From positions 10,250 through 74,249 of the forward strand of contig DASVDH010000078.1 in the NCBI GenBank assembly GCA_036381195.1: a stretch of DNA of 64,000 nucleotides. The letters run 5' to 3'. A program made the position numbers and the translations under genes. The stretch is from Longimicrobiales bacterium. Lineage in GTDB: Bacteria > Gemmatimonadota > Gemmatimonadetes > Longimicrobiales > RSA9. Positions 1-64,000 of the stretch are shown here, piece by piece (the stretch's first letter is position 1; every line of letters begins with the position of its first letter). A model generated the notes under the pieces. The model had not been told where the DNA came from, searched no databases, and saw only the letters and a list, made by a program, of their open reading frames with translations.

Positions 1-1
1 C

Positions 2-448
2 CTCGAGGAGACGGTGGACCGGGTTCTCGCCGCGGACGCGATCGCCGTGGTGCCCTGGGGCTTCGGGAAATGGTGGCTCGGCCGGGGGAGGCGGGTCGCC
101 CGGCTGATCGAGCGCGCTCCCCCGGGCCTTTTCCTGGGCGACAACGCTGGCAGGCCGGAGCTCGGCCGGCGCTCCAGACTCTTCGACCTGGCGGCCGAGC
201 GCGGAGTGCGCGTGCTTCCGGGGACCGATCCCCTGCCCTTCCGGAGGAGCGCGGCGCTGCCGGGGCGCTACGGGTTCGCGCTGCCCGCCGGACTCCATCC
301 GCAACGGCCTGCGGAAGGGTTGAGGCGGGCCCTCCTCGACGCGACCGCGCAGCCGCGCATTTTCGGGCGGCGCGCGCGGCCGCTCCGGTTCCTGCGCGAC
401 CAGACGATGATCAACCTGAGAAAGTACGTCGGAGGGCCGGCCGCGTGA
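2..448 (+). CDS. hypothetical protein, C-terminal part (5' end lies outside the window)
   Basis: The frame of ORF 14..448 stays open back to nt 2. Composition is coding-like (...VVPWGFGKWWLGRG...LFLGDNAGRP...). Its TGA (446-448) overlaps the GTG start of the next gene (GTGA). No family recognised. Confidence 0.5.
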   Translation, partial: LEETVDRVLAADAIAVVPWGFGKWWLGRGRRVARLIERAPPGLFLGDNAGRPELGRRSRLFDLAAERGVRVLPGTDPLPFRRSAALPGRYGFALPAGLHPQRPAEGLRRALLDATAQPRIFGRRARPLRFLRDQTMINLRKYVGGPAA

Positions 449-1620
449 GAGTCCTCGTCGTCGCCCCCGAGCCCTTCTTCTCGCCGCGAGGCACGCCGTT
501 CAGCGTGTACTACCGCACCCTCGTCACGGCCGAGCTGGGAGCGCGCATCGATCTGTTGACGTACGGCGAGGGGGACGACGTCGACATCCCCGGAGTCCGG
601 GTCATCCGCATCCCGCGGTTCCCGTGGCTCGGGCCGATCCGGATCGGGCCCTCGTGGCCGAAGCTCCTCCTGGACATCGTCCTCCTCGCGTGGACGGTGG
701 CCCTCCTCGCCCGAAACCGCTACGACGTCGTCCATGCGCACGAGGAGGCCGTGTTCTTCTGTCGTTACCTGAAGCCGATCTTCGGGTTCAGGCTGATCTA
801 CGACATGCATTCCAGTCTTCCGCAGCAGTTGCGGAACTTCCGGTTCAGCTCCTCACGCGCGCTGATCCGGGTGTTCGAGGGCCTCGAGGACAGCAGCTTG
901 CGGGCGGCCGATGCGGTGATCACGATCTGTCCGGATCTCGCCGATTACGCCGTGCGCCGCATTCCGGACCCGAAGCGTCATTTCCTGATCGAGAACTCGA
1001 TCTTCGAGCCGGTTCGGCTGCGAGCGGGCGCGCCGCGCCGCGCGGCCGGAGCCCTGGCTCCACCCGAGCTGCCGGGCGATCGGCTGATCGTGCTCTATGC
1101 CGGGACGTTCGAACCCTACCAGGGGCTCGACCTCCTCATCCCCGCGTTCGCGCGGGTCCGGGCGAGCCGGCCCGATGCGCTGCTCGTGCTGGCAGGAGGC
1201 CAGCCCGCGCAGGTGGACCGTTACCGCCGGCTGGCCGAGGAGGAGGGCGTCGGCGAGGCCTGCGTCTTCACGGGCATGCTGGAGCAGGAGGCGGTGCGCC
1301 AGCTCGCGCGCCGGGCGGCGGTGCTGACGTCGCCGCGGACGGCGGGCATGAACACGCCGCTGAAGATCTACGAGCAGTTGGCGAGTGGGATCCCGCTGGT
1401 CGCCACGCGTGTGGCGGCTCACACCCAGGTCTTGAACGAGGACGTCTGCTTTCTCGTCGACCCGGAGCCGGACAGTCTGGCGGCCGGGATCCTGGCCGCG
1501 TTGCGCGGCGATGAGCGGTGCCGCCGGGTCGTCGCCGCCGCGCGCGCCCTCTACGACGCCCACTACTCGCGTACCGCGTACGAGGCCAAGATGCGGGCGC
1601 TCCTGCAGGCCGTCTCCTGA
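445..1620 (+). CDS. glycosyltransferase, GT4/group-1 type (GT-B fold)
   Basis: Same frame as ORF 70..1620, whose first ~125 aa are Arg/Pro/Ala-rich junk. GTG at 445 gives VRVLVVAPEPFFSPRGTPFSV..., a typical GT-B N-terminus. The C-terminal part (...SPRTAGMNTPLKIYEQLASGIPLVATRV...) resembles the EX7E region. GTGA overlap with the upstream stop. Confidence 0.85.
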   Translation: MRVLVVAPEPFFSPRGTPFSVYYRTLVTAELGARIDLLTYGEGDDVDIPGVRVIRIPRFPWLGPIRIGPSWPKLLLDIVLLAWTVALLARNRYDVVHAHEEAVFFCRYLKPIFGFRLIYDMHSSLPQQLRNFRFSSSRALIRVFEGLEDSSLRAADAVITICPDLADYAVRRIPDPKRHFLIENSIFEPVRLRAGAPRRAAGALAPPELPGDRLIVLYAGTFEPYQGLDLLIPAFARVRASRPDALLVLAGGQPAQVDRYRRLAEEEGVGEACVFTGMLEQEAVRQLARRAAVLTSPRTAGMNTPLKIYEQLASGIPLVATRVAAHTQVLNEDVCFLVDPEPDSLAAGILAALRGDERCRRVVAAARALYDAHYSRTAYEAKMRALLQAVS

Positions 1621-3500
1621 TGTGCGGCATCGCCGGCATCATCTCGCTCGGCGGGGCGGCCCCCACGCACGAGGCGCTCCGTGCCGCCTGCGACGCCCTG
1701 GTGCATCGCGGGCCCGATGACGAGGCGATCGACATCCGCGGCCAGGTGGGGCTGGGGATGCGGCGCCTCGCAGTCATTGACGTGGCCGGCGGGCGCCAGC
1801 CGTACGTCAACGAGGACGGGACGGTCCGCGCGGTCTTCAACGGCGAGATCTACAACTTTCGCGAGCTGCGGAGATCTCTCGCGGCGCGTGGGCATCGGTT
1901 CACATCCCGGACGGACGGGGAAGTGATCGTCCATCTCTGGGAGGAACACGGACCGGAGTTCCTCCGCATGCTCAACGGGATGTTCGCGATCGCGCTCCAC
2001 GATGCCCGGCGGCAGCGTGTTGTCCTGGCGCGCGACCGGCTGGGCGTGAAGCCGCTGTACTACGCGCGGACGAGGGACCACCTCGTCTTCGGCTCGGAGG
2101 TGAAGGCGATCCTCGCCTCGGGCCTGGTGGACCGGGGGCTGGACGTGGATGCGCTGGGCGAGTTCCTGGCGTGGGAGTACGTGCCCGCGCCGCGCACGCT
2201 GTTCACCGGGATCATGAAGCTGGAGCCCGCCCAGTCGCTCGAGATCCACCTCGCGAGCTCACGGCTGTGCTTCCGCACCTGGTGGGACATCCCGCTGCCG
2301 GAGGAGCAGGAGGGGCTCGCGCCGAGGGGGGCCGGCGAGTGGGCGGAGGCGGTGGAGGAGAAGATCCGGACGGCGGTCCAGCGGCAGCTCATCAGCGACG
2401 TGCCCCTCGGCGCGTTCCTGTCCGGAGGCGTGGACAGTTCGCTGGTGGTGGCCGGCATGGGGGATGCCCGCGTCTTCACCATCGGGTTCGACGACCCCAC
2501 CTACAACGAGCTGCGATGGGCGCGCGCCGTGGCGGCGCACCTGGGCGTGCGCCACGAGGTGGAGGTGATCCGGCCGGACGCGATCGAGCTCTTCGATCGA
2601 ATCATGCCGTTCCTCGACGACCCGATCGCGGACTCGTCCGTCTTCCCGACGTACCTGGTTTCGCGTCTGGCACGCCGGGAGGTGACGGTCGCCCTCACGG
2701 GTGACGGCGGGGACGAGCTGTTCGGCGGATACGAGACGTACGTCGCGCAGCAGCTCGCAGGGGCGTGGGCGCGAGTCCCGCGACTCTTGAGGGAGAGGCT
2801 GCTCGCGCCCCTCATCCGGCGCATGCGGCCGCGCCCCGCCAAGAAGGGCCTGGTCAACAAGGCGAAGCGGTTCGTGGACGGCCTCGAGCACGACGAGGCG
2901 CTGGGGCATGCGCGGTGGCGGCTGTTCCTGGGCGAGCGCTTGCGGCGGGAGCTGTTCACGCCGGAAGCGGAGAGCGCGCTGCGCGCGCCGGCCGGCAGCC
3001 ACATCCTGCGGCTGATGAAGGCCGCCGGCCCGCGATCTCCGCTGGCGAGCGGGCTCTACACCGACGTGAAGAGCTACCTCAGCGACAACTGCCTGCTGAA
3101 GGTGGACCGGATGTCGATGGCGTGCTCGCTCGAGGTTCGGGTGCCGTTGCTGGACCACGAGCTGGTCGAGCTCGCGTTCGCCGTGCCGGATGGATTGAAG
3201 GTCCGGCGCGGCGAGACGAAGGTCCTGCTGAAGGAGGTCGCGGCGCGCGCGGTTCCGAGGTCCTGCGTCTACCGCCAGAAGGAGGGGTTCAGCACGCCGA
3301 TCAAGCATTGGCTGCGCGGGCCGTTCCGCCCGATGCTGGAGGAGGCACTGGCGCCCGAGCGCGTGCGTCGGGAGGGGCTGTTCCGGGCCGAGGCCGTCGA
3401 GACGCTCAAGCGAGAGCACCTCGCGGGCCGGGCCAATCACAGTCACGTGCTGTGGGCGCTCCTGGTCTTCCAGGATTGGCGGCAGCGCTGGCGCGTATGA
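1620..3500 (+). CDS. asnB: asparagine synthase (glutamine-hydrolysing) family amidotransferase
   Basis: The internal ATG at 1620 gives MCGIAGI... (Ntn-type Cys2 nucleophile). Also present: GPDDE, FNGEIYN and the PP-loop SGGVDSS. The ATG shares one nt with the upstream TGA (TGATG). Confidence 0.9.
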   Translation: MCGIAGIISLGGAAPTHEALRAACDALVHRGPDDEAIDIRGQVGLGMRRLAVIDVAGGRQPYVNEDGTVRAVFNGEIYNFRELRRSLAARGHRFTSRTDGEVIVHLWEEHGPEFLRMLNGMFAIALHDARRQRVVLARDRLGVKPLYYARTRDHLVFGSEVKAILASGLVDRGLDVDALGEFLAWEYVPAPRTLFTGIMKLEPAQSLEIHLASSRLCFRTWWDIPLPEEQEGLAPRGAGEWAEAVEEKIRTAVQRQLISDVPLGAFLSGGVDSSLVVAGMGDARVFTIGFDDPTYNELRWARAVAAHLGVRHEVEVIRPDAIELFDRIMPFLDDPIADSSVFPTYLVSRLARREVTVALTGDGGDELFGGYETYVAQQLAGAWARVPRLLRERLLAPLIRRMRPRPAKKGLVNKAKRFVDGLEHDEALGHARWRLFLGERLRRELFTPEAESALRAPAGSHILRLMKAAGPRSPLASGLYTDVKSYLSDNCLLKVDRMSMACSLEVRVPLLDHELVELAFAVPDGLKVRRGETKVLLKEVAARAVPRSCVYRQKEGFSTPIKHWLRGPFRPMLEEALAPERVRREGLFRAEAVETLKREHLAGRANHSHVLWALLVFQDWRQRWRV

Positions 3501-5002
3501 TCGAGCGGCGGCCCTCGGATTTCGCCCGGGACCGGTACGACCTGCTCGTCGTGGGCGGAGGGGTCTACGGCGTCGCGCTCACGCTGGAGGCGGCGTTGCG
3601 CGGGCTGCGGCCGCTCCTCGTGGAGCGAGCCGACTTCGGGGGCGGGACGACATGGAACAGCTTCCGGATCATTCATGGGGGCCTGCGCTATCTGCAGACC
3701 CTCGACCTGCGGCGCTTCCGGGAATCGGTGCGTGAGCGTCGATGGTTCTTACGCCACTTCCCTGAGGTGGTCCGGCCCTTCCCGTTCGTGATGCCGATCT
3801 CCGGCAAGGGGATGCGCCGGGTACCCGTCCTCCGCGCCGCGCTGCGCCTCAACGACCTGCTGTCCTCGCGGCGCAACCATGGGGTGGAATCCACGCACCA
3901 CATCGGCGGAGGCCGGATCCTGGGCGTGCCGGAGGCGCTGGAGCTGGTACCGGGCCTCGACCGCCGCAAGCTCCGCGGAGCCGCGCTCTGGTACGACGGC
4001 GTGATGACGTGTGCGCCGCGCGTGCTCATCGAGATGCTCCACTGGGCGTGCGCGGCCGGAGCGCGCGCGCTGAACTACGTCGAGGCGAAGCGGCTGCTGG
4101 TGGAGGGGACGCGGGTGGCCGGGCTCGAAGCCGTGGACCGCACTAATGGCGAGACCCTGGTCTTCCGGGCGCCCGTCGTGGCCAACTGCGCCGGCCCGGA
4201 CGTGCGTGGCCTGGCGCGGCGGTTGGATCGCGATGTCCCGCACCTGTTCTCGCCCTCCATGGCGTTCAACCTCCTGATCTCCAGGTCGGCGCCATCCCGG
4301 TTCGGCGTCGCGGTGACGGCGGACCGCCCCGGCGCGAGGACGTATTTCGTGCGGCCGTGGGGCGACTGGTCGTTCGCGGGCACGTGCCATGTCCCGGCGA
4401 GCGACGAGGCGGCCGTACACGGGCCCGGCCCGCGCGACGTCGAGGGGATGATCGCCGACCTGAACGCCGGATTGCCGGGCTGGGGCGTGACGACGGACGA
4501 CGTGCGCCGCGTCTTCTGGGGCGTGCTCCCGGTCGCGACCCGCGGGACCGTTCGCTTGTCGACCCGGCCCGTGCTGCACGATCATGCACGGAGCGGCGGG
4601 CCCGCCGGGCTGTTCAGCGTGTCGGGCGTGAAGTTCACGACGGCGCGCCGGGTTGCCGAGGTCTTGCTGGCGGCGATCCTCGAGCGGGTGCCCGGCATGC
4701 GGCCCGGCCCGGTTTCCCCGATCGAGCGCCCGGAGCCTGCCCCCGTCCCCACCGCCTCCGAGTTCCGCTCGCTGCTGCAAGCGGAGCCCGCAGCCGCCCG
4801 TTCCCTCGTCGCCCGGCTGATGGAGCGCGAGGCCGTCATCGCACCGGATGACCTGCTCCTGCGACGGACCGATTGGGGAGCCGACCCGGAGCAGCGGGAC
4901 GTGTTCGCCAGGGAGTTGGGGAGCGTGCTCGATGCGCGCTCCCACGGGCCCGGGGCGGTCGAGCAGCCGGCGGCGGCAGGCGGGGCCGAGGGCCGCGCCT
5001 GA
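3497..5002 (+). CDS. FAD-dependent oxidoreductase, glycerol-3-phosphate dehydrogenase/oxidase-like
   Basis: ATG 3497 overlaps the asnB stop (ATGA). N-terminal dinucleotide-binding motif DLLVVGGGVYGVALTLEAALRG. RIIHGGLRYL motif and a GlpD-like C-terminal extension. Confidence 0.8.
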   Translation: MIERRPSDFARDRYDLLVVGGGVYGVALTLEAALRGLRPLLVERADFGGGTTWNSFRIIHGGLRYLQTLDLRRFRESVRERRWFLRHFPEVVRPFPFVMPISGKGMRRVPVLRAALRLNDLLSSRRNHGVESTHHIGGGRILGVPEALELVPGLDRRKLRGAALWYDGVMTCAPRVLIEMLHWACAAGARALNYVEAKRLLVEGTRVAGLEAVDRTNGETLVFRAPVVANCAGPDVRGLARRLDRDVPHLFSPSMAFNLLISRSAPSRFGVAVTADRPGARTYFVRPWGDWSFAGTCHVPASDEAAVHGPGPRDVEGMIADLNAGLPGWGVTTDDVRRVFWGVLPVATRGTVRLSTRPVLHDHARSGGPAGLFSVSGVKFTTARRVAEVLLAAILERVPGMRPGPVSPIERPEPAPVPTASEFRSLLQAEPAAARSLVARLMEREAVIAPDDLLLRRTDWGADPEQRDVFARELGSVLDARSHGPGAVEQPAAAGGAEGRA

Positions 5003-5637
5003 GGAGCTCTTCCCGGACGGCGAGCGAGCGACCCGCTCCCGAGCGTAGAAGGCCGCCGTTGCGTCCGGGCCACAGTTGTCGCGCTGTCGTCCGGAGGCTC
5101 GCCGCCGCATCCCGCAGCCGCGGACGCGTCCAGGTCCGGATCCGCCGCGGGAGAGGGCAGTACTCTGCGATGCCGCCCCGGGCGCCGGTGACGTGTCCCG
5201 CCGAGCCGCGCCGTGGCGGGCTTCGTGCATCGCGCGCGGGCCGAGGTCAGGGCCAAGGTGACCTCGTGTGCATCCTGCCGGACGGAGCGGGGGACCCGGA
5301 AGGATCGAGCCTCCGCCGGGGCGGACGACACGGACTTCTGCGCCCCCGCACCAGGACGTGGAATTCGATCGAGACTCGAAGCCGCCGCCACGTGGGGTCT
5401 GGCCGCGCGGCGCCGCGGCCGGGGCGTCGTTCGCGTGGACGGCTCCCGTCGGCTTGCGGTGAGGCGGCGACGGCGCTGATGCGCCGCCGCCCCCGGCGCC
5501 ACGGCTGATTTCACGCGGCTGCCGCTCCGCGCGCTCCGGCTCGTTCGGCGCGTTGCAATGCCCGTATCGCCGGCGCGCCGTTGCATCACCACCGGTTGCG
5601 TTCGGGTGCGACGGGGAACCAAGCACGAGAGGGCCGC

Positions 5638-7512
5638 ATGATCCTGGGGACCATCGAGGTGCCCTCCTGCCCCGGCCGGATCGCGGAGCGCTGGACGGCC
5701 TGGGGACTCGGCGACGGCGACGCGGCCTTCGAGCGCTGGGAAGAAGACGGCTTCCTTGCCGCGATCATCTCGAGCGGCGCACCTGCGCTGGACGAAGGCC
5801 GGCTGCTGCATCACGATCCCGCCTCGCGGGTGACCGCCATCCTCTACGGGGAGCTCCACGATGCGAGCGAGCTGGTCCGGCGGCTCGGCGGAGGACCGCG
5901 GCCAAAGGATGGGTCGCTGCTCGTGGAAGGGTATCTCCGCCTCGGGACCGAGCTCTTCCGCCTGCTCAACGGCAGCTTCGTCCTGGTGATTCGCGATCCC
6001 GCCCGGGGCCGGGTGTGGATCGCGCGGGACCATCTCGGCATCGAGTCGCTCTACTACCGCCGGACTGGCGAGGCGGTGCACTTCTGCTCCGAGCTGCGGC
6101 CGCTGACGAACGTCGGTGGCGGCCCGTGTCTGGAGCCGGCCGTGGTGCTCCGCTACCTCCTGCTCAACTACAACCCCGGCTTCGAGACGCTCTACCGCGG
6201 GATCGAGAAGCTCCGCGCTGGGCACGTGCTTCGGATCGAGGCTGGCGGCATCCGCACCGAGCGCTACTGGGCGCCATCGTTCCGCGAGAATCCCGTCAAG
6301 TCGCGCGAGGAGTACCGCGAGGAGCTCCGTTCGCTGATCCGCGATGCGGTCCGCATCCGGCTCCAGCCCGGCTACGCGGCTGGCGCGTACCTGAGCGGCG
6401 GCATGGACAGCAGCTCGGTCGTCTGCCTGATGACCGAGGAGCTCGGCTCGCCGATCCACACGTTCTCGTTCCGCTGCGCCGTCAAGTCGTTCGACGAAGC
6501 GATCTATGCCCGAGCCGTGAGCCGGCACTGCGGCACCCGACACCACGAGGTGCCCTACGACGCGGGCAGCGCGCGGGAGATCGTCGAGCTCGTCCGGCTG
6601 CTGCACGAGCCGATCGCCGATGTCGGGATCGAAGTCGCGACGTTTCTCCTGGCGAAGAAGGCGGCAGGGCTGGCCGGTTACGTGCTGACGGGCGATGGCG
6701 GCGACGAGCTGTTCGCGGCGCACCCGGTCTACGCGGCGGACAAGGCGGCCGAGTGGTTCGAAGCGCTTCCGCCCCTCGTCCGCCGGCCGCTCGTCAACGT
6801 GCTCCAGCGGCTCCCGGACAGCAGCAAGAAGAAGAGCGCCATGGTCAAGCTGCGGCGCTTCGCATACAGCGTCGGGTTCCCGGGAGAGTTCCACAGCAAC
6901 CGGTGGCGGATCTACTACAAGCCGGATGAGCTCAGGCAACTGCTCTCTCTCGACTGGCAGGCGGTCCTGGACACGGCCGATCCGCTCGCGCCGCTCCGGA
7001 CGATCTACGCCGAGGCGGATGGCCCCGATCATCTGAGCAGGAGCCTGTACGGGGACTACCAGACCGTGGTGGACTTCTATCTGCGCCGGATGCAGGTGGT
7101 CCGGCGGTTGGGTTTCGTGGGGCGCTACCCGCTACTCGACCACCGCCTGGTCGAGTACGCGGCGCGGATCCCCTCGGGCCTGAAGGTCACGAGTGATGCG
7201 GCCACCAAGTTCCTGTTGCGGGACGCGATGGCCGACGTGCTCCCCCCGGAGATCCTGGCGCGCAAGGACAAGCTGGGCAACAGCGTGCCGCTCAAGAACT
7301 GGCTGCGGGAACGCCCCGAGCTCCAGTCGCTCGTGGAGGAGTGTCTCTCGCCGGAGGCGGTGCGGCGGCGCGGCATCTTCGATCCGGACTCCGTACAGCA
7401 GCTCTGGCATCGCCATCTCGGTGGCCGGGAGAACAACAGCCATCGCATCTGGGCGATGGTGGTGTTCGAGCTGTGGTGCCGGAACAACATCGATGCGGGG
7501 GCCTCCGCATGA
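5638..7512 (+). CDS. asparagine-synthase-family protein lacking the N-terminal Cys nucleophile
   Basis: The ATG at 5638 gives MILGTIE.... No Cys follows the start in this or any in-frame extension. AsnB-like core is retained (LNGSFVLVIRD, HLGIESLYY) with an intact PP-loop LSGGMDSS. Confidence 0.8.
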   Translation: MILGTIEVPSCPGRIAERWTAWGLGDGDAAFERWEEDGFLAAIISSGAPALDEGRLLHHDPASRVTAILYGELHDASELVRRLGGGPRPKDGSLLVEGYLRLGTELFRLLNGSFVLVIRDPARGRVWIARDHLGIESLYYRRTGEAVHFCSELRPLTNVGGGPCLEPAVVLRYLLLNYNPGFETLYRGIEKLRAGHVLRIEAGGIRTERYWAPSFRENPVKSREEYREELRSLIRDAVRIRLQPGYAAGAYLSGGMDSSSVVCLMTEELGSPIHTFSFRCAVKSFDEAIYARAVSRHCGTRHHEVPYDAGSAREIVELVRLLHEPIADVGIEVATFLLAKKAAGLAGYVLTGDGGDELFAAHPVYAADKAAEWFEALPPLVRRPLVNVLQRLPDSSKKKSAMVKLRRFAYSVGFPGEFHSNRWRIYYKPDELRQLLSLDWQAVLDTADPLAPLRTIYAEADGPDHLSRSLYGDYQTVVDFYLRRMQVVRRLGFVGRYPLLDHRLVEYAARIPSGLKVTSDAATKFLLRDAMADVLPPEILARKDKLGNSVPLKNWLRERPELQSLVEECLSPEAVRRRGIFDPDSVQQLWHRHLGGRENNSHRIWAMVVFELWCRNNIDAGASA

Positions 7513-8654
7513 CGAGACCACGCGTGCAGGCTCCGGGGACCGCCGCGCCCACACCGCTTCCACGGCGAGACGGAGGTGCTTCGCCAGGGGTCGAGCGCCG
7601 GCCGTCCGCGGTGGAGCGCGACCTCAGCGCAGCCGGCGTCGCCATCGCGGTATTGAACTACAACGGGCGCCCGGTGCTTCCGGACTGCCTCGACTCGATC
7701 AGGCGGCTGGCGTCCGCGCCTGGCGAGATCCTGTTGGTGGATGATGGCAGCACGGACGGCAGTCCCGCCTGGGTTCGCAGTCATTACCCCGAGGTCCGCG
7801 TCGTCGAGCTGGGCGCGAACACGAGGTGTCTGAACAAGGTGCGGAATCGTGCCCTGCGGGAGGCGGAGCGGGATCTCGTGCTCCTGGTGGACAACGACGT
7901 CGTACTCCGCCCCGATTGCCTGCGCGAGCTCCTCGCGGCGATGGCGGCGCTGCCGAACGCGGCTGTCTGCATGCCTCGCACGCTGTACCAGCACGACCCC
8001 GGCCGGATCTATCAGGATGGACAGGTCCTCCACTACGTCGGCGCGACCTGCGCCATCAACCGGAATCACCCCCTGGCGGAGGCGGACTCGGCGCCCCGCC
8101 TCAGCATCGGCTGGGGAGTCCAGCTCATCGACCGGCGCAAGGCGATGGAGGTCGGGCTCTTCAACGAAGAATACGTCATGGGCTGGGGTGATGACGGCGA
8201 ATTCAACCACAAGATGAACCTGGCGGGCCACTTCTGCTACCACGTGCCGACGGCGGTCGTGTACCACAAGCGAGTGTCCGGCGCCCGGCGCTACTACGGC
8301 AGCGTCCGCAACCGCTGGAGGTTCTTGCTGGAGTGTTACCAGCTCAGGACGCTCCTCCTCTGTGCACCCGGGCTGCTCGCGTACGAGGTCGCACAGGTCG
8401 CTTTTCTGGCCATGAAGGGTGCACTGCGGGATTACCTCCGCGCTGCAGCCTACATCGGGCGGAATCTGCCAGCGATCCTGCGGGAGCGGCGCCGCATCCA
8501 GCGCCGAAGGCGCGTCGGCGATGCCCAGCTCATGGGGAGCGGAGAGATCTTCATCGTTCCGGAGTACGTGGATTCACCGGTCCTGGCCGTCGGCATTCGG
8601 GTGCTCAGCGCGATGCTGGATCTGAATTGGCGGCTCGTGCGCCCGTTCATCTGA
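7509..8654 (+). CDS. glycosyltransferase family 2
   Basis: ATG 7509 overlaps the upstream stop (ATGA). Motifs VAIAVLNYNGRP, LLVDDGSTDGS and LLVDNDVVL. Confidence 0.85.
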   Translation: MTRPRVQAPGTAAPTPLPRRDGGASPGVERRPSAVERDLSAAGVAIAVLNYNGRPVLPDCLDSIRRLASAPGEILLVDDGSTDGSPAWVRSHYPEVRVVELGANTRCLNKVRNRALREAERDLVLLVDNDVVLRPDCLRELLAAMAALPNAAVCMPRTLYQHDPGRIYQDGQVLHYVGATCAINRNHPLAEADSAPRLSIGWGVQLIDRRKAMEVGLFNEEYVMGWGDDGEFNHKMNLAGHFCYHVPTAVVYHKRVSGARRYYGSVRNRWRFLLECYQLRTLLLCAPGLLAYEVAQVAFLAMKGALRDYLRAAAYIGRNLPAILRERRRIQRRRRVGDAQLMGSGEIFIVPEYVDSPVLAVGIRVLSAMLDLNWRLVRPFI

Positions 8655-8655
8655 C

Positions 8656-9753
8656 ATGAGTCTCGCGCTCGGGAACACGCTGCGTGAGGGCGCGTCGTTC
8701 CTCCGCGCGTACGTCGGAGGGGGATACCCCGCCTTCATCTATCCTCCTGGCCGGCTCGGCGATGAGCTCCCGGTCTTCTTCTACCACGGCGTGGACGGCC
8801 GGACGTTCGAGCGGCACCTCCAGTACCTGCAAGCCAACGGGTATCGGACCGTGGCCTGTGACGAGGCCGTCGAGCTCGCTGCGGAGCGGCGGAGCGGGGG
8901 CCGTGCCGTGATGCTGACGTTCGATGACGGGCTCGCGAGCGTATACCTCAGCGCGTTTCCCCTCGCACGACGCCACGGCGTGAGGATCGTCCTCTACATC
9001 GTGCCGTCCCGCATCGGGCGTCCGGGGTTCCTGACGTGGGAGCAGTGCCGGGCGATGCACCGTTCGGGCCTGGTCGACATCCAGTCCCACTCGTATGCGC
9101 ACAAGCGCGTGGTCACGGCACTGGCGGTCCAGGGGATCCTGAACGGGCCCCCGGCCGATGCGTGGGGAGTCCCCGGCCTCGACCCGATCGGGCTGCCGGA
9201 GCGGCCGGCCCACCTGCCGGTTTTCGAGGCGGCATCGTTGTTCGAGGCGTCGCGGGCGTACCGGTTGCCGGCGGCCTTCTGGGAGGACTGGCTCGCTCTC
9301 CAGCGCCGCGAGGGGGCGAGCCGGGCCCGTGCGCTGCGCGGTCGATTGCTCGAGCTCCTCGAGGCGCACGCGCGTGGCGTGCAGGTCGTGGACGGCGAGG
9401 CACTGCGCCGGGAGATCCGCGAGGACCTCGAATCCTCGAGGGCCTGCATCGAAGACCAGCTCCCGGGTCACCGGGTGCGCCACTTCGCTTATCCCTGGCA
9501 CCGCCACGGCCCCGCCGCCTGGATGGCCCTGGAAGCGGCCGGCTTCCGCTCGGCGGCGATCGGGCTGGGGATCCCGGAAGGGAGAAAGCCGGCCGGTCTC
9601 GCGGAATCGGTGCTGGAGCTGCGCCGCGTGAACGCGGACTTCCTGCTTTGCCTGCCGGGCAGAGGGCGGACACCGTTCCGGCGGGTGCTCGCTGGCAAGG
9701 CGATGCGACGCTTCAGGAGCACGAACCGAGGAGGGCAGGGTGGCCATGTCTGA
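8656..9753 (+). CDS. polysaccharide deacetylase (NodB-homology/CE4-like)
   Basis: VMLTFDDGLASVY and IQSHSYAH motifs. Starts 2 nt after the upstream stop. Confidence 0.8.
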   Translation: MSLALGNTLREGASFLRAYVGGGYPAFIYPPGRLGDELPVFFYHGVDGRTFERHLQYLQANGYRTVACDEAVELAAERRSGGRAVMLTFDDGLASVYLSAFPLARRHGVRIVLYIVPSRIGRPGFLTWEQCRAMHRSGLVDIQSHSYAHKRVVTALAVQGILNGPPADAWGVPGLDPIGLPERPAHLPVFEAASLFEASRAYRLPAAFWEDWLALQRREGASRARALRGRLLELLEAHARGVQVVDGEALRREIREDLESSRACIEDQLPGHRVRHFAYPWHRHGPAAWMALEAAGFRSAAIGLGIPEGRKPAGLAESVLELRRVNADFLLCLPGRGRTPFRRVLAGKAMRRFRSTNRGGQGGHV

Positions 9754-10696
9754 GCGACGCGAGGCCGGTACACCGTCCGTCTCCGTGGTCGTGGTCAACT
9801 GGAACGGCAAGAACGTGCTCCCGCAGTGCCTCGACTCGATCCTCGCCCTCGAGTACCCGATCAAGGAGACGATCGTCGTCGACAACGGATCCGTGGACGG
9901 CTCCGGGGCGCTCCTGAGGGAGCGCTACGGGGAGCGGGTGACCGTCATCTGGAACGAACGCAACCTTGGCGCGCCGGTGGCAAGGAACCAGGGCATGCGG
10001 CACGCCGTGGAGTCGGGCAGCGATTTCGTGTTCACGCTCGACAACGACCTGACCATCGCCCCCGATGCGATCGCGCCGCTGGTCAGGCTGATGCAGGGCG
10101 ATCCGAAGATCGCGATGGCGGGCGCGCTCATCCTCCACCAGGATCGTCCCGACGTGATCTTCTCGGCGGGCCACATGGTCAACTGGACCCAGAACCTGGT
10201 CCGGACGCTCGGCGCCAACCAGAGATTGCAGGGCCAGTTCAGGGAGATCTGGGACGTGGATTACGTCGGCAGCGGGGCGATGCTCACTCGCCGTTCCTAC
10301 ATCGAGCAGCACGGCTACTTCGATGAAACGCTGATCGGCTACGGTTACGAGGACACCGAGTACGGATACCGCGCCAAGCAGTTGGGGTTCAGGGTCGTCT
10401 GCTGCGCCGATGCCAGGGTGTGGCACCGGCCGCATTCGGGGATCGGGCGCTACAGCTATCGCAAGAAGTACCTGGAGGCGCGCAACGCCGTGGTGTTCAT
10501 GAAGCGGCACGGCAACCTGTTCCGCTGGTCGAAGTACCTGTTCTACGTGCTGCTCGGATTCGGTTATGCGGCGGTTCGCGAGGGGCTGCGCGGCAACTTC
10601 GCGGGAGTGAGGGGAAAGATGCGCGGGTTCATCGACGGCCTGCGCGGTCGCGAGGATCTGGCGTACCGACTCCTGGACCCGAGCGAGCCGGCATGA
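9740..10696 (+). CDS. glycosyltransferase family 2
   Basis: VSVVVVNWNGKN, VVDNGSVDGS and TLDNDL motifs. GAGGAGGG lies at 9728-9735. The start is either GTG 9740 or ATG 9746. Overlaps the upstream gene end. Confidence 0.85.
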   Translation: MAMSERREAGTPSVSVVVVNWNGKNVLPQCLDSILALEYPIKETIVVDNGSVDGSGALLRERYGERVTVIWNERNLGAPVARNQGMRHAVESGSDFVFTLDNDLTIAPDAIAPLVRLMQGDPKIAMAGALILHQDRPDVIFSAGHMVNWTQNLVRTLGANQRLQGQFREIWDVDYVGSGAMLTRRSYIEQHGYFDETLIGYGYEDTEYGYRAKQLGFRVVCCADARVWHRPHSGIGRYSYRKKYLEARNAVVFMKRHGNLFRWSKYLFYVLLGFGYAAVREGLRGNFAGVRGKMRGFIDGLRGREDLAYRLLDPSEPA

Positions 10697-12246
10697 CGGA
10701 CACGGCGAATCAGGAAACCCGCGTCCTCGGCGCCGGCGCGAGTGTTGCGCTGGGAGGAGCCCTGGCCGGGAGCGCGCTGACGTACCTCACGGGGCTCATC
10801 GTCTCCCGGCTGGTGGGAGCCGAGCTCCTCGGCGTCTACTTCCTGGCGATCATCTGGCTCACCCTCGGCAGCACCATCGCCCGACTGGGCCTGTCGGATG
10901 CGCTGTTGCGCTTCGTTCCACCCGCGCGGCTGCGCGGGGATCGCACGGAGGCCAGTCTCGCGATCAAGACCGCGGTCTGCCTCGGGGCCGGGGCCGGGAT
11001 CGTGTTGGCCGGGTTGTTCTCGATCCTCCTCGTGTGGCTCCGTGCCGGTTCCTCCAACAGACTCGTGGCCTCGTATCTCGGCTGGTTCCTCTGGGCCCTG
11101 CCACTCCATGTGATCTTCACGCTGCTGCTGATGGTGATCCAGGCGCACCAGTGGATGGGCCGGGTCGCCGCGATCCGGGATCTCCTGCAGCCATTGCTGT
11201 TGATCGGCCTCACGGTCGCCCTCGTGCGCGTTGCGGGGCCCCGGATCGGGCTGGTGGGCGGATTCGTCCTGTCCCTGGCGCTGGCGATCCCCCTCGCCCT
11301 GCTCAGCGTCGAGCGGATCGCGCCCGGCGCGTTCACGACCCCGGGGTGGGCGCCGGTTCGCCCCATGTTGTTGTTCTCCCTGCCCGTGATGCTGAGCGAT
11401 GCGAGCAGCTACGCCTACCGCTGGCTGGATACGCTGGTCATTGGCCGCCTCCTGACGCTCCGCGACGTGGGGATCTACAACGCGGCGAGCCGGACCGCGC
11501 TGCTCGTGTCGCTGGTTCTGACGGGCGCCAACGCCATCTATGCCAGCGTCGCCGCCGGGTACTTCAACACTTCCCGGGTGGACCAGCTCCAGCGGGCGCT
11601 GCACGCCGCCATGCGCTGGTGCCTCCTGCTCGCGCTGCCGCTGGTCCTCTTCCTGGTCGTCGGCGGCGATTGGATCCTGTCGCTCTGGGGGCGCGAGTTT
11701 TCCGAAGCCGCGCCGGCGCTCGTCATCCTGGCCGGCGCGCACCTCGTCGGAATTCCGGCGGGCCTGTTCGCGTACACGCTGGTGATGTGCAACCGGGAGA
11801 GGGTGGAGCTGCTGAACACCCTCGTTCTGCTGGCTCTCCTGCTCGCGACCAATCTGCTGTTGATCCCGCTCGTGGGGTTCCCGGGTGCGGCCGTTGCGTT
11901 GTTCGTGGTCAACACGCTGGCGCTGCTCGTCCGTGGCTATGAGGTGCGCCGGCTGCTGGGAGTGCAGCCGTTCGCGGCGAGTCTCCTGAAGCCGATCGGC
12001 GTGGCGCTGCTCGCGCTGGTCGTCGCCTCCGTCGTGAGGAGCACGATTCCCCTGCTGCTGCCCGCAGCCGGGCCGGCGCCGGCCGTGGCGGACGCGCCTG
12101 CGCTGCTCGCATCACTCGCCGTGCTCGGCTCGATCGTCGCGATCGCGTTCTTCGGCCCCTGCCTGCTGGTGGACGCCCAGGGACGGGAGCTGGTCCGCGT
12201 GTCCCTGCTCCGGCTCCTACGCCCGGGCCGTCCCGCCGCGGAGTAG
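10693..12246 (+). CDS. Wzx-type oligosaccharide flippase / polysaccharide biosynthesis protein (MOP superfamily)
   Basis: ATG 10693 overlaps the upstream stop (ATGA). 517 aa with hydrophobic segments throughout (about 12-14 helices by eye), typical of Wzx/RfbX-like proteins. Confidence 0.8.
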   Translation: MTDTANQETRVLGAGASVALGGALAGSALTYLTGLIVSRLVGAELLGVYFLAIIWLTLGSTIARLGLSDALLRFVPPARLRGDRTEASLAIKTAVCLGAGAGIVLAGLFSILLVWLRAGSSNRLVASYLGWFLWALPLHVIFTLLLMVIQAHQWMGRVAAIRDLLQPLLLIGLTVALVRVAGPRIGLVGGFVLSLALAIPLALLSVERIAPGAFTTPGWAPVRPMLLFSLPVMLSDASSYAYRWLDTLVIGRLLTLRDVGIYNAASRTALLVSLVLTGANAIYASVAAGYFNTSRVDQLQRALHAAMRWCLLLALPLVLFLVVGGDWILSLWGREFSEAAPALVILAGAHLVGIPAGLFAYTLVMCNRERVELLNTLVLLALLLATNLLLIPLVGFPGAAVALFVVNTLALLVRGYEVRRLLGVQPFAASLLKPIGVALLALVVASVVRSTIPLLLPAAGPAPAVADAPALLASLAVLGSIVAIAFFGPCLLVDAQGRELVRVSLLRLLRPGRPAAE

Positions 12247-12252
12247 CCCGCG

Positions 12253-13905
12253 ATGAGCGAGCATCCGACGGGTGCGCGAGTCGTGCGGCAGAGGGGGCGA
12301 CGCGCCTGGCCACGACTGCTGTGCATGGCGGTCACGGGCGCTCTCTACATCGTCCTCGCAAACGATGGCAGGCACCACTGGCACGAGTGGCGCCACGTCT
12401 ACTCCGCGGCGCACTTCACCATCGAGCAGCTCGCCGCGGGCGAGTTCGACCCCGGGCCACCCCCGGAGAGAACCGCCACCGAGGCGGCCGGCTGGTACTG
12501 GGGACAGTTGGGGCACGAAGCCCTCCTGCGCGCCATCATCCGGCTGGCGGGGCCGGGGCTGGGGACGGTCGCGCTCCTGGAATGGCTGTACGGCCTGCTG
12601 GTTCCGCTGGCGGCGCTCCTGACCTTCCTCACGCTCCGGCGCCTGCCGCTCGGAACCGATCCGTCCCTGATCTCCGCCGCCACCCTCCTGTCGCCCCTCG
12701 CGGTCTACCTGGGGTTCAAGCTGATGGGGGAGGTGCCGGCGCTGCTCTTCGCGGCGTTCGCCGGATACCTCTTCCTGGCGGGCCTCCGCGCGCGGCATCG
12801 CCTTGCGGCCGCGGCGCTCCAAACGGGAGCCGGGCTGTCCCTCGCGCTCTGCTTCCTGTGCAAGGTGTTCATGCCCCTCTCGTTCTTCGGGTTCGCGCTG
12901 GCGTTGCCCGCCGCGTTCCCTGAATACGGCTGGAGGCGGGTGTCGGGGCGATTGCTGCTCACGACGGGAGTCGCGGCCGCGGCTGCGGCCTGGGCAGGCG
13001 CCGCGGTTTCCGTTCGGCCCGCGGACTGGGCGCTGGTGTACGTCTTCTTCAGGGACTACCGGCAACCGGCGGCGGCTTCCGCCTTCGGCCTGCTGAGCGC
13101 CGGGTCCCTGCTCTACGCGCTGGTCCCGTTCTCCTTCCTCGCCCGGGACTCGAGGGCGGTGCGGTTCTTCGCTGCGTGGCTGGGCTTCACGGCGGCTCCG
13201 GTGCTCCTCCTGGCGACCAATTTCGTCGAGGCCCGCTACCTCGCCGTCGCTCTGGTTCCGTTCGCGGGCCTGGGCGTTGCCGGCCTGGAAGAGATCGTGC
13301 GCCGCGTTCGCGGGCCCGTGGGAGATGCGGCCCTTCGAACGCGCAGCGCCATCGCCACCCTGGTGATCGTGCCCGTGGCGACGGCCGGCGCGCTCCCCTT
13401 CCTCCCGTACGAGATGAGCTGCCGGGAGCTGGTCAACCTCGTCACCCGGATCTGGGGCGAAGATCCGGATGCCGCCCTCCTGGTGCCGTGGAATTACACC
13501 GATTATCACCTCCTCGCGTTCGCCTTCCCGGGCCGGCCCATCTACCTGGTCCAGTCCCCCGTTGACGACCGCGGCGTCGTGTACCGGGACAGTCTTTGGG
13601 AACGGCGCCAGGAGCGGAACTACGGCCCGGCGTTCATTCCCGGCCCGGAGGACCTCGGCCGCGTGGCGGAGACGACGAGGGTCTACCTCGGCCACGGCGT
13701 GCTGCCCCCCATTGCCAATCTCCGGAAGCTCGCCTCGAGTCTGGGCATCACGCCGATCGTCCGGAGCCTGGACGCGCTGCAGCCCCGGAGGCACATCACG
13801 GAGAGCTGGCTGTGGAGCAGTCCGGAGGTACGGCTGCAGGAAGCGCTGCGCGTGGGCCGGTACGCCGCTTACCGTGTCGAAGCTACGCCGGCGGCTCCGC
13901 CCTGA
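12253..13905 (+). CDS. polytopic membrane protein, GT-C (ArnT/PMT, GT39/83)-like glycosyltransferase
   Basis: N-terminal ~380 aa contain many hydrophobic helices. A C-terminal ~150 aa soluble domain ends ...YAAYRVEA. Layout matches the ArnT/PMT_2-like proteins at 27599 and 41681. Confidence 0.6.
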   Translation: MSEHPTGARVVRQRGRRAWPRLLCMAVTGALYIVLANDGRHHWHEWRHVYSAAHFTIEQLAAGEFDPGPPPERTATEAAGWYWGQLGHEALLRAIIRLAGPGLGTVALLEWLYGLLVPLAALLTFLTLRRLPLGTDPSLISAATLLSPLAVYLGFKLMGEVPALLFAAFAGYLFLAGLRARHRLAAAALQTGAGLSLALCFLCKVFMPLSFFGFALALPAAFPEYGWRRVSGRLLLTTGVAAAAAAWAGAAVSVRPADWALVYVFFRDYRQPAAASAFGLLSAGSLLYALVPFSFLARDSRAVRFFAAWLGFTAAPVLLLATNFVEARYLAVALVPFAGLGVAGLEEIVRRVRGPVGDAALRTRSAIATLVIVPVATAGALPFLPYEMSCRELVNLVTRIWGEDPDAALLVPWNYTDYHLLAFAFPGRPIYLVQSPVDDRGVVYRDSLWERRQERNYGPAFIPGPEDLGRVAETTRVYLGHGVLPPIANLRKLASSLGITPIVRSLDALQPRRHITESWLWSSPEVRLQEALRVGRYAAYRVEATPAAPP

Positions 13906-13915
13906 TCGCCAGCGA

Positions 13916-13929
13916 CTGAGCCGGCTCAG
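13916..13929. terminator. possible bidirectional hairpin between convergent genes
   Basis: Perfect 14-bp palindrome CTGAGCCGGCTCAG in the 66-bp gap between convergent stops. No U-tract. Confidence 0.25.
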
Positions 13930-13971
13930 CCGTGCAGGCGTCGCATACCATCGGTGGGATGACGCCAGGAT

Positions 13972-15582
13972 TCACCGGTAGATGTGCAGCACCCAGTCCG
14001 CGCCTGCGGGCTTTTCGAACCGCCGGACCCCGCCTCCGGCGATCTCTGCCGTGATGGCCGTCCGCACGCCGCTCCGCGGGTCCAACCACTCCGCGCGCAG
14101 GGTCCCGTCCGCCCCCGTCAGATCGACCTCCACCGGGCCGCCGTTCTCGAGGTAGACGATGTACTCCTGCCCTGGATCGGCCAGGCACAGCGCTCCGGCG
14201 GACACGAGCTCCTGGGAAGGAGTCATCGTGGAGAAGGGGACGCTCGCCATGAAGTCGTACAGGATGGAGAGGTCGTCGTGCGCTTTCCCCATCCCGTGCG
14301 GCCCGATTCCTTCGCCATCGAGATCGAACTCGCCATAGAGAAAGAATCCGCCCGCGAGGGTGATCCCCCACGCGCCGCGGCGAACCTGGTCCGCCGTGAG
14401 CTTCTGAGGACCCTCCCACACCATTTCGGCGGCTGCCACCGGCTTCCCGCGATAGTGCTCGGCGACGAATCGGTAGGCCAGGTCCGCTCCGCCGGCTCTG
14501 CCCGCATCGTACTGCAGGTTCGCGAGGTCCAGCCAGGGTTCCTCCAGGAGCTGGTCGGCATCCTGCGTGTCATGGACCGTGGTCAACAGGCCGAACGGAT
14601 CGATCGACTCGAGGTAGCTGCCGATCCGCCTCACGCGGTCGAGCGACATGAACTCCCAGAACTCGAACGTGAGGTTGTGGATCAGATTGGAGTACACGCC
14701 GACGCGGGCCACCACGTAGCGGAGGTAACGACGCTCCAGCTCGGGGTCGTCGGGAAACCTCGGAGGCAGGTTCGGAAAGTACCCGTCGAAGAGGTAGACG
14801 TAGACCCCATGCTCCTGGAGGTAGCGCAGCACCTCGTCGAGTTTCCGCCACGACCGCAGGTCGTACTGGTTCCACAGGACCCGCTCACCATCCCGCAGCC
14901 AGGGGAAGAAGGACGGCCGGCCGTACCTGCGGCGGTTCCAGCCGTTCTGCAGGAGGTGGTCCGCCTGGGTGGTGAGAATGCTCACCATGTTGTAGCCGCG
15001 CTCGATCACGTGCTCGCGTACGTCCTGTCGCCACGTGTCGCCTACGGTGAAGAGGAGGTCGTGGAGGTAGAACCAGCGCGGCAGGAACGGCCCATCCCCT
15101 TCCCGGACCAGCCAACGCGGGTTCGCCGGGTGCACTCGCAAGGGGGGAGCGACCCCTTCGCCCCGGCACTCGAATTCCCCGCTGGCGCCCGGCGCGCCAT
15201 CCGTGAACTCCGCGGACCAGGTCCAGGCGCCTTCCTCCAGGCACATGAACCGGATGCGCCAGACGTTCCCCTCCTGTCCGCCCTTCCCATTGCCGTCATA
15301 AAACCCGAAGAAGGAGTAGACCTTGCCGGATGGCGACGTGAAGGTGGTCAGGAGCTCCGTCTCGTTGAAGGGGTCCTCGTACTCTCTCGAGTTGGTGAGT
15401 GTCGCATCGAAGACCCCCCAGAGCGGCACCACCTGCCGGGAACCGGGAGGAGGCGGGGATGTCGCCGGTCTGCCGGGCGCGCCATCACACGCGGCGGGGA
15501 GCGCCGAGGCCGCGATCAGCAGCAGCGCGCTCCGCCACGCACGCGCCAGCACGCGGCGCCTCAGCGAGCCCGCGACGGGCAT
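13972..15582 (-). CDS. secreted lipoprotein, glycoside-hydrolase-like (DUF5060/DUF4038-type TIM-barrel candidate)
   Basis: ATG 15582 gives MPVAGSLRRRVLARAWRSALLLIAASALPAAC, a signal peptide plus lipobox. GTG 15552, preceded by TGAGG, is an alternative start. N-terminal beta-sandwich-like segment (VWRIRFMCLEEGAWTWSAEF) is followed by a catalytic-domain-like region. The family call is from memory only. Confidence 0.6.
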   Translation of the reverse strand: MPVAGSLRRRVLARAWRSALLLIAASALPAACDGAPGRPATSPPPPGSRQVVPLWGVFDATLTNSREYEDPFNETELLTTFTSPSGKVYSFFGFYDGNGKGGQEGNVWRIRFMCLEEGAWTWSAEFTDGAPGASGEFECRGEGVAPPLRVHPANPRWLVREGDGPFLPRWFYLHDLLFTVGDTWRQDVREHVIERGYNMVSILTTQADHLLQNGWNRRRYGRPSFFPWLRDGERVLWNQYDLRSWRKLDEVLRYLQEHGVYVYLFDGYFPNLPPRFPDDPELERRYLRYVVARVGVYSNLIHNLTFEFWEFMSLDRVRRIGSYLESIDPFGLLTTVHDTQDADQLLEEPWLDLANLQYDAGRAGGADLAYRFVAEHYRGKPVAAAEMVWEGPQKLTADQVRRGAWGITLAGGFFLYGEFDLDGEGIGPHGMGKAHDDLSILYDFMASVPFSTMTPSQELVSAGALCLADPGQEYIVYLENGGPVEVDLTGADGTLRAEWLDPRSGVRTAITAEIAGGGVRRFEKPAGADWVLHIYR

Positions 15583-15949
15583 CCGGGGCCGATGCCCCGG
15601 CGCCGGAGCGCGATCACCGCGACGCGGGCGTCCCTGAACCCGGCGTCCTCGAGGGCGAAGGGCCGGGGCGTCCCCGCATGCCTGCGCGGGGTCGCGGATG
15701 CGCGCAGCGGATCCAGCCACCGTCTTTCTCCTTCCTGGCCGGTCGCTCGCCTCTGCCTCACCGCCCGGCATCGGACCCGCAGACGGCACGTTGCCGCCCG
15801 ATGACGACATCACACTCATGCACGCCAACCCTAGCGGCGTCGCGGAGGCGATGGCTGTCCGCGGGTCCGCGTGGGCCGAATCCAAGATGGCCCGTGCTCC
15901 GGCGGCATGAAAGTGCCGCGGCTACGCCCGGCTCGATGCGAGCGCGGAT

Positions 15950-16927
15950 TCAGCGCCGGATGCGGCCACGCTCGCCGTCCCTCCCTGGCCGGCGGCCGTC
16001 GGCATCGCTCCGTTGCCGCGGGCGCGCCGCCGCAGTGCGCCTTTTCCGACGGTCAGCGATGCTGGCCACCCAGAAGCAAGCCAGCAGCGCGAGCCCGAGA
16101 TACGACGGGTAATCCCGGTGCCCCCCATGGCGATGATACCTCGCCACGCGGACGCTATCCGGCGTGATGAACGTCCCTTCGATCGAAGCCACCCGTGCCC
16201 CGTCGAGTGGAGGGCCGACGAGGGTGATCAGCTCCCTGCCGGTGGTCCTGACCATGAGCGCGCCATCGCGCCGCACGATCTCCGCACGGTCGAACCCCAC
16301 CCGCTGTCCGACCCGGTCCTCGCCGCGGCGCAGCGTCCCGACGAAATGACTGTCGCTCGCCTCGACGCTCGCGGTGAAGAGCAGCGGGCCGGCGACGTAG
16401 GTTGCCAGGAGCGAGAGCGCGAGCATGGCCCGCGCCGGCCGCCAGCGGGCCGGGCCGATCGCGTATCGCGTCCGGCGCGGCCACTCCGAGGCCACGAACG
16501 CCGCTCCGCACAGCGTCAGCCCCAGGACGATGCCGCTCTCGGGCCAGAACCAGCCGAAGTTGAGGTCCCTCCACGAGAACGGCGCGAAGAGGTGTACGCC
16601 GTTTCCCCATTTCGTCTCGGCGGCGTCGAGGAGGAGATGCAGGAACGCTCCCGTCGCCAGCAGGGCGAAGACTTGCCGGGGCATGGCAGAGCAGAGGGCG
16701 AGCGCGCCGCAAAGGACGAGGGAGAAGGCGAGCGATGCCTGCACGATGGCGTAGAGCCGCATGGTGTAGGGGGCCAGCACCGGGCCGAGCATCCCGTTCA
16801 GGCGCTGGAGGATCCAGGGGATGTCGGGGATGATGCAACTGAGGAGGAGCCACTTCGGATCGGCCTGCCGGAACGTCAGCCGGGCGGCCGCTCCCTGTGC
16901 TGCGAAATGCGCCAGGGCGTTGGGCAT
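15950..16927 (-). CDS. membrane-bound metal-dependent hydrolase-like protein (DUF457/YdjM-like N-terminus)
   Basis: N-terminal ~170 aa have His/Asp-containing hydrophobic helices (HFAAQG, FLHLLLDAAE). A further soluble segment is followed by a C-terminal TM and an Arg-rich tail. Confidence 0.55.
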   Translation of the reverse strand: MPNALAHFAAQGAAARLTFRQADPKWLLLSCIIPDIPWILQRLNGMLGPVLAPYTMRLYAIVQASLAFSLVLCGALALCSAMPRQVFALLATGAFLHLLLDAAETKWGNGVHLFAPFSWRDLNFGWFWPESGIVLGLTLCGAAFVASEWPRRTRYAIGPARWRPARAMLALSLLATYVAGPLLFTASVEASDSHFVGTLRRGEDRVGQRVGFDRAEIVRRDGALMVRTTGRELITLVGPPLDGARVASIEGTFITPDSVRVARYHRHGGHRDYPSYLGLALLACFWVASIADRRKRRTAAARPRQRSDADGRRPGRDGERGRIRR

Positions 16928-17024
16928 GGGTCGCTATTGCAACCTTTGGCTCGGAAGGCGCCGGGCATCGCCGGGAGCATGCCGATCAGTCGCTTGCGCG
17001 TCTGCGGTGTGGGGCGCCCCGGCG

Positions 17025-17192
17025 TCAATCCTTGCGCGCCCAGAAGAACGCGATCTGCTCGAAGCCAGGCGTGGTCGGGCGAGATAAGCCCACCTCGCCA
17101 ACGATGCTCAGCATTTGCCTCACGCTCTCAATGGTGTACGAATGGATATGCCCGTAGCGGTTGACTCCTGGCTGTACCAGAGAGTCTCCGCG
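17025..17192 (-). pseudogene. C-terminal remnant of a class I SAM-dependent methyltransferase-like gene
   Basis: The minus-strand frame reads RGDSLVQPGVNRYGHIHSYTIESVRQMLSIVGEVGLSRPTTPGFEQIAFFWARKD*. This matches the GH(I/L)HxYTxES(V/L)xxxL pattern at the C-termini of Methyltransf_11/23-type enzymes. The upstream part would overlap the carbamoyltransferase gene, and no start codon is available. The stretch is locally lower in GC. Confidence 0.35.
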
Positions 17193-17266
17193 GCGCGCCG
17201 CGGGCGGGCGCCGGGATGCCGGAGAGCGTCCATTGCCGCGAGGCGCGGTTCGGCCCCGCGGCCAGA

Positions 17267-19078
17267 TCAGTGACTGCTGCCGCGCGCCGCGGCTGGTGCG
17301 AGCGCCGAGCTCGGCACCGGCCGGCGTGCCGGGCGGGGGTGTTTCACGATGAAGCGGCCGATCGCGAGATAGTCGAGCTTGCCATCGAGGAACGCCCGGA
17401 CGCAGTCGTCCGCGCTACAGACGATGGGCTCCTCGTGCATGTTGAAGCTGGTGTTGATGATGCCGGGCAGGCCCGTGCGCCGGTGATACGCCTCGATGAT
17501 GCGGTGGTACTCGGGATTCACCTCCCGCCGGACGAGCTGGGGGCGGGCGGTGCCATCGATGTGCACGACCCCCGGCATGCGGCGGCGCATCCAGGGCGTG
17601 CAATCGAAGGTGATGGTCATGAACTCCGCCGCGTGCTCCCCGCCTGCGAGGTCCTCGAAGCACGCCTCGCGATGCTCGTAGAGGACGGACGGCGCGAACG
17701 GCATGAACTCCGTGCGGTGCAGGTTCTTGTTCAGCCAGTCGTTCACGCCCGGGTCGGTCGCCTGGTAGAGGATCGAGCGATTGCCGAGCGCGCGCGGGCC
17801 GTACTCCATGCGGCCGGCCGCACGGGCGACGACGTGCCCGGCGGCAAGGAGCTCGGCGATGCGTTCCTCGAACGGAGCGCCAGCGTCGTCGGAGCGTTCC
17901 GGAGTCAGGCCGTACTTCCGCAACGCGGCGGCGATCTCATCGTCATCGAAGCCCGGGCCGAGATAGACGTGCTCGAGGGGGTTCGGGTCCGGCGTCATCG
18001 GGACCGGGAGGAGTCCCGGCACGCAGGCGGCGAGTGCGGCGCCGACGCCGAGACCGCCGTCGCCCATGTGGGGATGGATGAAGATCCGATCCACTTCGGG
18101 AAGCCGATGGACCTCCTGGTTGACCCGGACGTTGGCGAAGACGCCGCCCGCCACAGCCACGTTGCGCAGCCCCGTGCGGCGCGCCCAGTGCTGGACGAAG
18201 CGCGGGACGAGCTCCTCGAAGTGCCGCTGGATGCTCGCGGCCAGGTCCTCGCGCTTCCAGCCCGCCGGCAGCCGCCTCTCCAGTTGCCGGGCCGCCTCGC
18301 CGAAGACGACGCCGGCCCGGTTGATGAACGTGCCGTTCTCTTCGACGATCATGTCCCGCAGGAGGGGGAGGAAGCGCGGCTCCCCGTGTGCGGCCAGGCC
18401 GGTGAGCTTCCCTTCGTGCTTCTGGGCCTTGAACCCGCAGATGTGCGTGGCGTAAGCGTAGTAGTTCCCGAGCGAGTTGAACGCCGCGATGGTGTGGAGG
18501 TGCTCGAGACGGCCGGTTCTGGCGGCGTACACCGTCCCGCTCTTGCCGTCGCCGCCGCCATCGAGCGAGATCACCAGGGCGTCATCGAAGCCGCTGGTGA
18601 AGTATGCCGACGCGATGTGCGCGAGGTGATGGTCCACGAAGTGGATCGGGCACCGGACCCCGAACTCCCGGCGCAAGATGCGACGGATGCTCCGCCGGCG
18701 GTGCCGGAAGGTCGGCTCGAGGAGGAGGTAGTACGCCCTCTCAAGCCCCGGGAGGCGGTCGCGATACCGCGAAAGCTTGCCGGCGGCGCGCTTGATCGTC
18801 CCGCCGAGCCCGGCCGCGCGCTCCCAGTGCTGGAACCAGCCCTCGAAGGGCTGCAGTTCGTCCACGAAGAGATCCTGCCTGGATGACACAAGCACGGCGT
18901 CCAGCTCCTCCACCGTGGTGGCGGCCAGGCGGAGCGTCTCCCGGATGGACGTGCGCGGGAATCCTTCGACCAGCTTCATCCTGGACGTCCGCTCCTCGTT
19001 CAACGCTGCGAGGATGCGGCCATCCTCGGCGATCGCGGCTCCGCTATCGCCCTCTGTGGCGATTCCGAGGACTTTCAT
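17267..19078 (-). CDS. carbamoyltransferase (NodU/CmcH family)
   Basis: ATG 19078 is preceded by GAGGAA. MKVLGIATEGDSGAAI..., HHLAHIASAYFTSGF, and the YrdC/Kae1-like architecture typical of NodU/CmcH. The upstream 181 aa of ORF 17267..19621 are Arg/Pro-rich junk. Confidence 0.9.
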   Translation of the reverse strand: MKVLGIATEGDSGAAIAEDGRILAALNEERTSRMKLVEGFPRTSIRETLRLAATTVEELDAVLVSSRQDLFVDELQPFEGWFQHWERAAGLGGTIKRAAGKLSRYRDRLPGLERAYYLLLEPTFRHRRRSIRRILRREFGVRCPIHFVDHHLAHIASAYFTSGFDDALVISLDGGGDGKSGTVYAARTGRLEHLHTIAAFNSLGNYYAYATHICGFKAQKHEGKLTGLAAHGEPRFLPLLRDMIVEENGTFINRAGVVFGEAARQLERRLPAGWKREDLAASIQRHFEELVPRFVQHWARRTGLRNVAVAGGVFANVRVNQEVHRLPEVDRIFIHPHMGDGGLGVGAALAACVPGLLPVPMTPDPNPLEHVYLGPGFDDDEIAAALRKYGLTPERSDDAGAPFEERIAELLAAGHVVARAAGRMEYGPRALGNRSILYQATDPGVNDWLNKNLHRTEFMPFAPSVLYEHREACFEDLAGGEHAAEFMTITFDCTPWMRRRMPGVVHIDGTARPQLVRREVNPEYHRIIEAYHRRTGLPGIINTSFNMHEEPIVCSADDCVRAFLDGKLDYLAIGRFIVKHPRPARRPVPSSALAPAAARGSSH

Positions 19079-19184
19079 GGATTCCTCAGGTGGAGGGCTG
19101 CGGTTCGACCCCGGTACGGCAGACTCGGCTCCGCCACCGGGGGATCGCGACATTGTACTGGATGCTTGCTCGCAGCCCGCTACC

Positions 19185-19200
19185 TGCAAGGAGGATGCCG
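19185..19200 (-). promoter_or_regulatory. candidate sigma-54 (-24/-12) promoter for the carbamoyltransferase gene
   Basis: Minus strand reads CGGCAT-CCTCC-TTGCA against consensus TGGCAC-N5-TTGCW. GG and GC have exact spacing. Predicted TSS is near 19173, about 95 nt upstream of ATG 19078. Confidence 0.5.
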
Positions 19201-19615
19201 GCAAGGGATGGGGGCCGGGGCAGGCCGGTATCGGGGGCGAGTGAGGGGGAACGCGCATGGCCGTAGGAGATGCGGCAGGCGGGTGCCGGCGGGCTGATCG
19301 GTCCGCCCGGCGGGCGCGGGCCCGCGCGCAACGACCGTGGCAGCGGGGCCACACCCCGGCGCCGCGCGCGGCCGCGGCATCGCCGGGGCGGCTCCCGGCA
19401 CGACGTGGCGGGCGCGTGTTGCGGGCCGTCCGTTCCGGTGCGCCAGCGGATGCGCGCTGCCGCTTCCCGAGGGAAGGCCGCCGGCCGGCCGGTGACCCGC
19501 GCGTAGCCCGTAGACCTGCCGCTCGATGCCGGCCGTTGGTGACGGGGTTCCCGGTACGGGCCGGAGGTCGGCTCGTGCCGGTCCACGCGAGACCCCTGCG
19601 GCCGCCGGCCTCGAC

Positions 19616-19631
19616 GGGCACGTGTCTTGCT
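19616..19631 (+). promoter_or_regulatory. candidate sigma-54 (-24/-12) promoter for the deacetylase-FemAB-DegT-GT operon
   Basis: Plus strand reads GGGCACG-TGTC-TTGCT against consensus TGGCACG-N4-TTGCW, with only the first base deviating. Predicted TSS is near 19643, followed by AGGAG at 19654-19658. Confidence 0.65.
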
Positions 19632-19665
19632 CCCCGGGCAGCGCCACGTCGACAGGAGTTCCACG

Positions 19666-20493
19666 CTGATTCACCATTTCACGATCGACGTCGAGGAGTA
19701 TTTCCAGGTTTCCGCGTTCGAGGCATGCGTGCCGCGGGAACGCTGGGATCTGCTCGAGAGCCGTGTGGCGCGGAGCGTCGCGCGACTGCTGGAGCTGCTG
19801 GCCCGGCATCGCGCACGTGCCACCTTCTTCGTCCTCGGCTGGGTCGCGGAGCGCCACCCCGGCATCGTCCGGGACGTGGTGGGCGCCGGGCACGAAGTCG
19901 CTTCCCACGGCTGGGACCATGCGCGCATCCCGGACCTGCGGCCGGAACGCTTCCGACTGGAGGCGCGGCGGACCAAGCAGGTCCTGGAGGACCTGGCGGG
20001 TGCGCCCGTCGTCGGGTTCCGGGCGCCCAGCTTCTCGCTGTTGCCGGGATACGAGTGGGCGCTGGACATCCTGCTGGAGGAGGGCTACCGCTACGACTCC
20101 AGCCTCTTCCCCGTTCGTCGCCCCGGCTACGGCTACCCGAACGGGAAACGAGACCCGCACTGGCTGCGGCTGCCGGGCGGGCGGCTCGCCGAAGTGCCTC
20201 CGACGACCCTGCGGCGCTGGGGCCTCAACCTCCCGGCAGGGGGCGGGGCCTACTTCCGGTTGCTGCCGTACCGGCTCGTCCGCGAGGCGCTCCTGGACTG
20301 CGAGCAGAGGGGCGTGCCGGGGACCTTCTACATCCACCCGTGGGAGCTGGACCCCGGGCAGCCGCGGCTGCGGGCGCCGTTCCTGACGCGGATCCGGCAC
20401 TACGGCGGGTTGCAGAGGACGGAGCGCCGGCTCGTGCGCCTGTTGGAGGAGTTCCGCTTCGGGCGGATCATCGACACGGTGGCTACGCTGTGA
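19666..20493 (+). CDS. polysaccharide deacetylase, XrtA/PEP-CTERM-system-associated type (CE4 domain + DUF3473-like C-terminus)
   Basis: HHFTIDVEEYFQVSAFE..., ATFFVLGW, SHGWDH, and the C-terminal YIHPWELDPGQPR motif typical of the TIGR03006-like family. The ORF-track start (TTG 19627) lies inside the sigma-54 promoter match. I place the start at CTG 19666 (or ATT 19669), 7-10 nt after AGGAG. The start is uncertain. Confidence 0.8.
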   Translation: MIHHFTIDVEEYFQVSAFEACVPRERWDLLESRVARSVARLLELLARHRARATFFVLGWVAERHPGIVRDVVGAGHEVASHGWDHARIPDLRPERFRLEARRTKQVLEDLAGAPVVGFRAPSFSLLPGYEWALDILLEEGYRYDSSLFPVRRPGYGYPNGKRDPHWLRLPGGRLAEVPPTTLRRWGLNLPAGGGAYFRLLPYRLVREALLDCEQRGVPGTFYIHPWELDPGQPRLRAPFLTRIRHYGGLQRTERRLVRLLEEFRFGRIIDTVATL

Positions 20494-21560
20494 GCGTCGC
20501 GGGATCCGTCGTTGCAGAGAGTCGGCGCTCGGCGCCGACCGTGGTCGCGCCTTGGGATGGCGACGCGCGCGCCTGGGACGAGTTCGTCCTGCGGGCGGAG
20601 GGCGGGACGTTCTGCCACCTGTCCTCCTGGCGGGAGGTCATCGGCGAGGTCCTGGGGCACGAGTGCCTGTACGCGGCCGCGCTGGCGCCGGGCGGCGAGC
20701 TGGTCGGCGTGCTGCCCCTGATTCGGGTCCGCAGCCCGATCTTCGGCCACTACCTCGTCTCCATGCCCTTCCTCAATGCGGGCGGGCCGCTCGGCTCGGG
20801 CGAGGCCCAGGAGCGCCTGGTCTCGTGGGCGGTCGAGGAGGCGCGGCGGTCGCGGGCAGACCTGCTGGAGCTGCGGAGCCGCGATGCTGCCGCGCCGGAG
20901 CTGGCTCGCTCGGACCGGAAGGTGACCGTGCTGCTGCCCCTCCCTGCGTCTGCGGAGACGTTGTGGCACCAGACGTTCCGGTCGAAGCTGCGGAGCCAGA
21001 TCCGGCGCGCCCAGAAGGCGGGGATGGAGGCCCGCTTCGGGCCGGACCAGGCGGAAGCGTTCTACGAGGTCTTCACGCGGAACATGCGGGACCTGGGCAC
21101 GCCGGTGCTGCCGTGGCGCTTCTTCGATGCGATCCGCGCGCGCTTCGAGGAGATTGTGGTCTTCGCGGCCGTGTACCGGCGAGGCGAGCCCGTGGCGGGG
21201 GGGTGTGGTTTCGCCTTCCGTGGCACGTTCGAGCTGACGTGGGCCTCGTCGCTCCGGCGCTATGCCCCGGAGGCGCCGAACATGCTCCTCTACTGGTCGC
21301 TCATGGAGCACGCGATCGCGCGGGGGATGGAGGTGTTCGACTTCGGCCGCTGCACCCCGGGCGGCGGAACGCACCGGTTCAAGCTGCAGTGGGGCGGCGC
21401 GGACCAGCCGCTCCCCTGGTCGCGGTGGTCGCCGCGCGGGCTCGCTGCGCCGCCGACGCCGGACCGGCCGGTCTACCGGGTCGCGGGCGCGGTGTGGCGG
21501 CGGCTGCCTCTCGCGGTCACGAAGGCCGTGGGGCCGCTCCTCGCCCGGAGTCTCCCGTGA
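20490..21560 (+). CDS. FemAB-family protein, PEP-CTERM/XrtA-system-associated type
   Basis: GTG 20490 overlaps the upstream stop (GTGA). WDEFV, LPLIRVRSPIFGHYLVSMPFLNAGGP and FDFGRCTPGGGTHRFKLQWGG resemble the TIGR03019-like FemAB/GNAT-fold family. Confidence 0.85.
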   Translation: MSVAGSVVAESRRSAPTVVAPWDGDARAWDEFVLRAEGGTFCHLSSWREVIGEVLGHECLYAAALAPGGELVGVLPLIRVRSPIFGHYLVSMPFLNAGGPLGSGEAQERLVSWAVEEARRSRADLLELRSRDAAAPELARSDRKVTVLLPLPASAETLWHQTFRSKLRSQIRRAQKAGMEARFGPDQAEAFYEVFTRNMRDLGTPVLPWRFFDAIRARFEEIVVFAAVYRRGEPVAGGCGFAFRGTFELTWASSLRRYAPEAPNMLLYWSLMEHAIARGMEVFDFGRCTPGGGTHRFKLQWGGADQPLPWSRWSPRGLAAPPTPDRPVYRVAGAVWRRLPLAVTKAVGPLLARSLP

Positions 21561-22831
21561 GCGCGCCGGCGGTGACCCGGGTGCGGGCGAGGGCCCGCGG
21601 GGGGCGGACGAGCGAGCCGCGGCTCGGCGGGCCATTCCGGCATCAGCCGCCGGTCCGCTCGCCGGTCCCGCCGGGCGCGTTCGTTGCCGCCATCCGGCAG
21701 CTTCTCCGGCTCGCCCCCGATCCGCGACCGCGCCTTTCGGCCCTGCTGGAGGCGGTGTACGGAGCCGAGCGCGTGGTGCTCTGCTCCAGCGGCACGGCGG
21801 CGCTCCAGCTCGCGATCCGGGTCGCGGCGGCGCACGCGGGCGAGCCGGGGCCGGTCGCGCTCCCGGCGTTCACGTGCTACGACGTCGCCTCCGCGGCGAT
21901 CGGCGCGCAGGCGAGTCTCGTGCTGTACGACGTCGAGCCCTCGGCGCTCGCGCCGGATCTCGCGTCGCTGGAGCGGGCCCTGCGCGTCGGCGCCCGTGTC
22001 GTGGTGGTCTCGCCGCTGTACGGGATCCCGGTGGATTGGGGGGCCGTCCAGGCGCTGTGCGACCGCTACGGCGCGGTGCTCATCGAGGATGCGGCCCAGG
22101 GCCACGGCGCCGCCTGGCGCGGCCGGCCGATCGGCTCGCTCGGCGCGATCAGCGTGCTGAGCTTCGGCCGCGGGAAGGGGTGGACGGGCGGCAAGGGAGG
22201 CGCGTTGCTGCTCCGGGGCGCTGCTGCCGGAGCGCACGCTCGGGTGGCGGAGGAGCTGGCAGGGACGTCCGCATTCGTCGAAGCCCGCGTGGTCGCCGGA
22301 TCGCTGGCGCAGCAGGTCCTCGGGCGTCCCGGGCTCTACGCCCTGCCTCGCGCGGTGCCGTGGCTGCACCTCGGCGAGACGCGGTACCGGCCGCCCGTCC
22401 CGCCCGCGGCGTTGCCCAGGGCGGCGGCAGCGCTCCTGCAGGCCTCCAAGGATGCCGCGGATCGGGAAGCCGCACGGCGGCGGGCGAACGGCGAGTTCTT
22501 CCGTGCACGGCTCGACGGCATCGCAGGCATTGGGGTACCGGCCCCGCCGCCGCAGGCGAGCCCCGGGTACCTGCGCTTCCCGGTGCTGGTCCGGGGCGGA
22601 GCCGGGGCGCTCGGTCCCTCGGCCCTCCTCCGGCGCTTCGGGGTGGAGGCCGGGTACCCGCAGCCGCTCTCGGAGCTCGGCCCCGTGCGTGGGCGGCTGG
22701 CCACCGACCCCGGTCCGCTGCGAGGCGCGACGGCCCTGGCGCGGGAGCTGGTGACGCTGCCGACGACTTCGCTACTCGGTGATTCGGAAAAGCACGGCCT
22801 GTTGCGTCTCCTCGATCGATTGCGACGGTGA
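21557..22831 (+). CDS. DegT/DnrJ/EryC1/StrS-family (PLP-dependent) aminotransferase-like protein
   Basis: GTG 21557 overlaps the upstream stop (GTGA). CSSGTAALQLAI, LIEDAAQGHGA and the candidate PLP-Lys region SFGRGKGWTGGKGGALL. Confidence 0.75.
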   Translation: MSAPAVTRVRARARGGRTSEPRLGGPFRHQPPVRSPVPPGAFVAAIRQLLRLAPDPRPRLSALLEAVYGAERVVLCSSGTAALQLAIRVAAAHAGEPGPVALPAFTCYDVASAAIGAQASLVLYDVEPSALAPDLASLERALRVGARVVVVSPLYGIPVDWGAVQALCDRYGAVLIEDAAQGHGAAWRGRPIGSLGAISVLSFGRGKGWTGGKGGALLLRGAAAGAHARVAEELAGTSAFVEARVVAGSLAQQVLGRPGLYALPRAVPWLHLGETRYRPPVPPAALPRAAAALLQASKDAADREAARRRANGEFFRARLDGIAGIGVPAPPPQASPGYLRFPVLVRGGAGALGPSALLRRFGVEAGYPQPLSELGPVRGRLATDPGPLRGATALARELVTLPTTSLLGDSEKHGLLRLLDRLRR

Positions 22832-23853
22832 ACGGTCTGGACCGGGAACGGAGCGGACCTCACGGTTGGGCCACGACGGCCAGTGCCGGAGGCAGCTCGG
22901 AGCCCGGGCCGGCGCTGTCCGTCGTCGTGCCGCTGTACAACGAGGAGGGGAACATCCACCCCCTGGTTTCCGCCGTCCGGGAGGCGCTCGCGGCCGTGGA
23001 ATCGTGGGAGCTTCTCCTGGTGGATGATGGCAGCACGGACGGGACGGCCGCGCGTGCGCTGGAGTGCTGCGGCGCGGACCCGCGGGTGCGGCTGTTGAGA
23101 CTCGCCAGGAACTACGGGCAGACCGCCGCGATGCAGGCGGGGTTCGACCACGCGCGGGGGGCCGTGGTGGTCAGCATGGACGGCGACATGCAGAACGATC
23201 CCGCCGACATCCCACGGCTGGTTGCCCGGCTCGACGAGGGGTTCGACCTCGTGGCGGGCTACCGCGAGCGGCGGCGGGACAAGGTCCTGACACGGAAGGT
23301 GCCCTCCTGGCTGGCGAACCGACTGATCCGGCGCGTGACGGGCGTTCCGATCCGGGACAACGGCTGCTCGCTGAAGGCGTTTCGCCGGGACCTGCTGCAC
23401 CGGCTGCACCTGTACGCGGACCTGCACCGGTTCATTCCCGCGGTGGCCGCAGCGACGGCCGGCGCGCGGATCACGGAGATACCGGTTCGGCATCATCCCC
23501 GGCAGTACGGCCGGAGCAAGTACGGTCTTTCGAGGACGGTGAAGGTCCTGCTGGATCTGCTGACGGTCCGGATGATCCAGCGGGTGCGGGAGCGGCCGCT
23601 CCAGCTCTTCGGCGCCGGCGCGCTCGCCGCGTGCGTGTGCGGCGCCGTGTTCGCGGCCTTCGCGGCGATCGCATACGCCAGGTTCGGTCCGGACAAGGCC
23701 TACTCCGTCGTGTTTCCGGCCGTGTCCCTGCTCTGGTTCGGGCTCGGGGCCTACCTGCTCATGCTCGGGCTGATCGCCGAGGCCGCGCTGCGGGAGGACC
23801 TCCCGGGACACGGACGGAACGCGCCGGTCGTGCGTGAGGTGTCGGGCTCATGA
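22828..23853 (+). CDS. GT2 polyprenol-phosphate sugar synthase-like glycosyltransferase (ArnC/GtrB/DPM1 type)
   Basis: GTG 22828 overlaps the upstream stop (GTGA). LSVVVPLYNEEGNI, LLLVDDGSTDGT and SMDGDMQNDP, plus two C-terminal TM helices as in ArnC/GtrB. Confidence 0.8.
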   Translation: MNGLDRERSGPHGWATTASAGGSSEPGPALSVVVPLYNEEGNIHPLVSAVREALAAVESWELLLVDDGSTDGTAARALECCGADPRVRLLRLARNYGQTAAMQAGFDHARGAVVVSMDGDMQNDPADIPRLVARLDEGFDLVAGYRERRRDKVLTRKVPSWLANRLIRRVTGVPIRDNGCSLKAFRRDLLHRLHLYADLHRFIPAVAAATAGARITEIPVRHHPRQYGRSKYGLSRTVKVLLDLLTVRMIQRVRERPLQLFGAGALAACVCGAVFAAFAAIAYARFGPDKAYSVVFPAVSLLWFGLGAYLLMLGLIAEAALREDLPGHGRNAPVVREVSGS

Positions 23854-24887
23854 ACAGCGCGGATACGGCGGTTTCCGGGAGCGCGGCGTTCACGACTGCC
23901 GACCTGCGGCCGTCGACGGTCTCCGTGATCGTGCCGGTCACGGAGAGGCCCGAGCCGCTGGCGGAGCTCTACCGCGAGTACGCCGCGCCCCTGCGCGCGG
24001 CGGGGCACTCATTCGAGTTCCTGTTCGGCTGCGAGCCGTGGGCCCGCGGGCTTGCAGGGCCGGTGGCTGCGCTGGCGGACGCGGGCGAGCCCGTACGGGT
24101 GCTGGAGGTGGCGAACAGCGCCGGGGAGACGACGCTGCTGAAGGCGCTGGCGGCGCGCGCGGAGGGCGGGATCGTGATCACGCTGCCCGCGTACCGACGC
24201 GTGGAGTCGGCCGTGTTGCCCGTGCTGATCGCGCGGGTCGAGCAGGGCGCCGACATGGTGCTCGCCCGCCGCTGGCCGCGCCGCGACTCGTGGATCAACC
24301 GCCTCCAGAACCGGCTCTTCCACGCTCTCGTCGGCCGCGTGTCGGGCGGCGAGCTGCACGACATCGCGTGCGGGGTCCGGGCGATGCGGCGAGAGGTGCT
24401 GCTGGACCTCCCCGTCTATGGCGACCTGGCGCGGTTCCTCCCGCTGTTCGCCGTGCGGGAGGGCTACGACGTCCGGGAGGTCGATGCGCCGCAGCACCGC
24501 GCCGACGTCCATACGCGGATCTACGGCGCCGGCACGTACCTGCGGCGCCTGCTCGATGTGCTCGGGCTCTTCTTCCTGCTGCGATTCACGGACAAGCCAC
24601 TGCGCTTCTTCGGCCTGATCGGCAGCTCACTCCTGCTGGGCGGCGCGGTCCTGCTGCTCGTGCTCTTCATCCAGCGCCTGGGCGGGGAGGGCATCGCGAA
24701 CCGGCCGTTCCTGCTCCTGGGCTCGCTGCTCGCCGTTCTCGGGGTGCAGGCCATCGCGCTCGGACTCGTCGGCGAGATCATCGTGTATCTGCACGCGCCC
24801 TCGCGCCGGCCGTACCGGCTCGCGCGGACGCGGACACCGCGGTCCGAGGAGGCGGTGGCAACGCCGGTGGCCGCGGATCGGCAATGA
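23850..24887 (+). CDS. GT2-like glycosyltransferase, divergent, with C-terminal TM helices
   Basis: ATG 23850 overlaps the upstream stop (ATGA). VSVIVPVTERPEPL. Same topology as the preceding gene, with two C-terminal TM helices. The DDGS-type motif is not conserved (FLFGCEP). Confidence 0.7.
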   Translation: MNSADTAVSGSAAFTTADLRPSTVSVIVPVTERPEPLAELYREYAAPLRAAGHSFEFLFGCEPWARGLAGPVAALADAGEPVRVLEVANSAGETTLLKALAARAEGGIVITLPAYRRVESAVLPVLIARVEQGADMVLARRWPRRDSWINRLQNRLFHALVGRVSGGELHDIACGVRAMRREVLLDLPVYGDLARFLPLFAVREGYDVREVDAPQHRADVHTRIYGAGTYLRRLLDVLGLFFLLRFTDKPLRFFGLIGSSLLLGGAVLLLVLFIQRLGGEGIANRPFLLLGSLLAVLGVQAIALGLVGEIIVYLHAPSRRPYRLARTRTPRSEEAVATPVAADRQ

Positions 24888-24912
24888 CCGGAGGAAAGGC
24901 GACGAACGTTCG

Positions 24913-26085
24913 ATGAAAGAGGCTGGATTGGATCCGAGGCCAGTCGCGCTCGAGCGGTGTGACACGTTCGTGGGCAGGACCATGAACTGGCTCTACGACC
25001 ATCTTCGGGTGGTCCCGCGCCATTCCCCGGTCGTGCTCGCCGACCGGCTGCAGAACCGGGACGAGTTCCCCGAACTGGTCGCCATGACCCTGCGCAGCTC
25101 CGTCGGGGGGCGGATCTGGCGGAGGCTCGCCCCGGAGAGGATGTACCCTGGCCACGTGCGGACGCTGCGGCGACACGGGCCCAGGTTGCTGCACTCGCAC
25201 TTCGGCTACGTCGCCGCGGGAGACGACCAGCTCCACGCGGCGCTGGGCGTCCCCTGGTTCGTGAGCTTCTACGGCGCTGACGTCTACATGCTGGGCAGGC
25301 AGCCCGAGTGGGTGGACACGTACGGGCGGGTGTTCGAGAAATGCCAGCGGGTGCTGGCGCTCGGTCCCCGCATGGCCGAGGAGCTGCAGCGGCTGGGGTG
25401 TCCCGCGGAGAAGATCTCGATCCACCCGCTCGGCATCGATCCGGCCGGACTTCCGAGCGTTCCGCGCGAGCTCCGGAACGGCGAGCCGTTGCGGGTGCTC
25501 TATGCCGGCACCTTCCGGGAGAAGAAAGGGATCCCGTACCTGCTGGATGGGGTCGCGCTGGTGCGTGATGCCGGTGTCCGCGTGGAGCTGCACCTGGTGG
25601 GCGATGCGGCCGCGAAGGATGGCGATGCCCAAACGAAGGAGGAGGTGTTCCGCCGGATCCGCGGACACGGCCTGGAGGACTGCACGCACCACCATTCCTG
25701 GCTCCGCTTCGACGATCTCGTGCGGCTCGCCCTGCAGTGCCACGTGTTCGTGGCCCCGAGCGTCACGGCGAAAGACGGCGATGCGGAAGGAACGCCCTTC
25801 GTCATCCAGCAGATGATGGCGACCGGGATGCCCGTGATCTCGACCCTGCATTCGGACATCCCCTTCATCTTCGGGCCGCATGCGCACCTCCTGGTTCCGG
25901 AGCGATGCGGACAGGCGATCGCTGATCGGCTGAAGGCGTATGCGGAGGAGCCCTCCCGCCTGACGGAAGACGGCCGACGGCTCGGCAGTCATGTCCGGGA
26001 AGCGCTCGACGTGCGCAGGTGTGCGGCTGCGTTGAGTGACCTCTACGACCGGTACGCGGGGAGCGGGTCGCCCGGGGAGCGGTGA
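24913..26085 (+). CDS. glycosyltransferase, GT4/group-1 type
   Basis: C-terminal half is typical of GT-B: LRVLYAGTFREKKGIPYLL, VFVAPSVTAKDGDAEGTPFVIQQMMATGMPVIST. The start may alternatively be ATG 24982. Confidence 0.8.
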   Translation: MKEAGLDPRPVALERCDTFVGRTMNWLYDHLRVVPRHSPVVLADRLQNRDEFPELVAMTLRSSVGGRIWRRLAPERMYPGHVRTLRRHGPRLLHSHFGYVAAGDDQLHAALGVPWFVSFYGADVYMLGRQPEWVDTYGRVFEKCQRVLALGPRMAEELQRLGCPAEKISIHPLGIDPAGLPSVPRELRNGEPLRVLYAGTFREKKGIPYLLDGVALVRDAGVRVELHLVGDAAAKDGDAQTKEEVFRRIRGHGLEDCTHHHSWLRFDDLVRLALQCHVFVAPSVTAKDGDAEGTPFVIQQMMATGMPVISTLHSDIPFIFGPHAHLLVPERCGQAIADRLKAYAEEPSRLTEDGRRLGSHVREALDVRRCAAALSDLYDRYAGSGSPGER

Positions 26086-26100
26086 TGGTGCCGTTGCGGC

Positions 26101-27576
26101 TCAGCTCGCGACCTGCGGCTCCGGCCTCTGGCTCCGCCGCATCGAGCGGATCAGGTCGCGGAGCTCGGAGATGACCGGCAGCCCGGTGGCGAGCACGAGA
26201 GCCGAATAGCTGACCATGCCGAGCCCCACGAGGACAACGAGCGTCGTCGCGGGTGACCAGCTCGCGGGGAGCAGGTGCCCGGCGGCCCAGACGAGAACGG
26301 CCATCGCCATGGCGCAGAGGAGCGGGCCGCTGACCGAGCGCGCGACCTCGGAGAAACGCAGGTCGATGAGGCGTCCCGCGATGGCGATGCACGGGTAGCA
26401 GATCACCACGTTCGCCAGGAAGTACCAGAGCGCGACGGCCTGCACGGTCCCCTGGAGGACCCCGACGACGATCCCGACGATCAGCGTTCCGGATCCTCCG
26501 ACCCCCCACCAGAACATCCGGTCGGTCCGGCCCTGCGATGTGTAGATCCACCCCGTCGGGCTGCACATGGACTGGATGACGCCGACGAAGCAGAGGATGC
26601 GGAGCAGCGGCGCGACTCCGATCCACCGCTCGCCGAAGAGCGTCAGGACGAAGGGTTCCGCGACCACGACGAGGCCCAGCATCATCGGGAAGGCGATCAG
26701 CGCGATCGTCGGCATGGCGCGCAGGTAGATCCGCTTGACGCGCGCCCGATCCTGCTGGATGGACGACAGCGCCGGGAACATGACGTTACCGAGCACGGAG
26801 ATCACCTCGCTGATCGGGAGGAGCATCAGGCTGTACGCCCGGCTGTAGATGCCGAGGGGGGCGGATCCGAGAAACTTGCCGATCAGCAGGTTGTCGGCGT
26901 TGCGGGCCCAGTAGTTGATCACCCCGAAACCGACGAGGTTGCTGCTGTAGCCCAGGAGCTCGCGGACCGCGGAAACCGAGAACTGCAGGGTCGGCCGCCA
27001 GCGCGAGAATGCGAGGGCGAGGCCGCTGGTGGAGGCCGCCGAGACGAGTCCCTGGATGACGAGGGCCCACGCCCCCAGGCCGGCGTAGGCGAGCCCCACC
27101 GCGACGATCCCGGCCACCAGGGCGGCGAGGACGTTCAGGGCGGCGACGCGGTCGAACGCCATGCGCCTGCGGAGGAGCGCGGCGGGGACGATGCCGAACG
27201 CGCTCAGCAGGAAATTCAGCCCGATCGCCCGAGTGATGCCCACGAGCATCGGGGTCTCGTAGAAGGTCGCAACGAAGGGTGCGGCGACCCAGAAGACGGT
27301 CGCGAGCAGCGCGCCCGCCGCGACGTTCACCCAGAAGATGCTGGCGAGGTGGATGGGCCGGAGGTCGGGCCGATAGACGACGGCGGAACTGAACCCGAAC
27401 TCGGCGAACAGGGTCGCGAAGCCGATGAACACGGCGACCATGCCGACGAGGCCGTAGTCCTCCGGAAGGAGCAGGCGGGCGAGGATGACGGAGAGCGTGA
27501 ACTGGATCGCTTGCTGGATGACACGCGCGACGGTGTTCCAGGCGATGCCCGTGACTGTGCGCTCCTTCAACGACAT
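26101..27576 (-). CDS. Wzx-type flippase / polysaccharide biosynthesis protein (MOP superfamily)
   Basis: ATG 27576 gives MSLKERTVTGIAWNTVARVIQQAIQFTLSVILARLL..., a typical N-terminus for this family. 491 aa and polytopic. The upstream 162 aa of ORF 26101..28062 are junk. Confidence 0.85.
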   Translation of the reverse strand: MSLKERTVTGIAWNTVARVIQQAIQFTLSVILARLLLPEDYGLVGMVAVFIGFATLFAEFGFSSAVVYRPDLRPIHLASIFWVNVAAGALLATVFWVAAPFVATFYETPMLVGITRAIGLNFLLSAFGIVPAALLRRRMAFDRVAALNVLAALVAGIVAVGLAYAGLGAWALVIQGLVSAASTSGLALAFSRWRPTLQFSVSAVRELLGYSSNLVGFGVINYWARNADNLLIGKFLGSAPLGIYSRAYSLMLLPISEVISVLGNVMFPALSSIQQDRARVKRIYLRAMPTIALIAFPMMLGLVVVAEPFVLTLFGERWIGVAPLLRILCFVGVIQSMCSPTGWIYTSQGRTDRMFWWGVGGSGTLIVGIVVGVLQGTVQAVALWYFLANVVICYPCIAIAGRLIDLRFSEVARSVSGPLLCAMAMAVLVWAAGHLLPASWSPATTLVVLVGLGMVSYSALVLATGLPVISELRDLIRSMRRSQRPEPQVAS

Positions 27577-27598
27577 CGAGGGATCTCGCTCCGCAGTC

Positions 27599-29293
27599 TC
27601 ACTGAGAAGAGACCCGCGCGACTCCAGCGGGGCAGGCGCTGGCATCGGCTGCAGGGTTGCGCCACCGGAACGCAGTGAGCCGGAGGCCGGCAGGGAGTGA
27701 GAGGGTCTCCGTATGGTCCCGCAGGTAAGCAGCGGTGGCTGGAGGCACCGACCAGGTCTGGCCCAGGTGCTTGTCCTCGACGACGACGAGGCCGCTGCGC
27801 TGGCACGCGATGAGGCGCGCCACGGATTCCGGGTGCGTGATGGTCGGCCGGAGCAGGTTGGACGCGATCGAGAACTCGGGTTCGCTCCCGAGCGCGGTGG
27901 CGGAGAGGACCACGTCCACGCGGCCGAGATAGAAGAGGGCCTTGAGGCCCGATGACGACACGATGACGGCGGAGCTGTCCACGACGGTTCGCAAGGCAGC
28001 GGTCGCCGCCGCCCAATCGGGCTCGCCTCGATAGAGGATGGGCGCGGCCCAGTCCGCGTCATCGACCGTCAGCATCTTGTAGCTCAGCCGGTAGGCGCTG
28101 TTGGCGGTGACCAGGTAGCCGATGACGATCGCGAGCGAGACCTTCGTTGCGGGCGCGGCGAGCCGCCGGGCAGTGGCGGGCCAGCGAGCGCTGTGCCACA
28201 GGGCCCGCACCCGCCGGGAGGTCCACCGTAGCGCCGCCGCCGCGGCGATGCCCCACAGGGCGAAGAGGAGCGGCATCGCGTAGAACAGGAAGCGCGGGTT
28301 CTTCCAGGCCGCGAGCGAGTGGGTCGCGAACGCGATCAGGAAGATGGCGCCGGCGAACGCCGCGAACCGCGGGTGGCGGTGCAGGGCCACGACGAGCACG
28401 ATGGGCAGCAGGGACCACATCGTGGGATAGCCGTCGAGCAGGAAGCGGACGTAGTAGAGAGGATCGTCCGCCATCCCCGCGGCCCAGAGGTCGGCGTAGG
28501 TGAAGAGCTCGAGGTAGCGCGGGAGCAGACGGCGGGCCGCGAAGGCGGCCGGCAGTGATGCGACGAGCAGAGCGGGAAGCCACCACCGCCATCGACGCCC
28601 GACCGCCGCGAGGGTCTCGCCGCGGACGAGCAGCAGCAGTGCGGCGAGGGTGACGCCTCCCAGCCCGATCACGGTCGTGACCTGCAGATGATACGCCAGC
28701 CCGAACGCGCCGAACGCGCCCGCGATGAGCGCTGCGCGGCGGGCCGAGGACAGGGGCGCTGTGCAGAGGTGGAACACCGCGATCGCGCCCAGCAGGAAAA
28801 GCAGCGCATGGATCGTGTAGAAGCGCGTGAGCTGGGAGAGATAGAGCGCAGTGGGGTCGAGGCACAGGAAGAGCGCGGCGAGCCACGCCGCGGCGCGCCC
28901 GGCAACGGATCGCGTCCAGAGGAACAGGACCGCGATGAGCGCCGTGCCGGCGAGCACGGCCGGGATCCGCGCGACGACCACGCTCTCGCCGAAGAGCCGG
29001 AACATCGCTGCGACGAGATACGTGAACGCGCGCGCCCGCGTGTACATGCCGCCATCCTCTCCGAGGCGGAGCGTTCCATCCTCGAGGAGCGAACGTGCGG
29101 CGAGGATGTGGTTCAGCTCGTCGACCTGGACCGTGTGGTCGAGCCGGATCGAGCGGATGGCCAGCGCAATGGCCGTGAGGAGCGCCAGATCCCGCCACGG
29201 GATGCCCCCGAGCGCCGCGGTGGCATGGAAGGGAGCCGCGCGGGGAAGCACCCGGCTCCCGGTCTCAGGCACAGCGATCCCGGTCGATCCCAT
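27599..29293 (-). CDS. GT-C (ArnT/PMT, GT39/83)-like membrane glycosyltransferase
   Basis: ATG 29293. The polytopic N-terminal part has a loop-1 acidic motif region (VDELNHILAARSLLEDG). A C-terminal ~150 aa soluble domain ends ...LTAFRWR. Confidence 0.65.
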   Translation of the reverse strand: MGSTGIAVPETGSRVLPRAAPFHATAALGGIPWRDLALLTAIALAIRSIRLDHTVQVDELNHILAARSLLEDGTLRLGEDGGMYTRARAFTYLVAAMFRLFGESVVVARIPAVLAGTALIAVLFLWTRSVAGRAAAWLAALFLCLDPTALYLSQLTRFYTIHALLFLLGAIAVFHLCTAPLSSARRAALIAGAFGAFGLAYHLQVTTVIGLGGVTLAALLLLVRGETLAAVGRRWRWWLPALLVASLPAAFAARRLLPRYLELFTYADLWAAGMADDPLYYVRFLLDGYPTMWSLLPIVLVVALHRHPRFAAFAGAIFLIAFATHSLAAWKNPRFLFYAMPLLFALWGIAAAAALRWTSRRVRALWHSARWPATARRLAAPATKVSLAIVIGYLVTANSAYRLSYKMLTVDDADWAAPILYRGEPDWAAATAALRTVVDSSAVIVSSSGLKALFYLGRVDVVLSATALGSEPEFSIASNLLRPTITHPESVARLIACQRSGLVVVEDKHLGQTWSVPPATAAYLRDHTETLSLPAGLRLTAFRWRNPAADASACPAGVARVSSQ

Positions 29294-29669
29294 GACGGAG
29301 CCCTCGTGAGGAGAGCGCCCACCGGTCTGCCGTCCCGACCCGTCGGTCGGTTCGGCGAGAGCGACGCACGCCCTGGCGTCGCGGGGCAGGAGAAAAACGA
29401 GCGGCGCACGCCGGTGGCGGTGCCGGGCCGGCGCGGCCGCAGCCGCCGGGTCGCGTGCAAAGTCTGTGCACCCGGAGGGCATCGCCGGACGGGCGGGCCG
29501 AGGGCGGCAGGCACGCGGCGCGGCCGCGGGTTCGGCGCACCTGGCAGCCGGGGGGCTGTGGTCAGGCGGGGCAATGTGTAGCGCGGCCGCAACGCCGCGG
29601 CCGAGCCGGCGGCGGGCACGCCGGCGCCGGCGCGAGGGTCGCAGGCGAGCGGCCGGCGAACGCGTTGCG

Positions 29670-29685
29670 TGGTACTCGCCTTGCA
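29670..29685 (+). promoter_or_regulatory. candidate sigma-54 (-24/-12) promoter for the GT4/GT2 pair
   Basis: Plus strand reads TGGTAC-TCGCC-TTGCA, one mismatch to TGGCAC-N5-TTGCA. Predicted TSS is near 29697, only ~8 nt before ATG 29704. Confidence 0.6.
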
Positions 29686-29703
29686 ACTCCGCGGTGGGCT
29701 GGA

Positions 29704-30846
29704 ATGCACAGCGATCCCGAACGCGCCGCCGCACGCCTCTCGATCCTGCACGTGCTCGCCCCGGCCCGGGTCGGCGGTCTCGAGCGCGTGGTCCATGCCC
29801 TTGCGATCGGCCAGCATCGGGCCGGGCACGATGTCCGGGTCGCAGCGGTCCTGGAGCCCGGGGCGGAAGAGCATCCGTTCGTGCGCCCGCTGGAGGATGC
29901 CGGCGTTCCCGTCGTGGGGATCGTGCTCGGCTCCCGATCCTACCTGCGGGAAAGGCGGGATGTTGCGCGGATCTGCCGGGCAGGGCGGCCCGCGGTGATG
30001 CACACGCACGGGTACAGGACGGATGTTCTGCATGGCGGGCTCGCGCGGTCGCTGGCCATCCCGGTGGTGACGACGGTGCACGGCTTCACGGGTGGCGGCC
30101 TGAAGAACCGGGTGTACGAGTGGCTGCAGCGCCGCGCGTTCCGCCGGTTCGACGCGGTGGTCGCCGTGTCGCGTCCACTGGGCGAGGCGCTCGGTCGCGC
30201 GGGCGTGCCGCGGCACCGGCTGCACGTGGTCCCCAACGCGTGGCCGGGGGACCGTCACCTGGAGGAGCGTGACGCGGCGCGGAGAGCTCTCGGCGTTCCG
30301 GCGGACGCCTTCCACATCGGCTGGGTCGGCCGCCTCAGCCCCGAGAAGGGGCCGGATGTGATGCTGGAGGCGCTGGGACAGCTGCGGGACCTGCCGTTCG
30401 TCGCTTCCTTCATCGGAGCCGGGCCGGAGCAACCGGCGCTGGAGCGGCGGGCCGCGCGGCTGGGCCTCGCGAAGCAGGTCCTGTGGCACGGCGTGCTGCC
30501 GGAAGCGGGCCGGTGGTTCCGCGCATTCGACGTGCTGGTGCTGAGCTCGCGCAGCGAAGGGACGCCGATCGTGCTCTTCGAGGCCATGGCGGCCGGCGTG
30601 CCGATCGTGGCGACGCGGGTCGGCGGTGTGCCCGATGTGCTGGGCGAGGGCGCGGCGCTGCTCGTGGAGCCGGAGGCGCCGGCGGCCATCGCCCGCGCGC
30701 TCCGCGCGATTCACGAAGCGCCGGCCGCGGCAGCCGAGCGGGCGCGCGCGGCGCGCGAGCGGCTGGCGCGCGAGTTTTCCATGGAGCCGTGGCTGGCCCG
30801 CTACGAAGCGATCTACCGGGCCGTGGCGCGGCAGCAGCGCGCCTGA
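29704..30846 (+). CDS. glycosyltransferase, GT4/group-1 type
   Basis: The ATG at 29704 gives MHSDPERAAARLSILHVLAPARVGGLERVV.... The C-terminal part reads VLVLSSRSEGTPIVLFEAMAAGVPIVATRVGGVPDVL. Confidence 0.85.
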   Translation: MHSDPERAAARLSILHVLAPARVGGLERVVHALAIGQHRAGHDVRVAAVLEPGAEEHPFVRPLEDAGVPVVGIVLGSRSYLRERRDVARICRAGRPAVMHTHGYRTDVLHGGLARSLAIPVVTTVHGFTGGGLKNRVYEWLQRRAFRRFDAVVAVSRPLGEALGRAGVPRHRLHVVPNAWPGDRHLEERDAARRALGVPADAFHIGWVGRLSPEKGPDVMLEALGQLRDLPFVASFIGAGPEQPALERRAARLGLAKQVLWHGVLPEAGRWFRAFDVLVLSSRSEGTPIVLFEAMAAGVPIVATRVGGVPDVLGEGAALLVEPEAPAAIARALRAIHEAPAAAAERARAARERLAREFSMEPWLARYEAIYRAVARQQRA

Positions 30847-30874
30847 CGGGCGCGCAGCGACAACCCGACCGACG

Positions 30875-32050
30875 ATGCCGATCCTCTATTCCATCGCCTG
30901 CGTCTCCATCGCGCTGATCCTTTACACCTACGCGGGCTATCCACTCATCCTGGGCGTGCTGGGCCTGCTGCGCCGGCGGCCGCGGCCGCCGGCGCCCCCG
31001 GCGGTCTGGCCGATGGTCAGCATCAGTCTCCCGGTCTACAACGAGGAAGCGCAGATCGGGCAAACCCTGGAGAGTCTGCTCGCGCTGGACTACCCGCGGG
31101 ACCGATTGCAGATCGTGGTGATCTCGGATGCGTCGACCGACCGGACGGACGAGATCGTCAAGGGGTTCGCGGATCGCGGCGTCGAGCTGCTCCGCCTGGC
31201 GCGGCGCGGTGGGAAGACCGCCGCGGAGAACGTGGCGCGCTCGCACCTGCGCGGGGAGATCGTCGTCAACACGGATGCCTCGATCAGGCTGGCGCGGGAT
31301 TCGATCAAGGCGCTGGTCGCGTGGTTCGGCGACCCGACGGTGGGGGTCGCATCGGGCAGGGACGTGAGCATCAGCCGCGTGTCCCGCGATGCGAACACGG
31401 GCGAATCGGGTTACGTGGGATACGAGATGTGGGTGCGCAGCCTCGAGACGCGGGTGGACGGGATCGTCGGCGCGTCGGGGAGCCTCTACGCGATTCGGGC
31501 GGAGCTGAACAGGCACGTGCTGCCGGAGGCGTTGAGCCGGGACTTCGCGGCGGCGCTGGTCGCCCGCGAGGCGGGGTATCGCGCCGTATCCGTTCCCGAG
31601 GCGGTGTGCTACGTGCCACGCGCCCCCTCGTTGCGCCGCGAGTACCGGCGAAAGGTCCGGACGATCACGCGAGGGCTCGGGACGCTCCATTACAAGCGCC
31701 ACCTCCTGAACCCGCTGCGCTACGGCGTGTTCGCGTGGATGCTCTTCAGCCACAAGCTGTGCCGCTGGCTCGTGCCCTGGGCGCTGGCGATGCTCGCGGT
31801 CGCAGTTGCGGCGCTGGCGCTGGTCGAGCCGTGGGCGCGGGTGGCCGCGGGCGCGATGGGCCTCGGGCTCGCGCTCGCGGGCGCGGGATGGTTGTGGCCG
31901 ACGGAGCGAGGCATGCCCCGGTTGCTCGGGATCCCGGCGTACCTCGTCGCCGGCAACATTGCGGCGCTGCACGCATGGATCCGGGCGTTCCGGGGCCAGC
32001 TGAATCCGATCTGGGAGCCGACGCGGCGGGAGCCCGTGCGGGCCGGGTGA
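30875..32050 (+). CDS. glycosyltransferase family 2, membrane-integrated (processive/synthase-like topology)
   Basis: The ATG at 30875 gives an N-terminal TM helix (MPILYSIACVSIALILYTYAGYPLILG). VSISLPVYNEE, VISDASTDRT and C-terminal TM helices are present. Confidence 0.8.
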   Translation: MPILYSIACVSIALILYTYAGYPLILGVLGLLRRRPRPPAPPAVWPMVSISLPVYNEEAQIGQTLESLLALDYPRDRLQIVVISDASTDRTDEIVKGFADRGVELLRLARRGGKTAAENVARSHLRGEIVVNTDASIRLARDSIKALVAWFGDPTVGVASGRDVSISRVSRDANTGESGYVGYEMWVRSLETRVDGIVGASGSLYAIRAELNRHVLPEALSRDFAAALVAREAGYRAVSVPEAVCYVPRAPSLRREYRRKVRTITRGLGTLHYKRHLLNPLRYGVFAWMLFSHKLCRWLVPWALAMLAVAVAALALVEPWARVAAGAMGLGLALAGAGWLWPTERGMPRLLGIPAYLVAGNIAALHAWIRAFRGQLNPIWEPTRREPVRAG

Positions 32051-32052
32051 GC

Positions 32053-32075
32053 GCGGGCGGGGGACGCCCGCCCGC
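32053..32075. terminator. GC-rich hairpin between convergent genes (possible terminator)
   Basis: 9-bp perfect stem GCGGGCGGG/CCCGCCCGC with a 5-nt loop, starting 3 nt after the TGA of 30875..32050. No U-tract. Confidence 0.35.
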
Positions 32076-32166
32076 AGGATGCGGGTTGCCCTCCGCCTTG
32101 ACGGCGCGACCCTCGCGCGTGCGGATGTCCAGGGCGGATCGTGCCGGGGCGACGCGGCCGGCGTCC

Positions 32167-33513
32167 TCAGGCCGGCCGGGGGCCGGACGGGCCGTCGGCC
32201 TTTCTCAGCAGCCGGTCCATCTCGCTTGCGAGCGTCGGGTAGTCGATGGCGGCCGCGGGCTCGATCCGGGCGGGCTGCGCCCGCAGCCACAGCCGCCGGA
32301 GGACGGAGACGATCCCGTCGATGTCCGTCGGCTCGCACGCGATCGCGCCGATCCGGCGCGCCTCCCGCGCGGCAGCGCTCGATGACTCCCCGATGACGAG
32401 CGTCGGCAGCCCCAGCGCCACGCACTCGTAGAGCTTGGCGGGGACCTGCATCTCCTGATCCTGGGCCAGGACCAGCGCGAGGTGCGACCGGCAGAGGAGG
32501 CCGAGGGCCTCGTCGCGCGGCAGGATGCCGTGCGTCTCGACGATGTCGCCGAGCGCGCCGGCCGCGACCTGTTCGCGGAGGCGCGCCTCGTGAGGACCGG
32601 CGACCGCGCCGGCGAGGTGCAGCCGCGTCATCGCCCGGGCGTCCGGGTGCTCGGCCAGGAACCCACCCAGCGCCGCCAGGACGGGCCCGAGGTCGCGGCC
32701 CGCGTAGAGCGTGCCGACGTGCGCGACCGAGAGGCCTGGCCCCGGCTCGGCGCTCCGCGCCGGGAGAGGTTCGGGGTCGATTCCGTTGGGGATCCACTCC
32801 ACGGCGAGCGTGGGATACTTGCGACGCGCGGCTTCCGCGAACTCGGCGGTGTTGGCAATGACGAGGGCCGCGCGGCGGAGCACCGCGCGCTCGAGACGTG
32901 GGGTCAGCCAGCGGGCGACGCGGGAGGAAGAAAGGCCCGTGCTCCAGGTCTTGCCGAGCAGGTCCGACCACGGGTCGCGCATGTCGACGCGGTGGAGTCC
33001 GGGTCTCCCGAGAGTGGCGAGCATCCCGGCGACATGGGCCGAGTGTGGCGGGCCGCTGCTGACGACTGCGTCGAAGGCCATGCGCCGCAGCAGGCGGCGC
33101 GCCGCCAACGCGCTCTTCAGCACCCAGCCGCGGGCGTAGTCCGGGAGCTCGAGCAGGATGGCGAGCTCGGCCCGGATGCGCTGGAGCGGGGTGGGCGCCG
33201 ACTCCGTGGCCGGGCCCGCGGCGCCGGAGCCAGTCGGTGCGCCGGGACGCGCGGAGCGGATCCGGCGTGCGACGGCGTTGTAGGCGTCGTTGAGCGTGCG
33301 CGCCCGACGGCAGGTGTGCACGTGGACGCCGGGGACGGCCGTCGCCGCCTCGGCCGCGGTGATCACGTGCACCTCCCAGCCGAGGCGGGCGAGGTACTTG
33401 GCGTACCCAGCCCAACGCAGTCCGCCGACCGACCCGTCCGGCGGGTAATGATACGTGATCACGAGCAACCGCCGTGCGGCGGCGCCGGCCGTTCCCGGCT
33501 CTCGATCGCTCAC
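32167..33513 (-). CDS. glycosyltransferase, GT4/group-1 type
   Basis: GTG 33513 overlaps the stop of the ATP-grasp gene (GTGA). RLLVITYHYPPDGSVGGLRWAGYAKYLARLGWEVHVIT. C-terminal GT-B region. Confidence 0.8.
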   Translation of the reverse strand: MSDREPGTAGAAARRLLVITYHYPPDGSVGGLRWAGYAKYLARLGWEVHVITAAEAATAVPGVHVHTCRRARTLNDAYNAVARRIRSARPGAPTGSGAAGPATESAPTPLQRIRAELAILLELPDYARGWVLKSALAARRLLRRMAFDAVVSSGPPHSAHVAGMLATLGRPGLHRVDMRDPWSDLLGKTWSTGLSSSRVARWLTPRLERAVLRRAALVIANTAEFAEAARRKYPTLAVEWIPNGIDPEPLPARSAEPGPGLSVAHVGTLYAGRDLGPVLAALGGFLAEHPDARAMTRLHLAGAVAGPHEARLREQVAAGALGDIVETHGILPRDEALGLLCRSHLALVLAQDQEMQVPAKLYECVALGLPTLVIGESSSAAAREARRIGAIACEPTDIDGIVSVLRRLWLRAQPARIEPAAAIDYPTLASEMDRLLRKADGPSGPRPA

Positions 33514-34715
33514 GGCGTTCCCTTCCCTGCCCTCGCGAACCAGTCCAGGGACTCCCGCAGCGCCGGCGCGGGATCGGACCAGCGGAAGACCTCGCTGCGG
33601 TCGCCGGGTCTCCACGGCACGAGGACAGCCAGGAGCGACCGCCACCTGGGCGGGAAGTCCGGCGGGAGGGCGAGCTCCTCCCGCGATCGCCTCAGGATCG
33701 CGAGCAGGTGATCCACGTCCCCCCACCACCACCGGCTCCGGACGCCCGCGCGGTACGGCGGCTGCGGCGGCAGCGGCTCGCCGAGCGCCAGCCGGACGAG
33801 CCGGACCGGAAAGTCCACACCGGCGTCCACGGCGAGCTGGAGCGAGCCCCAGAACCTGCCGTTCACCTCCATGAGGTATGGCTCGCCCGTGGACGCGTCG
33901 ACCTTGTACTCGACCATCGCCACGCCCTGCCAGCCGAAGCCTGCCAGGAGCGCCGTCGAGGCGCGGACCAGCTCCGGATCCGGCGGGATGCTCTCGCGGT
34001 AGACGCTGACCCCGCCAGCGGGTGGCCTCTCGCGGATCCGGCGGTGGGAGAACACCGCGTCCGTGCGGCCGTCCCACAGCAGGAGGAAGATGCCGACGCC
34101 GGGGCCGATGATCCGCTGCTGGAGCAGGACGGGGAAGGCCGCATCCGGCAGTTGCGCCAGGCGCCGGCGCAGCTCGCCCTCGTCGCGGGCGAACGCCACG
34201 CCGAGCTTCAGCCTTCCGTGGCCGCTCTCGGCCACGGACCGCGCCGGCTTCACGACGAGCGGGTAGCGCAACGAATCCAGATCCAGGGCGCCGGCGTCCT
34301 CCGGGCGGGCCAGGATCCGCTGCTCGGGGACCGAGATCCCGACCTGCCGCGCCGCTGCGAGGACGCGCGCCTTGTCGCAGGCCGCGCGGAACACGGGCTC
34401 TTCCGGGAAGGGGACGCAGATGCCGCCGAAGCGGGAACGCTCGCTGAGGACCGCGAGGAGAGAGGCCTCGGTGACGGGGAGGAGGACGCGCGCGCCGGTG
34501 GTCCGGGCACGCTGCTCGACTGCCTGCACGAACCCGCGTGCGTCGCGCAGCGGGTCGGGCACGCGCTGCTCATCCGCGCAATACCTCGAGGCGCCCGCGA
34601 GGGAGCGCCCCCGCGTCGAGCAGACGTGGACCGTGTATCCGGCCCGCCCCAACGAGCGGACAACGGCGAGAGCAGCGCGCTCGTCACCATCCGTCACGAG
34701 GACCGGGATAGCCAT
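33510..34715 (-). CDS. ATP-grasp domain protein (carboxylate-amine ligase type)
   Basis: MAIPVLVTDGDERAALAVVRSLGRAGY (pre-ATP-grasp), YPLVVKPARS, VLLQQRIIGPGVGIF and MVEYKVD...YLMEVNGRFWGSL. Confidence 0.8.
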   Translation of the reverse strand: MAIPVLVTDGDERAALAVVRSLGRAGYTVHVCSTRGRSLAGASRYCADEQRVPDPLRDARGFVQAVEQRARTTGARVLLPVTEASLLAVLSERSRFGGICVPFPEEPVFRAACDKARVLAAARQVGISVPEQRILARPEDAGALDLDSLRYPLVVKPARSVAESGHGRLKLGVAFARDEGELRRRLAQLPDAAFPVLLQQRIIGPGVGIFLLLWDGRTDAVFSHRRIRERPPAGGVSVYRESIPPDPELVRASTALLAGFGWQGVAMVEYKVDASTGEPYLMEVNGRFWGSLQLAVDAGVDFPVRLVRLALGEPLPPQPPYRAGVRSRWWWGDVDHLLAILRRSREELALPPDFPPRWRSLLAVLVPWRPGDRSEVFRWSDPAPALRESLDWFARAGKGTP

Positions 34716-34725
34716 TCGGGGCAGG

Positions 34726-36177
34726 TCAGGAGCGCGGGCGCCGCACGGGGATTCGGGCGGCCACCTGCCGCGGGTGCGCCCCAGCTACGCGGTCGGCCAC
34801 GGCGGGGCGCCCGTGGACGGAACGGACGCCCGTCACCTTGGCGAGCCCGACGATGACGCCGTGGACGACGAACATGTACGCAGCATACGCCTGAGACAGG
34901 AAGAAGCCGCAGATCACGTAGCCGATGATGGTCCCCGCGAGCGCGTGGCCGAGGACCACCTCGTCCGATTGGGTGGTCCCGCGGCCCGGCGCAGGATCGA
35001 TGCTGCGTGCCGTCCTGTACGCATGGACCAGGAGGAGCACGAGTGCGACCAGGCCGCCGATCCCGAGCTCCGCGCCGATCTCCACGAAGGAGTTGTGCGC
35101 AGCGGACCACTTCAGGCCGATTCCGTACTCCTGCCGCTCGGCCAGCGGAGAGATCGTGCCCTCCGCGACCGGGAACGCGCGGACGCCGACGCCCGTCACG
35201 GGGCGGGACAGCATGTAGCCGATTCCTCGTTTCCAGACCTCCATCCGACCGGCCTCGGAGTTGCCGCTCCAGTTGTAGTCCTGCGTAGGATGGAGCAGCG
35301 TGCGCATCATGCTCCAGTAGGTGTCGTTGCCGGCCAGCAGCAGCAACGCCAAGCACGCGCCGACCGCCGCCATGCGCACCTTCACGGGGACCGACCGGAA
35401 CGCCAGCAGGAGATAGCCGCCCACGCCGAGCAGGCCCAGGAACGCCCCCCGCGAGCCCGTCTTGATGATCACAAGCACGAACAGACCGATGCAGAGGGCG
35501 GCGGCGGCGCGCCCGAGGAGAGTGCGTCCGCGGAGCACGAAGAAAACGGCGAGCGGGAGGGAGCAGACGAGCAGCATGCCGAGGTCGTTCGCATCGTAGT
35601 AGACGATGTTTCCCAGACGTCCGCTCGGCCCGATGCTCAGATTCAGATACACGAACTGTGCGTAGATCGCGCCGCCGATCACGATGAAGGCGGCGTAGCG
35701 GCGCACATCCTCCAGCGTCCGGATGCTCGCCGCGAGGATGATCATGAGCAGGAAGTTCTTGCTCAGGTCATCCTTGATGAAGCCGAAGCTCAGTCCCTGA
35801 TAGAGACTGGTGGGGACGGAGGCCACGGCGAGCGCCACGATCGCGATGACGCAGGCGGTCACCGGATGCCGGATCGTGTTCAGCTTGCGCCGAGGATCCC
35901 CGTCCATCACGTAGAGGCCATACATCGCGAGCGAGGCGAGGATCGGCAGCTTGACCGTCGCGAGGATCGGGTAGAGGTCCTGGACGCGCCAGACGTACGT
36001 CAGGATGCTCACTGCCACCGCGAGCAGGAGCATGTCTACTTTCGCGGATTGCCGGGCCGCGACCACGCGCGTGCGCCCTGCCCGCGCCCCTGCCACGGGC
36101 GGAGCGGGAGGTCGCCGGATGCCGGCCGGGGTTCGGCCGATCGTGCCAGGTGGAAGACGGATCGACATGCGCCTCAT
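34726..36177 (-). CDS. O-antigen ligase/polymerase (Wzy_C-domain) family membrane protein
   Basis: Polytopic. KTGSRGAFLGLLG and SAAHNSFVEIGAELGIGG motifs are typical of the O-antigen-ligase domain. The N-terminal 48 aa are Arg/Pro-rich, so the true start may be ATG 36033. Confidence 0.75.
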   Translation of the reverse strand: MRRMSIRLPPGTIGRTPAGIRRPPAPPVAGARAGRTRVVAARQSAKVDMLLLAVAVSILTYVWRVQDLYPILATVKLPILASLAMYGLYVMDGDPRRKLNTIRHPVTACVIAIVALAVASVPTSLYQGLSFGFIKDDLSKNFLLMIILAASIRTLEDVRRYAAFIVIGGAIYAQFVYLNLSIGPSGRLGNIVYYDANDLGMLLVCSLPLAVFFVLRGRTLLGRAAAALCIGLFVLVIIKTGSRGAFLGLLGVGGYLLLAFRSVPVKVRMAAVGACLALLLLAGNDTYWSMMRTLLHPTQDYNWSGNSEAGRMEVWKRGIGYMLSRPVTGVGVRAFPVAEGTISPLAERQEYGIGLKWSAAHNSFVEIGAELGIGGLVALVLLLVHAYRTARSIDPAPGRGTTQSDEVVLGHALAGTIIGYVICGFFLSQAYAAYMFVVHGVIVGLAKVTGVRSVHGRPAVADRVAGAHPRQVAARIPVRRPRS

Positions 36178-36316
36178 CCGTGAAAGGAAGCCGAAGCACG
36201 TGCACGTGGGCCGCAGCCGATGCCGCCGCCGGGGAGCCCTCCGGCGGGTGCGACCGCAGCGCGCTGGCTGCCGACGCCAGTCGTGGGCGGACCCGCCGCG
36301 ATCGGAGCCGGTCCGT

Positions 36317-37231
36317 TCATGCGTGGAAAAGCCCCGCCGCGCGGAGCGCGAAGCCTCGCCGCGAGCTGCCCGCCGGGATATTGATCCGCGGGAGCGCGTA
36401 CCGCTGCATCCCTCTGCGAGGCAGCAGGCCGCCGGTGACTCGCAGTGCTGCGGCGTAGCCCGCCCGGGCGACGGCCGCCTCCACCGCGGGCGAGGTCATG
36501 CCGTAAGGATACGATAACCAGGGCAGGACCCGCTCGAAACGCTCCCGCAACCAGCGTAGCGGCAGCTCCAGCTCCTGGGCGAGCTCGGCCGCCAGGAGTC
36601 GGACGAGATTGGGATGACTCCACGTGTGTGAGCCGAGCGACAGGCCGGGATGCTGGAGCGCGCACGCCAGTTCCTCCTCGCTGGCTGCACGCGCGTGCGC
36701 CGGAACGGTCGTCTGCGCGATTCCCGCCTGTGCTGCCCAGCGCCGGATCTCGGAATCCACTCCTCGCAGACCCGCGAGCGCGTGGGCGCGAAGCTCGGCA
36801 TCGAGCCCCTCGGGGCCCGAGGCCAGGCTGTCCCACCAGAAGGATCGGCCACCGACGAATGCCGGTGCGACGAAGACCGTGGCCGGAAGGCCGCGGGCAC
36901 GCAGCTCCGCCACGCCGCAGGTGATCGCGCCGCGGTACGCGTCATCGAAGGTGATTGCCACGCGGGGCCGCCGCGGCGGCCTGTCGGGCGGTCGCAGGAG
37001 CGCATCCAGCGGCACGACCTCGTGGGTCTCGACGAGATGATCGAGCTGGGCCCGGAACTGCTGAACCGGCAGATGCAGCGAGCGATCGCCCGCCGGCTCC
37101 TCGCCTTCAGGGACGATGTTGTGGTACGCGAGCACACACCCGCGGCCCGTGCTGAGGCGGCGGGCCAGCGCGGCAGCGCCGCATCCCATCAGAACCGCCT
37201 CGAGCGACGCCTTCAGATGCTGCCGGATCAT
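36317..37231 (-). CDS. polysaccharide deacetylase (NodB-homology/CE4-like)
   Basis: ATG 37231 overlaps the upstream stop (ATGA). VAITFDDAYRG and GSHTWSHPNL motifs. Confidence 0.8.
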   Translation of the reverse strand: MIRQHLKASLEAVLMGCGAAALARRLSTGRGCVLAYHNIVPEGEEPAGDRSLHLPVQQFRAQLDHLVETHEVVPLDALLRPPDRPPRRPRVAITFDDAYRGAITCGVAELRARGLPATVFVAPAFVGGRSFWWDSLASGPEGLDAELRAHALAGLRGVDSEIRRWAAQAGIAQTTVPAHARAASEEELACALQHPGLSLGSHTWSHPNLVRLLAAELAQELELPLRWLRERFERVLPWLSYPYGMTSPAVEAAVARAGYAAALRVTGGLLPRRGMQRYALPRINIPAGSSRRGFALRAAGLFHA

Positions 37232-38616
37232 GTCGAGCCGTCCCGGGTCCGAAGGGGCTCGCCGCCTGAACCGTGGGTTGCGGATGTGTCCACGGCAACG
37301 CCGGTACCGGCCGCCACGAGGTGCTCCGGCCAGCCGAGCACTTCCAGGTACTCGCGGACCAAGGCCCTGCCGACCACGTCCCAGCTATAGAGCTGCTCCA
37401 CCGTCCGCCGGCCGTTCGCGCCGAGACGGCGGCGCAGGCGCGGGTCGACCATCACCTGGCGGATCGCCTCGGCAAAGCTGCCCGGGTCATCGCGGATCAG
37501 GATGTTCTCACCGTCCACCGCGTGGAGCCCTTCGCACCCGACGCTGGTGCTGACCACGGCCTTCCCCATGGCCCACGCGGTGGTGATCTTCAGCCGGGTC
37601 CCGCCCCCGATGCGGAGCGGGACGATGGTGCAGAAGGCGTCACGCACCCATGGACGTACGTCATCGACGTAGCCCGTCAACTCGACGGAGTGCCGCGCCC
37701 GATAGTGGGCGATCTGCTCGGGGCTGGCGCGCCCGATCCAGCGAACGGGGACGGAACGCCCATCGCGCCGCAAGATCGGCAGGATCTCCCCGCAGAAGTA
37801 CTCGAGCGCGTCGAGGTTGGGAAACCACTCGGTTCCGCCGAGGTAGGCGATGAGCTCGTCCGTGCCGTCCAACGGGACGTATTCGGCGATGTCGACGCCG
37901 TTCGGCGCCACCGTGATGCGCGCGCCCGGGGCGATGCGGAGGAGCCCATCCCGGTCCGCATCGGAGACGGCAACGTTGATCGCCGCCGAGCGGCACCAGC
38001 GCATCTCCTCCGATTCGGTGAGCGCGGCCTGGAGCCGCAGATACCAGGATCGAAGACCCGTCCCGTTCTGTGCACGGCGCCGCAGCAGCTCGGATTCCAC
38101 GTTGTGGTGTGTGCAGGCCACGGGGACGCGGTCGAGGAGCGGGAGGTAGGCAGAGAGGTCCGAGCTGTCCACGTGGACGATATCGAAGCGCTCCGAGCGG
38201 AGCAGCTCGAGCAGACGGCGCCGATACGGTCTCGCATCGTAGGCGAAGCGCGTGTACGCCCTGCCCGACGCGAGGCTCCGGAGGTGGTCCCAGAGGAAGC
38301 GGAGCCGGCTGTGCTCCTGGGGGATCGGGAAGGCTTCGACCCGGGCGATGCCGGAGAGAGCCGCGAGGCTCGCGGACACCTGCGCTGCAGACCCGTGCGC
38401 CTTCACTCGGTAGAAGCAGAGGGCCGTCACGTCGAAGGCGGCCGCGAGCTGGCGGAGCACGTTGTAGGTGCGGATCGCTGCGCCGCTGCTCGGCGGGTAC
38501 GGCAGGGCGTGCGACAGGAAGAGGAGCTTCGGCTTTGCCATGTGCGGTGCGGCCGCCACGGGTTCGCTCACGGCGAGCGACTCGCCAGCGGAACGTCCCA
38601 GCCGTGACCGGTTCAT
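37228..38616 (-). CDS. glycosyltransferase, GT4 type resembling the PEP-CTERM/XrtA-associated TIGR03087-like family
   Basis: KPKLLFLSHALPYPPSSGAAIRTYNVLRQLA, compared with the R-I-P-Y-P-P-x-K-G-D-K-I-R signature as I remember it. ATG 38616 overlaps the asnB stop (ATGA). An alternative start is ATG 38541. Confidence 0.75.
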   Translation of the reverse strand: MNRSRLGRSAGESLAVSEPVAAAPHMAKPKLLFLSHALPYPPSSGAAIRTYNVLRQLAAAFDVTALCFYRVKAHGSAAQVSASLAALSGIARVEAFPIPQEHSRLRFLWDHLRSLASGRAYTRFAYDARPYRRRLLELLRSERFDIVHVDSSDLSAYLPLLDRVPVACTHHNVESELLRRRAQNGTGLRSWYLRLQAALTESEEMRWCRSAAINVAVSDADRDGLLRIAPGARITVAPNGVDIAEYVPLDGTDELIAYLGGTEWFPNLDALEYFCGEILPILRRDGRSVPVRWIGRASPEQIAHYRARHSVELTGYVDDVRPWVRDAFCTIVPLRIGGGTRLKITTAWAMGKAVVSTSVGCEGLHAVDGENILIRDDPGSFAEAIRQVMVDPRLRRRLGANGRRTVEQLYSWDVVGRALVREYLEVLGWPEHLVAAGTGVAVDTSATHGSGGEPLRTRDGST

Positions 38617-40565
38617 GCCAGCCATCGATACCGCCATGCCTGGAACATCAAGACGGCCCAGAGCCCAATCGCGAGCTGGTCATGGCCATCCTGCAGCGCG
38701 GCCCAGGCGCGATGGACGCTGACGCCGCGGAGGATGCCGTCCCGATCCAGGGCGTCACGGTCGAGGAGGTCCTCGGCCCACGGTCGCAGCGCGCCGCGCA
38801 GCCACGTGGCGATCGGCACCGAGAACCCCATCTTGGGGCGATCCACCAGCTCCTGCGGCACGCGACGGTAGAGCGCCTGGCGCAAGAGCCACTTCCCCTG
38901 GCGCCCGCGGATCTTGAGGTTGCGGGGCAAACACCAGGAGAACTCGATGATGCGGTGATCGAGCAGAGGGACGCGGACCTCCAGGCTGACCGCCATGCTC
39001 GCACGATCCACCTTGGCCAGCAGGTCGTCGGGGAGGTACATCGCCTGGTCCGTCAGCATCATCCGTTCGAGCAGCGGAAACGCCGCGCCCGCCTCGAACG
39101 CCCGGTCCACGGGACTCGGCTGCGACTCGCCGCAACGCAGGATCCGGCCGGGCTCCTGCCACGCGCTGAGCAGTGAGCGGTACATCTCGAGCGGCGAGTC
39201 CCAGCTCATCAAGGCCCCGAACTTGACGATCTTCTCGCCGGGCAGCCGGTGGCGCGCTGCCACCGGGAGTACGGGACTGACCGAGCGGTAGAGCCGGTCC
39301 CAGGAGCGGGACGAGACGCGGCCGATGCCGGCCGCGACGACGCGCCGGAGCGGCCTGGGCATCCGTTGCAGCCCCCCGATCGCCTGCTCTCCCTGGATGT
39401 AGCGGTGGTAGCCCGCGAAGACCTCGTCACCGCCATCGCCTGAAAGCGCCACGGTCACGCTCCGTCGCGCGAGCTGGGACACCAGGAAGGTCGGGATCTG
39501 CGAGGGATCCGCGTGCGGCTCGTCGAAGATGTCGGGCAGCCGCGGGACCACGGCGCGCGCGTCTTCGTCCGTCAGCACGAGCTGCGTATGATCGGTGCCC
39601 ACGTACGCGGCGACCCGCGCCGCAGCCGGCGCCTCGTCGTAATCCGGGTGATCGAATCCGATGGAGAACGTCCTGACCGGGCGCGACGAGAGACTCTGCG
39701 CGACGGCGGTCACCGTCGAGGAATCGATCCCGCCCGAGAGGAGCGTGCCCAGGGGGACATCCGACAGCAGGCGCAGGCGCACCGAATCCGTGAGGAGCGC
39801 ATCGAACTCCTCGAGCGCCTCCATCTCCGTGCCCCTGAACGGAGCGGCACGTCCGCGCGCAGCCGCATCGACCAGCGACCAGTACGGCCGTGACGCGGGG
39901 AGCGGCTCGTCCACCGAGCGGACCGTCAAGATGTGGCCGGGGGGCAGCTTCGAGGCGTCGGCGTAGATCGTCCTGGGTGCGGGGACGTACAGGTACCGTA
40001 GGTACGCCGCCAGCGCAGCGGTGTCGAGCTCACGATCGAATTCAGGGCCCTCGACCAGGGACTTGAGCTCGGATCCGAACGTCAGGATGCCGGGTTGCCA
40101 CGAGATGTAGAGGGGCTTGATCCCGAGGCGGTCCCGCAGCAGGAAGATCTCACGGGTGGCGGCATCCCAGACGGCCATCGCGAACATCCCGATGAAGCGG
40201 TGGACTGCGGGCTCGACGCCCCAACGCTCGAACGCCGCCAGGATCGTCTCCGTATCCGAGTGGCCGCGAAAACGGAAGCCGGCTCCCTCGAGCTCCGTGC
40301 GGAGGGCCCGGTGGTTGTACACCTCGCCGTTGAAAACCAGAGTGTAGCGCCCGGAAGGCGAGCGCATCGGCTGGCGGCCGTTCGCCGAGAGATCGAGGAT
40401 GGCGAGTCGCCGGAAACCCAGCGCGATGCCGGCCTCGGCATCCGCCCAGACCCCTTCGTCATCGGGACCGCGGTGCGCGATGGGCGCGATCATCCGCCGC
40501 ACCGCCGCCTCCAGCCCAGCGCGCTCGTATCCTCGAGTCGAGACTATTCCCGCAAAGCCACACAT
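38613..40565 (-). CDS. asnB: asparagine synthase (glutamine-hydrolysing) family amidotransferase
   Basis: The ATG at 40565 gives MCGFAGIV.... HRGPDDEG, FNGEVYN and the PP-loop LSGGIDSS are present. Confidence 0.9.
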   Translation of the reverse strand: MCGFAGIVSTRGYERAGLEAAVRRMIAPIAHRGPDDEGVWADAEAGIALGFRRLAILDLSANGRQPMRSPSGRYTLVFNGEVYNHRALRTELEGAGFRFRGHSDTETILAAFERWGVEPAVHRFIGMFAMAVWDAATREIFLLRDRLGIKPLYISWQPGILTFGSELKSLVEGPEFDRELDTAALAAYLRYLYVPAPRTIYADASKLPPGHILTVRSVDEPLPASRPYWSLVDAAARGRAAPFRGTEMEALEEFDALLTDSVRLRLLSDVPLGTLLSGGIDSSTVTAVAQSLSSRPVRTFSIGFDHPDYDEAPAAARVAAYVGTDHTQLVLTDEDARAVVPRLPDIFDEPHADPSQIPTFLVSQLARRSVTVALSGDGGDEVFAGYHRYIQGEQAIGGLQRMPRPLRRVVAAGIGRVSSRSWDRLYRSVSPVLPVAARHRLPGEKIVKFGALMSWDSPLEMYRSLLSAWQEPGRILRCGESQPSPVDRAFEAGAAFPLLERMMLTDQAMYLPDDLLAKVDRASMAVSLEVRVPLLDHRIIEFSWCLPRNLKIRGRQGKWLLRQALYRRVPQELVDRPKMGFSVPIATWLRGALRPWAEDLLDRDALDRDGILRGVSVHRAWAALQDGHDQLAIGLWAVLMFQAWRYRWLA

Positions 40566-40706
40566 CTCGGGCCTCGTGACAGCGCACGCGTTCGACGCGG
40601 TGGCACCACCACCGAGGGGTCCCGAAGGGGCGCGCAGCGGATGACCGCGCTCCACTCCGGCAACGCCACGTGCGCCGTTGGCCGGCCGCCTCCCGCGGCG
40701 TGTTGG

Positions 40707-41510
40707 CTAGAACGCGAGCGAAGTCGGAGCCAGCGCCCCGTCGACGCTCTGGGATTCGAGGTCGAGCAGGGCCACCTGGGGCTGGTCGTAGAAGCCACGG
40801 AGCAGATTGCCGCGGATCACCAGCAGATCGCGGGCCATGCGGAGCGAATCGAGCGCGAGATTGACGCGCGAGCCGGGCTTGTGCGTCCAGTTGACCGGAA
40901 CCTCCGTGACCCGGTACCCGGCCCGGCGCGCCATCAGCAGCACCTCGACATCGAAGCTGAAGCCGTTCATCCGCATGCGCGAGAAAAGGTCGTGCGCGAC
41001 CGAGTCGCGGAACAGCTTGAAGCCGCACTGCGTGTCGGCAATGCCGCCGACGGCCAGGGTTCGCACCAGGAGATGGAAGGCCCGGCCGATGACGCGCCGG
41101 TACAGGCGCGCCCGCACCTCCACTCCCGACGCCCGCAGGGCGCGGGAGCCGATGGCAATGTCGGCCCCCGCATCGATCGCCGCCTCCAGGCGCTCGAGCT
41201 CGGCGATGGGCGTCGCGCCGTCCGCGTCGGCGAACAGGACCAGCCGCCCCGTGGCGTTGACGACGCCCACCCGCACCGCGTAGCCCTTGCCGCGGTTGCC
41301 GGGCAGCCGGAACAGGCGGATCTCGGGGTAACCCCGCGCCAGTCGCGCGACCAGAGCACTCGTGCCGTCCCGACTCCCATCATCGACCACCAGGATCTCG
41401 GCGGCGCGGCGCCGTTCCCGGAAATACGAGACGGTCTCGCGAAGCGTGGGCTCCAGCCGTGCTTCTTCGTTGAACGCGGGAATGATGACGGAGAGCTCGG
41501 GTCGCAACAC
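40707..41510 (-). CDS. GT2 glycosyltransferase, DPM1/ALG5/GtrB-like (polyprenol-phosphate sugar synthase candidate)
   Basis: GTG 41510 is preceded by AGAGGA, 5 nt upstream. LSVIIPAFNEEARL, ILVVDDGSRDGT and LFADADGATP motifs. No C-terminal TM. Confidence 0.8.
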   Translation of the reverse strand: MLRPELSVIIPAFNEEARLEPTLRETVSYFRERRRAAEILVVDDGSRDGTSALVARLARGYPEIRLFRLPGNRGKGYAVRVGVVNATGRLVLFADADGATPIAELERLEAAIDAGADIAIGSRALRASGVEVRARLYRRVIGRAFHLLVRTLAVGGIADTQCGFKLFRDSVAHDLFSRMRMNGFSFDVEVLLMARRAGYRVTEVPVNWTHKPGSRVNLALDSLRMARDLLVIRGNLLRGFYDQPQVALLDLESQSVDGALAPTSLAF

Positions 41511-41545
41511 GTTGATCCTCTTCGGTTGTAGTCGGCCCCGCCACG

Positions 41546-41561
41546 GGCAAGTCTGATACCA
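41546..41561 (-). promoter_or_regulatory. candidate sigma-54 (-24/-12) promoter internal to the long minus-strand gene array
   Basis: Minus strand reads TGGTAT-CAGAC-TTGCC. GG and GC have exact spacing. Predicted TSS is near 41534, about 25 nt before GTG 41510, with an AGAGGA Shine-Dalgarno in between. Confidence 0.5.
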
Positions 41562-41680
41562 GCAGGGGGAGGGGCGGTGTCGGTGCGGACGGGAGCCCGA
41601 GGCGCCGCGAGGGGCTGGCCGCCGCCGCCGGGCCCCCACATCTGTAGTGGGCCCGCCACAGCACCCCCGTCGGCGGCGGC

Positions 41681-43174
41681 TCAGCCATCCCCGAGGGGGG
41701 GCCCGCACAGGTGGAGGTCGACGCGGTACACGCGGTAATCGAACCGTGGGCGTTGGTGCGAGTGAGTCAGGCGGCAGTGCCGGTCGAGCCAGGGGGCGAC
41801 CTCGCCGGAGCCATCGAAGGCGAGGCCCTCGCGCCGGACCAGGGCCACCACCCAGAAGGGGGATCCGCCCGCAAGCATTTCATCGAGCTGGGCCGTGTTC
41901 ATTTTCAGCTCGCGGCCATCGAGCTCGGGCGCGTAATGCCGCTGGAAGATGATCGGCGTCGTGAGGACCGGGAGCTCCGGCGCTGTCCCGGCGATCACGC
42001 GGAACGCGGGCCGCGGATCGAACCGCATCCCATCCGACAGGTGGGAGACGAGGGATGGCGCGAGGCCCGCGCCGATGACCGCCATCACCGCCGCCGCCAG
42101 CAGGCCCCGCCGCTCGACGGCCCGTTCCGCCACGAGATGGATCAGGCCGCCGGCAGAGACGAACACCATGGGCAACATGACGACGGCGTAGTCCGCGTAG
42201 ACGTTCGTCACGGCGGAAGCGGCGAGCAGCGCCGCGAGCGTGCTCACCCCACCACTGATGGCAAGGACGGCCCACCGGCGCTGCCGGGCGCTCGACGCGA
42301 GGGGCAGGAGGGCGAGTGCGCCGGCCGCCGCGGCCGCGACCAGCACGGGGGTCAACCATTCGACGATGGCCGGCAAGAGCCGGAGCGTCGCCTCCAGACC
42401 CCGGCCGCTGAAGTTCCGCAGAGAAGAGCCGCGTCCCAACAGGGACAGGGTCAGGTAGCCCGCGCCCGCGATCGCCGCGAACGGCAGCCAGAGCGCCGAC
42501 CACGCCGCCCGGGACGGCCACGCCCAGCCCAGCCGGCCGGACCGCCCGACCAGCACCGTCGCGAGGGCCACGCCCGCCACCGGGAACAGGAAGGTCGGGT
42601 GGGTGGCCGTGCCCAACACCAGGGCCACGAGCGCGGCGAGGTAGTCGCGCGGCCGATCGGTGTCCCAGGCGCGGATCAGGAAGAGCAGGAAGAGCGCGGA
42701 CAGGAGATAGAGCAGCGACCCGTACCGCGCCATTCCCGAGACGTGGAGATGCCAGGGCGCCAGCGCCACCCAGAGCGCGGCGGCGATGGCGCCGAGCCGG
42801 CCGAAGAGCTCGGCCCCGAGCTTCCAGGTGACGTAGATGCCCAGGATGCCGAACAGGAGCGGCAGCAGCCGCATCCCCACGTGGTTGGGAGGCACCCACT
42901 CGAAGAGCACGTGCTGCAGGAGGTAGTAGAGCGGACGCGCCTCGATCCCGGGCCGGAGGGGCGAATCGAACAGGCGCGTCGCCTCGATGACCGTATAGAG
43001 CTCGTCCTCCTCGAACGGGTAGGAGCCGAGGCCGTAGAGCCGCAGGAGGATCCCCAAGCCGAGCACGAGTGCCGGCAGCATTGCGCCCCCGCCGATGCGG
43101 CCTGCCGGCTGCCCGGGTACGGCGGATCGTGTCGCGGCACTCTGTTTCGCCCGAACCAAAAAGGAGGCAACCAT
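41681..43174 (-). CDS. GT-C (ArnT/PMT, GT39/83)-like membrane glycosyltransferase
   Basis: ATG 43174 (the ORF track uses TTG 43180). LRLYGLGSYPFEEDELYTV is the ArnT/PMT-type first-loop acidic motif. Polytopic, with a C-terminal soluble domain ending ...YRVYRVDLHLC. Confidence 0.7.
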   Translation of the reverse strand: MVASFLVRAKQSAATRSAVPGQPAGRIGGGAMLPALVLGLGILLRLYGLGSYPFEEDELYTVIEATRLFDSPLRPGIEARPLYYLLQHVLFEWVPPNHVGMRLLPLLFGILGIYVTWKLGAELFGRLGAIAAALWVALAPWHLHVSGMARYGSLLYLLSALFLLFLIRAWDTDRPRDYLAALVALVLGTATHPTFLFPVAGVALATVLVGRSGRLGWAWPSRAAWSALWLPFAAIAGAGYLTLSLLGRGSSLRNFSGRGLEATLRLLPAIVEWLTPVLVAAAAAGALALLPLASSARQRRWAVLAISGGVSTLAALLAASAVTNVYADYAVVMLPMVFVSAGGLIHLVAERAVERRGLLAAAVMAVIGAGLAPSLVSHLSDGMRFDPRPAFRVIAGTAPELPVLTTPIIFQRHYAPELDGRELKMNTAQLDEMLAGGSPFWVVALVRREGLAFDGSGEVAPWLDRHCRLTHSHQRPRFDYRVYRVDLHLCGPPLGDG

Positions 43175-43307
43175 GCTCAAGAACTCTCAGGAGCCGCGCG
43201 ACACGCTCACCCGCCGTACCCGCGGTGCCAGCGCAGGGATCGCCTGTGCCGCCCGCCCCGCGCTGCAGATCGCGGGCTCGGAGACGTACAGAGCGTAGCC
43301 GAGCGAG

Positions 43308-44480
43308 TCATCGGTTGACGGCGCTCGAGAGAGCGCCGCGGCGTGGGCGAATCGTCCGTTCTCGCGCCACCCGATACGCTCGCTCATACTCGTTCGCCAT
43401 GGCCTCAATGCTGAACGCCTCCTCCGCGCGCCTCCGCGCCTCGTTGCCGATAGCCCGACGAAGGGCCTCGTCGCGCAGCAGGCGAGCGAGCGCCGTGGCG
43501 AGGCCATCCGGGTCTCCGGGAGGCACGAGCAGCCCCTCCTCCTCATGCGTGATCACCTCGGGGATGCCCCCCACGGCCGAGGCGACGATCGCCTTCCCAG
43601 CGAACATCGCCTCCAGCATCGCCATCGGCAGACCCTCTGAGAGCGAGGGCATGGCGAAGATGTCCGCAGCGGCCAGGAGATCGGGCACGTCCGTCCGGAA
43701 CCCCAGGAGGTGCAGGCGGTCCGAGAGGCCGTGCTCCTCGGCGAATCGCCGCAGGGCGGGGCCCTCACCGCCGGCCGTGCCCCCGAAGCCGTCGGTGCCG
43801 GCGATTGCCAGGCGCCATTTCAGCTCGGGATGGAGCTCCCGCAGCACGGCGAGTGCCTTGAGCAGGACGAGGTGGCCTTTCACCGGATAGAGGTTCCCCA
43901 CGGCGACGATCACGGATTCATCGTGTGTCGCGCCGAGCTCGCGGCGCACCCCATCGCCATGAGCCCCGGGCACGAACCGGATGCCGTTGCGAACGACGTG
44001 AATCCCGCCCCTCGGCTCGCCGAGCGTTGCCAGGAGCTCTGCCCGGCTCGCCTCCGAGACAGCGACAACGCCGCCACTGTGCCTGAACGCCCATCGGAGA
44101 GCCATTCTCCTCCGCCTCGCCCCGAGGGCGTGCTTGCCTCCATGCATCGTGACCACGGACCCGATTCGCGTCACGCGCGCCGCCGCCGTACCGTACACCG
44201 CCATTGTGAACTCGTGGCAGTGCGCGACTTCGATGCTCCGCTGGCGAAAGATTCGGACGAGGTCGCGGAGGCATCCCAGATCGAGCGGCCGCCTCAAGCT
44301 GAAAGACTCGGTGTCGAATCCCGCTTTCCGGAACTCGCCCCCGAGCCAGCCGCAGCCGTTCGCGGGACCGATGAAGCAAATCGAGTGACCCCGGCGGCGG
44401 AGCTCCTCGGCGAGCTGGAGCACCATCATCTCCGCACCGCCGGGACCATCACTCTCGAGGAGGAGGGCAACCCGTCGCAT
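43308..44480 (-). CDS. glycosyltransferase, GT4/group-1 type
   Basis: MRRVALLLESDGPGGAEMMVLQLAEEL.... IFAMPSLSEGLPMAMLEAMFAGKAIVASAVGGIPEVI. Confidence 0.85.
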   Translation of the reverse strand: MRRVALLLESDGPGGAEMMVLQLAEELRRRGHSICFIGPANGCGWLGGEFRKAGFDTESFSLRRPLDLGCLRDLVRIFRQRSIEVAHCHEFTMAVYGTAAARVTRIGSVVTMHGGKHALGARRRRMALRWAFRHSGGVVAVSEASRAELLATLGEPRGGIHVVRNGIRFVPGAHGDGVRRELGATHDESVIVAVGNLYPVKGHLVLLKALAVLRELHPELKWRLAIAGTDGFGGTAGGEGPALRRFAEEHGLSDRLHLLGFRTDVPDLLAAADIFAMPSLSEGLPMAMLEAMFAGKAIVASAVGGIPEVITHEEEGLLVPPGDPDGLATALARLLRDEALRRAIGNEARRRAEEAFSIEAMANEYERAYRVARERTIRPRRGALSSAVNR

Positions 44481-44481
44481 C

Positions 44482-45561
44482 TCAGTGCGCGCGAACTCGA
44501 TGAGTCATCAGCCTTTTCACCTTGTGCAACGAACGCAGGACCGGGACCGGGAGCAGGCTGGCGGCATACAATCCCAGAGAATAGAGTGAGACAGCCGCTC
44601 CAGTCTCCCATGCTCGCGCGATGGCGACCCGGGCAGCACCACGGTCCAGTGTGGAAAGGTGTGCATAAGCCAGCCGGAGCAACAATCTCTGCTGCCCTTC
44701 TTCAAACGCTTTGCGTTCAGCCGCGGTCGGATTGGCACGCAATGCCAGCGCGCGCCGGCCGCTTTCCAGCGCTCCCAGGATCAAGGACGCCGTGTTTGAC
44801 GGTGAGGTCAGCGCGTCACCCTGCCCCATCCGATAATCCACGAGGGGGGTCATGATCATTGCCGCCGGGAATCTCGCGGCGACGCGGTGAAAGAACTCCG
44901 TTTCCTCGGCCTTGCGGAAGGCCTCATCGAAAAGCCCGACGCGCTCGATCACGCGGCGATGCAGGATCGCCGCCGAGGGGAGGACGAAGTTTCCATGGAA
45001 CAGCAGCTCGAAGACATCGCCCACGAACACGGTATGCGACCCGGCAGCGGCCTGCATTGAAACGCGCTCGAGTCGCGACTCGAAGAGCGCCTCCGGGGAG
45101 AGGCCGAGAGCGTCGAAGATCGGAAAGACCTGCCGGAGCCCGTCGGCGGGTCGGAGCTGGGCGCCGTGCTCGTCGATGACGTCGCACGCGCAGGTGCACC
45201 ACCCGGCCGTGGGGAACTTTTGCAAGGCCGCAAGCTGCGTCTCCAGCTTGGTGGCGTGCCAGACATCATCGGAATCCAGCAGCGCGACGTATTCCCCTTT
45301 GGCCTCCCGAAGGCCGCGGTTCCTGGCCGCGGAGACGCCGGCGTTTTCCTGCCGGACATATCGTACCGGCTCCGGAAGCGACATACAGATGGCGGCGGTG
45401 TCATCCACCGACCCATCGTCGACAATGATCACCTCGGCAGGCCGGTGCGTTTGCGCCAGGACGGAGCGAACCGCCGCCTCCAGGTACGCCGCGCGATTAT
45501 AGGTCGGGATGATCACACTGACGGCGGGCTCGTCGTAGTCGAGATTCGGGGCTGTGCGCAT
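44482..45561 (-). CDS. glycosyltransferase family 2
   Basis: VSVIIPTYNRAAYL, IIVDDGSVDDT and LLDSDDVW motifs. Start is ATG 45561, or TTG 45600 as in the ORF track. Ends 1 nt before the next gene. Confidence 0.85.
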   Translation of the reverse strand: MRTAPNLDYDEPAVSVIIPTYNRAAYLEAAVRSVLAQTHRPAEVIIVDDGSVDDTAAICMSLPEPVRYVRQENAGVSAARNRGLREAKGEYVALLDSDDVWHATKLETQLAALQKFPTAGWCTCACDVIDEHGAQLRPADGLRQVFPIFDALGLSPEALFESRLERVSMQAAAGSHTVFVGDVFELLFHGNFVLPSAAILHRRVIERVGLFDEAFRKAEETEFFHRVAARFPAAMIMTPLVDYRMGQGDALTSPSNTASLILGALESGRRALALRANPTAAERKAFEEGQQRLLLRLAYAHLSTLDRGAARVAIARAWETGAAVSLYSLGLYAASLLPVPVLRSLHKVKRLMTHRVRAH

Positions 45562-46015
45562 AAAGGGTTCCGGGAGGTGACGCTTCGGGGCACTGGCCAA
45601 CAGCAGCGGAGTGCAAGGTCCGAGCTAAGGGTAACGGGAGGCGGCCACCTCGAATTCGGGCCGGGCCTTCTGCGATCCGGGCCACTTGGCGCCTTCCGCC
45701 CGCACCTGCGGGATTGTGGGATTGACGCCACACGCGGTGGCCCAGGTGCAGCGGTATGGGCCGGCGGTCGTTGCGTCCAACGGTGCTCCGTACCGCGAAA
45801 GGCCTGGGCGGATCAGGGAAGAGATACCTGGGAGATATCAGGCCGGGTGGCTGGCGCGGGCGGGCCGGCGCCGGCATCCATGTTTCCGTAGGAGCCGAGG
45901 CCATGGACCCGCAGGGCAGCGTCCAGCTCGAGCGCGAGCGCGGGGAGGGTGGCACCCCGGGCCCTCCTCCGAGGCGACCGCGGCGCCGCGGCCAGCGGCG
46001 GCAGCAGAGTTTCCG

Positions 46016-47716
46016 TCATCGGCGTGGGGAACGGGCAGCGATGCTGCGGATCGTGAACGTCCCCACGGAGCGCGACGACGGTTCGACCGGAAAGGCGGCG
46101 AGGGCGGCGATGACCCGATCCGGCCCGTATCCGGCCGCGGCGAGGGCCTTCCATGGGTTCTGTTTCGGGGGAACGTCGTAGATGGAGACGATGTCGACCC
46201 GGCCGCCGCCCTCGAGCGCCTGGCGGATGCGGGCGGCGAGGGTGTCCAGTCCCTCCGGCGCAGGATAGCGATCGGCGAGGGAGGTGACCGAAAGCCTGCG
46301 CGTGCGGTCCGGACCGTCGACGAAGAAGAGGAGCTGGTCCACCTCGTCGTAGCCCGGGTAGATCACGAGGTCCGCGCCGGCCAGGGCGTGCTCGAGGAGC
46401 GCGACGCGTTCGGCCCGTGGGTACAGGACGCGGTTTTTCACCATGTCGAGCGCGTTCCAGCCCAGCGTCAGGAGCACGAGGGCGAGGATCGCCGCAAGCC
46501 GACGCCCCCGCAGACGGATTCCCGTCAGCAGGGCCCCCATCGCGATGCCGAGCTGGAAGTAGAACTGGTCGTCCGAGTTGTTCCAGTAGACCGCGAACGT
46601 GAACACCGCGATGCCGATGCCGGCCGCGAGGAGGGGAGCGATCCCCCTCGTTCCGGGCGCGTCCGGATCCGGGGCCACCAGGGAATCGCGGAGCGCGAGC
46701 ACGAGCACGAGAACCCCCGCCAGGCAAAAGGCCAGCGGAGCCAATGACGCGGGCGTCAGCGTCCTGCCATCCCGGATCGCCTCGACCACGGGGGCGAGAT
46801 CGACGATGCTGCTGAGCGAGCCGTACACTGCCCGGGCTGTTGAAACGGTGATCGCGCGGACCGAGAGGTCCGCGCCGTAACCCGCCGCCAGCAGGCCGGG
46901 GGATGCATCGCCACCATAGCTGGTGATCCACGAAACCGGCCCCACCTCTGACGGGCCGACCACGGCCCACGCCGCAATGAGCCCTGCGAGCGCCGTGAGG
47001 ACCGCCCCCAGGCCCAGGCCGGCCGCGATCTGGACGACTCGCCGCACCTCGCGCCGCAGGGCGTACCGCATCCCGATGACGCCGGCAATTGCGAGCGGAA
47101 TCAGGATGTTCGAGATGTAGGCCAGTGCAGCCGCTCCTCCGACCAGGCCAGCAAACACCGCCAGCATCCAGCTCGGGCGCGCCACGTAGGCGACCACCAG
47201 CGCTGCCACACCGGCCAGGAACGGCATCTGGAGCATGTGGATCTCATCCGAGATCCAGAGGCGCGAGAACGCCGACCCCAGCGCAACCCACGCGGTGGCG
47301 AGGTTTGCTTCCAGCCGACCGGGGGCCAGGGGGCCGGCGACACGCCAACGAAAGATGCCGAGCGCAGCCGCACCGCACACGATGCTCAGCCATTTCAGCC
47401 GGTCGGGAGCCGGGCGCGCCGAGCCCAGCCCCGCCGTCACCGCCTGCCACCAGCTCCCCACGGGCTCCAGCAGCAGGTGATTCGGGTTCCACGTCCAGGT
47501 GCCGCGGGTGAACGTCGCGCTGTGCGCGAGACCATCCCCGGAAACGAAGCCGATCGGCACGACGCACAGCACCAGAGCCGGTACGACGAGCCAGAGCAGC
47601 GCGTCTATACGATCGGCTCCGCTTCGTCCGAGCGCTCGGCCGGCAGGCCCAATCGCATGCACGGGCGTGCCCGGCGCGGGGGCAATCGCCTGAGGCTTGG
47701 AATCAGGGGGCACCAT
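46016..47716 (-). CDS. uncharacterised polytopic membrane protein with C-terminal soluble domain (GT-C-like layout)
   Basis: 566 aa with many hydrophobic helices through ~aa 430. The soluble tail runs ...LVIYPGYDEVDQLLFFVDGPD...FTIRSIAARS. No family recognised. Confidence 0.6.
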   Translation of the reverse strand: MVPPDSKPQAIAPAPGTPVHAIGPAGRALGRSGADRIDALLWLVVPALVLCVVPIGFVSGDGLAHSATFTRGTWTWNPNHLLLEPVGSWWQAVTAGLGSARPAPDRLKWLSIVCGAAALGIFRWRVAGPLAPGRLEANLATAWVALGSAFSRLWISDEIHMLQMPFLAGVAALVVAYVARPSWMLAVFAGLVGGAAALAYISNILIPLAIAGVIGMRYALRREVRRVVQIAAGLGLGAVLTALAGLIAAWAVVGPSEVGPVSWITSYGGDASPGLLAAGYGADLSVRAITVSTARAVYGSLSSIVDLAPVVEAIRDGRTLTPASLAPLAFCLAGVLVLVLALRDSLVAPDPDAPGTRGIAPLLAAGIGIAVFTFAVYWNNSDDQFYFQLGIAMGALLTGIRLRGRRLAAILALVLLTLGWNALDMVKNRVLYPRAERVALLEHALAGADLVIYPGYDEVDQLLFFVDGPDRTRRLSVTSLADRYPAPEGLDTLAARIRQALEGGGRVDIVSIYDVPPKQNPWKALAAAGYGPDRVIAALAAFPVEPSSRSVGTFTIRSIAARSPRR

Positions 47717-47758
47717 TGCGTTGGGGCAATCGGGTCTTGAGGCAGGGCCGCTGGGCGT

Positions 47759-47774
47759 TGCAAGAACGGGGCCA
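47759..47774 (-). promoter_or_regulatory. candidate sigma-54 (-24/-12) promoter
   Basis: Minus strand reads TGGCCC-CGTTC-TTGCA, one mismatch to consensus. It lies in the 111-bp gap. Predicted TSS is near 47747, about 30 nt before ATG 47716. Confidence 0.55.
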
Positions 47775-47827
47775 ACCGACGACGGCCCGGCTATGGCGGG
47801 GCTTCGGGCCGGAGCCCCCTCTTGCCG

Positions 47828-49384
47828 TTACGGCGGAAGCGGCTCCGATTCCCGGCCAGGAACAACCCGGTACAGCGTGACCTCGCCTTTGTGCGCCACG
47901 GGCTCGGCGTGTTCCATGATCAGCGCGCTCGCCCGTGGATCATCTCCCGCTTCTACGATGAACTCGTACTGGGCGAGAATGCGGTCCCAAGCGAGCGGGC
48001 TGTATTGCCTCGTGCCCCAGTCGTCGCCCGGATGGTAGAGGCGATCCGGCACCCAGAAATGGAGGAGCTGCTGCCCGTTCCCGTTACCGGAGAAGAGGTT
48101 GGGAGCACGACCCTGCCGCTTGATCGTATGCCAGTGAGCGAAGTGGCGGTAAGCCGGGATTCGGCCGTGCCGGCGCTGATCCGAGACCAGCGGTAGCACG
48201 TTCGACCGGGCGGGGAGCAAGTCCAGTACGGCAGCCATGTCCGCCAGCTCCCGATCGATGACGACGGCGCGATGCCCTATGACGGCAGCGTGCACCAGGC
48301 ATCCGAGAAACGGCAGCAACAAGAAGACGCGCCTCGGCGGCGACTCGCGAGCAGGACAGCAGAAGATCAGGAGCAGGCCGGGAAGGAGGAAGCGGACATC
48401 GACATCCTCCGCGCCCATGAACGTCGCCGGAAACACCAGATAGGCGATAAAAAGGCCGGCCGTAGCGAGCGCGAGGGAATCCCGCTTCCGCTGGAAGCGG
48501 TGCCAGACGCCAAACAGGAGGACTGACGCGAAATAGGTGCCTGCCATGAGCGCGGCCTGCGCGGGCGAAAAGGAGTAGAACGGCGCGAACACGTGGGTCG
48601 CCTTGCTCAAGGCGCCGCGCATCTCGGTCGTGTACGCGGGCAAGGGAGCGCCTGGCGCGTAAGCTTTGGCAGCCAACCACGCGCTGCCGACCGCCAGCGT
48701 GACCGCCACTGTCGCCCAGGTCCGTTGGTCGCGGATCGCTCGCCGGACGTGGAGCTCCCCCGAGCCGAGGTGGAGCGCTGTATCCGTCCACGCCACGATC
48801 AGGGCGACGGCGGCGGCGGAGAGGTGCACGAAGTAGAGCGCCAGGGCGCCTACCGCCAGCAAGAGGCCGGCTGCGGCCGATGGGTGCGTGCGGTATCGCC
48901 ACCATCCCGCGATCCACAGCATGGCCAGACCAACGCCCACGGCATAGCTGACGAATCCGATGAGGAAGAACCAGTTGAACGCGAGCAGCGCTCCGATCAG
49001 GGCCCACCCGCGTGCGGCCGGCGCCTTGGCCCGGAGGAGCAAGTACATGGCGACAGGGGTGAGATTCACGGCCACGAGAGACAGCACTCGTTGCGCAGCG
49101 AGCGGCGGCATCAGCCCGACCAGGATCGCGCCCACTGCATCCATGCCCAGATAGGCGGTGGGAACGAATCGGAACTCGGCAGGAAACGGTGGCGGTTCTC
49201 CTCCCCAGATCTGCGCCAGCAGGACGTATCGGGCCAGGTGGTTGGTCGCATCCGTGTACGGGAAGTACTGCACCGTCAGCACGACGGCGGTGTTGGCCGC
49301 GATGGCGATTCCCAGGAGCAGCGCCTCCCGGGAAAGCATGCGGTGTCGGCCCCCATCCGCTCTCGTCGAGTTCCAGGATGGCAT
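47828..49384 (-). CDS. uncharacterised polytopic membrane protein with C-terminal soluble domain (GT-C-like layout)
   Basis: ATG 49384 is preceded by AGGAG, 7 nt upstream. 518 aa with hydrophobic helices through ~aa 370. The soluble tail ends ...KGEVTLYRVVPGRE. No family recognised. Confidence 0.65.
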   Translation of the reverse strand: MPSWNSTRADGGRHRMLSREALLLGIAIAANTAVVLTVQYFPYTDATNHLARYVLLAQIWGGEPPPFPAEFRFVPTAYLGMDAVGAILVGLMPPLAAQRVLSLVAVNLTPVAMYLLLRAKAPAARGWALIGALLAFNWFFLIGFVSYAVGVGLAMLWIAGWWRYRTHPSAAAGLLLAVGALALYFVHLSAAAVALIVAWTDTALHLGSGELHVRRAIRDQRTWATVAVTLAVGSAWLAAKAYAPGAPLPAYTTEMRGALSKATHVFAPFYSFSPAQAALMAGTYFASVLLFGVWHRFQRKRDSLALATAGLFIAYLVFPATFMGAEDVDVRFLLPGLLLIFCCPARESPPRRVFLLLPFLGCLVHAAVIGHRAVVIDRELADMAAVLDLLPARSNVLPLVSDQRRHGRIPAYRHFAHWHTIKRQGRAPNLFSGNGNGQQLLHFWVPDRLYHPGDDWGTRQYSPLAWDRILAQYEFIVEAGDDPRASALIMEHAEPVAHKGEVTLYRVVPGRESEPLPP

Positions 49385-49683
49385 GGCGTCGCTCCTGATG
49401 TCCCCGTGCTAGCGGCCGGGACTCCTCGCGCATCCTCGAGGCGGGAGGGGAGGGGGATACGCTCAACAGCCCAAGAGGGCGAGGCCGCCACTCGAGCCCA
49501 GCGGACGGAGTGAACCGCCCTCAACCGGAGGAGCGCCGTCGCCGGATCCGCGCCGCCCAAGATATGGCCAGCGATCGGGGCTGTCGAGGCAATCCTGAGC
49601 AGTCCGTGATCCGCTGGATGCCTTCTCGCAGGCCGGGAGACGCCACGCGCTCGGCGCGGGCGAAGTGGGATGCACACAGAAAC

Positions 49684-49715
49684 GGGGCCAGCCGCACATG
49701 TCGGCGGCTGGCCCC
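49684..49715 (-). terminator. intrinsic-terminator-like hairpin downstream of the Big_2 lipoprotein gene
   Basis: 12-bp perfect stem GGGGCCAGCCGC/GCGGCTGGCCCC with an 8-nt loop, 40 nt after the stop at 49756. On the minus strand it's followed by GTTTCTGTGTG. Confidence 0.6.
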
Positions 49716-49755
49716 ACGAAACCCGCGATTGAAAGCAGGGGTCGGAGGGCCCGGG

Positions 49756-52700
49756 TCAGTCCGGGGTCCAGATCACGATGTCCCAGATATACTCGACCTG
49801 GTCCATCCGCGGCGAATTGAAGACGGACGGCAGTGCAAATCCGCGGAAGCCCTGCACGTCCATCGCCGCGGTCGTGTCCATGATCTTGGTGCCGTTGACC
49901 CACGCCACGATGCGCCCGTCGCTTCGGCCCGGAGCCGTCGCGGCCTGGTAATACACGGTGATCGTCAGGTCCTCCGCGATGTGGTCCTCCGGGAACCAGT
50001 TTGCGTACCTCGCCACCCCCTCGGTATCCAGGCGCACGCTGAACCGCGACGGCGCCGGACCGCCCCAGATCACGTCGGTTCTGCCGTCGTTCCCGGCATC
50101 ACCACCCGTCGACGGGTCACCCCGGCCCATGATCGTCATCTTGCGCCCCGCGTTCCCGCCCGTACCGCAGTTCGGGTTCGTGATCGCGAATTCGTTCACC
50201 GCGCCGAAGGAGGTGTTCGTATCGGCGGGGTGGCGGCCCATTCGCATCTTCCATTGCATGTAGATGCGCCTGGGGGAGCTGCCCTGCTGCTCGCCTGCGA
50301 AGACGTGCGCGATCTTGTGCGTTTGCTCGGAACAGGTCCCGCCCCAGCCCCGCCATTCGATGCGATAGGCGTTCGTGCCCCGGCCATTGAAATTGCGACT
50401 GAACTTGATGCCGGACGTGTACTCGAGGCCAGCGATCGCTTGCTGGAGCGACGTAGCGCTCTGGAGCGATGCCCGCGTATCGAACAGGATGCGGTCACCC
50501 TGTCCTGGCTGCGGATCCCCGCCCTGAGAGGGCCGCGTCACGGTAATGGTCGCACTCCCGCTCTTCCCCTCGCTCCTGGCGGTGATCGTGGCAGTCCCTT
50601 CCCCCACGCCCCGGACGAGCCCGCCGGACGTCACCGTGGCCACGCCGGTGTTGGAGCTGGACCACTCCACGGCGCGGCCGTTGAGCGTGTTCCCGCTCTC
50701 GTCCTTCAGCGTCGCCGTGAGCTGGAGCGTGCCGTCGACCGGGATCGTCCCGGAGGACGGCGAGACCGTGACCGTGGCCACGGGCGCCGGCCCGCTTCCG
50801 CCGCCGCCGGAGCCGCCGCCGCAGCCGATCCGCTGTGTGCTGACGACCAGGTTATCGAAGTAGCGCTCCTGTTGCCGCGGCGCTCCGTTGTTCCAGTAGT
50901 TTTCCAGGAACAGGGCGTTGATCCCGTAGGCGCTGTAATTGCCCACCCAGTTCAGGTTCGTCGCGCGTGCCTCGAGCTGCCCGTCGATCCACAGCTCGAA
51001 CACCCCGTTGCTCTGCCCGGGGTCGTTCACCCGCACGTGGGATTCGATGCAGTGCCATTCTCCGACATGCGCGGCGTCGAAGATCGGCGTGCTGCTCGTC
51101 TGCGCGCCCAGCCAGCGCAGGTTGCCGAAGTCGTTGTACCCGGTCGTGCGGACGTTGCCCTGCTCGTCCGTGCCCGATGCAGGATCGAGCACCAGGTAGT
51201 TGTTCCCGCTGCCGCCGCTCCAGACGTGGGCGATGAGCGCCTCCGACCAGTCCTCGCGCGCGAAGATGATCGCACGGGCCAGCTTGTCCCCGCCGCCTCC
51301 GCTCCAGTCGGGCGCGTTGCGGAGGTAGACCCGCCAGTAGATGTCCCGATAGTTGGCGGTGCCGGCATCGACCGGCCGCATGTAGGACGACGGTGTCTTT
51401 CCGAATGCGAGCTTCAGGTTCCCCGCGTTGACCTGGCCGGCGCTGAACCGGGCCCGCATCCCCCCCGAACCATCGATCCCCACGCCCGCCGCGCGCACGA
51501 AGGCGCCGCCGCGCTCGTCGTACTCGAAGTACTGGCTGAGGCGGTCCTGATCGAAGTCGTCGCACCAGATCCAGCCGTCGCCCGGTTGGGAGCACTCGTT
51601 GACGAGGCTCGCGCTGCCGCCGCCTCCACCGCCGCCACCACCACCGCTCACCGTGATGTGCGCTTCCGCGCTCTGGTCCCCGCTCTCGGCCCTGATGGTC
51701 GCCTCGCCGGGGGCGACCCCCCGCACCAGGCCGGTTTCGTCAACCGCGGCGATGGCTTCGTCGGAAGACCTCCAGGCGATCTCCGCCCCCGGGATGGGGT
51801 TGCCGTTGGCATCGGCCGCGGTGGCGGTCAGTTGGAGGGTCTCGCCGACGCCGACCGTGCCCGTATCGCGGTCGAGCGACAACGAGGCCACGACCTGCCG
51901 CACCTCGATGCCGGCGGTGTCCGCCTCGCCACAGCAGACGGCCGTGGCGACGATCAGTGCGGTCCCGACGGCTTTGGCCGTGACTCTGCCCATGGTGTCC
52001 ACCGTTGCAATGTGTGAATCAAGGGAGGTCCACACGATCCGGACGCCGGACACGACCGAGCCGTCTGCCGTGTAGGCGGTGGCTCCAAGTTGCAATGTAG
52101 CGCCGATGGCGTCCAGGGTGCCCGTGTGGGGTGTGATCTCGACTCGCGCGACCGCCGCCTCCTGCCGGACCGCGACGGTCACGGTGTCCGCAATGTCTCC
52201 GGCCGACGCGACGATCTTCGCGTCCCCGCTCTGATGGGCCGTGGCGAGGCCGCTCTCGTCGATCGAGACGACGGCCGGCGCCAGGGAAGCCCAGCTCACC
52301 GCGACGTCGGGGATCTCGTGCCCGTTGCGGTCCCGGGCGATCGCCACGAAACGGAGCGTGTCGCCGAGCTCCACGACCACCTCTTCCGGGGGCTCGCCGT
52401 CCGGAGACGTGCCCGCCGGGAGCGCCGACAGGGAGGCGACCTTCTGGCGGACGGTGATGGTCGCGGTGTCCGCGAGAGAGCTCACGGATGCCTCGATCCG
52501 GGCTGTTCCGACCGCTTCCGCCCGGACCAGACCGTCCGGGCTGACGGTCGCGATCTCCGGGTCGAGACTGCGCCACGAGATCTTCGCTCGTGGGCTCAAG
52601 AGTCCGTCCGCCGTCTCGAGTTCCGCCGAGAGACGGATCGTATCCCCCAACGCCTCCAGCTCGGCCGTGCTCGGTTCGAGCACGATCCGGAAGGCATCCG

Positions 52701-52791
52701 GATTCGACTCGATCAGATCTCCGAACTCGCAGGCGGAAGCCACGACCAGACCAACCGCCATCAGAAAGATCCCGGTCCCGCGCCTGAGCAT
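49756..52791 (-). CDS. large secreted lipoprotein: 5 Big_2 (bacterial Ig-like group 2) domains + two beta-jelly-roll (ConA/polysaccharide-lyase-like) domains
   Basis: ATG 52791 (GAGG 8 nt upstream) gives MLRRGTGIFLMAVGLVVASAC, a signal peptide plus lipobox. Four tandem ~85-aa repeats have the Big_2 pattern (...LxLxAxxxDxxGxxxxxxxVxWxSSDxxIATVxxxGxVxAxxxGxAxI...). Then come a poly-Gly linker, a ~230-aa jelly-roll-like domain, a GS linker, a fifth Big_2 and a second ~250-aa beta-rich domain. Confidence 0.8.
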   Translation of the reverse strand: MLRRGTGIFLMAVGLVVASACEFGDLIESNPDAFRIVLEPSTAELEALGDTIRLSAELETADGLLSPRAKISWRSLDPEIATVSPDGLVRAEAVGTARIEASVSSLADTATITVRQKVASLSALPAGTSPDGEPPEEVVVELGDTLRFVAIARDRNGHEIPDVAVSWASLAPAVVSIDESGLATAHQSGDAKIVASAGDIADTVTVAVRQEAAVARVEITPHTGTLDAIGATLQLGATAYTADGSVVSGVRIVWTSLDSHIATVDTMGRVTAKAVGTALIVATAVCCGEADTAGIEVRQVVASLSLDRDTGTVGVGETLQLTATAADANGNPIPGAEIAWRSSDEAIAAVDETGLVRGVAPGEATIRAESGDQSAEAHITVSGGGGGGGGGGSASLVNECSQPGDGWIWCDDFDQDRLSQYFEYDERGGAFVRAAGVGIDGSGGMRARFSAGQVNAGNLKLAFGKTPSSYMRPVDAGTANYRDIYWRVYLRNAPDWSGGGGDKLARAIIFAREDWSEALIAHVWSGGSGNNYLVLDPASGTDEQGNVRTTGYNDFGNLRWLGAQTSSTPIFDAAHVGEWHCIESHVRVNDPGQSNGVFELWIDGQLEARATNLNWVGNYSAYGINALFLENYWNNGAPRQQERYFDNLVVSTQRIGCGGGSGGGGSGPAPVATVTVSPSSGTIPVDGTLQLTATLKDESGNTLNGRAVEWSSSNTGVATVTSGGLVRGVGEGTATITARSEGKSGSATITVTRPSQGGDPQPGQGDRILFDTRASLQSATSLQQAIAGLEYTSGIKFSRNFNGRGTNAYRIEWRGWGGTCSEQTHKIAHVFAGEQQGSSPRRIYMQWKMRMGRHPADTNTSFGAVNEFAITNPNCGTGGNAGRKMTIMGRGDPSTGGDAGNDGRTDVIWGGPAPSRFSVRLDTEGVARYANWFPEDHIAEDLTITVYYQAATAPGRSDGRIVAWVNGTKIMDTTAAMDVQGFRGFALPSVFNSPRMDQVEYIWDIVIWTPD

Positions 52792-53001
52792 GCAGCTGCC
52801 TCGTTCGTCGCGATTGAACCAAAGACCACCGAGCGTGAATCCCCCGGAGGGCAAATCTCCGGATCACCGGCGGCCAAGCGGGCGTGGCGGGCGGGGAGCC
52901 CGCTGTAGCCCTCGACTCTGCGCTCCCGTCTTTCCGCGGGTTTGCTCTGAGCAACGACGATGGTGGGCTTTGGTCTTGTTCGCGGCTCGGTCGCCCGGAG
53001 C

Positions 53002-53017
53002 GGCAACAGCGGTGCCC
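53002..53017 (-). promoter_or_regulatory. candidate sigma-54 (-24/-12) promoter for the Big_2 lipoprotein gene
   Basis: Minus strand reads GGGCAC-CGCTG-TTGCC; GGCAC and TTGC are perfect. Predicted TSS is near 52990, about 200 nt upstream of ATG 52791. Confidence 0.6.
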
Positions 53018-53043
53018 GGCGCGGCACGGACCCGTGCCGCGCC
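53018..53043. repeat. 26-bp near-perfect palindrome abutting the -24 element
   Basis: GGCGCGGCACGG-ac-CCGTGCCGCGCC, with 12-bp arms. It's followed by a second 12-bp palindrome, CCAAGCGCTTGG (53046-53057), and then ATTTTC. Confidence 0.6.
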
Positions 53044-53582
53044 GCCCAAGCGCTTGGATTTTCGGGAGATCACGGCTCGCCGCGGCTCGACGGAGTGGCG
53101 GAACGACCCGGCCGCCGCCGGGACTTCATTGCCGGCCGACGTGCATTCTTTTCAGCGGCGGGCCGCGGGCGTGCCTTGCTGGTCGCGGCTAGCGAGAGTC
53201 GGCAGAGGACTCATCGCCACGATTGGAATCGAAATCGTCGTGTAATGATAAGCGATCGCCGCCCAATAGCCGGCCGGAGGCAGTTCGGGAGTGACTGTAT
53301 CGCTATTCTGCCGGCTTGCGGGTCGTCGTGGCCCACGTCCACCGAGAAGCCCGGCAAACCGGATCCCGGGCGCGGCCGCGACGCCAGACCGGGAAGACAG
53401 CGACGGGTCCGAGCAGCAGGCCGTGGCCGACATCGGGGTGGCGGAGCCCGTCGCGGCCCCGCGTCAGCGTGGGCTGCCGGAAGCGGAGCGGGAAGGTCGC
53501 GGCGGCTGTGCGATGGCCGGCCGCGTGGTACCGGCGCCGTCGCCGGGGTGCGCCCGGCGGCGGAGCGCCTCGAGGGGTCACA

Positions 53583-54356
53583 TCACCACGCGCCCAACCT
53601 GAACGCGATGACGGGGAGGGTGCGGAGCATGATCTTGAGGTCCTCGAGGGCGGACCTGCGCTGGATGTATTCGAGGTCGTACTGGAGCTTGCGGCGCACG
53701 TCGTCGATGGAGCTGTCGTAGTGATGGTTGATCTGGGCCCAACCCGTGATGCCCGGGAGCACGTGCTGCCGGTCGGAGTACCGCTCGATCTGGTCGCGGA
53801 GCCGCATGAAGATGGCGGGCTGCTCGGGACGCGGCCCCACGATGTTCATGTCGCCCTTGAGGACGTTGATGAGCTGGGGCAGCTCATCCAGGCGGTAGGC
53901 GCGCAGGATGCGCCCGATCCTCGTGACGCGGGGGTCGTCGGGCGCGGCCCAGACGGCGCCGGCACGATCCGCGTCGGGGACCATCGTGCGGAACTTGTAG
54001 AGCTTGAAGAGCCGCCCGCCGTAGTCCACGACGCGGCGGTGTCCGCCGGGCGAGCGTTTGCCGCGCCGGCGGTCGATGCCGACCCGGATCTGGGTGAAGA
54101 AGACGGGTCCTGGGGAGGTGAGCTTGATCGCGATGGCGATGACGAGCATCAGCGGCGCCGCCAGGAGGAGGCCGATGGCCGCGACCGAGAGGTTGAGCAG
54201 CCGGAGGGACCAGGAGTCCCGTGCCGGGATGTGTCGAACGACCGCGGTGGTGTCCAGGCCGTGCAGGTCCGGGGCGGTGCCATGCGCGTAGCGGCCATCG
54301 ACGGGGCGCGGCCGCACGCGGAGTTGTCGTACGCTGGCGATGCTCTTGGATGTCAT
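53583..54356 (-). CDS. polyprenyl-phosphate sugar-phosphate transferase (bacterial sugar transferase, WbaP/EpsB C-terminal type)
   Basis: ATG 54356. One TM helix (LLNLSVAAIGLLLAAPLMLVIAIAI) is followed by SPGPVFFTQIRVG, KFRTM, DELPQLINVLKGDMNIVGPRP and GITGWAQI. Confidence 0.9.
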   Translation of the reverse strand: MTSKSIASVRQLRVRPRPVDGRYAHGTAPDLHGLDTTAVVRHIPARDSWSLRLLNLSVAAIGLLLAAPLMLVIAIAIKLTSPGPVFFTQIRVGIDRRRGKRSPGGHRRVVDYGGRLFKLYKFRTMVPDADRAGAVWAAPDDPRVTRIGRILRAYRLDELPQLINVLKGDMNIVGPRPEQPAIFMRLRDQIERYSDRQHVLPGITGWAQINHHYDSSIDDVRRKLQYDLEYIQRRSALEDLKIMLRTLPVIAFRLGAW

Positions 54357-54435
54357 GCGCTTCTCTGCGTGCTGATCGGGGTGCGATACCTCGCATAGGG
54401 CCCAACCGGGCGAGGGTGGGCGGGCGGGAAGCAGG

Positions 54436-54451
54436 TGCAACGGTCGTGCGC
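54436..54451 (-). promoter_or_regulatory. weak sigma-54 promoter-like sequence upstream of the sugar transferase gene
   Basis: Minus strand reads GCGCAC-GACCG-TTGCA. The -12 element is perfect, but only one of the two invariant -24 G residues is present. Confidence 0.25.
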
Positions 54452-54613
54452 GTGGCGGGAGGGGTGGAGCTGCGGTCGTAAGTCGCTCTGTTGCCGCTAG
54501 TTGCGATCGTGAGGGTGGTTGGCGCCGGGGCGGCGGTCTTGTGGCGGGGTGGCGACTTCTGTGGGCGGGGCGCCACACGGGGTGTGGCGGCGGGAGGGGG
54601 CGGGCGCCCTGGG

Positions 54614-55731
54614 TCAGACGAGGGCCGCGGGGGGCAGGTGGAGCTCGAAGAAGAACCGTGTCCCCCACCCTCGCCGGGTTTCGAAGCGGAGCTCGGAATC
54701 CATCGCCGCGAGGAGCTTGCGGCAGATGGCGAGGCCGAGGCCGGTGCCGGAGAAGCGCCAGCCGCTCGCGCGGTGGCGGTCCGGGCGGAAGGGTTGGTAG
54801 AGCGAGGCGACGACGTCGGGGTCGATGCCGTTGCCGGTGTCGCGGACGGAGAACTCGACGCGAGAGGCGGCGCAGGGGTGGGCGACGATCTCGATGAACC
54901 CCTCGTCGGTGAACTTGAGCGCGTTGCTCGTGAGGTTGAGGAGGACGCGGCTGAGGGCGACGGGGTAGCCGAGGCGCCGGTCCGCGTCCGGGGGCAGGAG
55001 GCGGATGGTGAGCCCTTTTTCCTCTGCCATGGGCTGGACGATGTCGGCGACGGACTGCAGGATCTCCGTGACGGAGAACGGAGAGGGCTCCGTCTCGGTG
55101 AGGCGATCGCCGCTGCGGGCGAGCTCGATGACGTCGCTGGCGACGGAGATCAGGCCGAGGGCGGCGCTGTAGATGATGCCGAGCTGGCGCCGCTGGGTAT
55201 CGCTCACGGGTCCGCTCCGGCCTCGCCGCAGGGTTTCAGCGAGGAAGAGGATGGAGGTCAGGGGGGACCGGAGGTCGTGCGCGAGCTCGATGGCGAGCTC
55301 CAGGCCGTCCGGGCGCAGCAGGCGCATGGCGAAGGAGTCGGCATCCACCGGCTCTGGCTCGGTGGATCCGCGCAGCCGCTCGAGGTTCTGGAGCGTGCGC
55401 AGCATCTCGGGGGTCGGGGGCGACACGGGCGCACGCGCCCACTCCAGCAGCAGCTCGGCCCTGAAGCGGTCGAGGATGGGCGGCGGGAGGAGGGGGCCGG
55501 CGCTGTCCTGCGCGAGGCGCGGGGCGTCTGGCGCGTCGGACTCGATCGCGCGGGCGAGAGCGATGAGCTCCCGGATGGGGAGTTCGCCGTGGCCGCCGCG
55601 CGAGGGGTCGGCGGACTCCTCGGCGATGCGGCGGACGGCGGCCCGCAGGGCCGGGGAACGGATGGTTTCGAGCGAGCAGGAGTCGGCGGCAGCGGCGTCG
55701 CGCGATGGTCGTCGTTCGAGCTCGGGCAGGC

Positions 55732-55735
<4 letters not shown>
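54614..55735 (-). CDS. soluble sensor histidine kinase (HisKA + HATPase_c)
   Basis: ATG 55735 overlaps the stop of the response-regulator gene (ATGA). H-box ELAHDLRSPLTSI, N-box LLNLTSNALKFT, G1 VRDTGNGI and G2 GTGLGLAI. No hydrophobic helix in the ~150-aa N-terminal region. Confidence 0.85.
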
Positions 55736-57282
<1,547 letters not shown>

Positions 57283-57903
57283 GGGGGGACTACCTCCGTC
57301 GAACGATACAAGATTGGATCGTGGCGCGGGCCGGAGTCGGGGCGAGTCCGAAGCCGTCCGGCGGGGCGGCGGCCGTCCGCGACCGACTCGGTCGCAGGTC
57401 TATCGGGCCGGGCCGGCGCATCATTGGGGAACGGCGGCTGGTGCCGCTTCTCGCCGTGAGCGCCCTGGCGGCGCGCGACGCACGACGCGGAGCGGACGTG
57501 CGGGGCGTTGCCGGCACCGGGATCGCGAGCCAGGGGACGACCGCTCGAGCCGACACTCGTGAGTTCCTTGGCTGCGCTGCCGACCCGGGAGCGAGTGATG
57601 AAGGCCATGGCAGCGTCCATGGACGGACTCCACACCATCGGCAACGCTGGCCGATGCGGCCGGCAGAGCGGTCGCGGCGGCCTCAAGTAGATAGCTGAAA
57701 CGGGTGGCGCTGTCAATGGCCGAGGCACCGTTTCGTAGCGGGGGCGCGACAGGCCCCGGGCGGAGGAGGGGGCGCAAAGTGTGGTGCTCGCGCAACAAGA
57801 CGAGGGGCGGGCTGCCCGGGATTTGACGCCCGTGTGCGGGGAGAGCGGCGGCACGGCGCGGATCACGAGGCAGGCGTGGGCGGGCGCGGTGCGGATCCGC
57901 CTG

Positions 57904-57919
57904 CGGTACCGGGATTGCG
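57904..57919 (+). promoter_or_regulatory. candidate sigma-54 (-24/-12) promoter upstream of the Wzc-like gene
   Basis: Plus strand reads CGGTAC-CGGGA-TTGCG. GG and GC have exact spacing, with two flanking mismatches. Predicted TSS is near 57931, about 67 nt before ATG 57998. Confidence 0.4.
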
Positions 57920-57997
57920 GGCGAGCCCGCCGCGAGCCGTGGGTGGAGGCGACCGGGGTGGTGGCCGTTTCAGACGTTCAAGAGGTGGCTTCGATCG

Positions 57998-60418
57998 ATG
58001 TCGAGCAATCTTCCGACGACGCCAGGGCCGGTGGAGCTGCAGATGGCCGCGAGCGAGCCGGGCCAACCGGCCCGGGCGGTGCCTGAGCTGGGCGCCGGTG
58101 CCTCGTTCAACTGGCGCCGCTACGTCTCGATGGTGCTGAGGCGGAAGTGGCTGGTGCTGGGCATCACGGCGTTCGGCCTGGCGGCGGGCGTCCTGGCGAC
58201 GCGGTTCATGAGCCCGGTGTACGTGGCAAACGCGACGCTCTGGATCGAGGCGGACGACCGGCGCGGGTCGAGCCCCGGACCCATCCGCCCGGATGGATTG
58301 CTGGAGGCGTGGGGGTGGCGCGAGCTGCTGAGGTCGTACGTGGTGCTGGACCACGTGGTGCGCGAGGCGCTGCTGTACGTGACGCCGCAGTCGCCGGCTG
58401 ATTCGGCGTTGTTCAAGGGGTTCGGGCTCAAGGAGTCGTTCCGGGTCGGAGAATACTCGCTGAACGTGGCGGAGGACGGGCGGACGTTCGTGCTCGCGGG
58501 TGAGGGCGGCGTCGAGATCCAGCGGGGCGTGGTCGGCGATTCGGTGGGTGCGGGCGTCGGTTTCCAGTGGGTCCCGCCGGCAGAGGAGATGCGGCCGGGC
58601 CGGGTGGTGAAGTTCAGGGTGGGGTCACCGCGGGATGCGGCGGATGCGCTGGCTGCGGCCCTGGACGTACGCATGTCCGAGCGAGCATCGAACTTTATGC
58701 GGATCTCGCTGGAGGGCACGGATCCGGTGCGGATCGCGCGGACGGTGAACGCGGTGGCGGAGCGGTCGGTGGAGGTGGCGGCGGAGCTGAAGCGGGCGAA
58801 GCTGGACGAGTACACGGAGATCCTGCGGGCGCAGTTGGAGACGGCCGAGCAGAATCTGGCGGCGGCGGAGACGGCCCTGGAGAGTTTCCGGGTCCAGACG
58901 ATCACGTTGCCGTCGGAGCGGACGGTGATGCAGGTGGCGCCGGGGCTGCAGCAGACGCGGGATCCGGTGTTCGCGCGCTACTTCGACATGAAGGTGGAGC
59001 TGGACGAGGTGGCGCGTGCGCGGGAAGGGATCGAGCGGGTGCTGGCGGAGGCGCGAGGGGGAGAGCTCTCAGTGGCAGGCCTGGAGGCGATCCCGGCGGT
59101 GCAGCAATCGTCGGAGCTGAGGGCGGCATTGAGCGAGCTGACGGATGCGCGTGCGGAGTTGCGGGCGCTGCTCCACCAGTACACGCCGGAGCATCCTGCG
59201 ACGCGGCGGCTGGAGGCGCAGATCGACACGCTGGAGCGGCGGACGATTCCGCGGCTTGCGACGGTGCTGATCGGGGAGCTGGCGACGCGGGAGGCGGAGC
59301 TCGCGGCGCAGGTGCGAGGCGCCTCCGCAGAGCTGCAGGCGATTCCTCCGCGGATGATCGAGGAGGCGCGGCTGATGCGCCAGGTCGCGATCGCGGCGGA
59401 CCTGTACCAGTCGCTGCAAGCGTCATATGAGGAAGCGCGTCTCGGGGCGGAGAGCAGCATCCCGGACCTGCGGATCCTGGACATGGCGGCGGTTCCGCGA
59501 CGGCCGGTGAGGGATGAGCGGCCGAGGGCGATTCTCCTCGCGTTCCTGGGGAGTCTGGGGCTCGCGGTGGTGGGCGTGGTGTTGCTGGAGAAGGTGGATC
59601 CACGTGTGCGGTACCCGGAGCAGGTGACACGGGAGCTCGGGCTGCCGATCCTGGGCGCGGTGCCCCGGCTGGAGACGCCGGGCGGGTCGGTCCAAAGCGG
59701 GTCGGAGAGCGCGGCGCATGTGATCGAGGCGTTCCGGGGGATCCGGCTGAACCTCGCCTATGCGGCAGCGGCGGACGGCGGGCCGCTGCAGGTGACGGTG
59801 ACGAGTCCGGGTGTCGGGGATGGCAAGTCGTTCGTCAGCTCGAACCTCGCGCTGGCCTTCGCGGAGCTGGGGAAGCGGACGCTGCTCGTGGATGCGGACA
59901 TCCGGCGGGGTGTGCTCCACCGGCTGTTCGGGCGGACCCGCAAGCCCGGCTTGACCGATTACCTGGCGGGGGATGTGACCCGGGAGGCGCTGGTCCAGAG
60001 GACGCGGTACCCGATGCTGGACCTGATCGGATCGGGCACGCGGATGCAACGGGGGCCGGAGCTGCTTTCGACTGCGGCGCTGGGGGAGCTGCTCGACGCG
60101 CTGCGCTCGGAGTACCAGGTCATCATCGTGGACACAGCGCCGTTGAGCGCCGGTGTGGACCCGTTCGTGTGCGGGACGGTGACAGGCCGCGTGCTGATGG
60201 TGCTGCGGACAGGGATGACGGACCGTGAGCTGGCGGGTGCGAAGCTGGGCGTGCTGGACCGGCTGCCCGTCGAGGTGGTAGGGGCGGTGCTGAACGACGT
60301 GACCCGGAGTGGCACGTACGGCTACTACTATCGGCTGTACGGCTACTCGGCGAATTACGAGGTGGTGGGGTCGGAGGAGGAGACGGAGACGCTCGTGGCC
60401 GGCGAGCGGCGGAGCTAG
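57998..60418 (+). CDS. polysaccharide co-polymerase / BY-kinase (Wzc/GumC-EpsG type, chain-length determinant fused to tyrosine autokinase)
   Basis: N-terminal Wzz-type region with TM helix (WLVLGITAFGLAAGVLATRF), a long coiled-coil and a second TM. Walker A SPGVGDGKS, A' LLVDADIRRG and B VIIVDTAPL. Tyr-rich tail GTYGYYYRLYGYSANY. Confidence 0.9.
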   Translation: MSSNLPTTPGPVELQMAASEPGQPARAVPELGAGASFNWRRYVSMVLRRKWLVLGITAFGLAAGVLATRFMSPVYVANATLWIEADDRRGSSPGPIRPDGLLEAWGWRELLRSYVVLDHVVREALLYVTPQSPADSALFKGFGLKESFRVGEYSLNVAEDGRTFVLAGEGGVEIQRGVVGDSVGAGVGFQWVPPAEEMRPGRVVKFRVGSPRDAADALAAALDVRMSERASNFMRISLEGTDPVRIARTVNAVAERSVEVAAELKRAKLDEYTEILRAQLETAEQNLAAAETALESFRVQTITLPSERTVMQVAPGLQQTRDPVFARYFDMKVELDEVARAREGIERVLAEARGGELSVAGLEAIPAVQQSSELRAALSELTDARAELRALLHQYTPEHPATRRLEAQIDTLERRTIPRLATVLIGELATREAELAAQVRGASAELQAIPPRMIEEARLMRQVAIAADLYQSLQASYEEARLGAESSIPDLRILDMAAVPRRPVRDERPRAILLAFLGSLGLAVVGVVLLEKVDPRVRYPEQVTRELGLPILGAVPRLETPGGSVQSGSESAAHVIEAFRGIRLNLAYAAAADGGPLQVTVTSPGVGDGKSFVSSNLALAFAELGKRTLLVDADIRRGVLHRLFGRTRKPGLTDYLAGDVTREALVQRTRYPMLDLIGSGTRMQRGPELLSTAALGELLDALRSEYQVIIVDTAPLSAGVDPFVCGTVTGRVLMVLRTGMTDRELAGAKLGVLDRLPVEVVGAVLNDVTRSGTYGYYYRLYGYSANYEVVGSEEETETLVAGERRS

Positions 60419-61338
60419 ACGGGGCGGGTGGCGCCCTCGGTCTGGAAGTCATCGGCGACCTGGACCGGGCTCTCGCTGCTCCCGGCCTTGTGGAGCGCGA
60501 GGGTCGCGCGGACCAGGAGGTCCGCCGGGGCGATCGCGGTTTCGCGGAAGCTCGAGACGCCGGCGCAGCCGACGCGGAACTGGCGCGGCGTGTCGCCGGC
60601 GGGGTCGGGCGCGCGTTCCCGGATCACGCGGAGGATGCGTTCGGCCGCGATCCGGGAGCCCGCGGGTCCGGTGCCGGTGGCGAGGATGACGAACTGGGAT
60701 GCGCCGAGCCGGCCGACGACATCGGACTTGCGGACCGTGTCGCGGAACGTTTCGGCGAATCGCCTTAGGAGATCGGGGTCGTCGGGGCCGGGCGCGAGCG
60801 CGAAGATGATGCACGCCATGGGGCGGTCGTGGCGCGCGGCGTCAGCGCCGATCTCCCTGGCGCGCTGGAGAATGCCGCGCAGGTTGTAGAGGCCGGTGGC
60901 CTCGTCGAGAAGGCCGTGATCGCGCGCGTGATCGCTGTCGAGCTTGGCGCGCGCGAACGCGTTGAGCTTGAGCACGAGCTCTTCGGCATCGAGCGGGAAC
61001 CCGATGATGTCCCAGGCGCCGGCCTTGAGGGCCTCGAGTCGCTGTTGTCTGGTCGCGGGGCCCGCGGTGGTGAGCAGGACCGGCGTGCTCCTCAGGAAGC
61101 CGGGGTCCCTGCAGATGAGCCGGCAGGTCTCGATGCCGTCGGGCTCGGGCAGGTCCACATCGAGCAGCAGGATGTCCGGGCGGGAGTTGCGGAACGCTTC
61201 GATGGCGTGCTTGCCGCTGGAGGCCCGCAGGACGGCGAATCCGTGGGGGCCGAGGATGCTCTCAATGGACCAGCCGATCCATTCCTGATCGCTGGCAACG
61301 AGGACGAGGGGTGCCGCCGCGCCGTTCGCTGGCTTCAT
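60415..61338 (-). CDS. response-regulator receiver fused to a degenerate GGDEF domain
   Basis: ATG 61338. REC (PDILLLDVDLPEPDG, VLLTTAG). GGDEF-like domain (DEATGLYNLRG..., RKSDVVGRLGASQFVILA, ...LLVRATLALHKAG). The active site reads GASQF instead of GG(D/E)EF. RKSD occupies the RxxD I-site position. The stop shares the tetranucleotide CTAG with the Wzc stop. Confidence 0.8.
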   Translation of the reverse strand: MKPANGAAAPLVLVASDQEWIGWSIESILGPHGFAVLRASSGKHAIEAFRNSRPDILLLDVDLPEPDGIETCRLICRDPGFLRSTPVLLTTAGPATRQQRLEALKAGAWDIIGFPLDAEELVLKLNAFARAKLDSDHARDHGLLDEATGLYNLRGILQRAREIGADAARHDRPMACIIFALAPGPDDPDLLRRFAETFRDTVRKSDVVGRLGASQFVILATGTGPAGSRIAAERILRVIRERAPDPAGDTPRQFRVGCAGVSSFRETAIAPADLLVRATLALHKAGSSESPVQVADDFQTEGATRPV

Positions 61339-61777
61339 GTGCTCGCTGTTCCGTGTTGTGACGCACGGGAAGCGGAGAGTCAGATCGAGGAGCGGCTTGC
61401 CGCGAAGGGCAGCCACTCGCGGGACGGATTCCGGCCTCTCGCTTTCGGGCCCGTGATGTTGCAGGAATCGTGCGACGAGAGGGACGAGGGCGCCGCGCCG
61501 ATGCCTGTGGCCCTTGCGCATCCGCGGGCCGCGCCGGCCGGGAGGCCGGTTGCGGCGCGGAGGCGACACTTTGCTCCCGGGCTGCTACACGCGGGCCGCC
61601 CGGCGGAGAGCGAAGAGGGGTCGTCGGAGGCGGAAGCGGCCCGGAGAGAACGGCGTGCAGCCGTGCTGCCGCCGGCCGGCGCCGAGGCGGCATCGATCTT
61701 GAAAACGCGGCGGCCCGGATTGATCATCGCGCTGCCGAAGGCGCCATCTTCGGCGTGTCCTATTCCAGAGTGGGAGC

Positions 61778-61793
61778 GGGGACATGCTTTGCG
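61778..61793 (+). promoter_or_regulatory. weak sigma-54 promoter-like sequence upstream of the Wza-like gene
   Basis: Plus strand reads GGGGAC-ATGCT-TTGCG. GG and GC spacing is exact, with a C-to-G mismatch in the -24 element. It overlaps the ATG of the small ORF 61784..62020, so the two calls are mutually exclusive. Confidence 0.3.
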
Positions 61794-62020
61794 AACGGTG
61801 CTCGGCCAGCCGGGCCCGGCGGGGGGCGAGGGCGGTTCCAGCGGCACCGGATTGTCCGGCGGGAGAACGTTCGTTGGCAGGGGTGGTCTGCGCGTCCTGC
61901 GGCGCGTTGTTGCCGCAGGATGCGACGGACGTGCTCCTCGAGACGCTGGCGCAGCTCGCGCGATTCGGGCTGGTCCCGGAAGGGCAGCCGCTGTTCGAGA
62001 GCGTGCGGGCACGGAGCTGA
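61784..62020 (+). CDS. possible small zinc-ribbon protein (78 aa)
   Basis: ORF-track ORF MLCERCSAS...(29 aa)...VVCASCGALL..., i.e. CxxC-N29-CxxC. By my count about 80% of third codon positions are G/C. The C-terminal half is non-repetitive (DATDVLLETLAQLARFGLVPEGQPLFESV). No homologue recognised. Confidence 0.35.
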   Translation: MLCERCSASRARRGARAVPAAPDCPAGERSLAGVVCASCGALLPQDATDVLLETLAQLARFGLVPEGQPLFESVRARS

Positions 62021-62096
62021 ATTGGGAAGGCCGGGTGCGACGCGTGCCCCCTCCGGGCACGCAGCGCCGTTGGATCGGCGGATCGGAGAGTCCATC

Positions 62097-62921
62097 ATGG
62101 GCAGTACTGGAAGGAAGGTTCTCGGCGTGCTGAAGCCGGGCTCGATGGCGGTCCTGCGCGTGGTCCTGGCGGGTTGCGCGGTGCTGCTGGGCGGGCGGGC
62201 AGCGCAGGGGCAGACGGCCGCGTCGTGGGATCCCGGCCGGCCGAACATGACGCGCGCGGCGCTGGAGGATCTCCTCGCCCGCTATGAGCAGGCGACGGCA
62301 TCGCCCGGGTACACGGAGGAGATGCGAGAGCGGGCGCGCTACGAGGCATCCTTGATCCGGGCGCGGTTGGAGGAGGGGGATTTCCAGGTGGGGGATCGCA
62401 TCCTCCTGGTCCTCGAAGGTGAGGAGCAGCTCTCGGATACGTTCGCGGTGGCGCCGGGCCCGGCGCTCCTGCTGCCGGTGGTGGGCGAGATCCCGCTGAA
62501 GGGCGTGCTGCGGTCCGAGTTGGAGGACCACATCAGGGAGCACCTCACGCGCTTCTACCGGAATCCCGTGGTGCGGGCGCGGGCGCTGATCCGGATCGAG
62601 GTTTACGGGGAAGTGACGCGGCCGGGGTTCTACGTGCTGGCGCCGGAGACGCCCGTGACGGACCTGTTGATGAGGGCGGGTGGGATGACGCGGGAGGCGG
62701 ACCAACGGTCCATCCGGGTGGAGCGAGGTGACCGCACCATCTGGGGGGCCGAGGCGCTGCGGCAGGCGATCATCGAGGCGCGGACCCTGGACCAGCTCAG
62801 CGTGCGGGCGGGGGATCGGCTCGTGGTGCCGCGTAAGAGCACATGGAGCCTCGGCGAGATGCTGCGCGTGGGGGCGTTCGTGCTCCCCTCCGTGGTCACG
62901 CTGGTGACGCTGCTCAGATGA
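62097..62921 (+). CDS. polysaccharide export lipoprotein (Wza/Poly_export + SLBB-like, short form)
   Basis: ATG 62097 (GGAGAG 8 nt upstream). Signal peptide with lipobox VLAGC. DFQVGDRILLVLEGEEQLSDTF (Poly_export-like), GEVTRPGFYVL and VRAGDRLVVP (SLBB-like). C-terminal hydrophobic helix. Confidence 0.8.
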   Translation: MGSTGRKVLGVLKPGSMAVLRVVLAGCAVLLGGRAAQGQTAASWDPGRPNMTRAALEDLLARYEQATASPGYTEEMRERARYEASLIRARLEEGDFQVGDRILLVLEGEEQLSDTFAVAPGPALLLPVVGEIPLKGVLRSELEDHIREHLTRFYRNPVVRARALIRIEVYGEVTRPGFYVLAPETPVTDLLMRAGGMTREADQRSIRVERGDRTIWGAEALRQAIIEARTLDQLSVRAGDRLVVPRKSTWSLGEMLRVGAFVLPSVVTLVTLLR

Positions 62922-62977
62922 CGGAGGGCGAGCACCGGGCGACGGGGAGCGGCGGGAGGATTCACGGTCCAGGATCC

Positions 62978-64000
62978 ATGATCAAGGTCATGCATGTCGC
63001 GGGCGCGCGGCCGAACTTCATGAAGGTTGCGCCCGTGATGGAAGCACTGCGCCAGTACCCGCAGGTCTGCCAGCATCTGGTCCACACGGGCCAGCACTAC
63101 GATGACCGTCTCTCCCGGACGTTCTTCGAGGAGCTGGAGATCCCCCGCCCGGACGTGAATCTCGGGGTGGGTTCGGGGACGCACGCAGCCCAGACCGCGC
63201 GGGTGATGCAGGCGTTCGAGCCCGTGTGTCTCGAGCGGCGGCCGGACGTGGTGGTGGTGGTCGGAGACGTCAACTCGACGCTGGCGTGCGCGCTGGTGGC
63301 TGCGAAGCTGGGGATCGGAGTCGCGCACGTGGAGGCGGGGCTGCGCTCGTTCGACTGGTCGATGCCCGAGGAGATCAACCGGGTCGTGACCGACCGGCTC
63401 TCGGACCTGCTGTTCACGACGGAGCCGAGCGCGAACGAGAACCTGCGGCGGGAGGGCGTGCCGCCGGAGCGGATCCATTTCGTGGGGAACGTGATGATCG
63501 ACACGTTGCTCCGGCACCGCGCGCGTGCGCGCGCGTTACGCATGCCCGATCGTCTCGGGCTCGTCCCCGGGCGCTTCGCGCTGGTGACGCTGCATCGGCC
63601 GTCGAACGTGGACTCGCCGCGGACGCTGGCGCCGATCGTGGCGGGGCTGGAGCGTGTGGCCGCGGAGGTGCCGGTGGTGTTCCCGGTGCATCCGCGGACG
63701 CGAGGAACGCTCGAGGCGGTGCTCGCCGCGGGCGGCCGTTCCTCCATCCGGCGGCTGGAGCCGCTGGGCTACCTCGAGTTCCTGGGCCTCATGTGCGATG
63801 CGGGAGTCGTCGTCACGGATTCCGGCGGGATTCAGGAAGAGACGACGGTGCTGGGCGTCCCGTGCCTGACGGTGCGGCCGAACACCGAGCGTCCGATCAC
63901 GATCGAGCAGGGGACGAACCGGCTGGTGCGCGCGGAGCCGCGTGCGATCGCCGACGCCGCGCTGGCCGCGCTCGAGGGCGAGCGCCGGGACGGGCGGCGC
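62978..64000 (+). CDS. wecB: UDP-N-acetylglucosamine 2-epimerase (non-hydrolysing), 3'-truncated by window edge
   Basis: Not in the ORF track because no stop falls in the window. My own translation gives MIKVMHVAGARPNFMKVAPV...HTGQHYD...GSGTHAAQTA...VVVVGDVNSTLA...HVEAGLRSFD...MPEEINR...DSGGIQEE. An alternative upstream ATG at 62918 overlaps the Wza-like stop (ATGA). Confidence 0.9.
   Translation, partial: MIKVMHVAGARPNFMKVAPVMEALRQYPQVCQHLVHTGQHYDDRLSRTFFEELEIPRPDVNLGVGSGTHAAQTARVMQAFEPVCLERRPDVVVVVGDVNSTLACALVAAKLGIGVAHVEAGLRSFDWSMPEEINRVVTDRLSDLLFTTEPSANENLRREGVPPERIHFVGNVMIDTLLRHRARARALRMPDRLGLVPGRFALVTLHRPSNVDSPRTLAPIVAGLERVAAEVPVVFPVHPRTRGTLEAVLAAGGRSSIRRLEPLGYLEFLGLMCDAGVVVTDSGGIQEETTVLGVPCLTVRPNTERPITIEQGTNRLVRAEPRAIADAALAALEGERRDGRR

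Follow-up and report, generated by a model that had tools for sequence, protein, structure and literature searches.

The stretch of DNA analyzed here, a 64,000-nucleotide window, comes from a metagenome-assembled genome of a soil bacterium of the Longimicrobiales (Gemmatimonadota). A Wzx/Wzy-type exopolysaccharide locus occupies its right-hand 45 kb. A codon-usage gene map assigns 56.7 kb to coding DNA and 11.5% of the window to intergenic DNA. The genes and regulatory features are collected in Table 1. The assignments made in the preliminary description (carbamoyltransferase, deacetylase operon, glycosyltransferase pairs, GT2, membrane protein, Big_2 protein, Wzc-like protein, and NtrC-type activator) are correct. 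The locus was compared with about 150 related loci, of which 68 are activator-anchored loci from Gemmatimonadota genomes and 80 are metagenomic. These loci are not phylogenetically independent, many of the metagenomic contigs are near-duplicates, and only identical sequences were removed. Most of the 68 genome loci share a syntenic block consisting of Wza, a REC-GGDEF-like protein, Wzc, an enhancer-binding protein (bEBP), a kinase, and a transferase. The receiver protein adjoining Wzc is conserved, and its degenerate GGDEF domain (GASQF) retains an intact RxxD site.

Table 1. Genes, sigma-54-like elements, dyads, and riboswitch candidate of the exopolysaccharide locus. Dyad distance is the distance from the promoter to the upstream dyad.
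Feature	Position	Strand	Sequence	Score (bits)	Dyad distance (nt)	Remarks
Carbamoyltransferase gene	17267–19078	−				Downstream of promoter 19185
Sigma-54-like promoter	19185–19200	−	CGGCATCCTCCTTGCA	13.5	145	107 nt upstream of carbamoyltransferase gene
Dyad	19336–19353		TGTGGCCCCGCTGCCACG			− strand reading; between divergent promoters 19185(−) and 19616(+)
Sigma-54-like promoter	19616–19631	+	GGGCACGTGTCTTGCT	14.5		For operon 19666–26085
Operon	19666–26085	+				Deacetylase, FemAB-like, DegT, GT2, GT2-type (ArnC-like) glycosyltransferase, GT4
Membrane protein and Wzx flippase genes	29272–26101	−				
Candidate promoter	29456–29471	−	GTGCACAGACTTTGCA	9.7	115	184 nt upstream of membrane protein/Wzx genes
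Dyad	29577–29594		TGTAGCGCGGCCGCAACG			Common to divergent promoters 29456(−) and 29670(+)
Sigma-54-like promoter	29670–29685	+	TGGTACTCGCCTTGCA	16.9	84	GT4/GT2 pair; top match of window
GT4/GT2 pair	29704–32050	+				
GT2 gene	40707–41510	−				
Sigma-54-like promoter	41546–41561	−	TGGTATCAGACTTGCC	12.2	91	GT2 gene 40707–41510
Dyad	41643–41660		TGTGGCGGGCCCACTACA			For promoter 41546; pattern matched on both strands
GT2/GT4 pair	45600–43308	−				
Candidate promoter	45612–45627	−	TAGCTCGGACCTTGCA	10.5	97	GT2/GT4 pair 45600–43308
Dyad	45715–45732		TGTGGCGTCAATCCCACA			− strand reading; for promoter 45612
Membrane protein gene	46016–47716	−				Family without assignment; ATG 47716
Sigma-54-like promoter	47759–47774	−	TGGCCCCGTTCTTGCA	11.9		43 nt upstream of ATG 47716
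Big_2/PL14-like secreted protein gene	49756–52791 or 49756–52854	−				
c-di-GMP-I aptamer candidate	52866–52956	−				5′ leader of Big_2/PL14-like gene
Sigma-54-like promoter	53002–53017	−	GGGCACCGCTGTTGCC	8.7		Exact GGCAC-N5-TTGC; upstream of riboswitch candidate and Big_2/PL14-like gene
Priming sugar-phosphate transferase gene	53583–54317	−				
Atypical −24/−12 element	54436–54451	−	GCGCACGACCGTTGCA	8.4	118	Upstream of sugar-phosphate transferase gene
Dyad	54560–54577		TGTGGCGCCCCGCCCACA			− strand reading; second, overlapping inverted repeat GCCACA-N5-TGTGGC
Histidine kinase gene	54614–55735	−				HisKA and HATPase_c; start overlaps activator stop codon
Activator (bEBP) gene	55732–57282	−				Response-regulator type: REC, AAA+ sigma-54 interaction domain, lid, HTH_8
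Dyad	57780–57797		TGTGGTGCTCGCGCAACA			Upstream of Wzc promoter
Sigma-54-like promoter	57904–57919	+	CGGTACCGGGATTGCG	8.3	115	Wzc-like gene
Wzc-like gene	57998 or 58031 to 60418	+				
Weak site	61778–61793	+	GGGGACATGCTTTGCG	6.9		Upstream of Wza-like gene; not supported

The activator matches Sigma54_activat (PF00158, 1.2e-66), Response_reg (PF00072, 6.6e-25), and HTH_8 (PF02954, 2e-08). Walker A (GESGTGKE) is at residue 213, GAFTGA at 260, and the Walker B LDE at 283, and the acidic-pocket DD, VDL, a conserved T, and KP of the receiver domain are visible. The domains and motifs of an active bEBP are all intact in the sequence, which confirms the NtrC-family activator with a complete GAFTGA loop proposed from the first inspection. 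Its orthologues are 57–70% identical and lie in conserved synteny across Gemmatimonadota. The kinase has neither a transmembrane segment nor an N-terminal hydrophobic segment and is soluble. For the activator gene itself, the window offers no convincing sigma-54 site. The Pfam and NCBIfam scans did not find rpoN among the window genes. A sigma-54 homologue occurs in Gemmatimonas aurantiaca T-27, a species for which about a dozen sigma-54 activators are listed, and in 842 genomes the presence of sigma-54 and the presence of its activators match almost perfectly. Sigma-54 is presumably present in the genome from which the window derives.

The preliminary description had listed nine 16-mers resembling −24/−12 promoters, and their coordinates, strands, and sequences were all verified. 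The window was scanned with a sigma-54 matrix that is our own approximation of the Barrios frequencies, not the published matrix, and 1000 dinucleotide shuffles served as the null. At 8 bits or more, there are 14 intergenic matches compared to 4.1 ± 2.2 in the shuffles, none of which reached 14, and 27 matches in the coding DNA. At 11 bits or more, the intergenic count is 5 compared to 0.7 in the shuffles (P about 0.001), and the coding count is 3. The intergenic DNA is 72% G+C with no A+T surplus, yet the matches are 3–12 times as dense there as in the coding DNA of the window. The adjacent gene is faced by 13 of the 14 intergenic matches of at least 8 bits and by 6 of 7 in co-directional gaps. 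GG and GC lie exactly 10 nt apart at 19185, 19616, 29670, 41546, 47759, 53002, and 57904. The transcription-start positions implied by these elements are predictions from sequence.

Several numbers fit a chance origin of the matches, in which a genome of 70% G+C is full of GG and GC and the eye singles out TTGC in the intergenic gaps. GGCAC-N5-TTGC occurs twice in the window, and both copies are intergenic, as originally reported; however, the shuffles contain 0.62 copies and 15% of them reach 2, so this count alone is not significant. Allowing up to one mismatch raises the window total to 23, which is no excess over the 18.9 expected by chance, but 12 of these 23 fall within the intergenic 11.5%. 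Some of the listed sites score only 7–9 bits. Also counting against the sigma-54 reading, five sites (53002, 54436, 57904, 29456, and 45612) score only 8–10.5 bits, a range in which coding DNA also has matches, and three atypical sites do not have the first G of GG: 54436 (CG), 45612 (AG), and 29456 (TG). Against chance stand the intergenic enrichment, the orientation of the sites, their conservation in dozens of genomes despite divergence of the flanks, and the co-occurrence of an independent upstream dyad. In the 68 genome loci, matches of at least 12 bits occur at 0.277 per kb of intergenic DNA compared to 0.027 per kb of coding DNA; in the 80 metagenomic loci, matches of at least 14 bits occur at 0.529 and 0.023 per kb, respectively. 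Intergenic density in the related loci is thus 10–23 times the coding density. These data contradict a chance origin for the set as a whole, which we consider very improbable, but one or two single sites, for example 61778 and possibly 47759, may be accidental.

Three of the elements, 19616, 57904, and 54436, are conserved across lineages while their flanks diverge. Of 78 metagenomic loci, about 60 carry rGGCAC-N5-TTGCA before the orthologous deacetylase gene, with unrelated flanks. The 40 distinct copies of this promoter have variable spacers and flanks and invariant GG, CA, TT, and GC, and their consensus, rGGCACr-N4-TTGCA, is the same as that of sigma-54 promoters. Upstream of the Wzc orthologue, CGGTAY-N5-TTGC (or CGGTCT-N5-TTGCA) recurs in L001, L013, L017, L018, L022, and the L002 group, lineages whose flanks otherwise share nothing. 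The transferase orthologue is preceded by nnGCACG-N4-TTGCW in many Gemmatimonadales and Longimicrobiales loci, and the Gemmatimonas clade has the canonical CGGCACG-N4-nTGC. The invariance of the 40 deacetylase-operon copies exactly at GG, CA, TT, and GC with canonical spacing also argues against the elements being repressor sites or ECF-type promoters that merely resemble −24/−12 sequences. The transferase element without GG would suit another factor of this kind, as would the second GGCAC-like box located 10 nt upstream in some relatives, and a literature search found no experimental characterization of Gemmatimonadota promoters. However, the deacetylase start codon lies 12–14 nt after the element in 33 of the 40 distinct relatives, a fixed distance that fits a promoter and not an operator, and an activator with an intact GAFTGA is encoded alongside. 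Recognition by a different factor is extremely improbable.

The close relative L081 carries CGGTATCTTCTTTGCA at the position equivalent to 19185. Promoter 41546 is identical in L161, candidate 45612 is identical in L161 and L162, and the L161 counterpart of 47759 is TGGCCTCGTTCTTGCA; these relatives are too close to be informative. Promoter 53002 is identical in L161 and L162 and lies within a block that is conserved although the rest of the spacer has diverged. Promoter 29670 has no conserved counterpart in front of the distant g21 homologues of L018, L048, and L051. Candidates 29456 and 45612 were absent from the preliminary description, and nine to ten transcription units are now supported, so its count of at least seven holds. 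Its two weaker sites fared differently: 54436 was retained, being conserved without the first G, and 61778 is not supported, having a low score, no recurring motif upstream of the Wza-like orthologues, and no dyad. A sigma-70-like TTGAAA-17-GATCAT lies near 61778 at 61699–61727.

A search for a shared upstream element found an 18-bp dyad, TGTGGCG-N4-CGCCACA. Six dyads pair with seven promoters of the window at distances of 84–145 nt. The corresponding pattern, TGTRGY-N7-C-N-ACR, has 9 matches in the window (8 sites, 7 of them intergenic) compared to 0.44 expected. The pattern was defined after inspection of the window and then tested on other genomes, where it occurs at 0.33–0.43 per kb of intergenic DNA compared to 0.011–0.029 per kb of coding DNA. 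This 15–30-fold intergenic enrichment in the relatives makes the dyad a probable enhancer. Of 154 strong promoters in the relatives, 38 have it upstream, compared to 0.57 expected. In the relatives, the dyad lies 103–125 nt upstream of the transferase element and 117 nt (L013) or 124 nt (L001) upstream of the Wzc promoter. The locus activator is the likely ligand of the dyad, and this single protein may drive all units, including those of 19616, 47759, and 53002, which have no dyad within 200 nt; 47759 is identified by its matrix score.

In another reading, the sigma-54 promoters are real but the locus activator controls only some or none of them, with bEBPs encoded elsewhere driving the rest and a different regulator occupying the dyad. 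The three promoters without a nearby dyad fit this reading. The strict dyad is present on only 25% of the strong promoters in relatives, metagenomic loci with the conserved deacetylase promoter show no activator within 10 kb, and the number of activators listed for G. aurantiaca indicates that several candidates would exist. This arrangement is nevertheless unlikely: throughout the 68 activator-anchored loci, the dyad stands at a near-constant distance before the Wzc and sugar transferase units that flank the activator gene, and activator genes usually sit beside their own targets, SypG and PrsR being examples.

Promoter 53002 is partly corroborated by the c-di-GMP-I riboswitch candidate just downstream. 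The candidate has the conserved core GCAAACC...GAAA...ACGCA and is a full-length match to Rfam RF01051 (local E = 1e-4), although its 31.4 bits are below the gathering score of 35. Homologous leaders in relatives score above the gathering score at 36–65 bits (36.2 in L162, and 52–65 in L107, L101, L126, L120, and L155), and some are paired in tandem with RF03167, the GGC variant. When a model was built on these leaders, it found 25 copies in L081–L162. The aptamers start 22–48 nt after a sigma-54-like element, and L107, L120, and L126 each have a site of 11.5–15 bits located 22 nt before the homologous riboswitch. RF01051 is a known class that in this clade and three other loci lies directly behind a sigma-54-like promoter. 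In a tentative reading, a c-di-GMP layer would run from a sigma-54 promoter through single or tandem c-di-GMP-I riboswitches to secreted Big_2 proteins, and it would also include the degenerate-GGDEF receiver protein.

The promoters bear on gene starts. Because promoter 19616 overlaps TTG 19627, the sole canonical in-frame start of the deacetylase gene, translation probably begins instead at CTG 19666 or ATT 19669, downstream of an AGGAG Shine-Dalgarno sequence. Promoter 29670 is followed by an ATG 18 nt past TTGCA, which leaves a very short leader.

The shuffle enrichment, the 10–23-fold enrichment in relatives, the three conserved sites, and the shared dyad support the core of the preliminary description, many units with −24/−12 promoters and a matching activator in the locus. 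It is likely that most transcription units of the exopolysaccharide locus are read from sigma-54 promoters under the locus-encoded bEBP. In the mechanism we propose, the soluble histidine kinase would phosphorylate the receiver domain of the adjacent bEBP, which would assemble on the dyads about 85–145 nt upstream of the promoters and open closed sigma-54 holoenzyme complexes through ATP hydrolysis and its GAFTGA loop. The sugar-phosphate transferase that initiates the chain, the Wzc-like gene for export control, several glycosyltransferase pairs, the flippase unit, the carbamoyltransferase, and the deacetylase/FemAB/aminotransferase decoration operon would be switched on jointly. The Big_2/PL14-like secreted protein would have a second gate in the riboswitch candidate of its leader.

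The closest analogues are the syp/SypG system of Vibrio fischeri and PrsK/PrsR. As summarized in PMC10162802 (citing Yip 2005 and Ray 2013), syp is an 18-gene polysaccharide locus whose four operons are all transcribed from sigma-54 promoters. SypG is described there as a locus-encoded response-regulator bEBP under histidine kinases, with a conserved enhancer upstream of each promoter (PMC10162802). Compared with that account, the likeness lies in the locus-encoded response-regulator bEBP, the several sigma-54 promoters, and the shared enhancer; it is one of architecture only, and orthology is not claimed. The two systems come from unrelated phyla and have unrelated biosynthetic genes, the enhancer motif differs, there are about ten promoters here and four in syp, a single soluble kinase beside the activator contrasts with the multi-kinase phosphorelay of syp, and one unit here has a c-di-GMP riboswitch candidate.

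PrsK/PrsR/PrsT is a two-component pair with an NtrC-type activator inside polysaccharide loci, associated with a bipartite element that consists of an activator motif, a spacer of about 63 nt, and a −24/−12 motif and is never inside coding regions (Haft et al. 2006; PMC1569441). The window shares the NtrC-type pair in a polysaccharide locus and a bipartite upstream element. The best NCBIfam match of the activator is TIGR02915 (PrsR), but its 371.4 bits are below the equivalog cutoff of 502.6 and barely above AtoC (370) and NtrX (357). The XrtA/PEP-CTERM likeness extends to the deacetylase (TIGR03006, 342.8 bits, cutoff 276.2) and the FemAB-like protein (TIGR03019, 294.9 bits, cutoff 260.35), which both pass, whereas TIGR03108 was below its own cutoff in the window scan. 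TIGR02916 was not among the 25 NCBIfam matches listed of 71. Scans of the window genes found no TPR family or TPR lipoprotein and no exosortase family match, and a pattern search of the window in all six frames found no PEP-CTERM-like tail. The window kinase has no membrane segment whereas PrsK is transmembrane, and the targets here are the biosynthesis genes themselves whereas those of Prs are PEP-CTERM protein genes. In contrast to the window dyad, motif 1 of Haft et al. (PMC1569441) has TTTACA at its end. Using comparative genomics, Francke et al. (2011; PMC3162934) associated sigma-54, along with its activators and promoters, with the genes for exopolysaccharides, lipopolysaccharides, and peptidoglycan precursors in many phyla. 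That analysis was statistical and cross-phylum, with one Gemmatimonadota genome at the time and no locus-level account for this phylum (PMC3162934).

The arrangement is already known in other bacteria and is followed here through an entire phylum, along with a likely activator-binding site. Gemmatimonadota rank among the most abundant phyla in soil, and to our knowledge next to nothing is known of how their genes are regulated; a literature search found no paper on Gemmatimonadota sigma-54 promoters or c-di-GMP riboswitches. The general picture is unchanged: sigma-54 control of surface polysaccharides through locus activators is established in Vibrio fischeri and has been proposed for PEP-CTERM loci. 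The analysis provides a testable regulon of about ten promoters, a predicted 18-bp enhancer, and a cognate two-component pair whose conservation extends to dozens of genomes, as well as a start-codon rule for annotators of such loci. Cultured Gemmatimonas has the same core and could therefore serve for direct study of matrix and biofilm production. We suggest tentatively, as a possibility somewhat short of even, that the main exopolysaccharide locus of Gemmatimonadota as a phylum is run as a sigma-54 regulon that has an enhancer code of its own, leaderless mRNAs from promoters fused to start codons, and a c-di-GMP layer. If true, two-component signaling and c-di-GMP would converge on matrix production.

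The window has a G+C content of 70%, and a gene map built with a codon-usage scorer places 42 complete genes in it, with one partial gene at the left edge. Intergenic DNA makes up 7.4 kb (11.5%), a share that rests on that map. Pfam and NCBIfam scans identified polysaccharide synthesis genes throughout, and the region that holds the sites described below is a Wzx/Wzy-type polysaccharide locus. Its members are a carbamoyltransferase gene; a decoration operon encoding a deacetylase (TIGR03006) and a FemAB-like protein (TIGR03019), both above cutoff, a DegT aminotransferase, and three glycosyltransferases; a flippase, a Wzy-like polymerase, and an asparagine-synthase-like amidotransferase; several GT2 and several GT4 genes; a Big_2 protein of 1011 residues with a weak polysaccharide-lyase-14 match; a small priming sugar-phosphate transferase; a histidine kinase, an NtrC-type activator, and a Wzc-like co-polymerase/kinase; and a receiver-GGDEF-like protein, a Wza-like exporter, and WecB. 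Related loci and the cluster to which the glycosyltransferase belongs place the source organism in the Longimicrobiales, phylum Gemmatimonadota. Genes in the left part encode a GT4, two more asparagine-synthase-like proteins, an FAD oxidoreductase, a GT2, a deacetylase, a GT2, and a second flippase. These genes lie on a single strand with almost no gaps and without sigma-54-like sites, and they may form a second cluster with transcription entering from beyond the window.

The preliminary description listed nine sigma-54-like (-24/-12) sequences and proposed that such sequences precede at least seven transcription units of the locus. A direct check located all nine 16-mers at their positions. 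The accompanying chance estimate was roughly right but is weak alone: two exact copies of GGCAC-N5-TTGC compare with 0.62 expected, and 15% of shuffles reach that number. With one mismatch allowed, the 23 copies in the window are not above the chance value of 18.9, yet 12 of them fall in the 11.5% that is intergenic. Both strands were scanned with a position matrix, our own approximation of published sigma-54 frequencies, using 1000 dinucleotide shuffles as the control. At a threshold of at least 8 bits there were 14 intergenic matches compared to 4.1 ± 2.2 in the shuffles, none of which reached 14, and 27 matches in the 56.7 kb coding portion. At a threshold of at least 11 bits there were five intergenic matches compared to 0.7 in the shuffles (P about 0.001), and three coding matches. 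The intergenic excess over shuffled sequence that the preliminary description anticipated is present, and composition does not account for it because the intergenic DNA, at 72% G+C, is not A+T-richer. The adjacent gene is the target of 13 of the 14 intergenic matches of at least 8 bits (6 versus 1 in co-directional gaps). The scan also yielded two candidates that were absent from the preliminary description, at 29456 and 45612. Two other matches were set aside: 28183, a coding match of 14.3 bits, does not exceed what chance predicts for coding sequence, and 5554 has the wrong orientation. A sigma-70 consensus scan of 52.7–62.2 kb gave one match; this consensus is uninformative for the phylum.

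Positions of predicted regulatory features and regulatory proteins in the window (a single number is a start coordinate)
Feature	Position	Strand	Gene or remark
Sigma-54-like site	19185
Sigma-54-like site	19616		Deacetylase
Sigma-54-like site	29456-29471	-	Membrane-protein/flippase unit
Sigma-54-like site	29670		GT4/GT2 pair
Sigma-54-like site	41546
Sigma-54-like site	45612-45627	-	GT2/GT4 pair
Sigma-54-like site	47759
Sigma-54-like site	53002		Big_2 protein
Sigma-54-like site, weaker	54436		Sugar transferase
Sigma-54-like site	57904		Wzc-like protein
Sigma-54-like site, weaker	61778		Wza-like exporter; dropped
Sigma-54-like site	37294-37309	-	Inside 3' end of GT4 gene
Matrix match	28183	-	Coding; set aside
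Matrix match	5554	-	Set aside
TTG codon	19627		Deacetylase
Shine-Dalgarno AGGAG	19655-19659		Deacetylase
CTG codon	19666		Deacetylase
ATT codon	19669		Deacetylase
Dyad	5057-5074
Dyad	7472-7489
c-di-GMP-I aptamer candidate	52866-52956	-	Leader of Big_2/PL14-like gene
Conserved block	53040-53180	-	Upstream of 53002
Histidine kinase	54614-55735	-
NtrC-type activator	55732-57282	-
Receiver-GGDEF-like protein	60415-61521	- (as given)
Possible second cluster	1-13905	+

The 37294 site, CGGTACCGGCGTTGCC, closely resembles the Wzc promoter and is followed after 63 nt by the second deacetylase gene. In 15 metagenomic loci, homologues of this deacetylase have strong sigma-54-like sites 26–35 nt ahead of the start. 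We speculate that 37294 is an internal promoter.

Related loci were collected by a scan with the activator protein, taking one genome per species, and by a metagenome scan with the deacetylase. The former gave 68 Gemmatimonadota loci with 53–73% protein identity (mostly 57–70%, with one close relative at 95%) and the latter gave 80 further loci. The block conserved in most of the 68 loci consists of the Wza-like, REC-GGDEF-like, and Wzc-like genes and, divergently, the activator, kinase, and sugar-transferase genes. Sigma-54-like sites of at least 12 bits occur in the genome loci at 0.277/kb in intergenic and 0.027/kb in coding sequence, and sites of at least 14 bits occur in the metagenomic loci at 0.529/kb and 0.023/kb, respectively. 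The 19616 element recurs as rGGCACr-N4-TTGCA before the deacetylase orthologue in about 60 of 78 loci, and its 40 distinct copies have invariant GG, CA, TT, and GC with variable spacers and flanks. The 57904 element recurs before the Wzc orthologue as CGGTAY-N5-TTGC (CGGTCT-N5-TTGCA in one clade) across lineages with otherwise unrelated surroundings, which makes this low-scoring site (8.3 bits) credible. The 54436 element recurs before the sugar-transferase orthologue as nnGCACG-N4-TTGCW, lacking the first G of GG as the window copy does; the corresponding element of the Gemmatimonas clade is the canonical CGGCACG-N4-nTGC. In the related loci L008–L012, a second GGCAC-/GGTAC-like box precedes the sugar-transferase gene 10 nt upstream of nnGCACG-N4-TTGCT and 22 nt before the GC, a spacing that is wrong for sigma-54.

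We did not detect a recurring -24/-12 motif upstream of the Wza-like or REC-GGDEF-like orthologues in the related loci. Nothing recurs before the Wza-like orthologues, so 61778 is not supported and was dropped. The strongest site in the window, 29670, has no counterpart before the distant GT4/GT2-pair homologues of L018, L048, and L051. Among the relatives, the genes downstream of 41546, 45612, and 47759 are shared only by L161 and L162, which have 84–89% protein identity to the window and spacers that are about 85–90% identical, too close to inform on conservation. A good sigma-54-like site precedes the activator gene in many relatives (L019, L020, L021, L027, L028, L048, L054, L061, L065, and L067). 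Instances are TGGCACAACGGTTGCT in L065 and the CGGCACAsTTGTTGCC of both L027 and L028. Such sites suggest autoregulation. A convincing equivalent is absent from the window and from its closest relative, L013.

The deacetylase gene has a single canonical in-frame start, a TTG that falls within the -12 element of 19616, and there is no ATG, GTG, or TTG start downstream of this promoter. A Shine-Dalgarno sequence is followed by CTG and ATT codons; CTGATY (CTG then ATT or ATC) is kept in the two closest relatives and CTG is kept in L081 and L082. Among the more distant loci (L083–L160), 33 of 40 distinct copies have an ATG or GTG start 12–14 nt past TTGCA, which puts the start codon at about +3. 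This spacing implies that the sigma-54 promoter would yield leaderless deacetylase mRNAs in the distant relatives.

The statement that a matching bEBP is encoded in the locus is supported. The activator combines a receiver domain with an AAA+ sigma-54 interaction domain, which carries intact Walker A, GAFTGA, and Walker B motifs, a lid, and a Fis-type HTH, and it appears to be an active enhancer-binding protein of the response-regulator class. Its best NCBIfam match is PrsR (TIGR02915), but the score of 371 bits is under the cutoff (502.6) and on a par with those of AtoC and NtrX, so the activator does not qualify as a PrsR equivalog. The kinase ATG overlaps the activator stop codon (ATGA), and the kinase is without a transmembrane segment; roughly its first 145 residues have no family match. 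In most of the 68 genome loci, the receiver-GGDEF-like gene adjoins the Wzc-like gene. In the receiver protein GASQF replaces GGDEF and the RxxD site (RKSD), five residues upstream, is intact, so the protein is likelier to be a receptor for c-di-GMP than a cyclase.

A k-mer analysis of the sequence upstream of 154 distinct strong promoters from the related loci showed enrichment of TGTGGC and GCAACA. In the window, these words build an 18-bp dyad, TGTRGY-N7-C-N-ACR, with the consensus TGTGGCG-N4-CGCCACA. There are nine matches compared to 0.44 expected; they fall at eight sites, all but one of which are intergenic. Six dyads lie 84–145 nt from seven promoters: 19185, 29456 and 29670 (which have one dyad in common), 41546, 45612, 54436, and 57904. 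The pattern was defined on the window and was therefore tested afterwards on other genomes. Its density in the relatives is 0.33–0.43/kb in intergenic and 0.011–0.029/kb in coding sequence, and it stands ahead of 38 of the 154 strong promoters compared to 0.57 expected from shuffles. The distance is near-constant before the sugar-transferase promoter (103–125 nt) and before the Wzc promoter. This is the geometry predicted for an enhancer of a sigma-54 activator, and we infer that the locus activator binds the dyad. A relaxed search near 19616, 47759, 53002, 61778, 33464, and 37294 gave nothing better than four mismatches; 19616, 47759, and 53002 thus lack a dyad in their vicinity. The dyads at 5057 and 7472 lack a -24/-12 partner within 200 nt: one falls in the 635-nt gap preceding the second asparagine-synthase-like gene, and the other falls at the 3' end of the same gene, ahead of a GT2 gene.

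Two relatives show strong conservation of the 200-nt leader that separates 53002 from the Big_2 gene but not of the distal spacer. This leader contains a full-length match to the c-di-GMP-I riboswitch (Rfam RF01051) at 31.4 bits, compared to a gathering score of 35. This candidate appeared only in a permissive local search; Rfam at gathering thresholds gave no match in the entire window. The homologous leaders of relatives score 36–65 bits, past the gathering score, and some combine the aptamer with the GGC variant RF03167 in tandem. A model built from these leaders found 25 aptamer copies in the metagenomic loci. In three independent loci (L107, L120, and L126) and in the window clade, the aptamer is preceded at 22–48 nt by a sigma-54-like site. 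The idea that such a site precedes every riboswitch was rejected, as it is untrue for the rest of the 25 aptamers. The association lends partial support to 53002 as a promoter and suggests that the Big_2/PL14-like gene may be under dual control by the activator and c-di-GMP. Upstream of 53002, a block with TGAAAAGAATGC-N-CGTCGGCCGGCAATGAAGTCCCGGCGGCGGCC hardly varies in L161 and L162, and the remainder of the 790-nt spacer is diverged or carries insertions. This block could be a site for a different activator.

[quoted passage not shown] This 18-gene polysaccharide locus has four operons, all sigma-54- and SypG-dependent, and SypG is a response-regulator activator encoded within the locus (PMC10162802). 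Haft et al. described a bipartite arrangement of an activator motif and a -24/-12 element before PEP-CTERM genes in Proteobacteria with PrsK, PrsR, and PrsT (PMC1569441). The window locus is similar in having XrtA-type enzymes. It differs in that its activator is under the PrsR cutoff, its kinase is soluble, no PrsT, exosortase, or PEP-CTERM tail was found within the window, and its predicted targets are biosynthesis genes instead of PEP-CTERM genes. Francke et al. reported a general tie of sigma-54 to cell-surface polymers, and G. aurantiaca is among the genomes with a sigma-54 homologue in their data (PMC3162934). Our literature searches turned up no publication about sigma-54 promoters or c-di-GMP riboswitches in Gemmatimonadota. 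Support for the proposed regulon covers nine to ten transcription units, with one listed site removed and two candidates added. These sequence data support the reading of the locus as a probable sigma-54 regulon of an already known type in a poorly studied phylum. To this type the present work contributes a predicted enhancer motif, a candidate riboswitch layer, and apparent leaderless sigma-54 transcripts.

Follow-up and report, generated by a model that had tools for sequence, protein, structure and literature searches.

Three-component periplasmic glycosylation is represented by GtrA/GtrB/GtrC, ArnC/ArnEF/ArnT, CsbB/GtcA/YfhO and GT136 (Kelly et al. 2024, PMC11127046), the last of which became a new CAZy GT family (PMC11127046). 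These systems are the closest described counterparts of two adjacent genes, here called A and B, which lie in a 64,000-nucleotide stretch of DNA from a Longimicrobiales bacterium (GCA_036381195.1 DASVDH010000078.1:10250-74249), referred to below as the window. Like the three-component systems, A and B show a predicted GT-C fold with an extracytoplasmic loop after TM1, have synthase-like GT2 genes in their cluster and are set in a polysaccharide locus; moreover, GT2+GtrA fusions adjoin B homologues in two other loci (L007, where two B paralogues form the flanks, and L008). At the sequence level, by contrast, A and B have no detectable resemblance to GtrC, ArnT, YfhO or the Pfam GT-C families; no GtrA, SMR or MATE flippase was found beside them, and the synthase genes of the window are not adjacent. 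We found no paper pairing GT-C with PEP-CTERM and none on DUF6541. We consider it probable that A and B, members of two GT-C families, glycosylate exopolysaccharide (EPS) in the periplasm from undecaprenyl-phosphate-sugar donors. The features of the locus are collected in Table 1.

Table 1. Features in and around the A/B region, in window coordinates
Feature	Position	Strand	Remark
DegT/WecE-like aminotransferase gene	21563-22831	+	precedes the tandem synthase genes
Two tandem ArnC/GtrB-like polyprenyl-phosphate sugar synthase genes	22828-23853, 23850-24887	+	
Wzy_C gene	34726-36177		gene distinct from A and B
GT2 gene	40707..41708	-	best NCBIfam matches PpgS, ArnC and DPMS-type polyprenyl-phosphate sugar synthases, all sub-threshold
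PMT_2-like GT-C gene	41681..43180	-	Pfam PMT_2 E=3e-9; third GT-C in the array co-directional with A/B
68-codon ORF	45813..46019	-	overlaps A stop (ATGA)
Gene A, predicted GT-C-fold membrane glycosyltransferase	46016..47716	-	up to 566 aa
Sigma-54-type -24/-12 element	47759..47774	-	TGGCCCCGTTCTTGCA; 43 nt 5' of A ATG
Hairpin	47798..47818	-	6-bp stem GGGGCT/AGCCCC, just past B stop
Gene B, predicted GT-C-fold membrane glycosyltransferase	47828..49384	-	518 aa
Shine-Dalgarno AGGAG	49392..49396	-	7 nt 5' of B ATG; kept in L001
Weak sigma-70-like match	49559..49587	-	TCGACA-17-TATCTT, in 370-bp B leader
Intrinsic terminator after Big_2 gene	49682..49717	-	14-bp stem, 11 G-C pairs, then TTTCTGTG
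Sigma-54-dependent response regulator gene, PEP-CTERM-box PrsR-like	55732..57282	-	Pfam Sigma54_activat E=1.2e-66

The window represents an EPS supercluster of the XrtA/PEP-CTERM type, in which equivalog-level XrtA-system genes are present (TIGR03006, 342.8 bits at a cut-off of 276.2; TIGR03019, 294.6 at 260.35). Its Wzx/Wzy-type set comprises Bac_transf, many GT2 and GT4 genes, two Polysacc_synt flippases, Wzy_C and a Wzc-like kinase. In addition, two PMT_2-like GT-C genes occur in the window, as do two or three GT2 genes resembling polyprenyl-phosphate-sugar synthases. One of these GT2 genes (40707..41708) is found beside A at 65-96% identity in Gemmatimonadota loci, and orthologues of the co-directional PMT_2-like gene accompany A in L001, L003/L036 and L009. 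The tandem ArnC/GtrB-like pair, which lies 22 kb from A and B on the opposite strand, shows the motif DGDxQND and has two TM helices at the C-terminus. Its first gene matches the ArnC model NF007986 with E=2e-55 over 8-292 of 316, below the 529-bit cut-off, and a further match of the pair to this model has E=2.7e-25; the two products are candidates for making lipid-linked donors. Among the window proteins scanned (small ORFs in part) none matched GtrA_DPMS_TM, and no exosortase was found among 10 further window genes.

Both reading frames are genuine genes and lie where a preliminary description of this DNA placed them, and their composition is of the coding type, with GC3 versus GC2 values of 0.84 versus 0.54 for A and 0.81 versus 0.49 for B. 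The start codon of A falls somewhere between codons 1 and ~19; the NCBI call of 514 aa, which starts at V53, loses the conserved TM1. For B, the described AGGAG-N7-ATG start could be located in the sequence, and L001, a locus 88-94% identical, retains it. The short ORF overlapping the end of A is similar to the first TM helix of the PMT_2-like GT-C encoded in the locus (BLASTP, 15/23 identical, E=2e-6), is called as a 55-aa gene in L001 and L002, and is probably a gene remnant.

In agreement with the earlier statement that no family was recognisable, neither A nor B gave a significant match in Pfam or NCBIfam. The best match of B in these libraries was DUF6541 (PF20176; E=0.58, 8.8 bits at a cut-off of 29), and profile searches of PDB sequences with the families' alignments returned chance matches only. 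Relatives of A and B occasionally produce sub-threshold matches to known families: PMT_2 (PF13231) is matched by 3/29 A-family members (best E=1.2e-4), and some B-family members match PTPS_related (PF10131), DUF6541 or DUF6057 below threshold. Unlike PMT_2, PTPS_related and DUF6541 proteins, the window's own A and B reach no gathering threshold. A relationship between the two proteins was ruled out, as BLASTP finds A and B unrelated, and hhalign comparisons between the A and B families, or of either one with the PMT_2-like family of the locus, did not exceed a probability of 14% (below 10% for the PMT_2-like family). A and B belong to two unrelated families without a name among known GT-C families. 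They differ strongly in abundance. At E<=1e-3, the B profile matches 7,461 representative clusters, so that B cannot be called an orphan; for A the term is roughly right, the family counting ~30 clusters from Acidobacteriota and Gemmatimonadota MAGs, to which a second, word-indexed profile search added no members.

The fold was evaluated on AF2 models of A (pLDDT 89.6, pTM 0.89) and B (pLDDT 94.2, pTM 0.94). In Foldseek searches of the PDB, all matches of A at a probability of ~1 are GT-C enzymes, led by DPY19 (7zlg, E=4.8e-4), followed by PglB (5ogl, E=9.1e-4) and including STT3, AftA, ALG9/12, EmbA/B, AftD, PimE and Pmt4, with query-normalised TM-scores of 0.37-0.46; non-GT-C transporters, by comparison, reach a TM of ~0.1 at probabilities below 0.4. 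Every confident match of B is likewise GT-C (PglB, 3rce, E=2.4e-4; STT3, ArnT, Pmt4, EmbB, PimE, ALG3, AftB), the best TM-score, 0.54/0.53, being that of ArnT. Confident matches of the predicted models thus span E-values of 2e-4 to 1e-2 and TM-scores of 0.37-0.54, and GT-C folds are the only ones among them. The assignment rests on predicted structures and modest TM-scores, because no sequence-profile link is significant, and we regard A and B as predicted GT-C-fold glycosyltransferases. Of the classes proposed earlier, a polymerase, ligase or GT-C subfamily, GT-C is the one to which predicted structure, topology and motif placement point for both.

AF2 secondary structure, hydropathy and family-level charge alternation indicate ~11 TM helices in each protein. 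Hereby, the family-averaged number of K+R minus D+E shows, for both families, a clean alternation between successive loops, which argues for 11 TM helices with the N-terminus inside and the C-terminal domain outside. This predicted periplasmic C-terminal domain covers ~130 aa (A ~431-566, B ~388-518). The invariant polar residues of both families all map to predicted periplasmic loops, and an invariant Asp is found within 8 residues of TM1 (D61 in A, D45 in B). It lies in the first extracytoplasmic loop EL1, which spans residues 59-102 in A (helices 60-71 and 83-96) and 38-93 in B (helices 45-60 and 79-91) and is net negative in both, between positive cytoplasmic loops. The topology and the Asp following TM1 fit the GT-C definition quoted in PMC11127046. 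Further invariant motifs of A are G56-S59-D61, M161-x-Q163-M164-P165, W378-N380-S381-D382...F385-F387-Q388 and P521-W522; within N77-P78-N79-x-L81-L82, P78, N79 and L81 are invariant, and N77 and L82 are kept in at least 90%. In B, H187 and R331 are invariant in addition to D45, and P42, N48, H49, L50, R52, D82, G143, K261, P319, D329 and Y473 nearly so.

Together with the PMT_2-like gene, a PpgS-like GT2, Wzy_C and an ATP-grasp gene, A occurs in three independent Gemmatimonadota loci. B stands beside A only in the lineage of the window; in L003, the gene upstream of A encodes a 495-aa membrane protein which was considered as a possible B relative and is an orthologue of the PMT_2-like gene. 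The A/B pair does not form a conserved module, nor is it a closed operon. Acidobacteriota homologues of A are mostly found outside glycan loci, 11 of them directly after nuoN-rex, and several B homologues lie far from any glycan gene. One B homologue (L066) adjoins an ArnC-like gene. At least four further neighbourhoods of B homologues, and the Acidobacteriota A loci examined, showed no polyprenyl-phosphate sugar synthase at a distance of up to 10 kb. Since most Acidobacteriota A and several B homologues sit outside glycan loci, EPS is not a family-wide acceptor, and the suggestion that the two proteins are specific to this kind of locus does not hold.

For the window itself we propose the following scheme. 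It builds on the genes themselves, their predicted fold and topology, the placement of motifs, the genomic context and the promoter-like sequence; which donor and acceptor are used, what the residues do in catalysis and whether the promoter is active are inferred. A cytoplasmic GT2 of the ArnC/GtrB/DPMS type, for which the tandem pair and the GT2 at 40707-41708 are candidates, would load a sugar on undecaprenyl phosphate, and the lipid-linked sugar would be flipped to the periplasmic face. There, A and B would each pass such a sugar on. The recipient in the periplasm is most likely the exopolysaccharide of the XrtA/PEP-CTERM-type locus, either linked to Und-PP or nascent, which would thereby gain side-branch or terminal sugars. 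D61 of A and D45 of B, with which the first periplasmic loop begins, may serve as catalytic or acceptor-activating carboxylate, and conserved basic or His residues of the other periplasmic loops (R52, H187, K261 and R331 in B; K108, R295 and R315 in A) may hold the lipid phosphate. ArnT (GT83; 5ezm, 5f15) resembles B in size (~520-550 aa), in its periplasmic C-terminal domain and in an Asp opening the first periplasmic loop. It differs in its 13 TM helices, compared with 11 predicted for B, in an identity of 12-14% with no profile match, and in its acceptor, lipid A, to which nothing points for B.

A different acceptor is conceivable: as GT-C enzymes that glycosylate proteins, in the manner of PMT, Pgf, PglB or DPY19, A and/or B would decorate secreted or surface proteins instead of the polysaccharide, candidate targets being the adjacent Big_2 lipoprotein with its Gly-rich linkers or PEP-CTERM proteins. 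DPY19 (GT98) and PglB/STT3 (GT66) give the lowest Foldseek E-values for A and B, respectively, with PglB/STT3 also among the top matches of A. In the window as well as in L001, L003 and L009, A occurs together with a Big_2-repeat protein; an ArnC-like gene of the window matches PgfS of the streptococcal protein-glycosylation system (E=2.4e-36); in L060, two B paralogues lie either side of an NHL beta-propeller protein; and many family members occur away from polysaccharide loci. However, the Foldseek rank among GT-C enzymes at TM-scores of 0.4-0.5 cannot tell the acceptor type, and the best TM-score of B is that of a lipid-acceptor enzyme. Moreover, A and B contain no WWDYG-type element of OST and no MIR or TPR element of PMT; unlike PglB/STT3 and DPY19, with which they share 10-12% identity, they lack the WWDYG, DK and MI motifs and have much smaller C-terminal domains. 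We therefore judge protein glycosylation unlikely.

The same structural searches also list EmbA/B/C, AftA, AftB and AftD among the confident matches, which would fit processive or priming GT-C polymerases of the Emb/Aft type. Such enzymes would build chains instead of decorating them, using polyprenyl-P-sugars to put together part of the polymer in the periplasm. The locus, with its four GT-C candidates and several genes resembling lipid-sugar synthases, indeed has more than simple side branches need. This function appears quite unlikely, given that a full Wzx/Wzy-type set is already encoded in the locus and that A and B, whose C-terminal domains measure ~130 aa, have no large carbohydrate-binding modules like those of Emb and AftD. 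A bolder proposal, which we rate as improbable, would make A and/or B a GT-C branch of the XrtA system that glycosylates proteins of the exosortase/PEP-CTERM pathway or the conserved Big_2 surface lipoprotein, A being phylum-restricted (Acidobacteriota and Gemmatimonadota) with a housekeeping target, which would account for the nuoN-rex-A synteny conserved in Acidobacteriota. That one or both proteins are derived from GT-C enzymes but non-catalytic (scaffold or flippase-associated), or transfer a non-sugar group, is very improbable: the locus's PMT_2-like protein weakly matches the model "flippase activity-associated protein Agl23", but the strict invariance of the periplasmic Asp and several charged residues across sequences only 20-40% identical speaks for a conserved active site. 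Exosortase, Wzy polymerase/O-antigen ligase or acyltransferase_3 identities, invited by the multi-pass topology of both proteins and by the PEP-CTERM-type EPS setting, can practically be dismissed, as there is no such HMM match even at E<=10 (including EpsH, PF04932 for Wzy_C and PF01757 for acyltransferase_3), no such structure in Foldseek and a separate Wzy_C gene. Clear HMM matches to these families were what would have contradicted the earlier proposal, and none appeared.

With regard to transcription, the terminator preceding B lies 39 nt past the stop codon of the Big_2 gene and combines a GC-rich stem-loop with a U-rich tract. It shields B from upstream transcription and is by far the strongest in the 60 kb scanned (all but 40001-44000); in L001 its stem is kept and its loop changed. 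The sole candidate promoter found for B is the sigma-70-like match (9/12 positions, not above shuffle expectation). The 111-bp gap between B and A does contain the sigma-54-type site noted before, with one mismatch to TGGCAC-N5-TTGCW (10/11 specified bases), exact spacing and correct orientation; four one-mismatch sites were found in the window versus 0.97 expected by shuffling. The site is kept in L001 as TGGCCTCGTTCTTGCA, is also conserved in L002, and an A-led operon in L009 carries TGGCAATCCAACTGCT at -87. The PrsR-like response regulator (TIGR02915, E=5.9e-111, below cut-off) is a candidate activator of this promoter; an rpoN gene was not seen in the window. The 6-bp hairpin in the gap exists as well, but its folding energy is no better than that of shuffled sequences (z=-0.46) and a U-tract is missing, so that it was rejected as structured RNA or terminator; a longer hairpin takes its place in L001, and Rfam gave no match on 45500-50000. 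The idea that the pair forms its own unit had to be abandoned: between the stop of A (46016) and the next gene (45600) there is no terminator-like site, and co-directional genes continue 3' of A for 14 kb, eleven more down to 32167. In the proposed scheme, B would open a transcription unit behind the strong terminator, and the sigma-54 promoter with its PrsR-like activator would drive A and probably also the co-directional EPS genes that follow over 14 kb.

In conclusion, A and B are useful to annotate and reveal no new type of system. Two hypothetical proteins gain a testable functional class, and two families for which Pfam, NCBIfam and the PDB offer no sequence relative become GT-C candidates. 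For the organism, four GT-C genes and several lipid-sugar synthase-like genes suggest heavy periplasmic decoration of the polymer after polymerisation. If activity is shown, A and B would each probably found a new CAZy GT family.

The two adjacent minus-strand membrane-protein genes, here called A and, 5' of it, B, are found exactly where the preliminary description had placed them, and their GC3 values (0.84 for A, 0.81 for B) show the third-position G+C excess typical of real genes in this genome, a Longimicrobiales (Gemmatimonadota) MAG; the G+C content of the window is 70%. The homologue search returned the NCBI entry "hypothetical protein VF192_11725" as a 100%-identical match. In the NCBI call, A comprises 514 aa and starts with GTG at V53, so that the part encoded by 47558-47716 (-) is truncated and the conserved TM1 is lost; D38, W42, L50 and G56 are conserved family-wide. 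Since the ATG at 47716 is kept in L001, a related contig 88-94% identical to the window locus, and the NCBI start cuts off TM1, the longer reading from 47716 is preferred on sequence grounds, with the precise start codon remaining uncertain. The L001 homologue is called with 529 aa, beginning at an ATG that reads ATA in the window, and the first ~26 residues of A are disordered. Pfam and NCBIfam yielded nothing significant for either protein, in agreement with the earlier statement that no family is recognised; the best match of B was DUF6541 (E=0.58, 8.8 bits vs a cut-off of 29). No relationship between A and B was detected by BLASTP or profile-profile comparison.

AlphaFold2 models were made from the family alignments and searched against the PDB by Foldseek. 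Both models are confident (A: pLDDT 89.6, pTM 0.89; B: pLDDT 94.2, pTM 0.94), and every confident match is a GT-C-fold glycosyltransferase: DPY19, PglB, STT3, AftA, ALG9, ALG12, EmbA/B, AftD, PimE and Pmt4 for A, and PglB, STT3, ArnT (TM 0.54/0.53), Pmt4, EmbB, PimE, ALG3 and AftB for B. After these follow unrelated transporters with TM-scores of ~0.1 and low probabilities. Judged by the models, A and B thus very probably adopt the GT-C fold; structurally, DPY19 and PglB are nearest to A, and ArnT is nearest to B.

Loop charges averaged over the family alternate cleanly in both cases which, together with the model helices, argues for 11 TM helices, a cytoplasmic N-terminus and a periplasmic C-terminal domain, predicted to be alpha/beta and to span ~130 residues. 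The invariant polar residues of both families are all located on predicted periplasmic loops. In A, D61 lies within "VSGDG" directly after TM1, followed by an NPNHLL motif (residues 77-82, of which P78, N79 and L81 never vary and N77 and L82 are kept in at least 90% of sequences), E158 (likewise at least 90%), an invariant M161-x-Q163-M164-P165, the further periplasmic-loop residues R295, D306, R315 and D316, and a striking W-N-N-S-D-D-Q-F-Y-F-Q motif at 378-388. In B, D45 is found within "PYTDxxNHLAR", likewise directly after TM1; D82 is also conserved, and the family alignment places H187, K261, D329 and R331 on periplasmic loops. GT-C enzymes with lipid-linked donors have been defined operationally by a 7-13-TM domain and an invariant carboxylate opening the first extracytoplasmic loop (EL1) (PMC11127046). 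Because A and B share the architecture, EL1 acidic residue and predicted fold of the GT-C superfamily and belong to no existing Pfam or NCBIfam sequence family, they represent, by predicted fold and database comparison, new sequence families within an enzyme class that is itself well known. Among the new polymerase, ligase or GT-C subfamilies proposed earlier, the GT-C option is hence upheld for both proteins at the level of predicted structure, topology and motif placement.

The two families differ in size. In 5.8 billion sequences, A is represented by ~30 clusters, every one of them unnamed and at least 37% identical, and no more distant relatives were found; a motif scan of 185,579 GTDB species genomes gave 37 loci, nearly all from Acidobacteriota MAGs (Thermoanaerobaculia, Holophagales) plus a few Gemmatimonadota. 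The B family, also unnamed, is very large: run against 1.84 billion representatives, a profile built from ten sequences matched 7,461 representative clusters at E<=1e-3, of which 4,107 still reach E<=1e-10. Weak matches were obtained to PMT_2 for 3 of 29 A-family members and to PTPS_related, DUF6541 or DUF6057 for a handful of B-family members.

From end to end, the window is one XrtA/PEP-CTERM-type exopolysaccharide (EPS) supercluster, whose main features are compiled in the table.

Features of the A/B region and of the surrounding EPS supercluster (window coordinates)
Feature	Position	Strand	Remarks
A	46016..47716	-	566 aa ORF
B	47828..49384	-	518 aa ORF
Upstream neighbour of B	49756-52854	-	1,032 aa, probable lipoprotein (signal ...LVVASAC)
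Intrinsic terminator	49682-49717	-	14-bp stem; directly 3' of upstream Big_2 gene
Hairpin	47798-47818	-	6-bp stem; no U-tract
Sigma-54-type -24/-12 element	47759-47774	-	one mismatch; before A; inside EPS supercluster
Sigma-54 -24/-12 sites	19616-19631 (+), 28183-28198 (-), 29670-29685 (+)		one mismatch; inside EPS supercluster
68-codon ORF	45813-46019	-	overlaps A stop codon (ATGA); conserved in L001/L002 (L001 7637-7804)
PMT_2-like genes	41681-43180, 27599-29734		two further GT-C candidates
Third GT2	40707-41708		best matches PpgS, ArnC, DPMS-type enzymes
Arn-like trio	21563-24887	+	DegT/WecE/ArnB-like aminotransferase, then two tandem ArnC/GtrB-like polyprenyl-phosphate sugar synthases; 4-nt overlaps
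AsnB-like amidotransferases	1518-3500, 5581-7512, 38613-40655		three
Wzx-like flippases	10420-12246, 26101-28062		two
stp1/stp2-like GT4 genes			
Further GT4-like gene	32167-33507		
PrsR-like activator	55732-57282	-	sigma-54-dependent response regulator

Two genes pass equivalog cut-offs, namely those for the XrtA-system polysaccharide deacetylase (TIGR03006) and a FemAB-family protein (TIGR03019), although no exosortase was found among the window genes scanned. An EpsB-like initiating transferase, a Wzc-like kinase, a Wzy_C protein, an ATP-grasp protein and a carbamoyltransferase are also encoded. The tandem synthases align with the ArnC model along its entire length (E=2e-55 and 2.7e-25), the second being degenerate, with no Pfam GT2 match at 1e-4; by its gene content, the Arn-like trio points to a lipid-linked amino sugar as the donor for transfer in the periplasm. 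The upstream neighbour of B has poly-Gly linkers (GGGGGGGGGS) besides its five Big_2 repeats, and one segment weakly resembles polysaccharide lyase 14 (E=2.5e-5). The 68-codon ORF is identical at 15/23 positions (E=2e-6) to residues 32-54 of the window's PMT_2-like GT-C (TM1 plus the 'GLGSY' stretch) and looks like what is left of a PMT_2-like gene after duplication or rearrangement; in locus L003, an intact PMT_2-like gene adjoins the A homologue. Two further genes, 12253-13905 (+) and 15950-16927 (-), have good coding signal and no Pfam/NCBIfam match.

As previously described, B is preceded by AGGAG-N7-ATG, a strong Shine-Dalgarno sequence, and by a convincing terminator, which clearly outranks every other terminator-like site across the 60 kb scanned (the window apart from 40001-44000); in L001 its stem is kept and its loop altered. 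B is thereby insulated from upstream transcription; its ribosome-binding site is good, and its only promoter candidate is a weak sigma-70-like match. The hairpin noted in the A-B gap exists, but its folding energy is at the level of shuffled sequence. The sigma-54-type element reported there is present and conserved in L001/L002. Four such one-mismatch sites occur in the window vs 0.97 expected, all within the EPS supercluster, and at least those at 19616 and 47759 lie directly upstream of gene starts in the correct orientation, which suggests that several EPS operons may be under sigma-54 control via the PrsR-like activator; in L009, where the A homologue leads its operon, TGGCAATCCAACTGCT is found 87 nt upstream. 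This activator, a response regulator closest to the PEP-CTERM-box regulator, adjoins a histidine kinase. The proposal that A and B form their own transcription unit does not hold: no terminator-like site was found 3' of A, where a further eleven genes run in the same direction as far as 32167, separated by short gaps or overlapping. On the most economical reading, the putative sigma-54 promoter, whose activity we infer, would serve A plus this 14-kb array, and B would have been inserted, in this lineage specifically, between the promoter and the Big_2 terminator.

In Gemmatimonadota, A resides within the same type of EPS locus in three independent contigs (L001, L003/L036, L009), each of which also has orthologues of the PMT_2-like gene, the PpgS-like GT2, Wzy_C and the ATP-grasp gene, plus a Big_2 protein. 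In Acidobacteriota it is a lone gene: in 11 loci (L004, L011, L020, L022, L023, L025, L027, L028, L038, L042, L045) it immediately follows nuoN and the redox regulator rex, which it overlaps by 4 nt in L004, and glycan genes are absent within 10 kb. This synteny is conserved. Joint occurrence of B with A is limited to the lineage of the window (L001, L002). Placement beside polyprenyl-phosphate sugar synthase/GtrA fusions, the classical hallmark of three-component glycosylation in the periplasm, recurs for B: two paralogues flank a GT2+GtrA fusion in L007 (10001-15299), and in L008 B precedes such a fusion within a polysaccharide locus. In L066 it lies in front of an ArnC-like gene, whereas the context is a housekeeping one in at least four further neighbourhoods. 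B-family genes are often paralogue pairs, which also flank an NHL-repeat beta-propeller gene in L060 (9866-14564) and are convergent in L052 (1728-5960). Given these neighbourhoods, A+B does not constitute a conserved module; nor is either family confined to such loci, contrary to the locus specificity that had been supposed.

The best-supported model, which we consider somewhat better than an even bet, is that A and B carry out periplasmic glycosyl transfer from undecaprenyl-phosphate-sugars to nascent or lipid-linked EPS. D61 of A and D45 of B would serve as catalytic or acceptor-activating residues, and the binding site for the lipid phosphate would be provided by conserved Arg, Lys and His residues. 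Functionally, the Gtr, Arn, YfhO and GT136 three-component pathways are nearest. Protein glycosylation, with for example the Big_2 lipoprotein or PEP-CTERM proteins as targets, is in keeping with the recurrence of Big_2 proteins beside A in L001, L003 and L009 and appears unlikely overall; chain-building, Emb/Aft-like roles are slightly less probable again, and a non-catalytic or non-sugar role is very improbable. An exosortase, Wzy or acyltransferase identity is effectively excluded.

To the specialist, additional GT-C enzymes in an EPS locus of such size will come as no surprise; the value of the finding lies in the annotation and in flagging one very large and one very rare GT-C family without assignment.

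What the first reader, a model, noticed from the sequence alone, without database searches (positions are those of the whole stretch)
49756..52791. 1011-aa lipoprotein with Big_2 x4, poly-Gly, jelly-roll, GS-linker, Big_2 and a second beta-domain: candidate sigma-54-controlled EPS lyase or depolymerase with a novel architecture
The protein has a lipobox signal peptide and five Ig-like Big_2 repeats.

It also has two non-repeat beta-rich domains:
- Domain A covers roughly aa 400-640. It reads ...DGWIWCDDFDQDRLSQYFEYD...WHCIESHVRVNDPGQSNGVFELWIDGQLEARATNLNWVGNY...YFDNLVVST. This resembles the ConA-like or polysaccharide-lyase jelly-roll pattern.
- Domain B covers roughly aa 750-1011 and ends ...IVAWVNGTKIMDTTAAMDVQGF...VEYIWDIVIWTPD. 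It looks like a second, different jelly-roll.

The linkers are G10 and GGGSGGGGSG. They are encoded by runs of GGN triplets (around 51614-51648 and 50790-50825) that could vary in length by slippage.

The gene has its own sigma-54 promoter, a leader of about 200 nt and its own terminator.

EPS loci commonly include one lyase or hydrolase for chain-length control or release. I don't recognise this two-catalytic-domain, Ig-rich lipoprotein format.
Basis: partly seen in the sequence, partly recalled or inferred. Interest (0 to 1): 0.6.

Follow-up and report, generated by a model that had tools for sequence, protein, structure and literature searches.

The report
Lyase-like lipoprotein behind c-di-GMP-type riboswitch
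A large surface-tethered lipoprotein in a sugar-polymer (EPS) gene cluster carries two domains shaped like polysaccharide-cutting lyases, and its leader holds a diverged cyclic-di-GMP-type riboswitch; it is a plausible but unproven signal-controlled EPS-trimming enzyme, and its layout is rare rather than unique.

Summary
The described sequence features are real. There is a 1011-aa ORF (49756..52791, minus strand) with a lipobox signal peptide, five Big_2 repeats, G10 and GGGSGGGGSG hinges, two non-repeat beta domains and a terminator hairpin.

- **Domain A** folds with high confidence (pLDDT 96) as a beta-jelly roll. Its best solved matches are PL20, PL36 and PL14 uronate lyases. It falls just under Pfam's PL14 cut-off and belongs to a large unnamed family (named members are Gemmatimonadota MAGs).
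- **Domain B** is a rare, unannotated family. Its C-terminal third is homologous to domain A.
- **Architecture.** The A-then-B layout recurs in 7 of 153 domain-B representatives. Two of these sit in similar EPS loci and one in a phage structural module.
- **Sigma-54 promoter.** The claimed promoter is no better than chance.
- **Leader.** The "200-nt leader" contains a c-di-GMP-I-like aptamer (31.4 bits, cut-off 35) with A at the ligand-contacting G20 position. Eight strong c-di-GMP-I riboswitches sit directly upstream of lipoprotein genes in related contigs. At least four of those genes encode domain-B homologs, and one a pectate-lyase lipoprotein.

Best reading: a cyclic-dinucleotide-regulated, tethered EPS lyase or depolymerase. 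Catalysis is untested, and a non-catalytic EPS-binding role remains a serious rival.

The parts
53002..53017 (-). Sigma-54-like -24/-12 motif GGGCACCGCTGTTGCC (weak, unverified)
   Evidence: It has 2 mismatches to the consensus. There are 21 such sites in the window against 17.0 expected. It is not conserved upstream of the homologs' riboswitches.
52866..52956 (-). Diverged GEMM-I / c-di-GMP-I-type aptamer in the 5' leader, with A at the G20 position
   Evidence: Rfam RF01051 scores 31.4 bits (gathering 35) over the full model 1-87, with E 0.0021 for 4.4 kb. A lineage-specific model R1 hits only this site in 117 kb (29.4 bits, E about 2e-6). In my reading of alignment A5, 19 of its 22 pairs are standard; family-wide, 90.9% of cells are paired.
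52799..52802 (-). Shine-Dalgarno-like GAGG, 7 nt before the ATG
   Evidence: Read directly from the sequence.
49756..52791 (-). CDS of the 1011-aa lipoprotein (stop codon included)
52729..52791 (-). Signal peptide with lipobox (VASA|C, Cys21)
   Evidence: Translation; the pattern was read directly.
51646..52698 (-). Four Big_2 domains (aa 32-115, 133-209, 212-298, 299-382)
   Evidence: Pfam Big_2, 5 stretches, E 3.8e-51.
51616..51645 (-). G10 hinge, encoded by GGT GGT GGT GGC GGC GGT GGA GGC GGC GGC
50821..51615 (-). Domain A: PL14/PL20/PL36-like beta-jelly roll with four conserved Cys
   Evidence: AlphaFold pLDDT 96.2. Foldseek PDB top hits are 2zzj, 6kzk, 5gmt and 3a0n. PF21294 scores 26.3 bits on the domain alone against a cut-off of 27. 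More than 1394 homologs were found.
50791..50820 (-). GGGSGGGGSG hinge
50536..50787 (-). Fifth Big_2 domain (aa 669-752)
49759..50529 (-). Domain B: rare unannotated domain, remote relative of domain A
   Evidence: Only 4 word-indexed homologs. 190 cluster representatives in an exhaustive profile search. hhalign against domain A gives 93.5-94.2% probability, E about 1e-7, over the last 80 residues. There is no Pfam hit for the window copy; PF14099 hits weakly in 6 of 46 relatives. The structure model failed.
49682..49717 (-). Intrinsic-terminator-like hairpin after the stop codon

Best explanation
**What it is.** The gene encodes a lipid-anchored envelope protein of a probable Gemmatimonadota bacterium (inferred from the named homologs and the Gemmatimonadaceae domain-B loci; the window itself is not identified). 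Four Big_2 domains form a stalk. A Gly hinge leads to jelly-roll domain A, which is PL14/PL20/PL36-like. A Gly/Ser hinge and a fifth Big_2 domain lead to jelly-roll domain B, a very divergent relative of A.

**What it most likely does.** It binds the exopolysaccharide made by the surrounding Wzx/Wzy locus and cuts it by beta-elimination, trimming or releasing chains at the cell surface. It appears to be expressed as its own unit. Its leader carries a GEMM-I-type aptamer, so output probably follows a cyclic dinucleotide (c-di-GMP, or a related ligand given A at position 20).

**Shown:** domain layout, the fold class of domain A, A/B homology, recurrence of the A-then-B module in EPS loci and in a phage, and strong c-di-GMP-I riboswitches before related genes.

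**Inferred:** catalysis, the substrate, the cellular face on which the protein sits, and whether the window's aptamer still works.
For: **Fold and family**
- The domain A model has pLDDT 96.
- Its six best PDB chains are uronate lyases or close to them: PL20 2zzj E 3.4e-11; PL36 6kzk and 6kcv; PL14 5gmt and 3a0n.
- 35 of 38 family members hit PF21294 at E <= 0.001.
- Domain B is homologous to domain A. Relatives of domain B give weak PF14099 hits.

**Context**
- The window is one large EPS locus. It holds glycosyltransferases, flippases, a Wzy-like protein, a Wzc-like kinase, an export protein, deacetylases and AsnB-like amidotransferases.
- A-then-B proteins P0147 and P0191 lie in comparable EPS loci.
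- P0254 lies among phage head and tail genes, where polysaccharide-binding or -degrading proteins are common.
- In L006, a Big_2 lipoprotein with a true pectate-lyase domain (PDB 9buj, E 1.5e-30) occupies the same kind of unit next to a domain-B gene and a Wzc-like gene.
- Other domain-B proteins carry right-handed beta-helix and RGI-lyase modules.

**Regulation**
- The leader aptamer is detected.
- Eight c-di-GMP-I riboswitches of 60-85 bits end within roughly 20-45 nt of the likely start codons of lipoprotein genes in L006-L009. At least four of those genes encode domain-B homologs.
Against: - No catalytic residue could be checked, because no structural alignment was available.
- The Pfam match covers only the C-terminal strands (profile positions 139-195 of 215) and is under the cut-off (24.6 or 26.3 bits against 27).
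- PF14099 scores 18.4 bits against a cut-off of 29.9.
- Profile searches of the PDB by sequence find no lyase.
- The next-best fold matches are non-enzymes or proteins with no detectable lyase activity: TtX122, Cip1, the toxin HCN domain and calreticulin (PMC10916295, PMC3764139).
- The domain B model failed.
- No uronate-synthesis gene was seen among the window ORFs that were scanned.
- Two domain-A-only homologs lie outside EPS loci and have no riboswitch.
- The window aptamer is below Rfam's gathering score. It has changes in conserved nucleotides and a broken tetraloop-closing pair.
- The A-then-B gene in L010 has no aptamer.
Confidence: 0.5

Rival explanations
1. The protein is a non-catalytic matrix protein. 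The two jelly rolls act as lectins that hold or organise the EPS (or bind another surface) at the end of a Big_2 stalk. The protein would then be an adhesin or anchor rather than a depolymerase.
For: - The jelly-roll fold is shared with lectin-like and binding domains that rank high in the same search: toxin HCN domains, calreticulin and a phage CBM.
- TtX122 and Cip1 resemble PL20 yet showed no lyase activity (PMC10916295, PMC3764139).
- All lyase HMM hits are sub-threshold and lie outside the presumed catalytic region.
- Cyclic-di-GMP riboswitches are known to control surface adhesins in other bacteria (my own knowledge, not checked here).
Against: - Most of the listed domain A homologs are free-standing proteins of 280-330 aa, 61-70% identical to the window domain. 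That is unusual for a mere binding module.
- Lyases, not lectins, are the top fold matches.
- The same lipoprotein/Big_2/riboswitch format carries a real pectate lyase in L006.
- A phage copy fits either reading.
Confidence: 0.28
2. The protein is an enzyme of another chemistry on the same fold, such as a GH16-like glycoside hydrolase or transglycosylase, or an esterase-type modifier, rather than a lyase.
For: - A beta-1,3-glucanase (7eo3) appears among the fold matches.
- No uronate-synthesis gene was seen in the locus ORFs scanned.
Against: - The hydrolase matches rank well below the lyases.
- I saw no ExDxxE-type GH16 motif in the conserved columns (read directly).
- The three AsnB-like amidotransferases hint at carboxylate-bearing sugars. 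This rests on my own knowledge of WbpS-type enzymes, not on a test here.
Confidence: 0.1
3. The protein is a foraging enzyme for foreign polyuronides in soil (alginate, glucuronan, pectin) and merely happens to lie in the EPS locus.
For: - Domain-A-only homologs lie among unrelated genes.
- Characterised PL14, PL20 and PL36 enzymes act on alginate or glucuronan (PMC11890756).
Against: - Three of three A-then-B genes with usable chromosomal context lie in EPS loci (window).
- Domain-B genes in L006 and L008 also adjoin EPS genes.
- Control by a biofilm second messenger fits self-EPS remodelling better.
Confidence: 0.08

Closest known systems
CAZy PL14 (Chlorella virus vAL-1, Aplysia AkAly30) with the related PL36 (Aly36B), and Pfam PF21294
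   Same: - They share the beta-jelly-roll fold (Foldseek E 4e-10 to 1e-8, TM 0.55-0.66).
- 35 of 38 family members hit PF21294 at E <= 0.001.
- Both occur in viruses as well as cells (L011).
   Different: - The window protein is below the Pfam cut-off.
- Only the C-terminal strands align.
- Sequence identity is 10-13%.
- The catalytic residues were not located.
- Domain A has four conserved Cys and a long conserved loop (DPASGTD...YNDF) that I cannot map to PL14.
[quoted passage not shown]
   Same: It is the best structural match of domain A (E 3.4e-11, TM 0.61/0.67). Weak PF14099 hits occur in both domain A and domain-B relatives.
   Different: The score is 18.4 bits against a cut-off of 29.9. 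Identity is 12%. No activity data exist.
TtX122 (CAZy X122) and Cip1: PL20-like jelly rolls with no detected activity
   Same: They share the fold neighbourhood and occur in multi-domain carbohydrate-related proteins.
   Different: There is no detectable sequence relation, and the partner domains differ. They serve as a caution that this fold does not prove lyase activity (PMC10916295, PMC3764139).
c-di-GMP-I (GEMM-I) riboswitch RF01051 and the cGAMP-sensing GEMM-Ib variants
   Same: - The match covers the full model, in a 5' leader, on the coding strand.
- The P1a/P1b helices, the GAAA loop and the GCAAAC and CGCA motifs are kept.
- The nucleotides I align with A47 and C92 are kept.

   Different: - The score is 31.4 bits, under the 35-bit cut-off.
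- A replaces G20, the change that marks cGAMP-binding or bispecific variants (PMC6140456).
- The closing pair of the tetraloop is broken.
- 75 nt separate the aptamer from the start codon, instead of roughly 20-45 nt in the eight relatives.
Dedicated glycanases of EPS operons (AlgL, PslG, PelA, BcsZ types; my own knowledge)
   Same: One polymer-cleaving enzyme is encoded inside the biosynthesis locus.
   Different: - The folds differ.
- This protein is a 1011-aa Big_2-tethered lipoprotein with two jelly rolls.
- It is a separate transcription unit with a riboswitch-like leader.

Membership tests
Pfam PF21294 / CAZy PL14 | HMM score at or above the gathering cut-off (27 bits) | tested here: not met
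   The whole protein scores 24.6 bits and domain A alone 26.3 bits. However, 35 of 38 relatives match at E <= 0.001.
Pfam PF21294 / CAZy PL14 | Beta-jelly-roll fold superposable on vAL-1 or AkAly30 | tested here: met
   Foldseek: 5gmt E 4e-10, TM 0.57-0.65; 3a0n E 4.8e-9, TM 0.61/0.66.
Pfam PF21294 / CAZy PL14 | Catalytic Lys/Ser/Arg/Tyr/Tyr set in the cleft (vAL-1 K197, S219, R221, Y233, Y235; recalled from memory) | not testable with these tools
   No residue-level structural alignment or coordinates were available. The HMM match does not cover that region.
Pfam PF21294 / CAZy PL14 | Beta-elimination activity on alginate or glucuronan | not testable with these tools
   This needs enzyme assays.
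Pfam PF14099 / CAZy PL20 (and PL13) | HMM score at or above the cut-off (29.9 bits) | tested here: not met
   Domain A scores 18.4 bits. The window's domain B gets no hit, and 6 of 46 relatives hit only weakly.
Pfam PF14099 / CAZy PL20 (and PL13) | Fold like 2zzj | tested here: met
   It is the top PDB match of domain A, E 3.4e-11, TM 0.61/0.67. Domain B is untested because its model failed.
Big_2 (PF02368) | HMM above cut-off; repeated units | tested here: met
   171.4 bits against 22.8, in five stretches.
Bacterial lipoprotein | Basic n-region, hydrophobic core, and a lipobox with Cys within the first 35 residues | tested here: met
   MLRRGTGIFLMAVGLVVASA|C, read. No dedicated predictor was run.
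c-di-GMP-I riboswitch (RF01051) | Covariance-model score at or above gathering (35 bits) | tested here: not met
   31.4 bits, E 0.0021 for 4.4 kb. There was no hit at gathering over the whole window.
c-di-GMP-I riboswitch (RF01051) | Conserved helices, and a position in the 5' leader of a gene on the same strand | tested here: met
   - Full model 1-87.
- By my reading of alignment A5, 19 of 22 pairs are standard in the window copy.
- The aptamer lies 75 nt before the ATG.
c-di-GMP-I riboswitch (RF01051) | Homologous genes elsewhere carry bona fide members | tested here: met
   Eight matches of 60-85 bits lie upstream of lipoprotein genes, including domain-B homologs, in L006-L009. The model built from them finds only this site in the window. 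The A-then-B gene in L010 has none.
c-di-GMP-I riboswitch (RF01051) | G at position 20, which reads one guanine of c-di-GMP (PMC6140456) | tested here: not met
   The window has A at that column, and all eight relatives have G. Mapping model position 11 to G20 is my own inference.
Sigma-54-dependent promoter | TGGCAC-N5-TTGCW match better than chance, at a sensible distance | tested here: inconclusive
   - The GG and GC cores are present, but the match has 2 mismatches.
- 21 such sites occur against 17 expected.
- The motif is not conserved in relatives.
- A sigma-54 activator gene is nearby.

The most novel reading that the evidence does not exclude
The leader aptamer may be a working GEMM-I variant whose A at the G20 position makes it respond to 3',3'-cGAMP, or to both cGAMP and c-di-GMP. 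Domains A and B may each found a new polysaccharide-lyase family. If so, a dinucleotide-switched two-lyase lipoprotein remodels a Gemmatimonadota EPS. That would place cGAMP-type riboswitch control in a phylum and on a target class where I know of no report.
Probability: 0.1. Interest if true: 0.7.

Novelty: new variant of a known kind. Interest (0 to 1): 0.45.

Why it matters
Gemmatimonadota are abundant soil bacteria whose surface polymers and signalling are barely studied.

- **Enzymology.** If domain A (more than 1394 relatives) and domain B are active lyases, they define uncatalogued enzyme families for complex bacterial EPS.
- **Regulation.** The repeated unit [quoted passage not shown] points to a direct RNA-level link between second-messenger level and matrix remodelling. 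The held literature search found no paper linking c-di-GMP riboswitches with polysaccharide lyases.
- **Testability.** The A20 variant gives a simple, testable question about ligand specificity.

Tried and rejected
- **Domain B structure.** The prediction was made from a 5-sequence alignment and failed (pLDDT 32).
- **PDB sequence and profile searches.** Searches with both domains found nothing relevant. The RsgI3 hit of domain B is only the generic "DG..W.NG" strand.
- **Other libraries.** NCBIfam gave no match for the protein. PHROGs hits are all due to the Ig repeats.
- **Scans for domain B.** Genome and metagenome scans returned only short or contig-end loci.
- **Missing DNA.** No DNA was available for the contigs carrying P0125/P0132 and P0191, so their leaders could not be scanned.
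- **Paralogs.** No other copy of either domain exists in the window.
- **Leader fold.** The MFE fold of the whole leader is no more stable than shuffles (z 0.73), so the expression platform stays unresolved.
- **Alternative start.** I rejected the longer TTG start at 52854. It would put 21 residues in front of the signal peptide and has GGAG only 2 nt upstream.
- **PEP-CTERM.** I rejected a PEP-CTERM sorting signal because the C-terminus is ...IVIWTPD.
- **Literature.** The vAL-1 paper (PMC2790987) is not held.
Full report
**1. The observation**

The minus-strand ORF 49756..52791 encodes 1011 aa. A public gene call on a Logan metagenome contig gives the identical product. The ATG at 52791 has GAGG 7 nt upstream. 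It yields MLRRGTGIFLMAVGLVVASA|C, a standard lipoprotein signal with Cys21. The longer TTG start at 52854 would bury that signal behind 21 extra residues.

Pfam finds Big_2 in five stretches (E 3.8e-51). I place them at aa 32-115, 133-209, 212-298, 299-382 and 669-752. G10 lies at aa 383-392 and GGGSGGGGSG at aa 658-667.

The Gly codons are mixed, with never more than three identical in a row. The homologs P0125 and P0132 have Pro/Ala-type linkers instead. Length variation by slippage is therefore only a conjecture.

A 14-pair hairpin followed by TTCTGTGTGC lies just after the stop codon (49717..49682).

**2. Domain A (aa 393-657)**

- A word-indexed search found 1394 relatives at E <= 0.001. 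The best 120 are 61-70% identical.
- Most are proteins of 280-430 aa, with or without one Big_2 domain. All are unnamed or "hypothetical". Those with a source name come almost all from Gemmatimonadota MAGs; one is labelled Dehalococcoidia.
- Conserved features include four Cys and the motifs WIWCDDFE.DRL..YFEY, YWR, GGGGDKL.R, HVWS, DPASGTD, YNDF, NGVFE.W and RYFDN..VST..IGC.
- AlphaFold gives pLDDT 96.2 and pTM 0.93, an all-beta sandwich.
- The best Foldseek matches in the PDB are PL20 glucuronan lyase 2zzj (E 3.4e-11, TM 0.61/0.67), PL36 Aly36B, and PL14 AkAly30 and vAL-1. Next come TtX122, Cip1, clostridial toxin HCN domains and calreticulin.
- PF21294 (PL14) scores 24.6 bits on the whole protein and 26.3 bits on the domain alone, against a cut-off of 27. 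It hits 35 of 38 family members at E <= 0.001.
- That match covers only profile positions 139-195 of 215, the C-terminal strands.
- Sequence and profile searches of the PDB find no lyase.

Domain A is therefore a peripheral relative of the PL14/PL20/PL36 jelly-roll lyases. Whether it has their active site could not be tested.

Both TtX122 and Cip1 resemble PL20, yet gave no lyase activity when assayed (PMC10916295, PMC3764139). Fold alone is not proof.

**3. Domain B (aa 755-1011)**

- Only four relatives appeared in the word-indexed search. An exhaustive profile search of 1.84 billion cluster representatives found 190 at E <= 0.001.
- The domain is C-terminal in 96 of 111 near-full-length copies.
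- The window copy has no Pfam hit. Six of 46 relatives hit PF14099 weakly, as do the domain-B copies of P0125, P0130 and P0132.
- My one structure job, run on a 5-sequence alignment, failed (pLDDT 32).
- Profile-profile comparison of a 93-copy domain-B alignment with domain A gives 93.5-94.2% probability (E about 1e-7) over the last 80 residues. A reversed-template control gives 0.4%.

Domain B is thus a second jelly roll of the same superfamily. Its conserved polar set is D17, R19, Q23, K130, R136, Y247 and D250.

Some relatives join domain B to right-handed beta-helix, DUF1565, RGI-lyase and fn3 modules.

**4. The architecture is rare, not unique**

Seven of 153 domain-B representatives also carry a true domain A, always in the order A then B.

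- P0125 and P0132 are 41-51% identical to the window protein over the Big_2/A/Big_2/B span. They are tandem neighbours on one contig.
- P0147 lies beside AsnB-like, Wzy_C, GT2, deacetylase and GT4 genes.
- P0191 lies among GT4, PMT_2 and Wzy_C genes.
- P0254 has no Big_2. It lies in a phage structural module with scaffold, major head (phrog_283, E 6.5e-58), minor tail and tail terminator genes.

A chromosomal EPS-locus home, together with a phage copy, fits a module that recognises or degrades a surface polysaccharide.

**5. Context in the window**

All 64 kb read as one Wzx/Wzy-type EPS locus. It contains:

- many GT2 and GT4 genes and two flippases;
- a Wzy-like gene and a Wzc-like kinase;
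- a Poly_export/SLBB protein and a Bac_transf initiating transferase;
- four Polysacc_deac_1 deacetylases, one above the NCBIfam cut-off for the XrtA-system deacetylase;
- three AsnB-like amidotransferases and a carbamoyltransferase;
- a histidine kinase with a sigma-54 activator whose best match is PEP_resp_reg (below cut-off).

No uronate-synthesis gene was seen among the ORFs I scanned.

Two domain-A-only homologs lie in unrelated neighbourhoods.

**6. Regulation**

*Sigma-54 motif.* The motif at 53017..53002 keeps the GG and GC cores but has two mismatches. Such matches are at chance frequency in the window (21 against 17.0). Nothing similar precedes the related riboswitch units.

*Leader aptamer.* Rfam's c-di-GMP-I model matches 52956..52866 over its full length at 31.4 bits (gathering 35; E 0.0021 in 4.4 kb).

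*Strong relatives.* I scanned the loci that hold homologs. Eight matches of 60-85 bits appeared, all on the coding strand. Each ends within roughly 20-45 nt of the likely start codon of a lipoprotein gene. The downstream genes are:

- the domain-B genes of L007, L008 and L009;
- the next lipoprotein gene in L008 and in L009, whose domain content is not established because the contigs end;
- three consecutive genes in L006, next to a Wzc-like gene:
  - Big_2 x3 with a metallophosphatase;
  - Big_2 x4 with a pectate lyase (PDB 9buj, E 1.5e-30);
  - a domain-B gene.

*Lineage-specific model.* A covariance model built from those eight finds exactly one site in 117 kb of window and loci: this leader (29.4 bits, E about 2e-6).

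*Structure support.* On the nine-sequence alignment, 90.9% of cells pair, against 25-39% for slid controls. Several pairs show compensatory changes.

*How the window copy differs.* All points below come.

- It has A where all eight relatives have the G that I map to G20.
- GACGCAAA is changed to AGCGCAGA.
- The tetraloop-closing pair is a G-G mismatch.
- 75 nt separate the aptamer from the ATG.

G20 reads one guanine of c-di-GMP. A at that position marks cGAMP-binding or bispecific GEMM-Ib RNAs, and Vc2 G20A binds both ligands (PMC6140456).

I judge it very likely that this leader descends from a GEMM-I aptamer. I judge it about even that it still functions. Its ligand is open.

The A-then-B gene of L010 has no aptamer, so the link is frequent but not universal.

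**7. Mechanism and rivals**

Most likely (0.5): a lipid-anchored, Big_2-spaced enzyme whose jelly rolls bind the locus's EPS and cleave it by beta-elimination, with expression tuned by a cyclic dinucleotide.

The main rival (0.28) is a non-catalytic EPS-binding or adhesive matrix protein.

Lesser rivals are another chemistry on the same fold (0.1) and a foraging lyase for foreign polyuronides (0.08).

The deciding data are enzyme assays, a residue-level superposition of domain A on the lyase structures, a good model of domain B, and ligand binding by the leader RNA.

**8. Novelty and score**

The parts are all of known kinds: Big_2, a PL-like jelly roll, a lipoprotein and a GEMM-I RNA. The layout recurs in metagenomes.

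What is new:

- an unannotated domain-B family;
- a large PL14-peripheral family with no characterised member that I could find;
- the repeated riboswitch-lipoprotein units in the Gemmatimonadaceae MAG L006 and in three related metagenome contigs;
- the A20 leader.

I rate the finding a new variant of a known kind, with interest 0.45.

Noticed in passing
L006 2985-3078, 4864-4962, 7725-7823 (Gemmatimonadaceae MAG DASTYE010000104.1): Three consecutive lipoprotein genes each have their own strong c-di-GMP-I riboswitch (60-74 bits), next to a Wzc-like gene. They encode Big_2 x3 with a metallophosphatase, Big_2 x4 with a pectate lyase (PDB 9buj, E 1.5e-30; weaker VexL hit), and a domain-B protein.
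   Followed up: partly
L008 2161-2251 and 3887-3977; L009 307-397 and 1888-1978; L007 127-217: Tandem units of a c-di-GMP-I riboswitch followed by a lipoprotein gene. The aptamer ends within roughly 20-45 nt of the likely start codon and is directly followed by the Shine-Dalgarno sequence, which suggests translational control. In L008 the unit follows DegT-like and GT4 genes.
   Followed up: partly
L011 6001-7767 (Logan SRR16915463 contig): An A-then-B protein without Big_2 (P0254) sits in a phage structural module: scaffold, major head (phrog_283), a minor-tail-like neighbour, tail terminator and tube-like protein. A tRNA lies at 976-1060.
   Followed up: partly
L010 1-3129 and 3580-6054: The truncated 1042-aa gene upstream of the A-then-B gene P0147 also ends in the domain-B C-terminal motif (...WDHLIWIPN). 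Domain-B genes are therefore tandem here, as on the P0125/P0132 contig.
   Followed up: no
window 60415-61569 (-): A response regulator with a degenerate GGDEF domain: LGASQF in place of GG(D/E)EF, but with an RKSD (RxxD, I-site-like) motif five residues before it. It may be a c-di-GMP receptor rather than a cyclase.
   Followed up: no
window 47759-47774 (-): A one-mismatch sigma-54-like motif (TGGCCCCGTTCTTGCA) lies 43-58 nt upstream of the start of the unknown membrane-protein gene 46016..47716. It is a better match than the one claimed for the finding.
   Followed up: no
window 13972-15885 (-): A DUF5060 / apiosidase-like / Collagen_bind_2 protein, which is a second candidate glycanase of the same EPS locus.
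   Followed up: no
window 1518-3500 (+), 5581-7512 (+), 38613-40655 (-), 17267-19621 (-): Three AsnB-like amidotransferases (one resembling the XrtA/PEP-CTERM system amidotransferase, below cut-off) and a carbamoyltransferase. They hint at an amidated or carbamoylated polymer.
   Followed up: no
window 46016-47716 (-) and 47828-49384 (-): Two large hydrophobic proteins directly downstream of the finding have no Pfam or NCBIfam match.
   Followed up: no
window 52791-53583: A long (about 790-nt) gap separates the finding's start codon from the end of the upstream Bac_transf gene. Apart from the aptamer, nothing was identified in it. A 253-aa ORF called there on the opposite strand in the Logan contig looks spurious.
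   Followed up: partly
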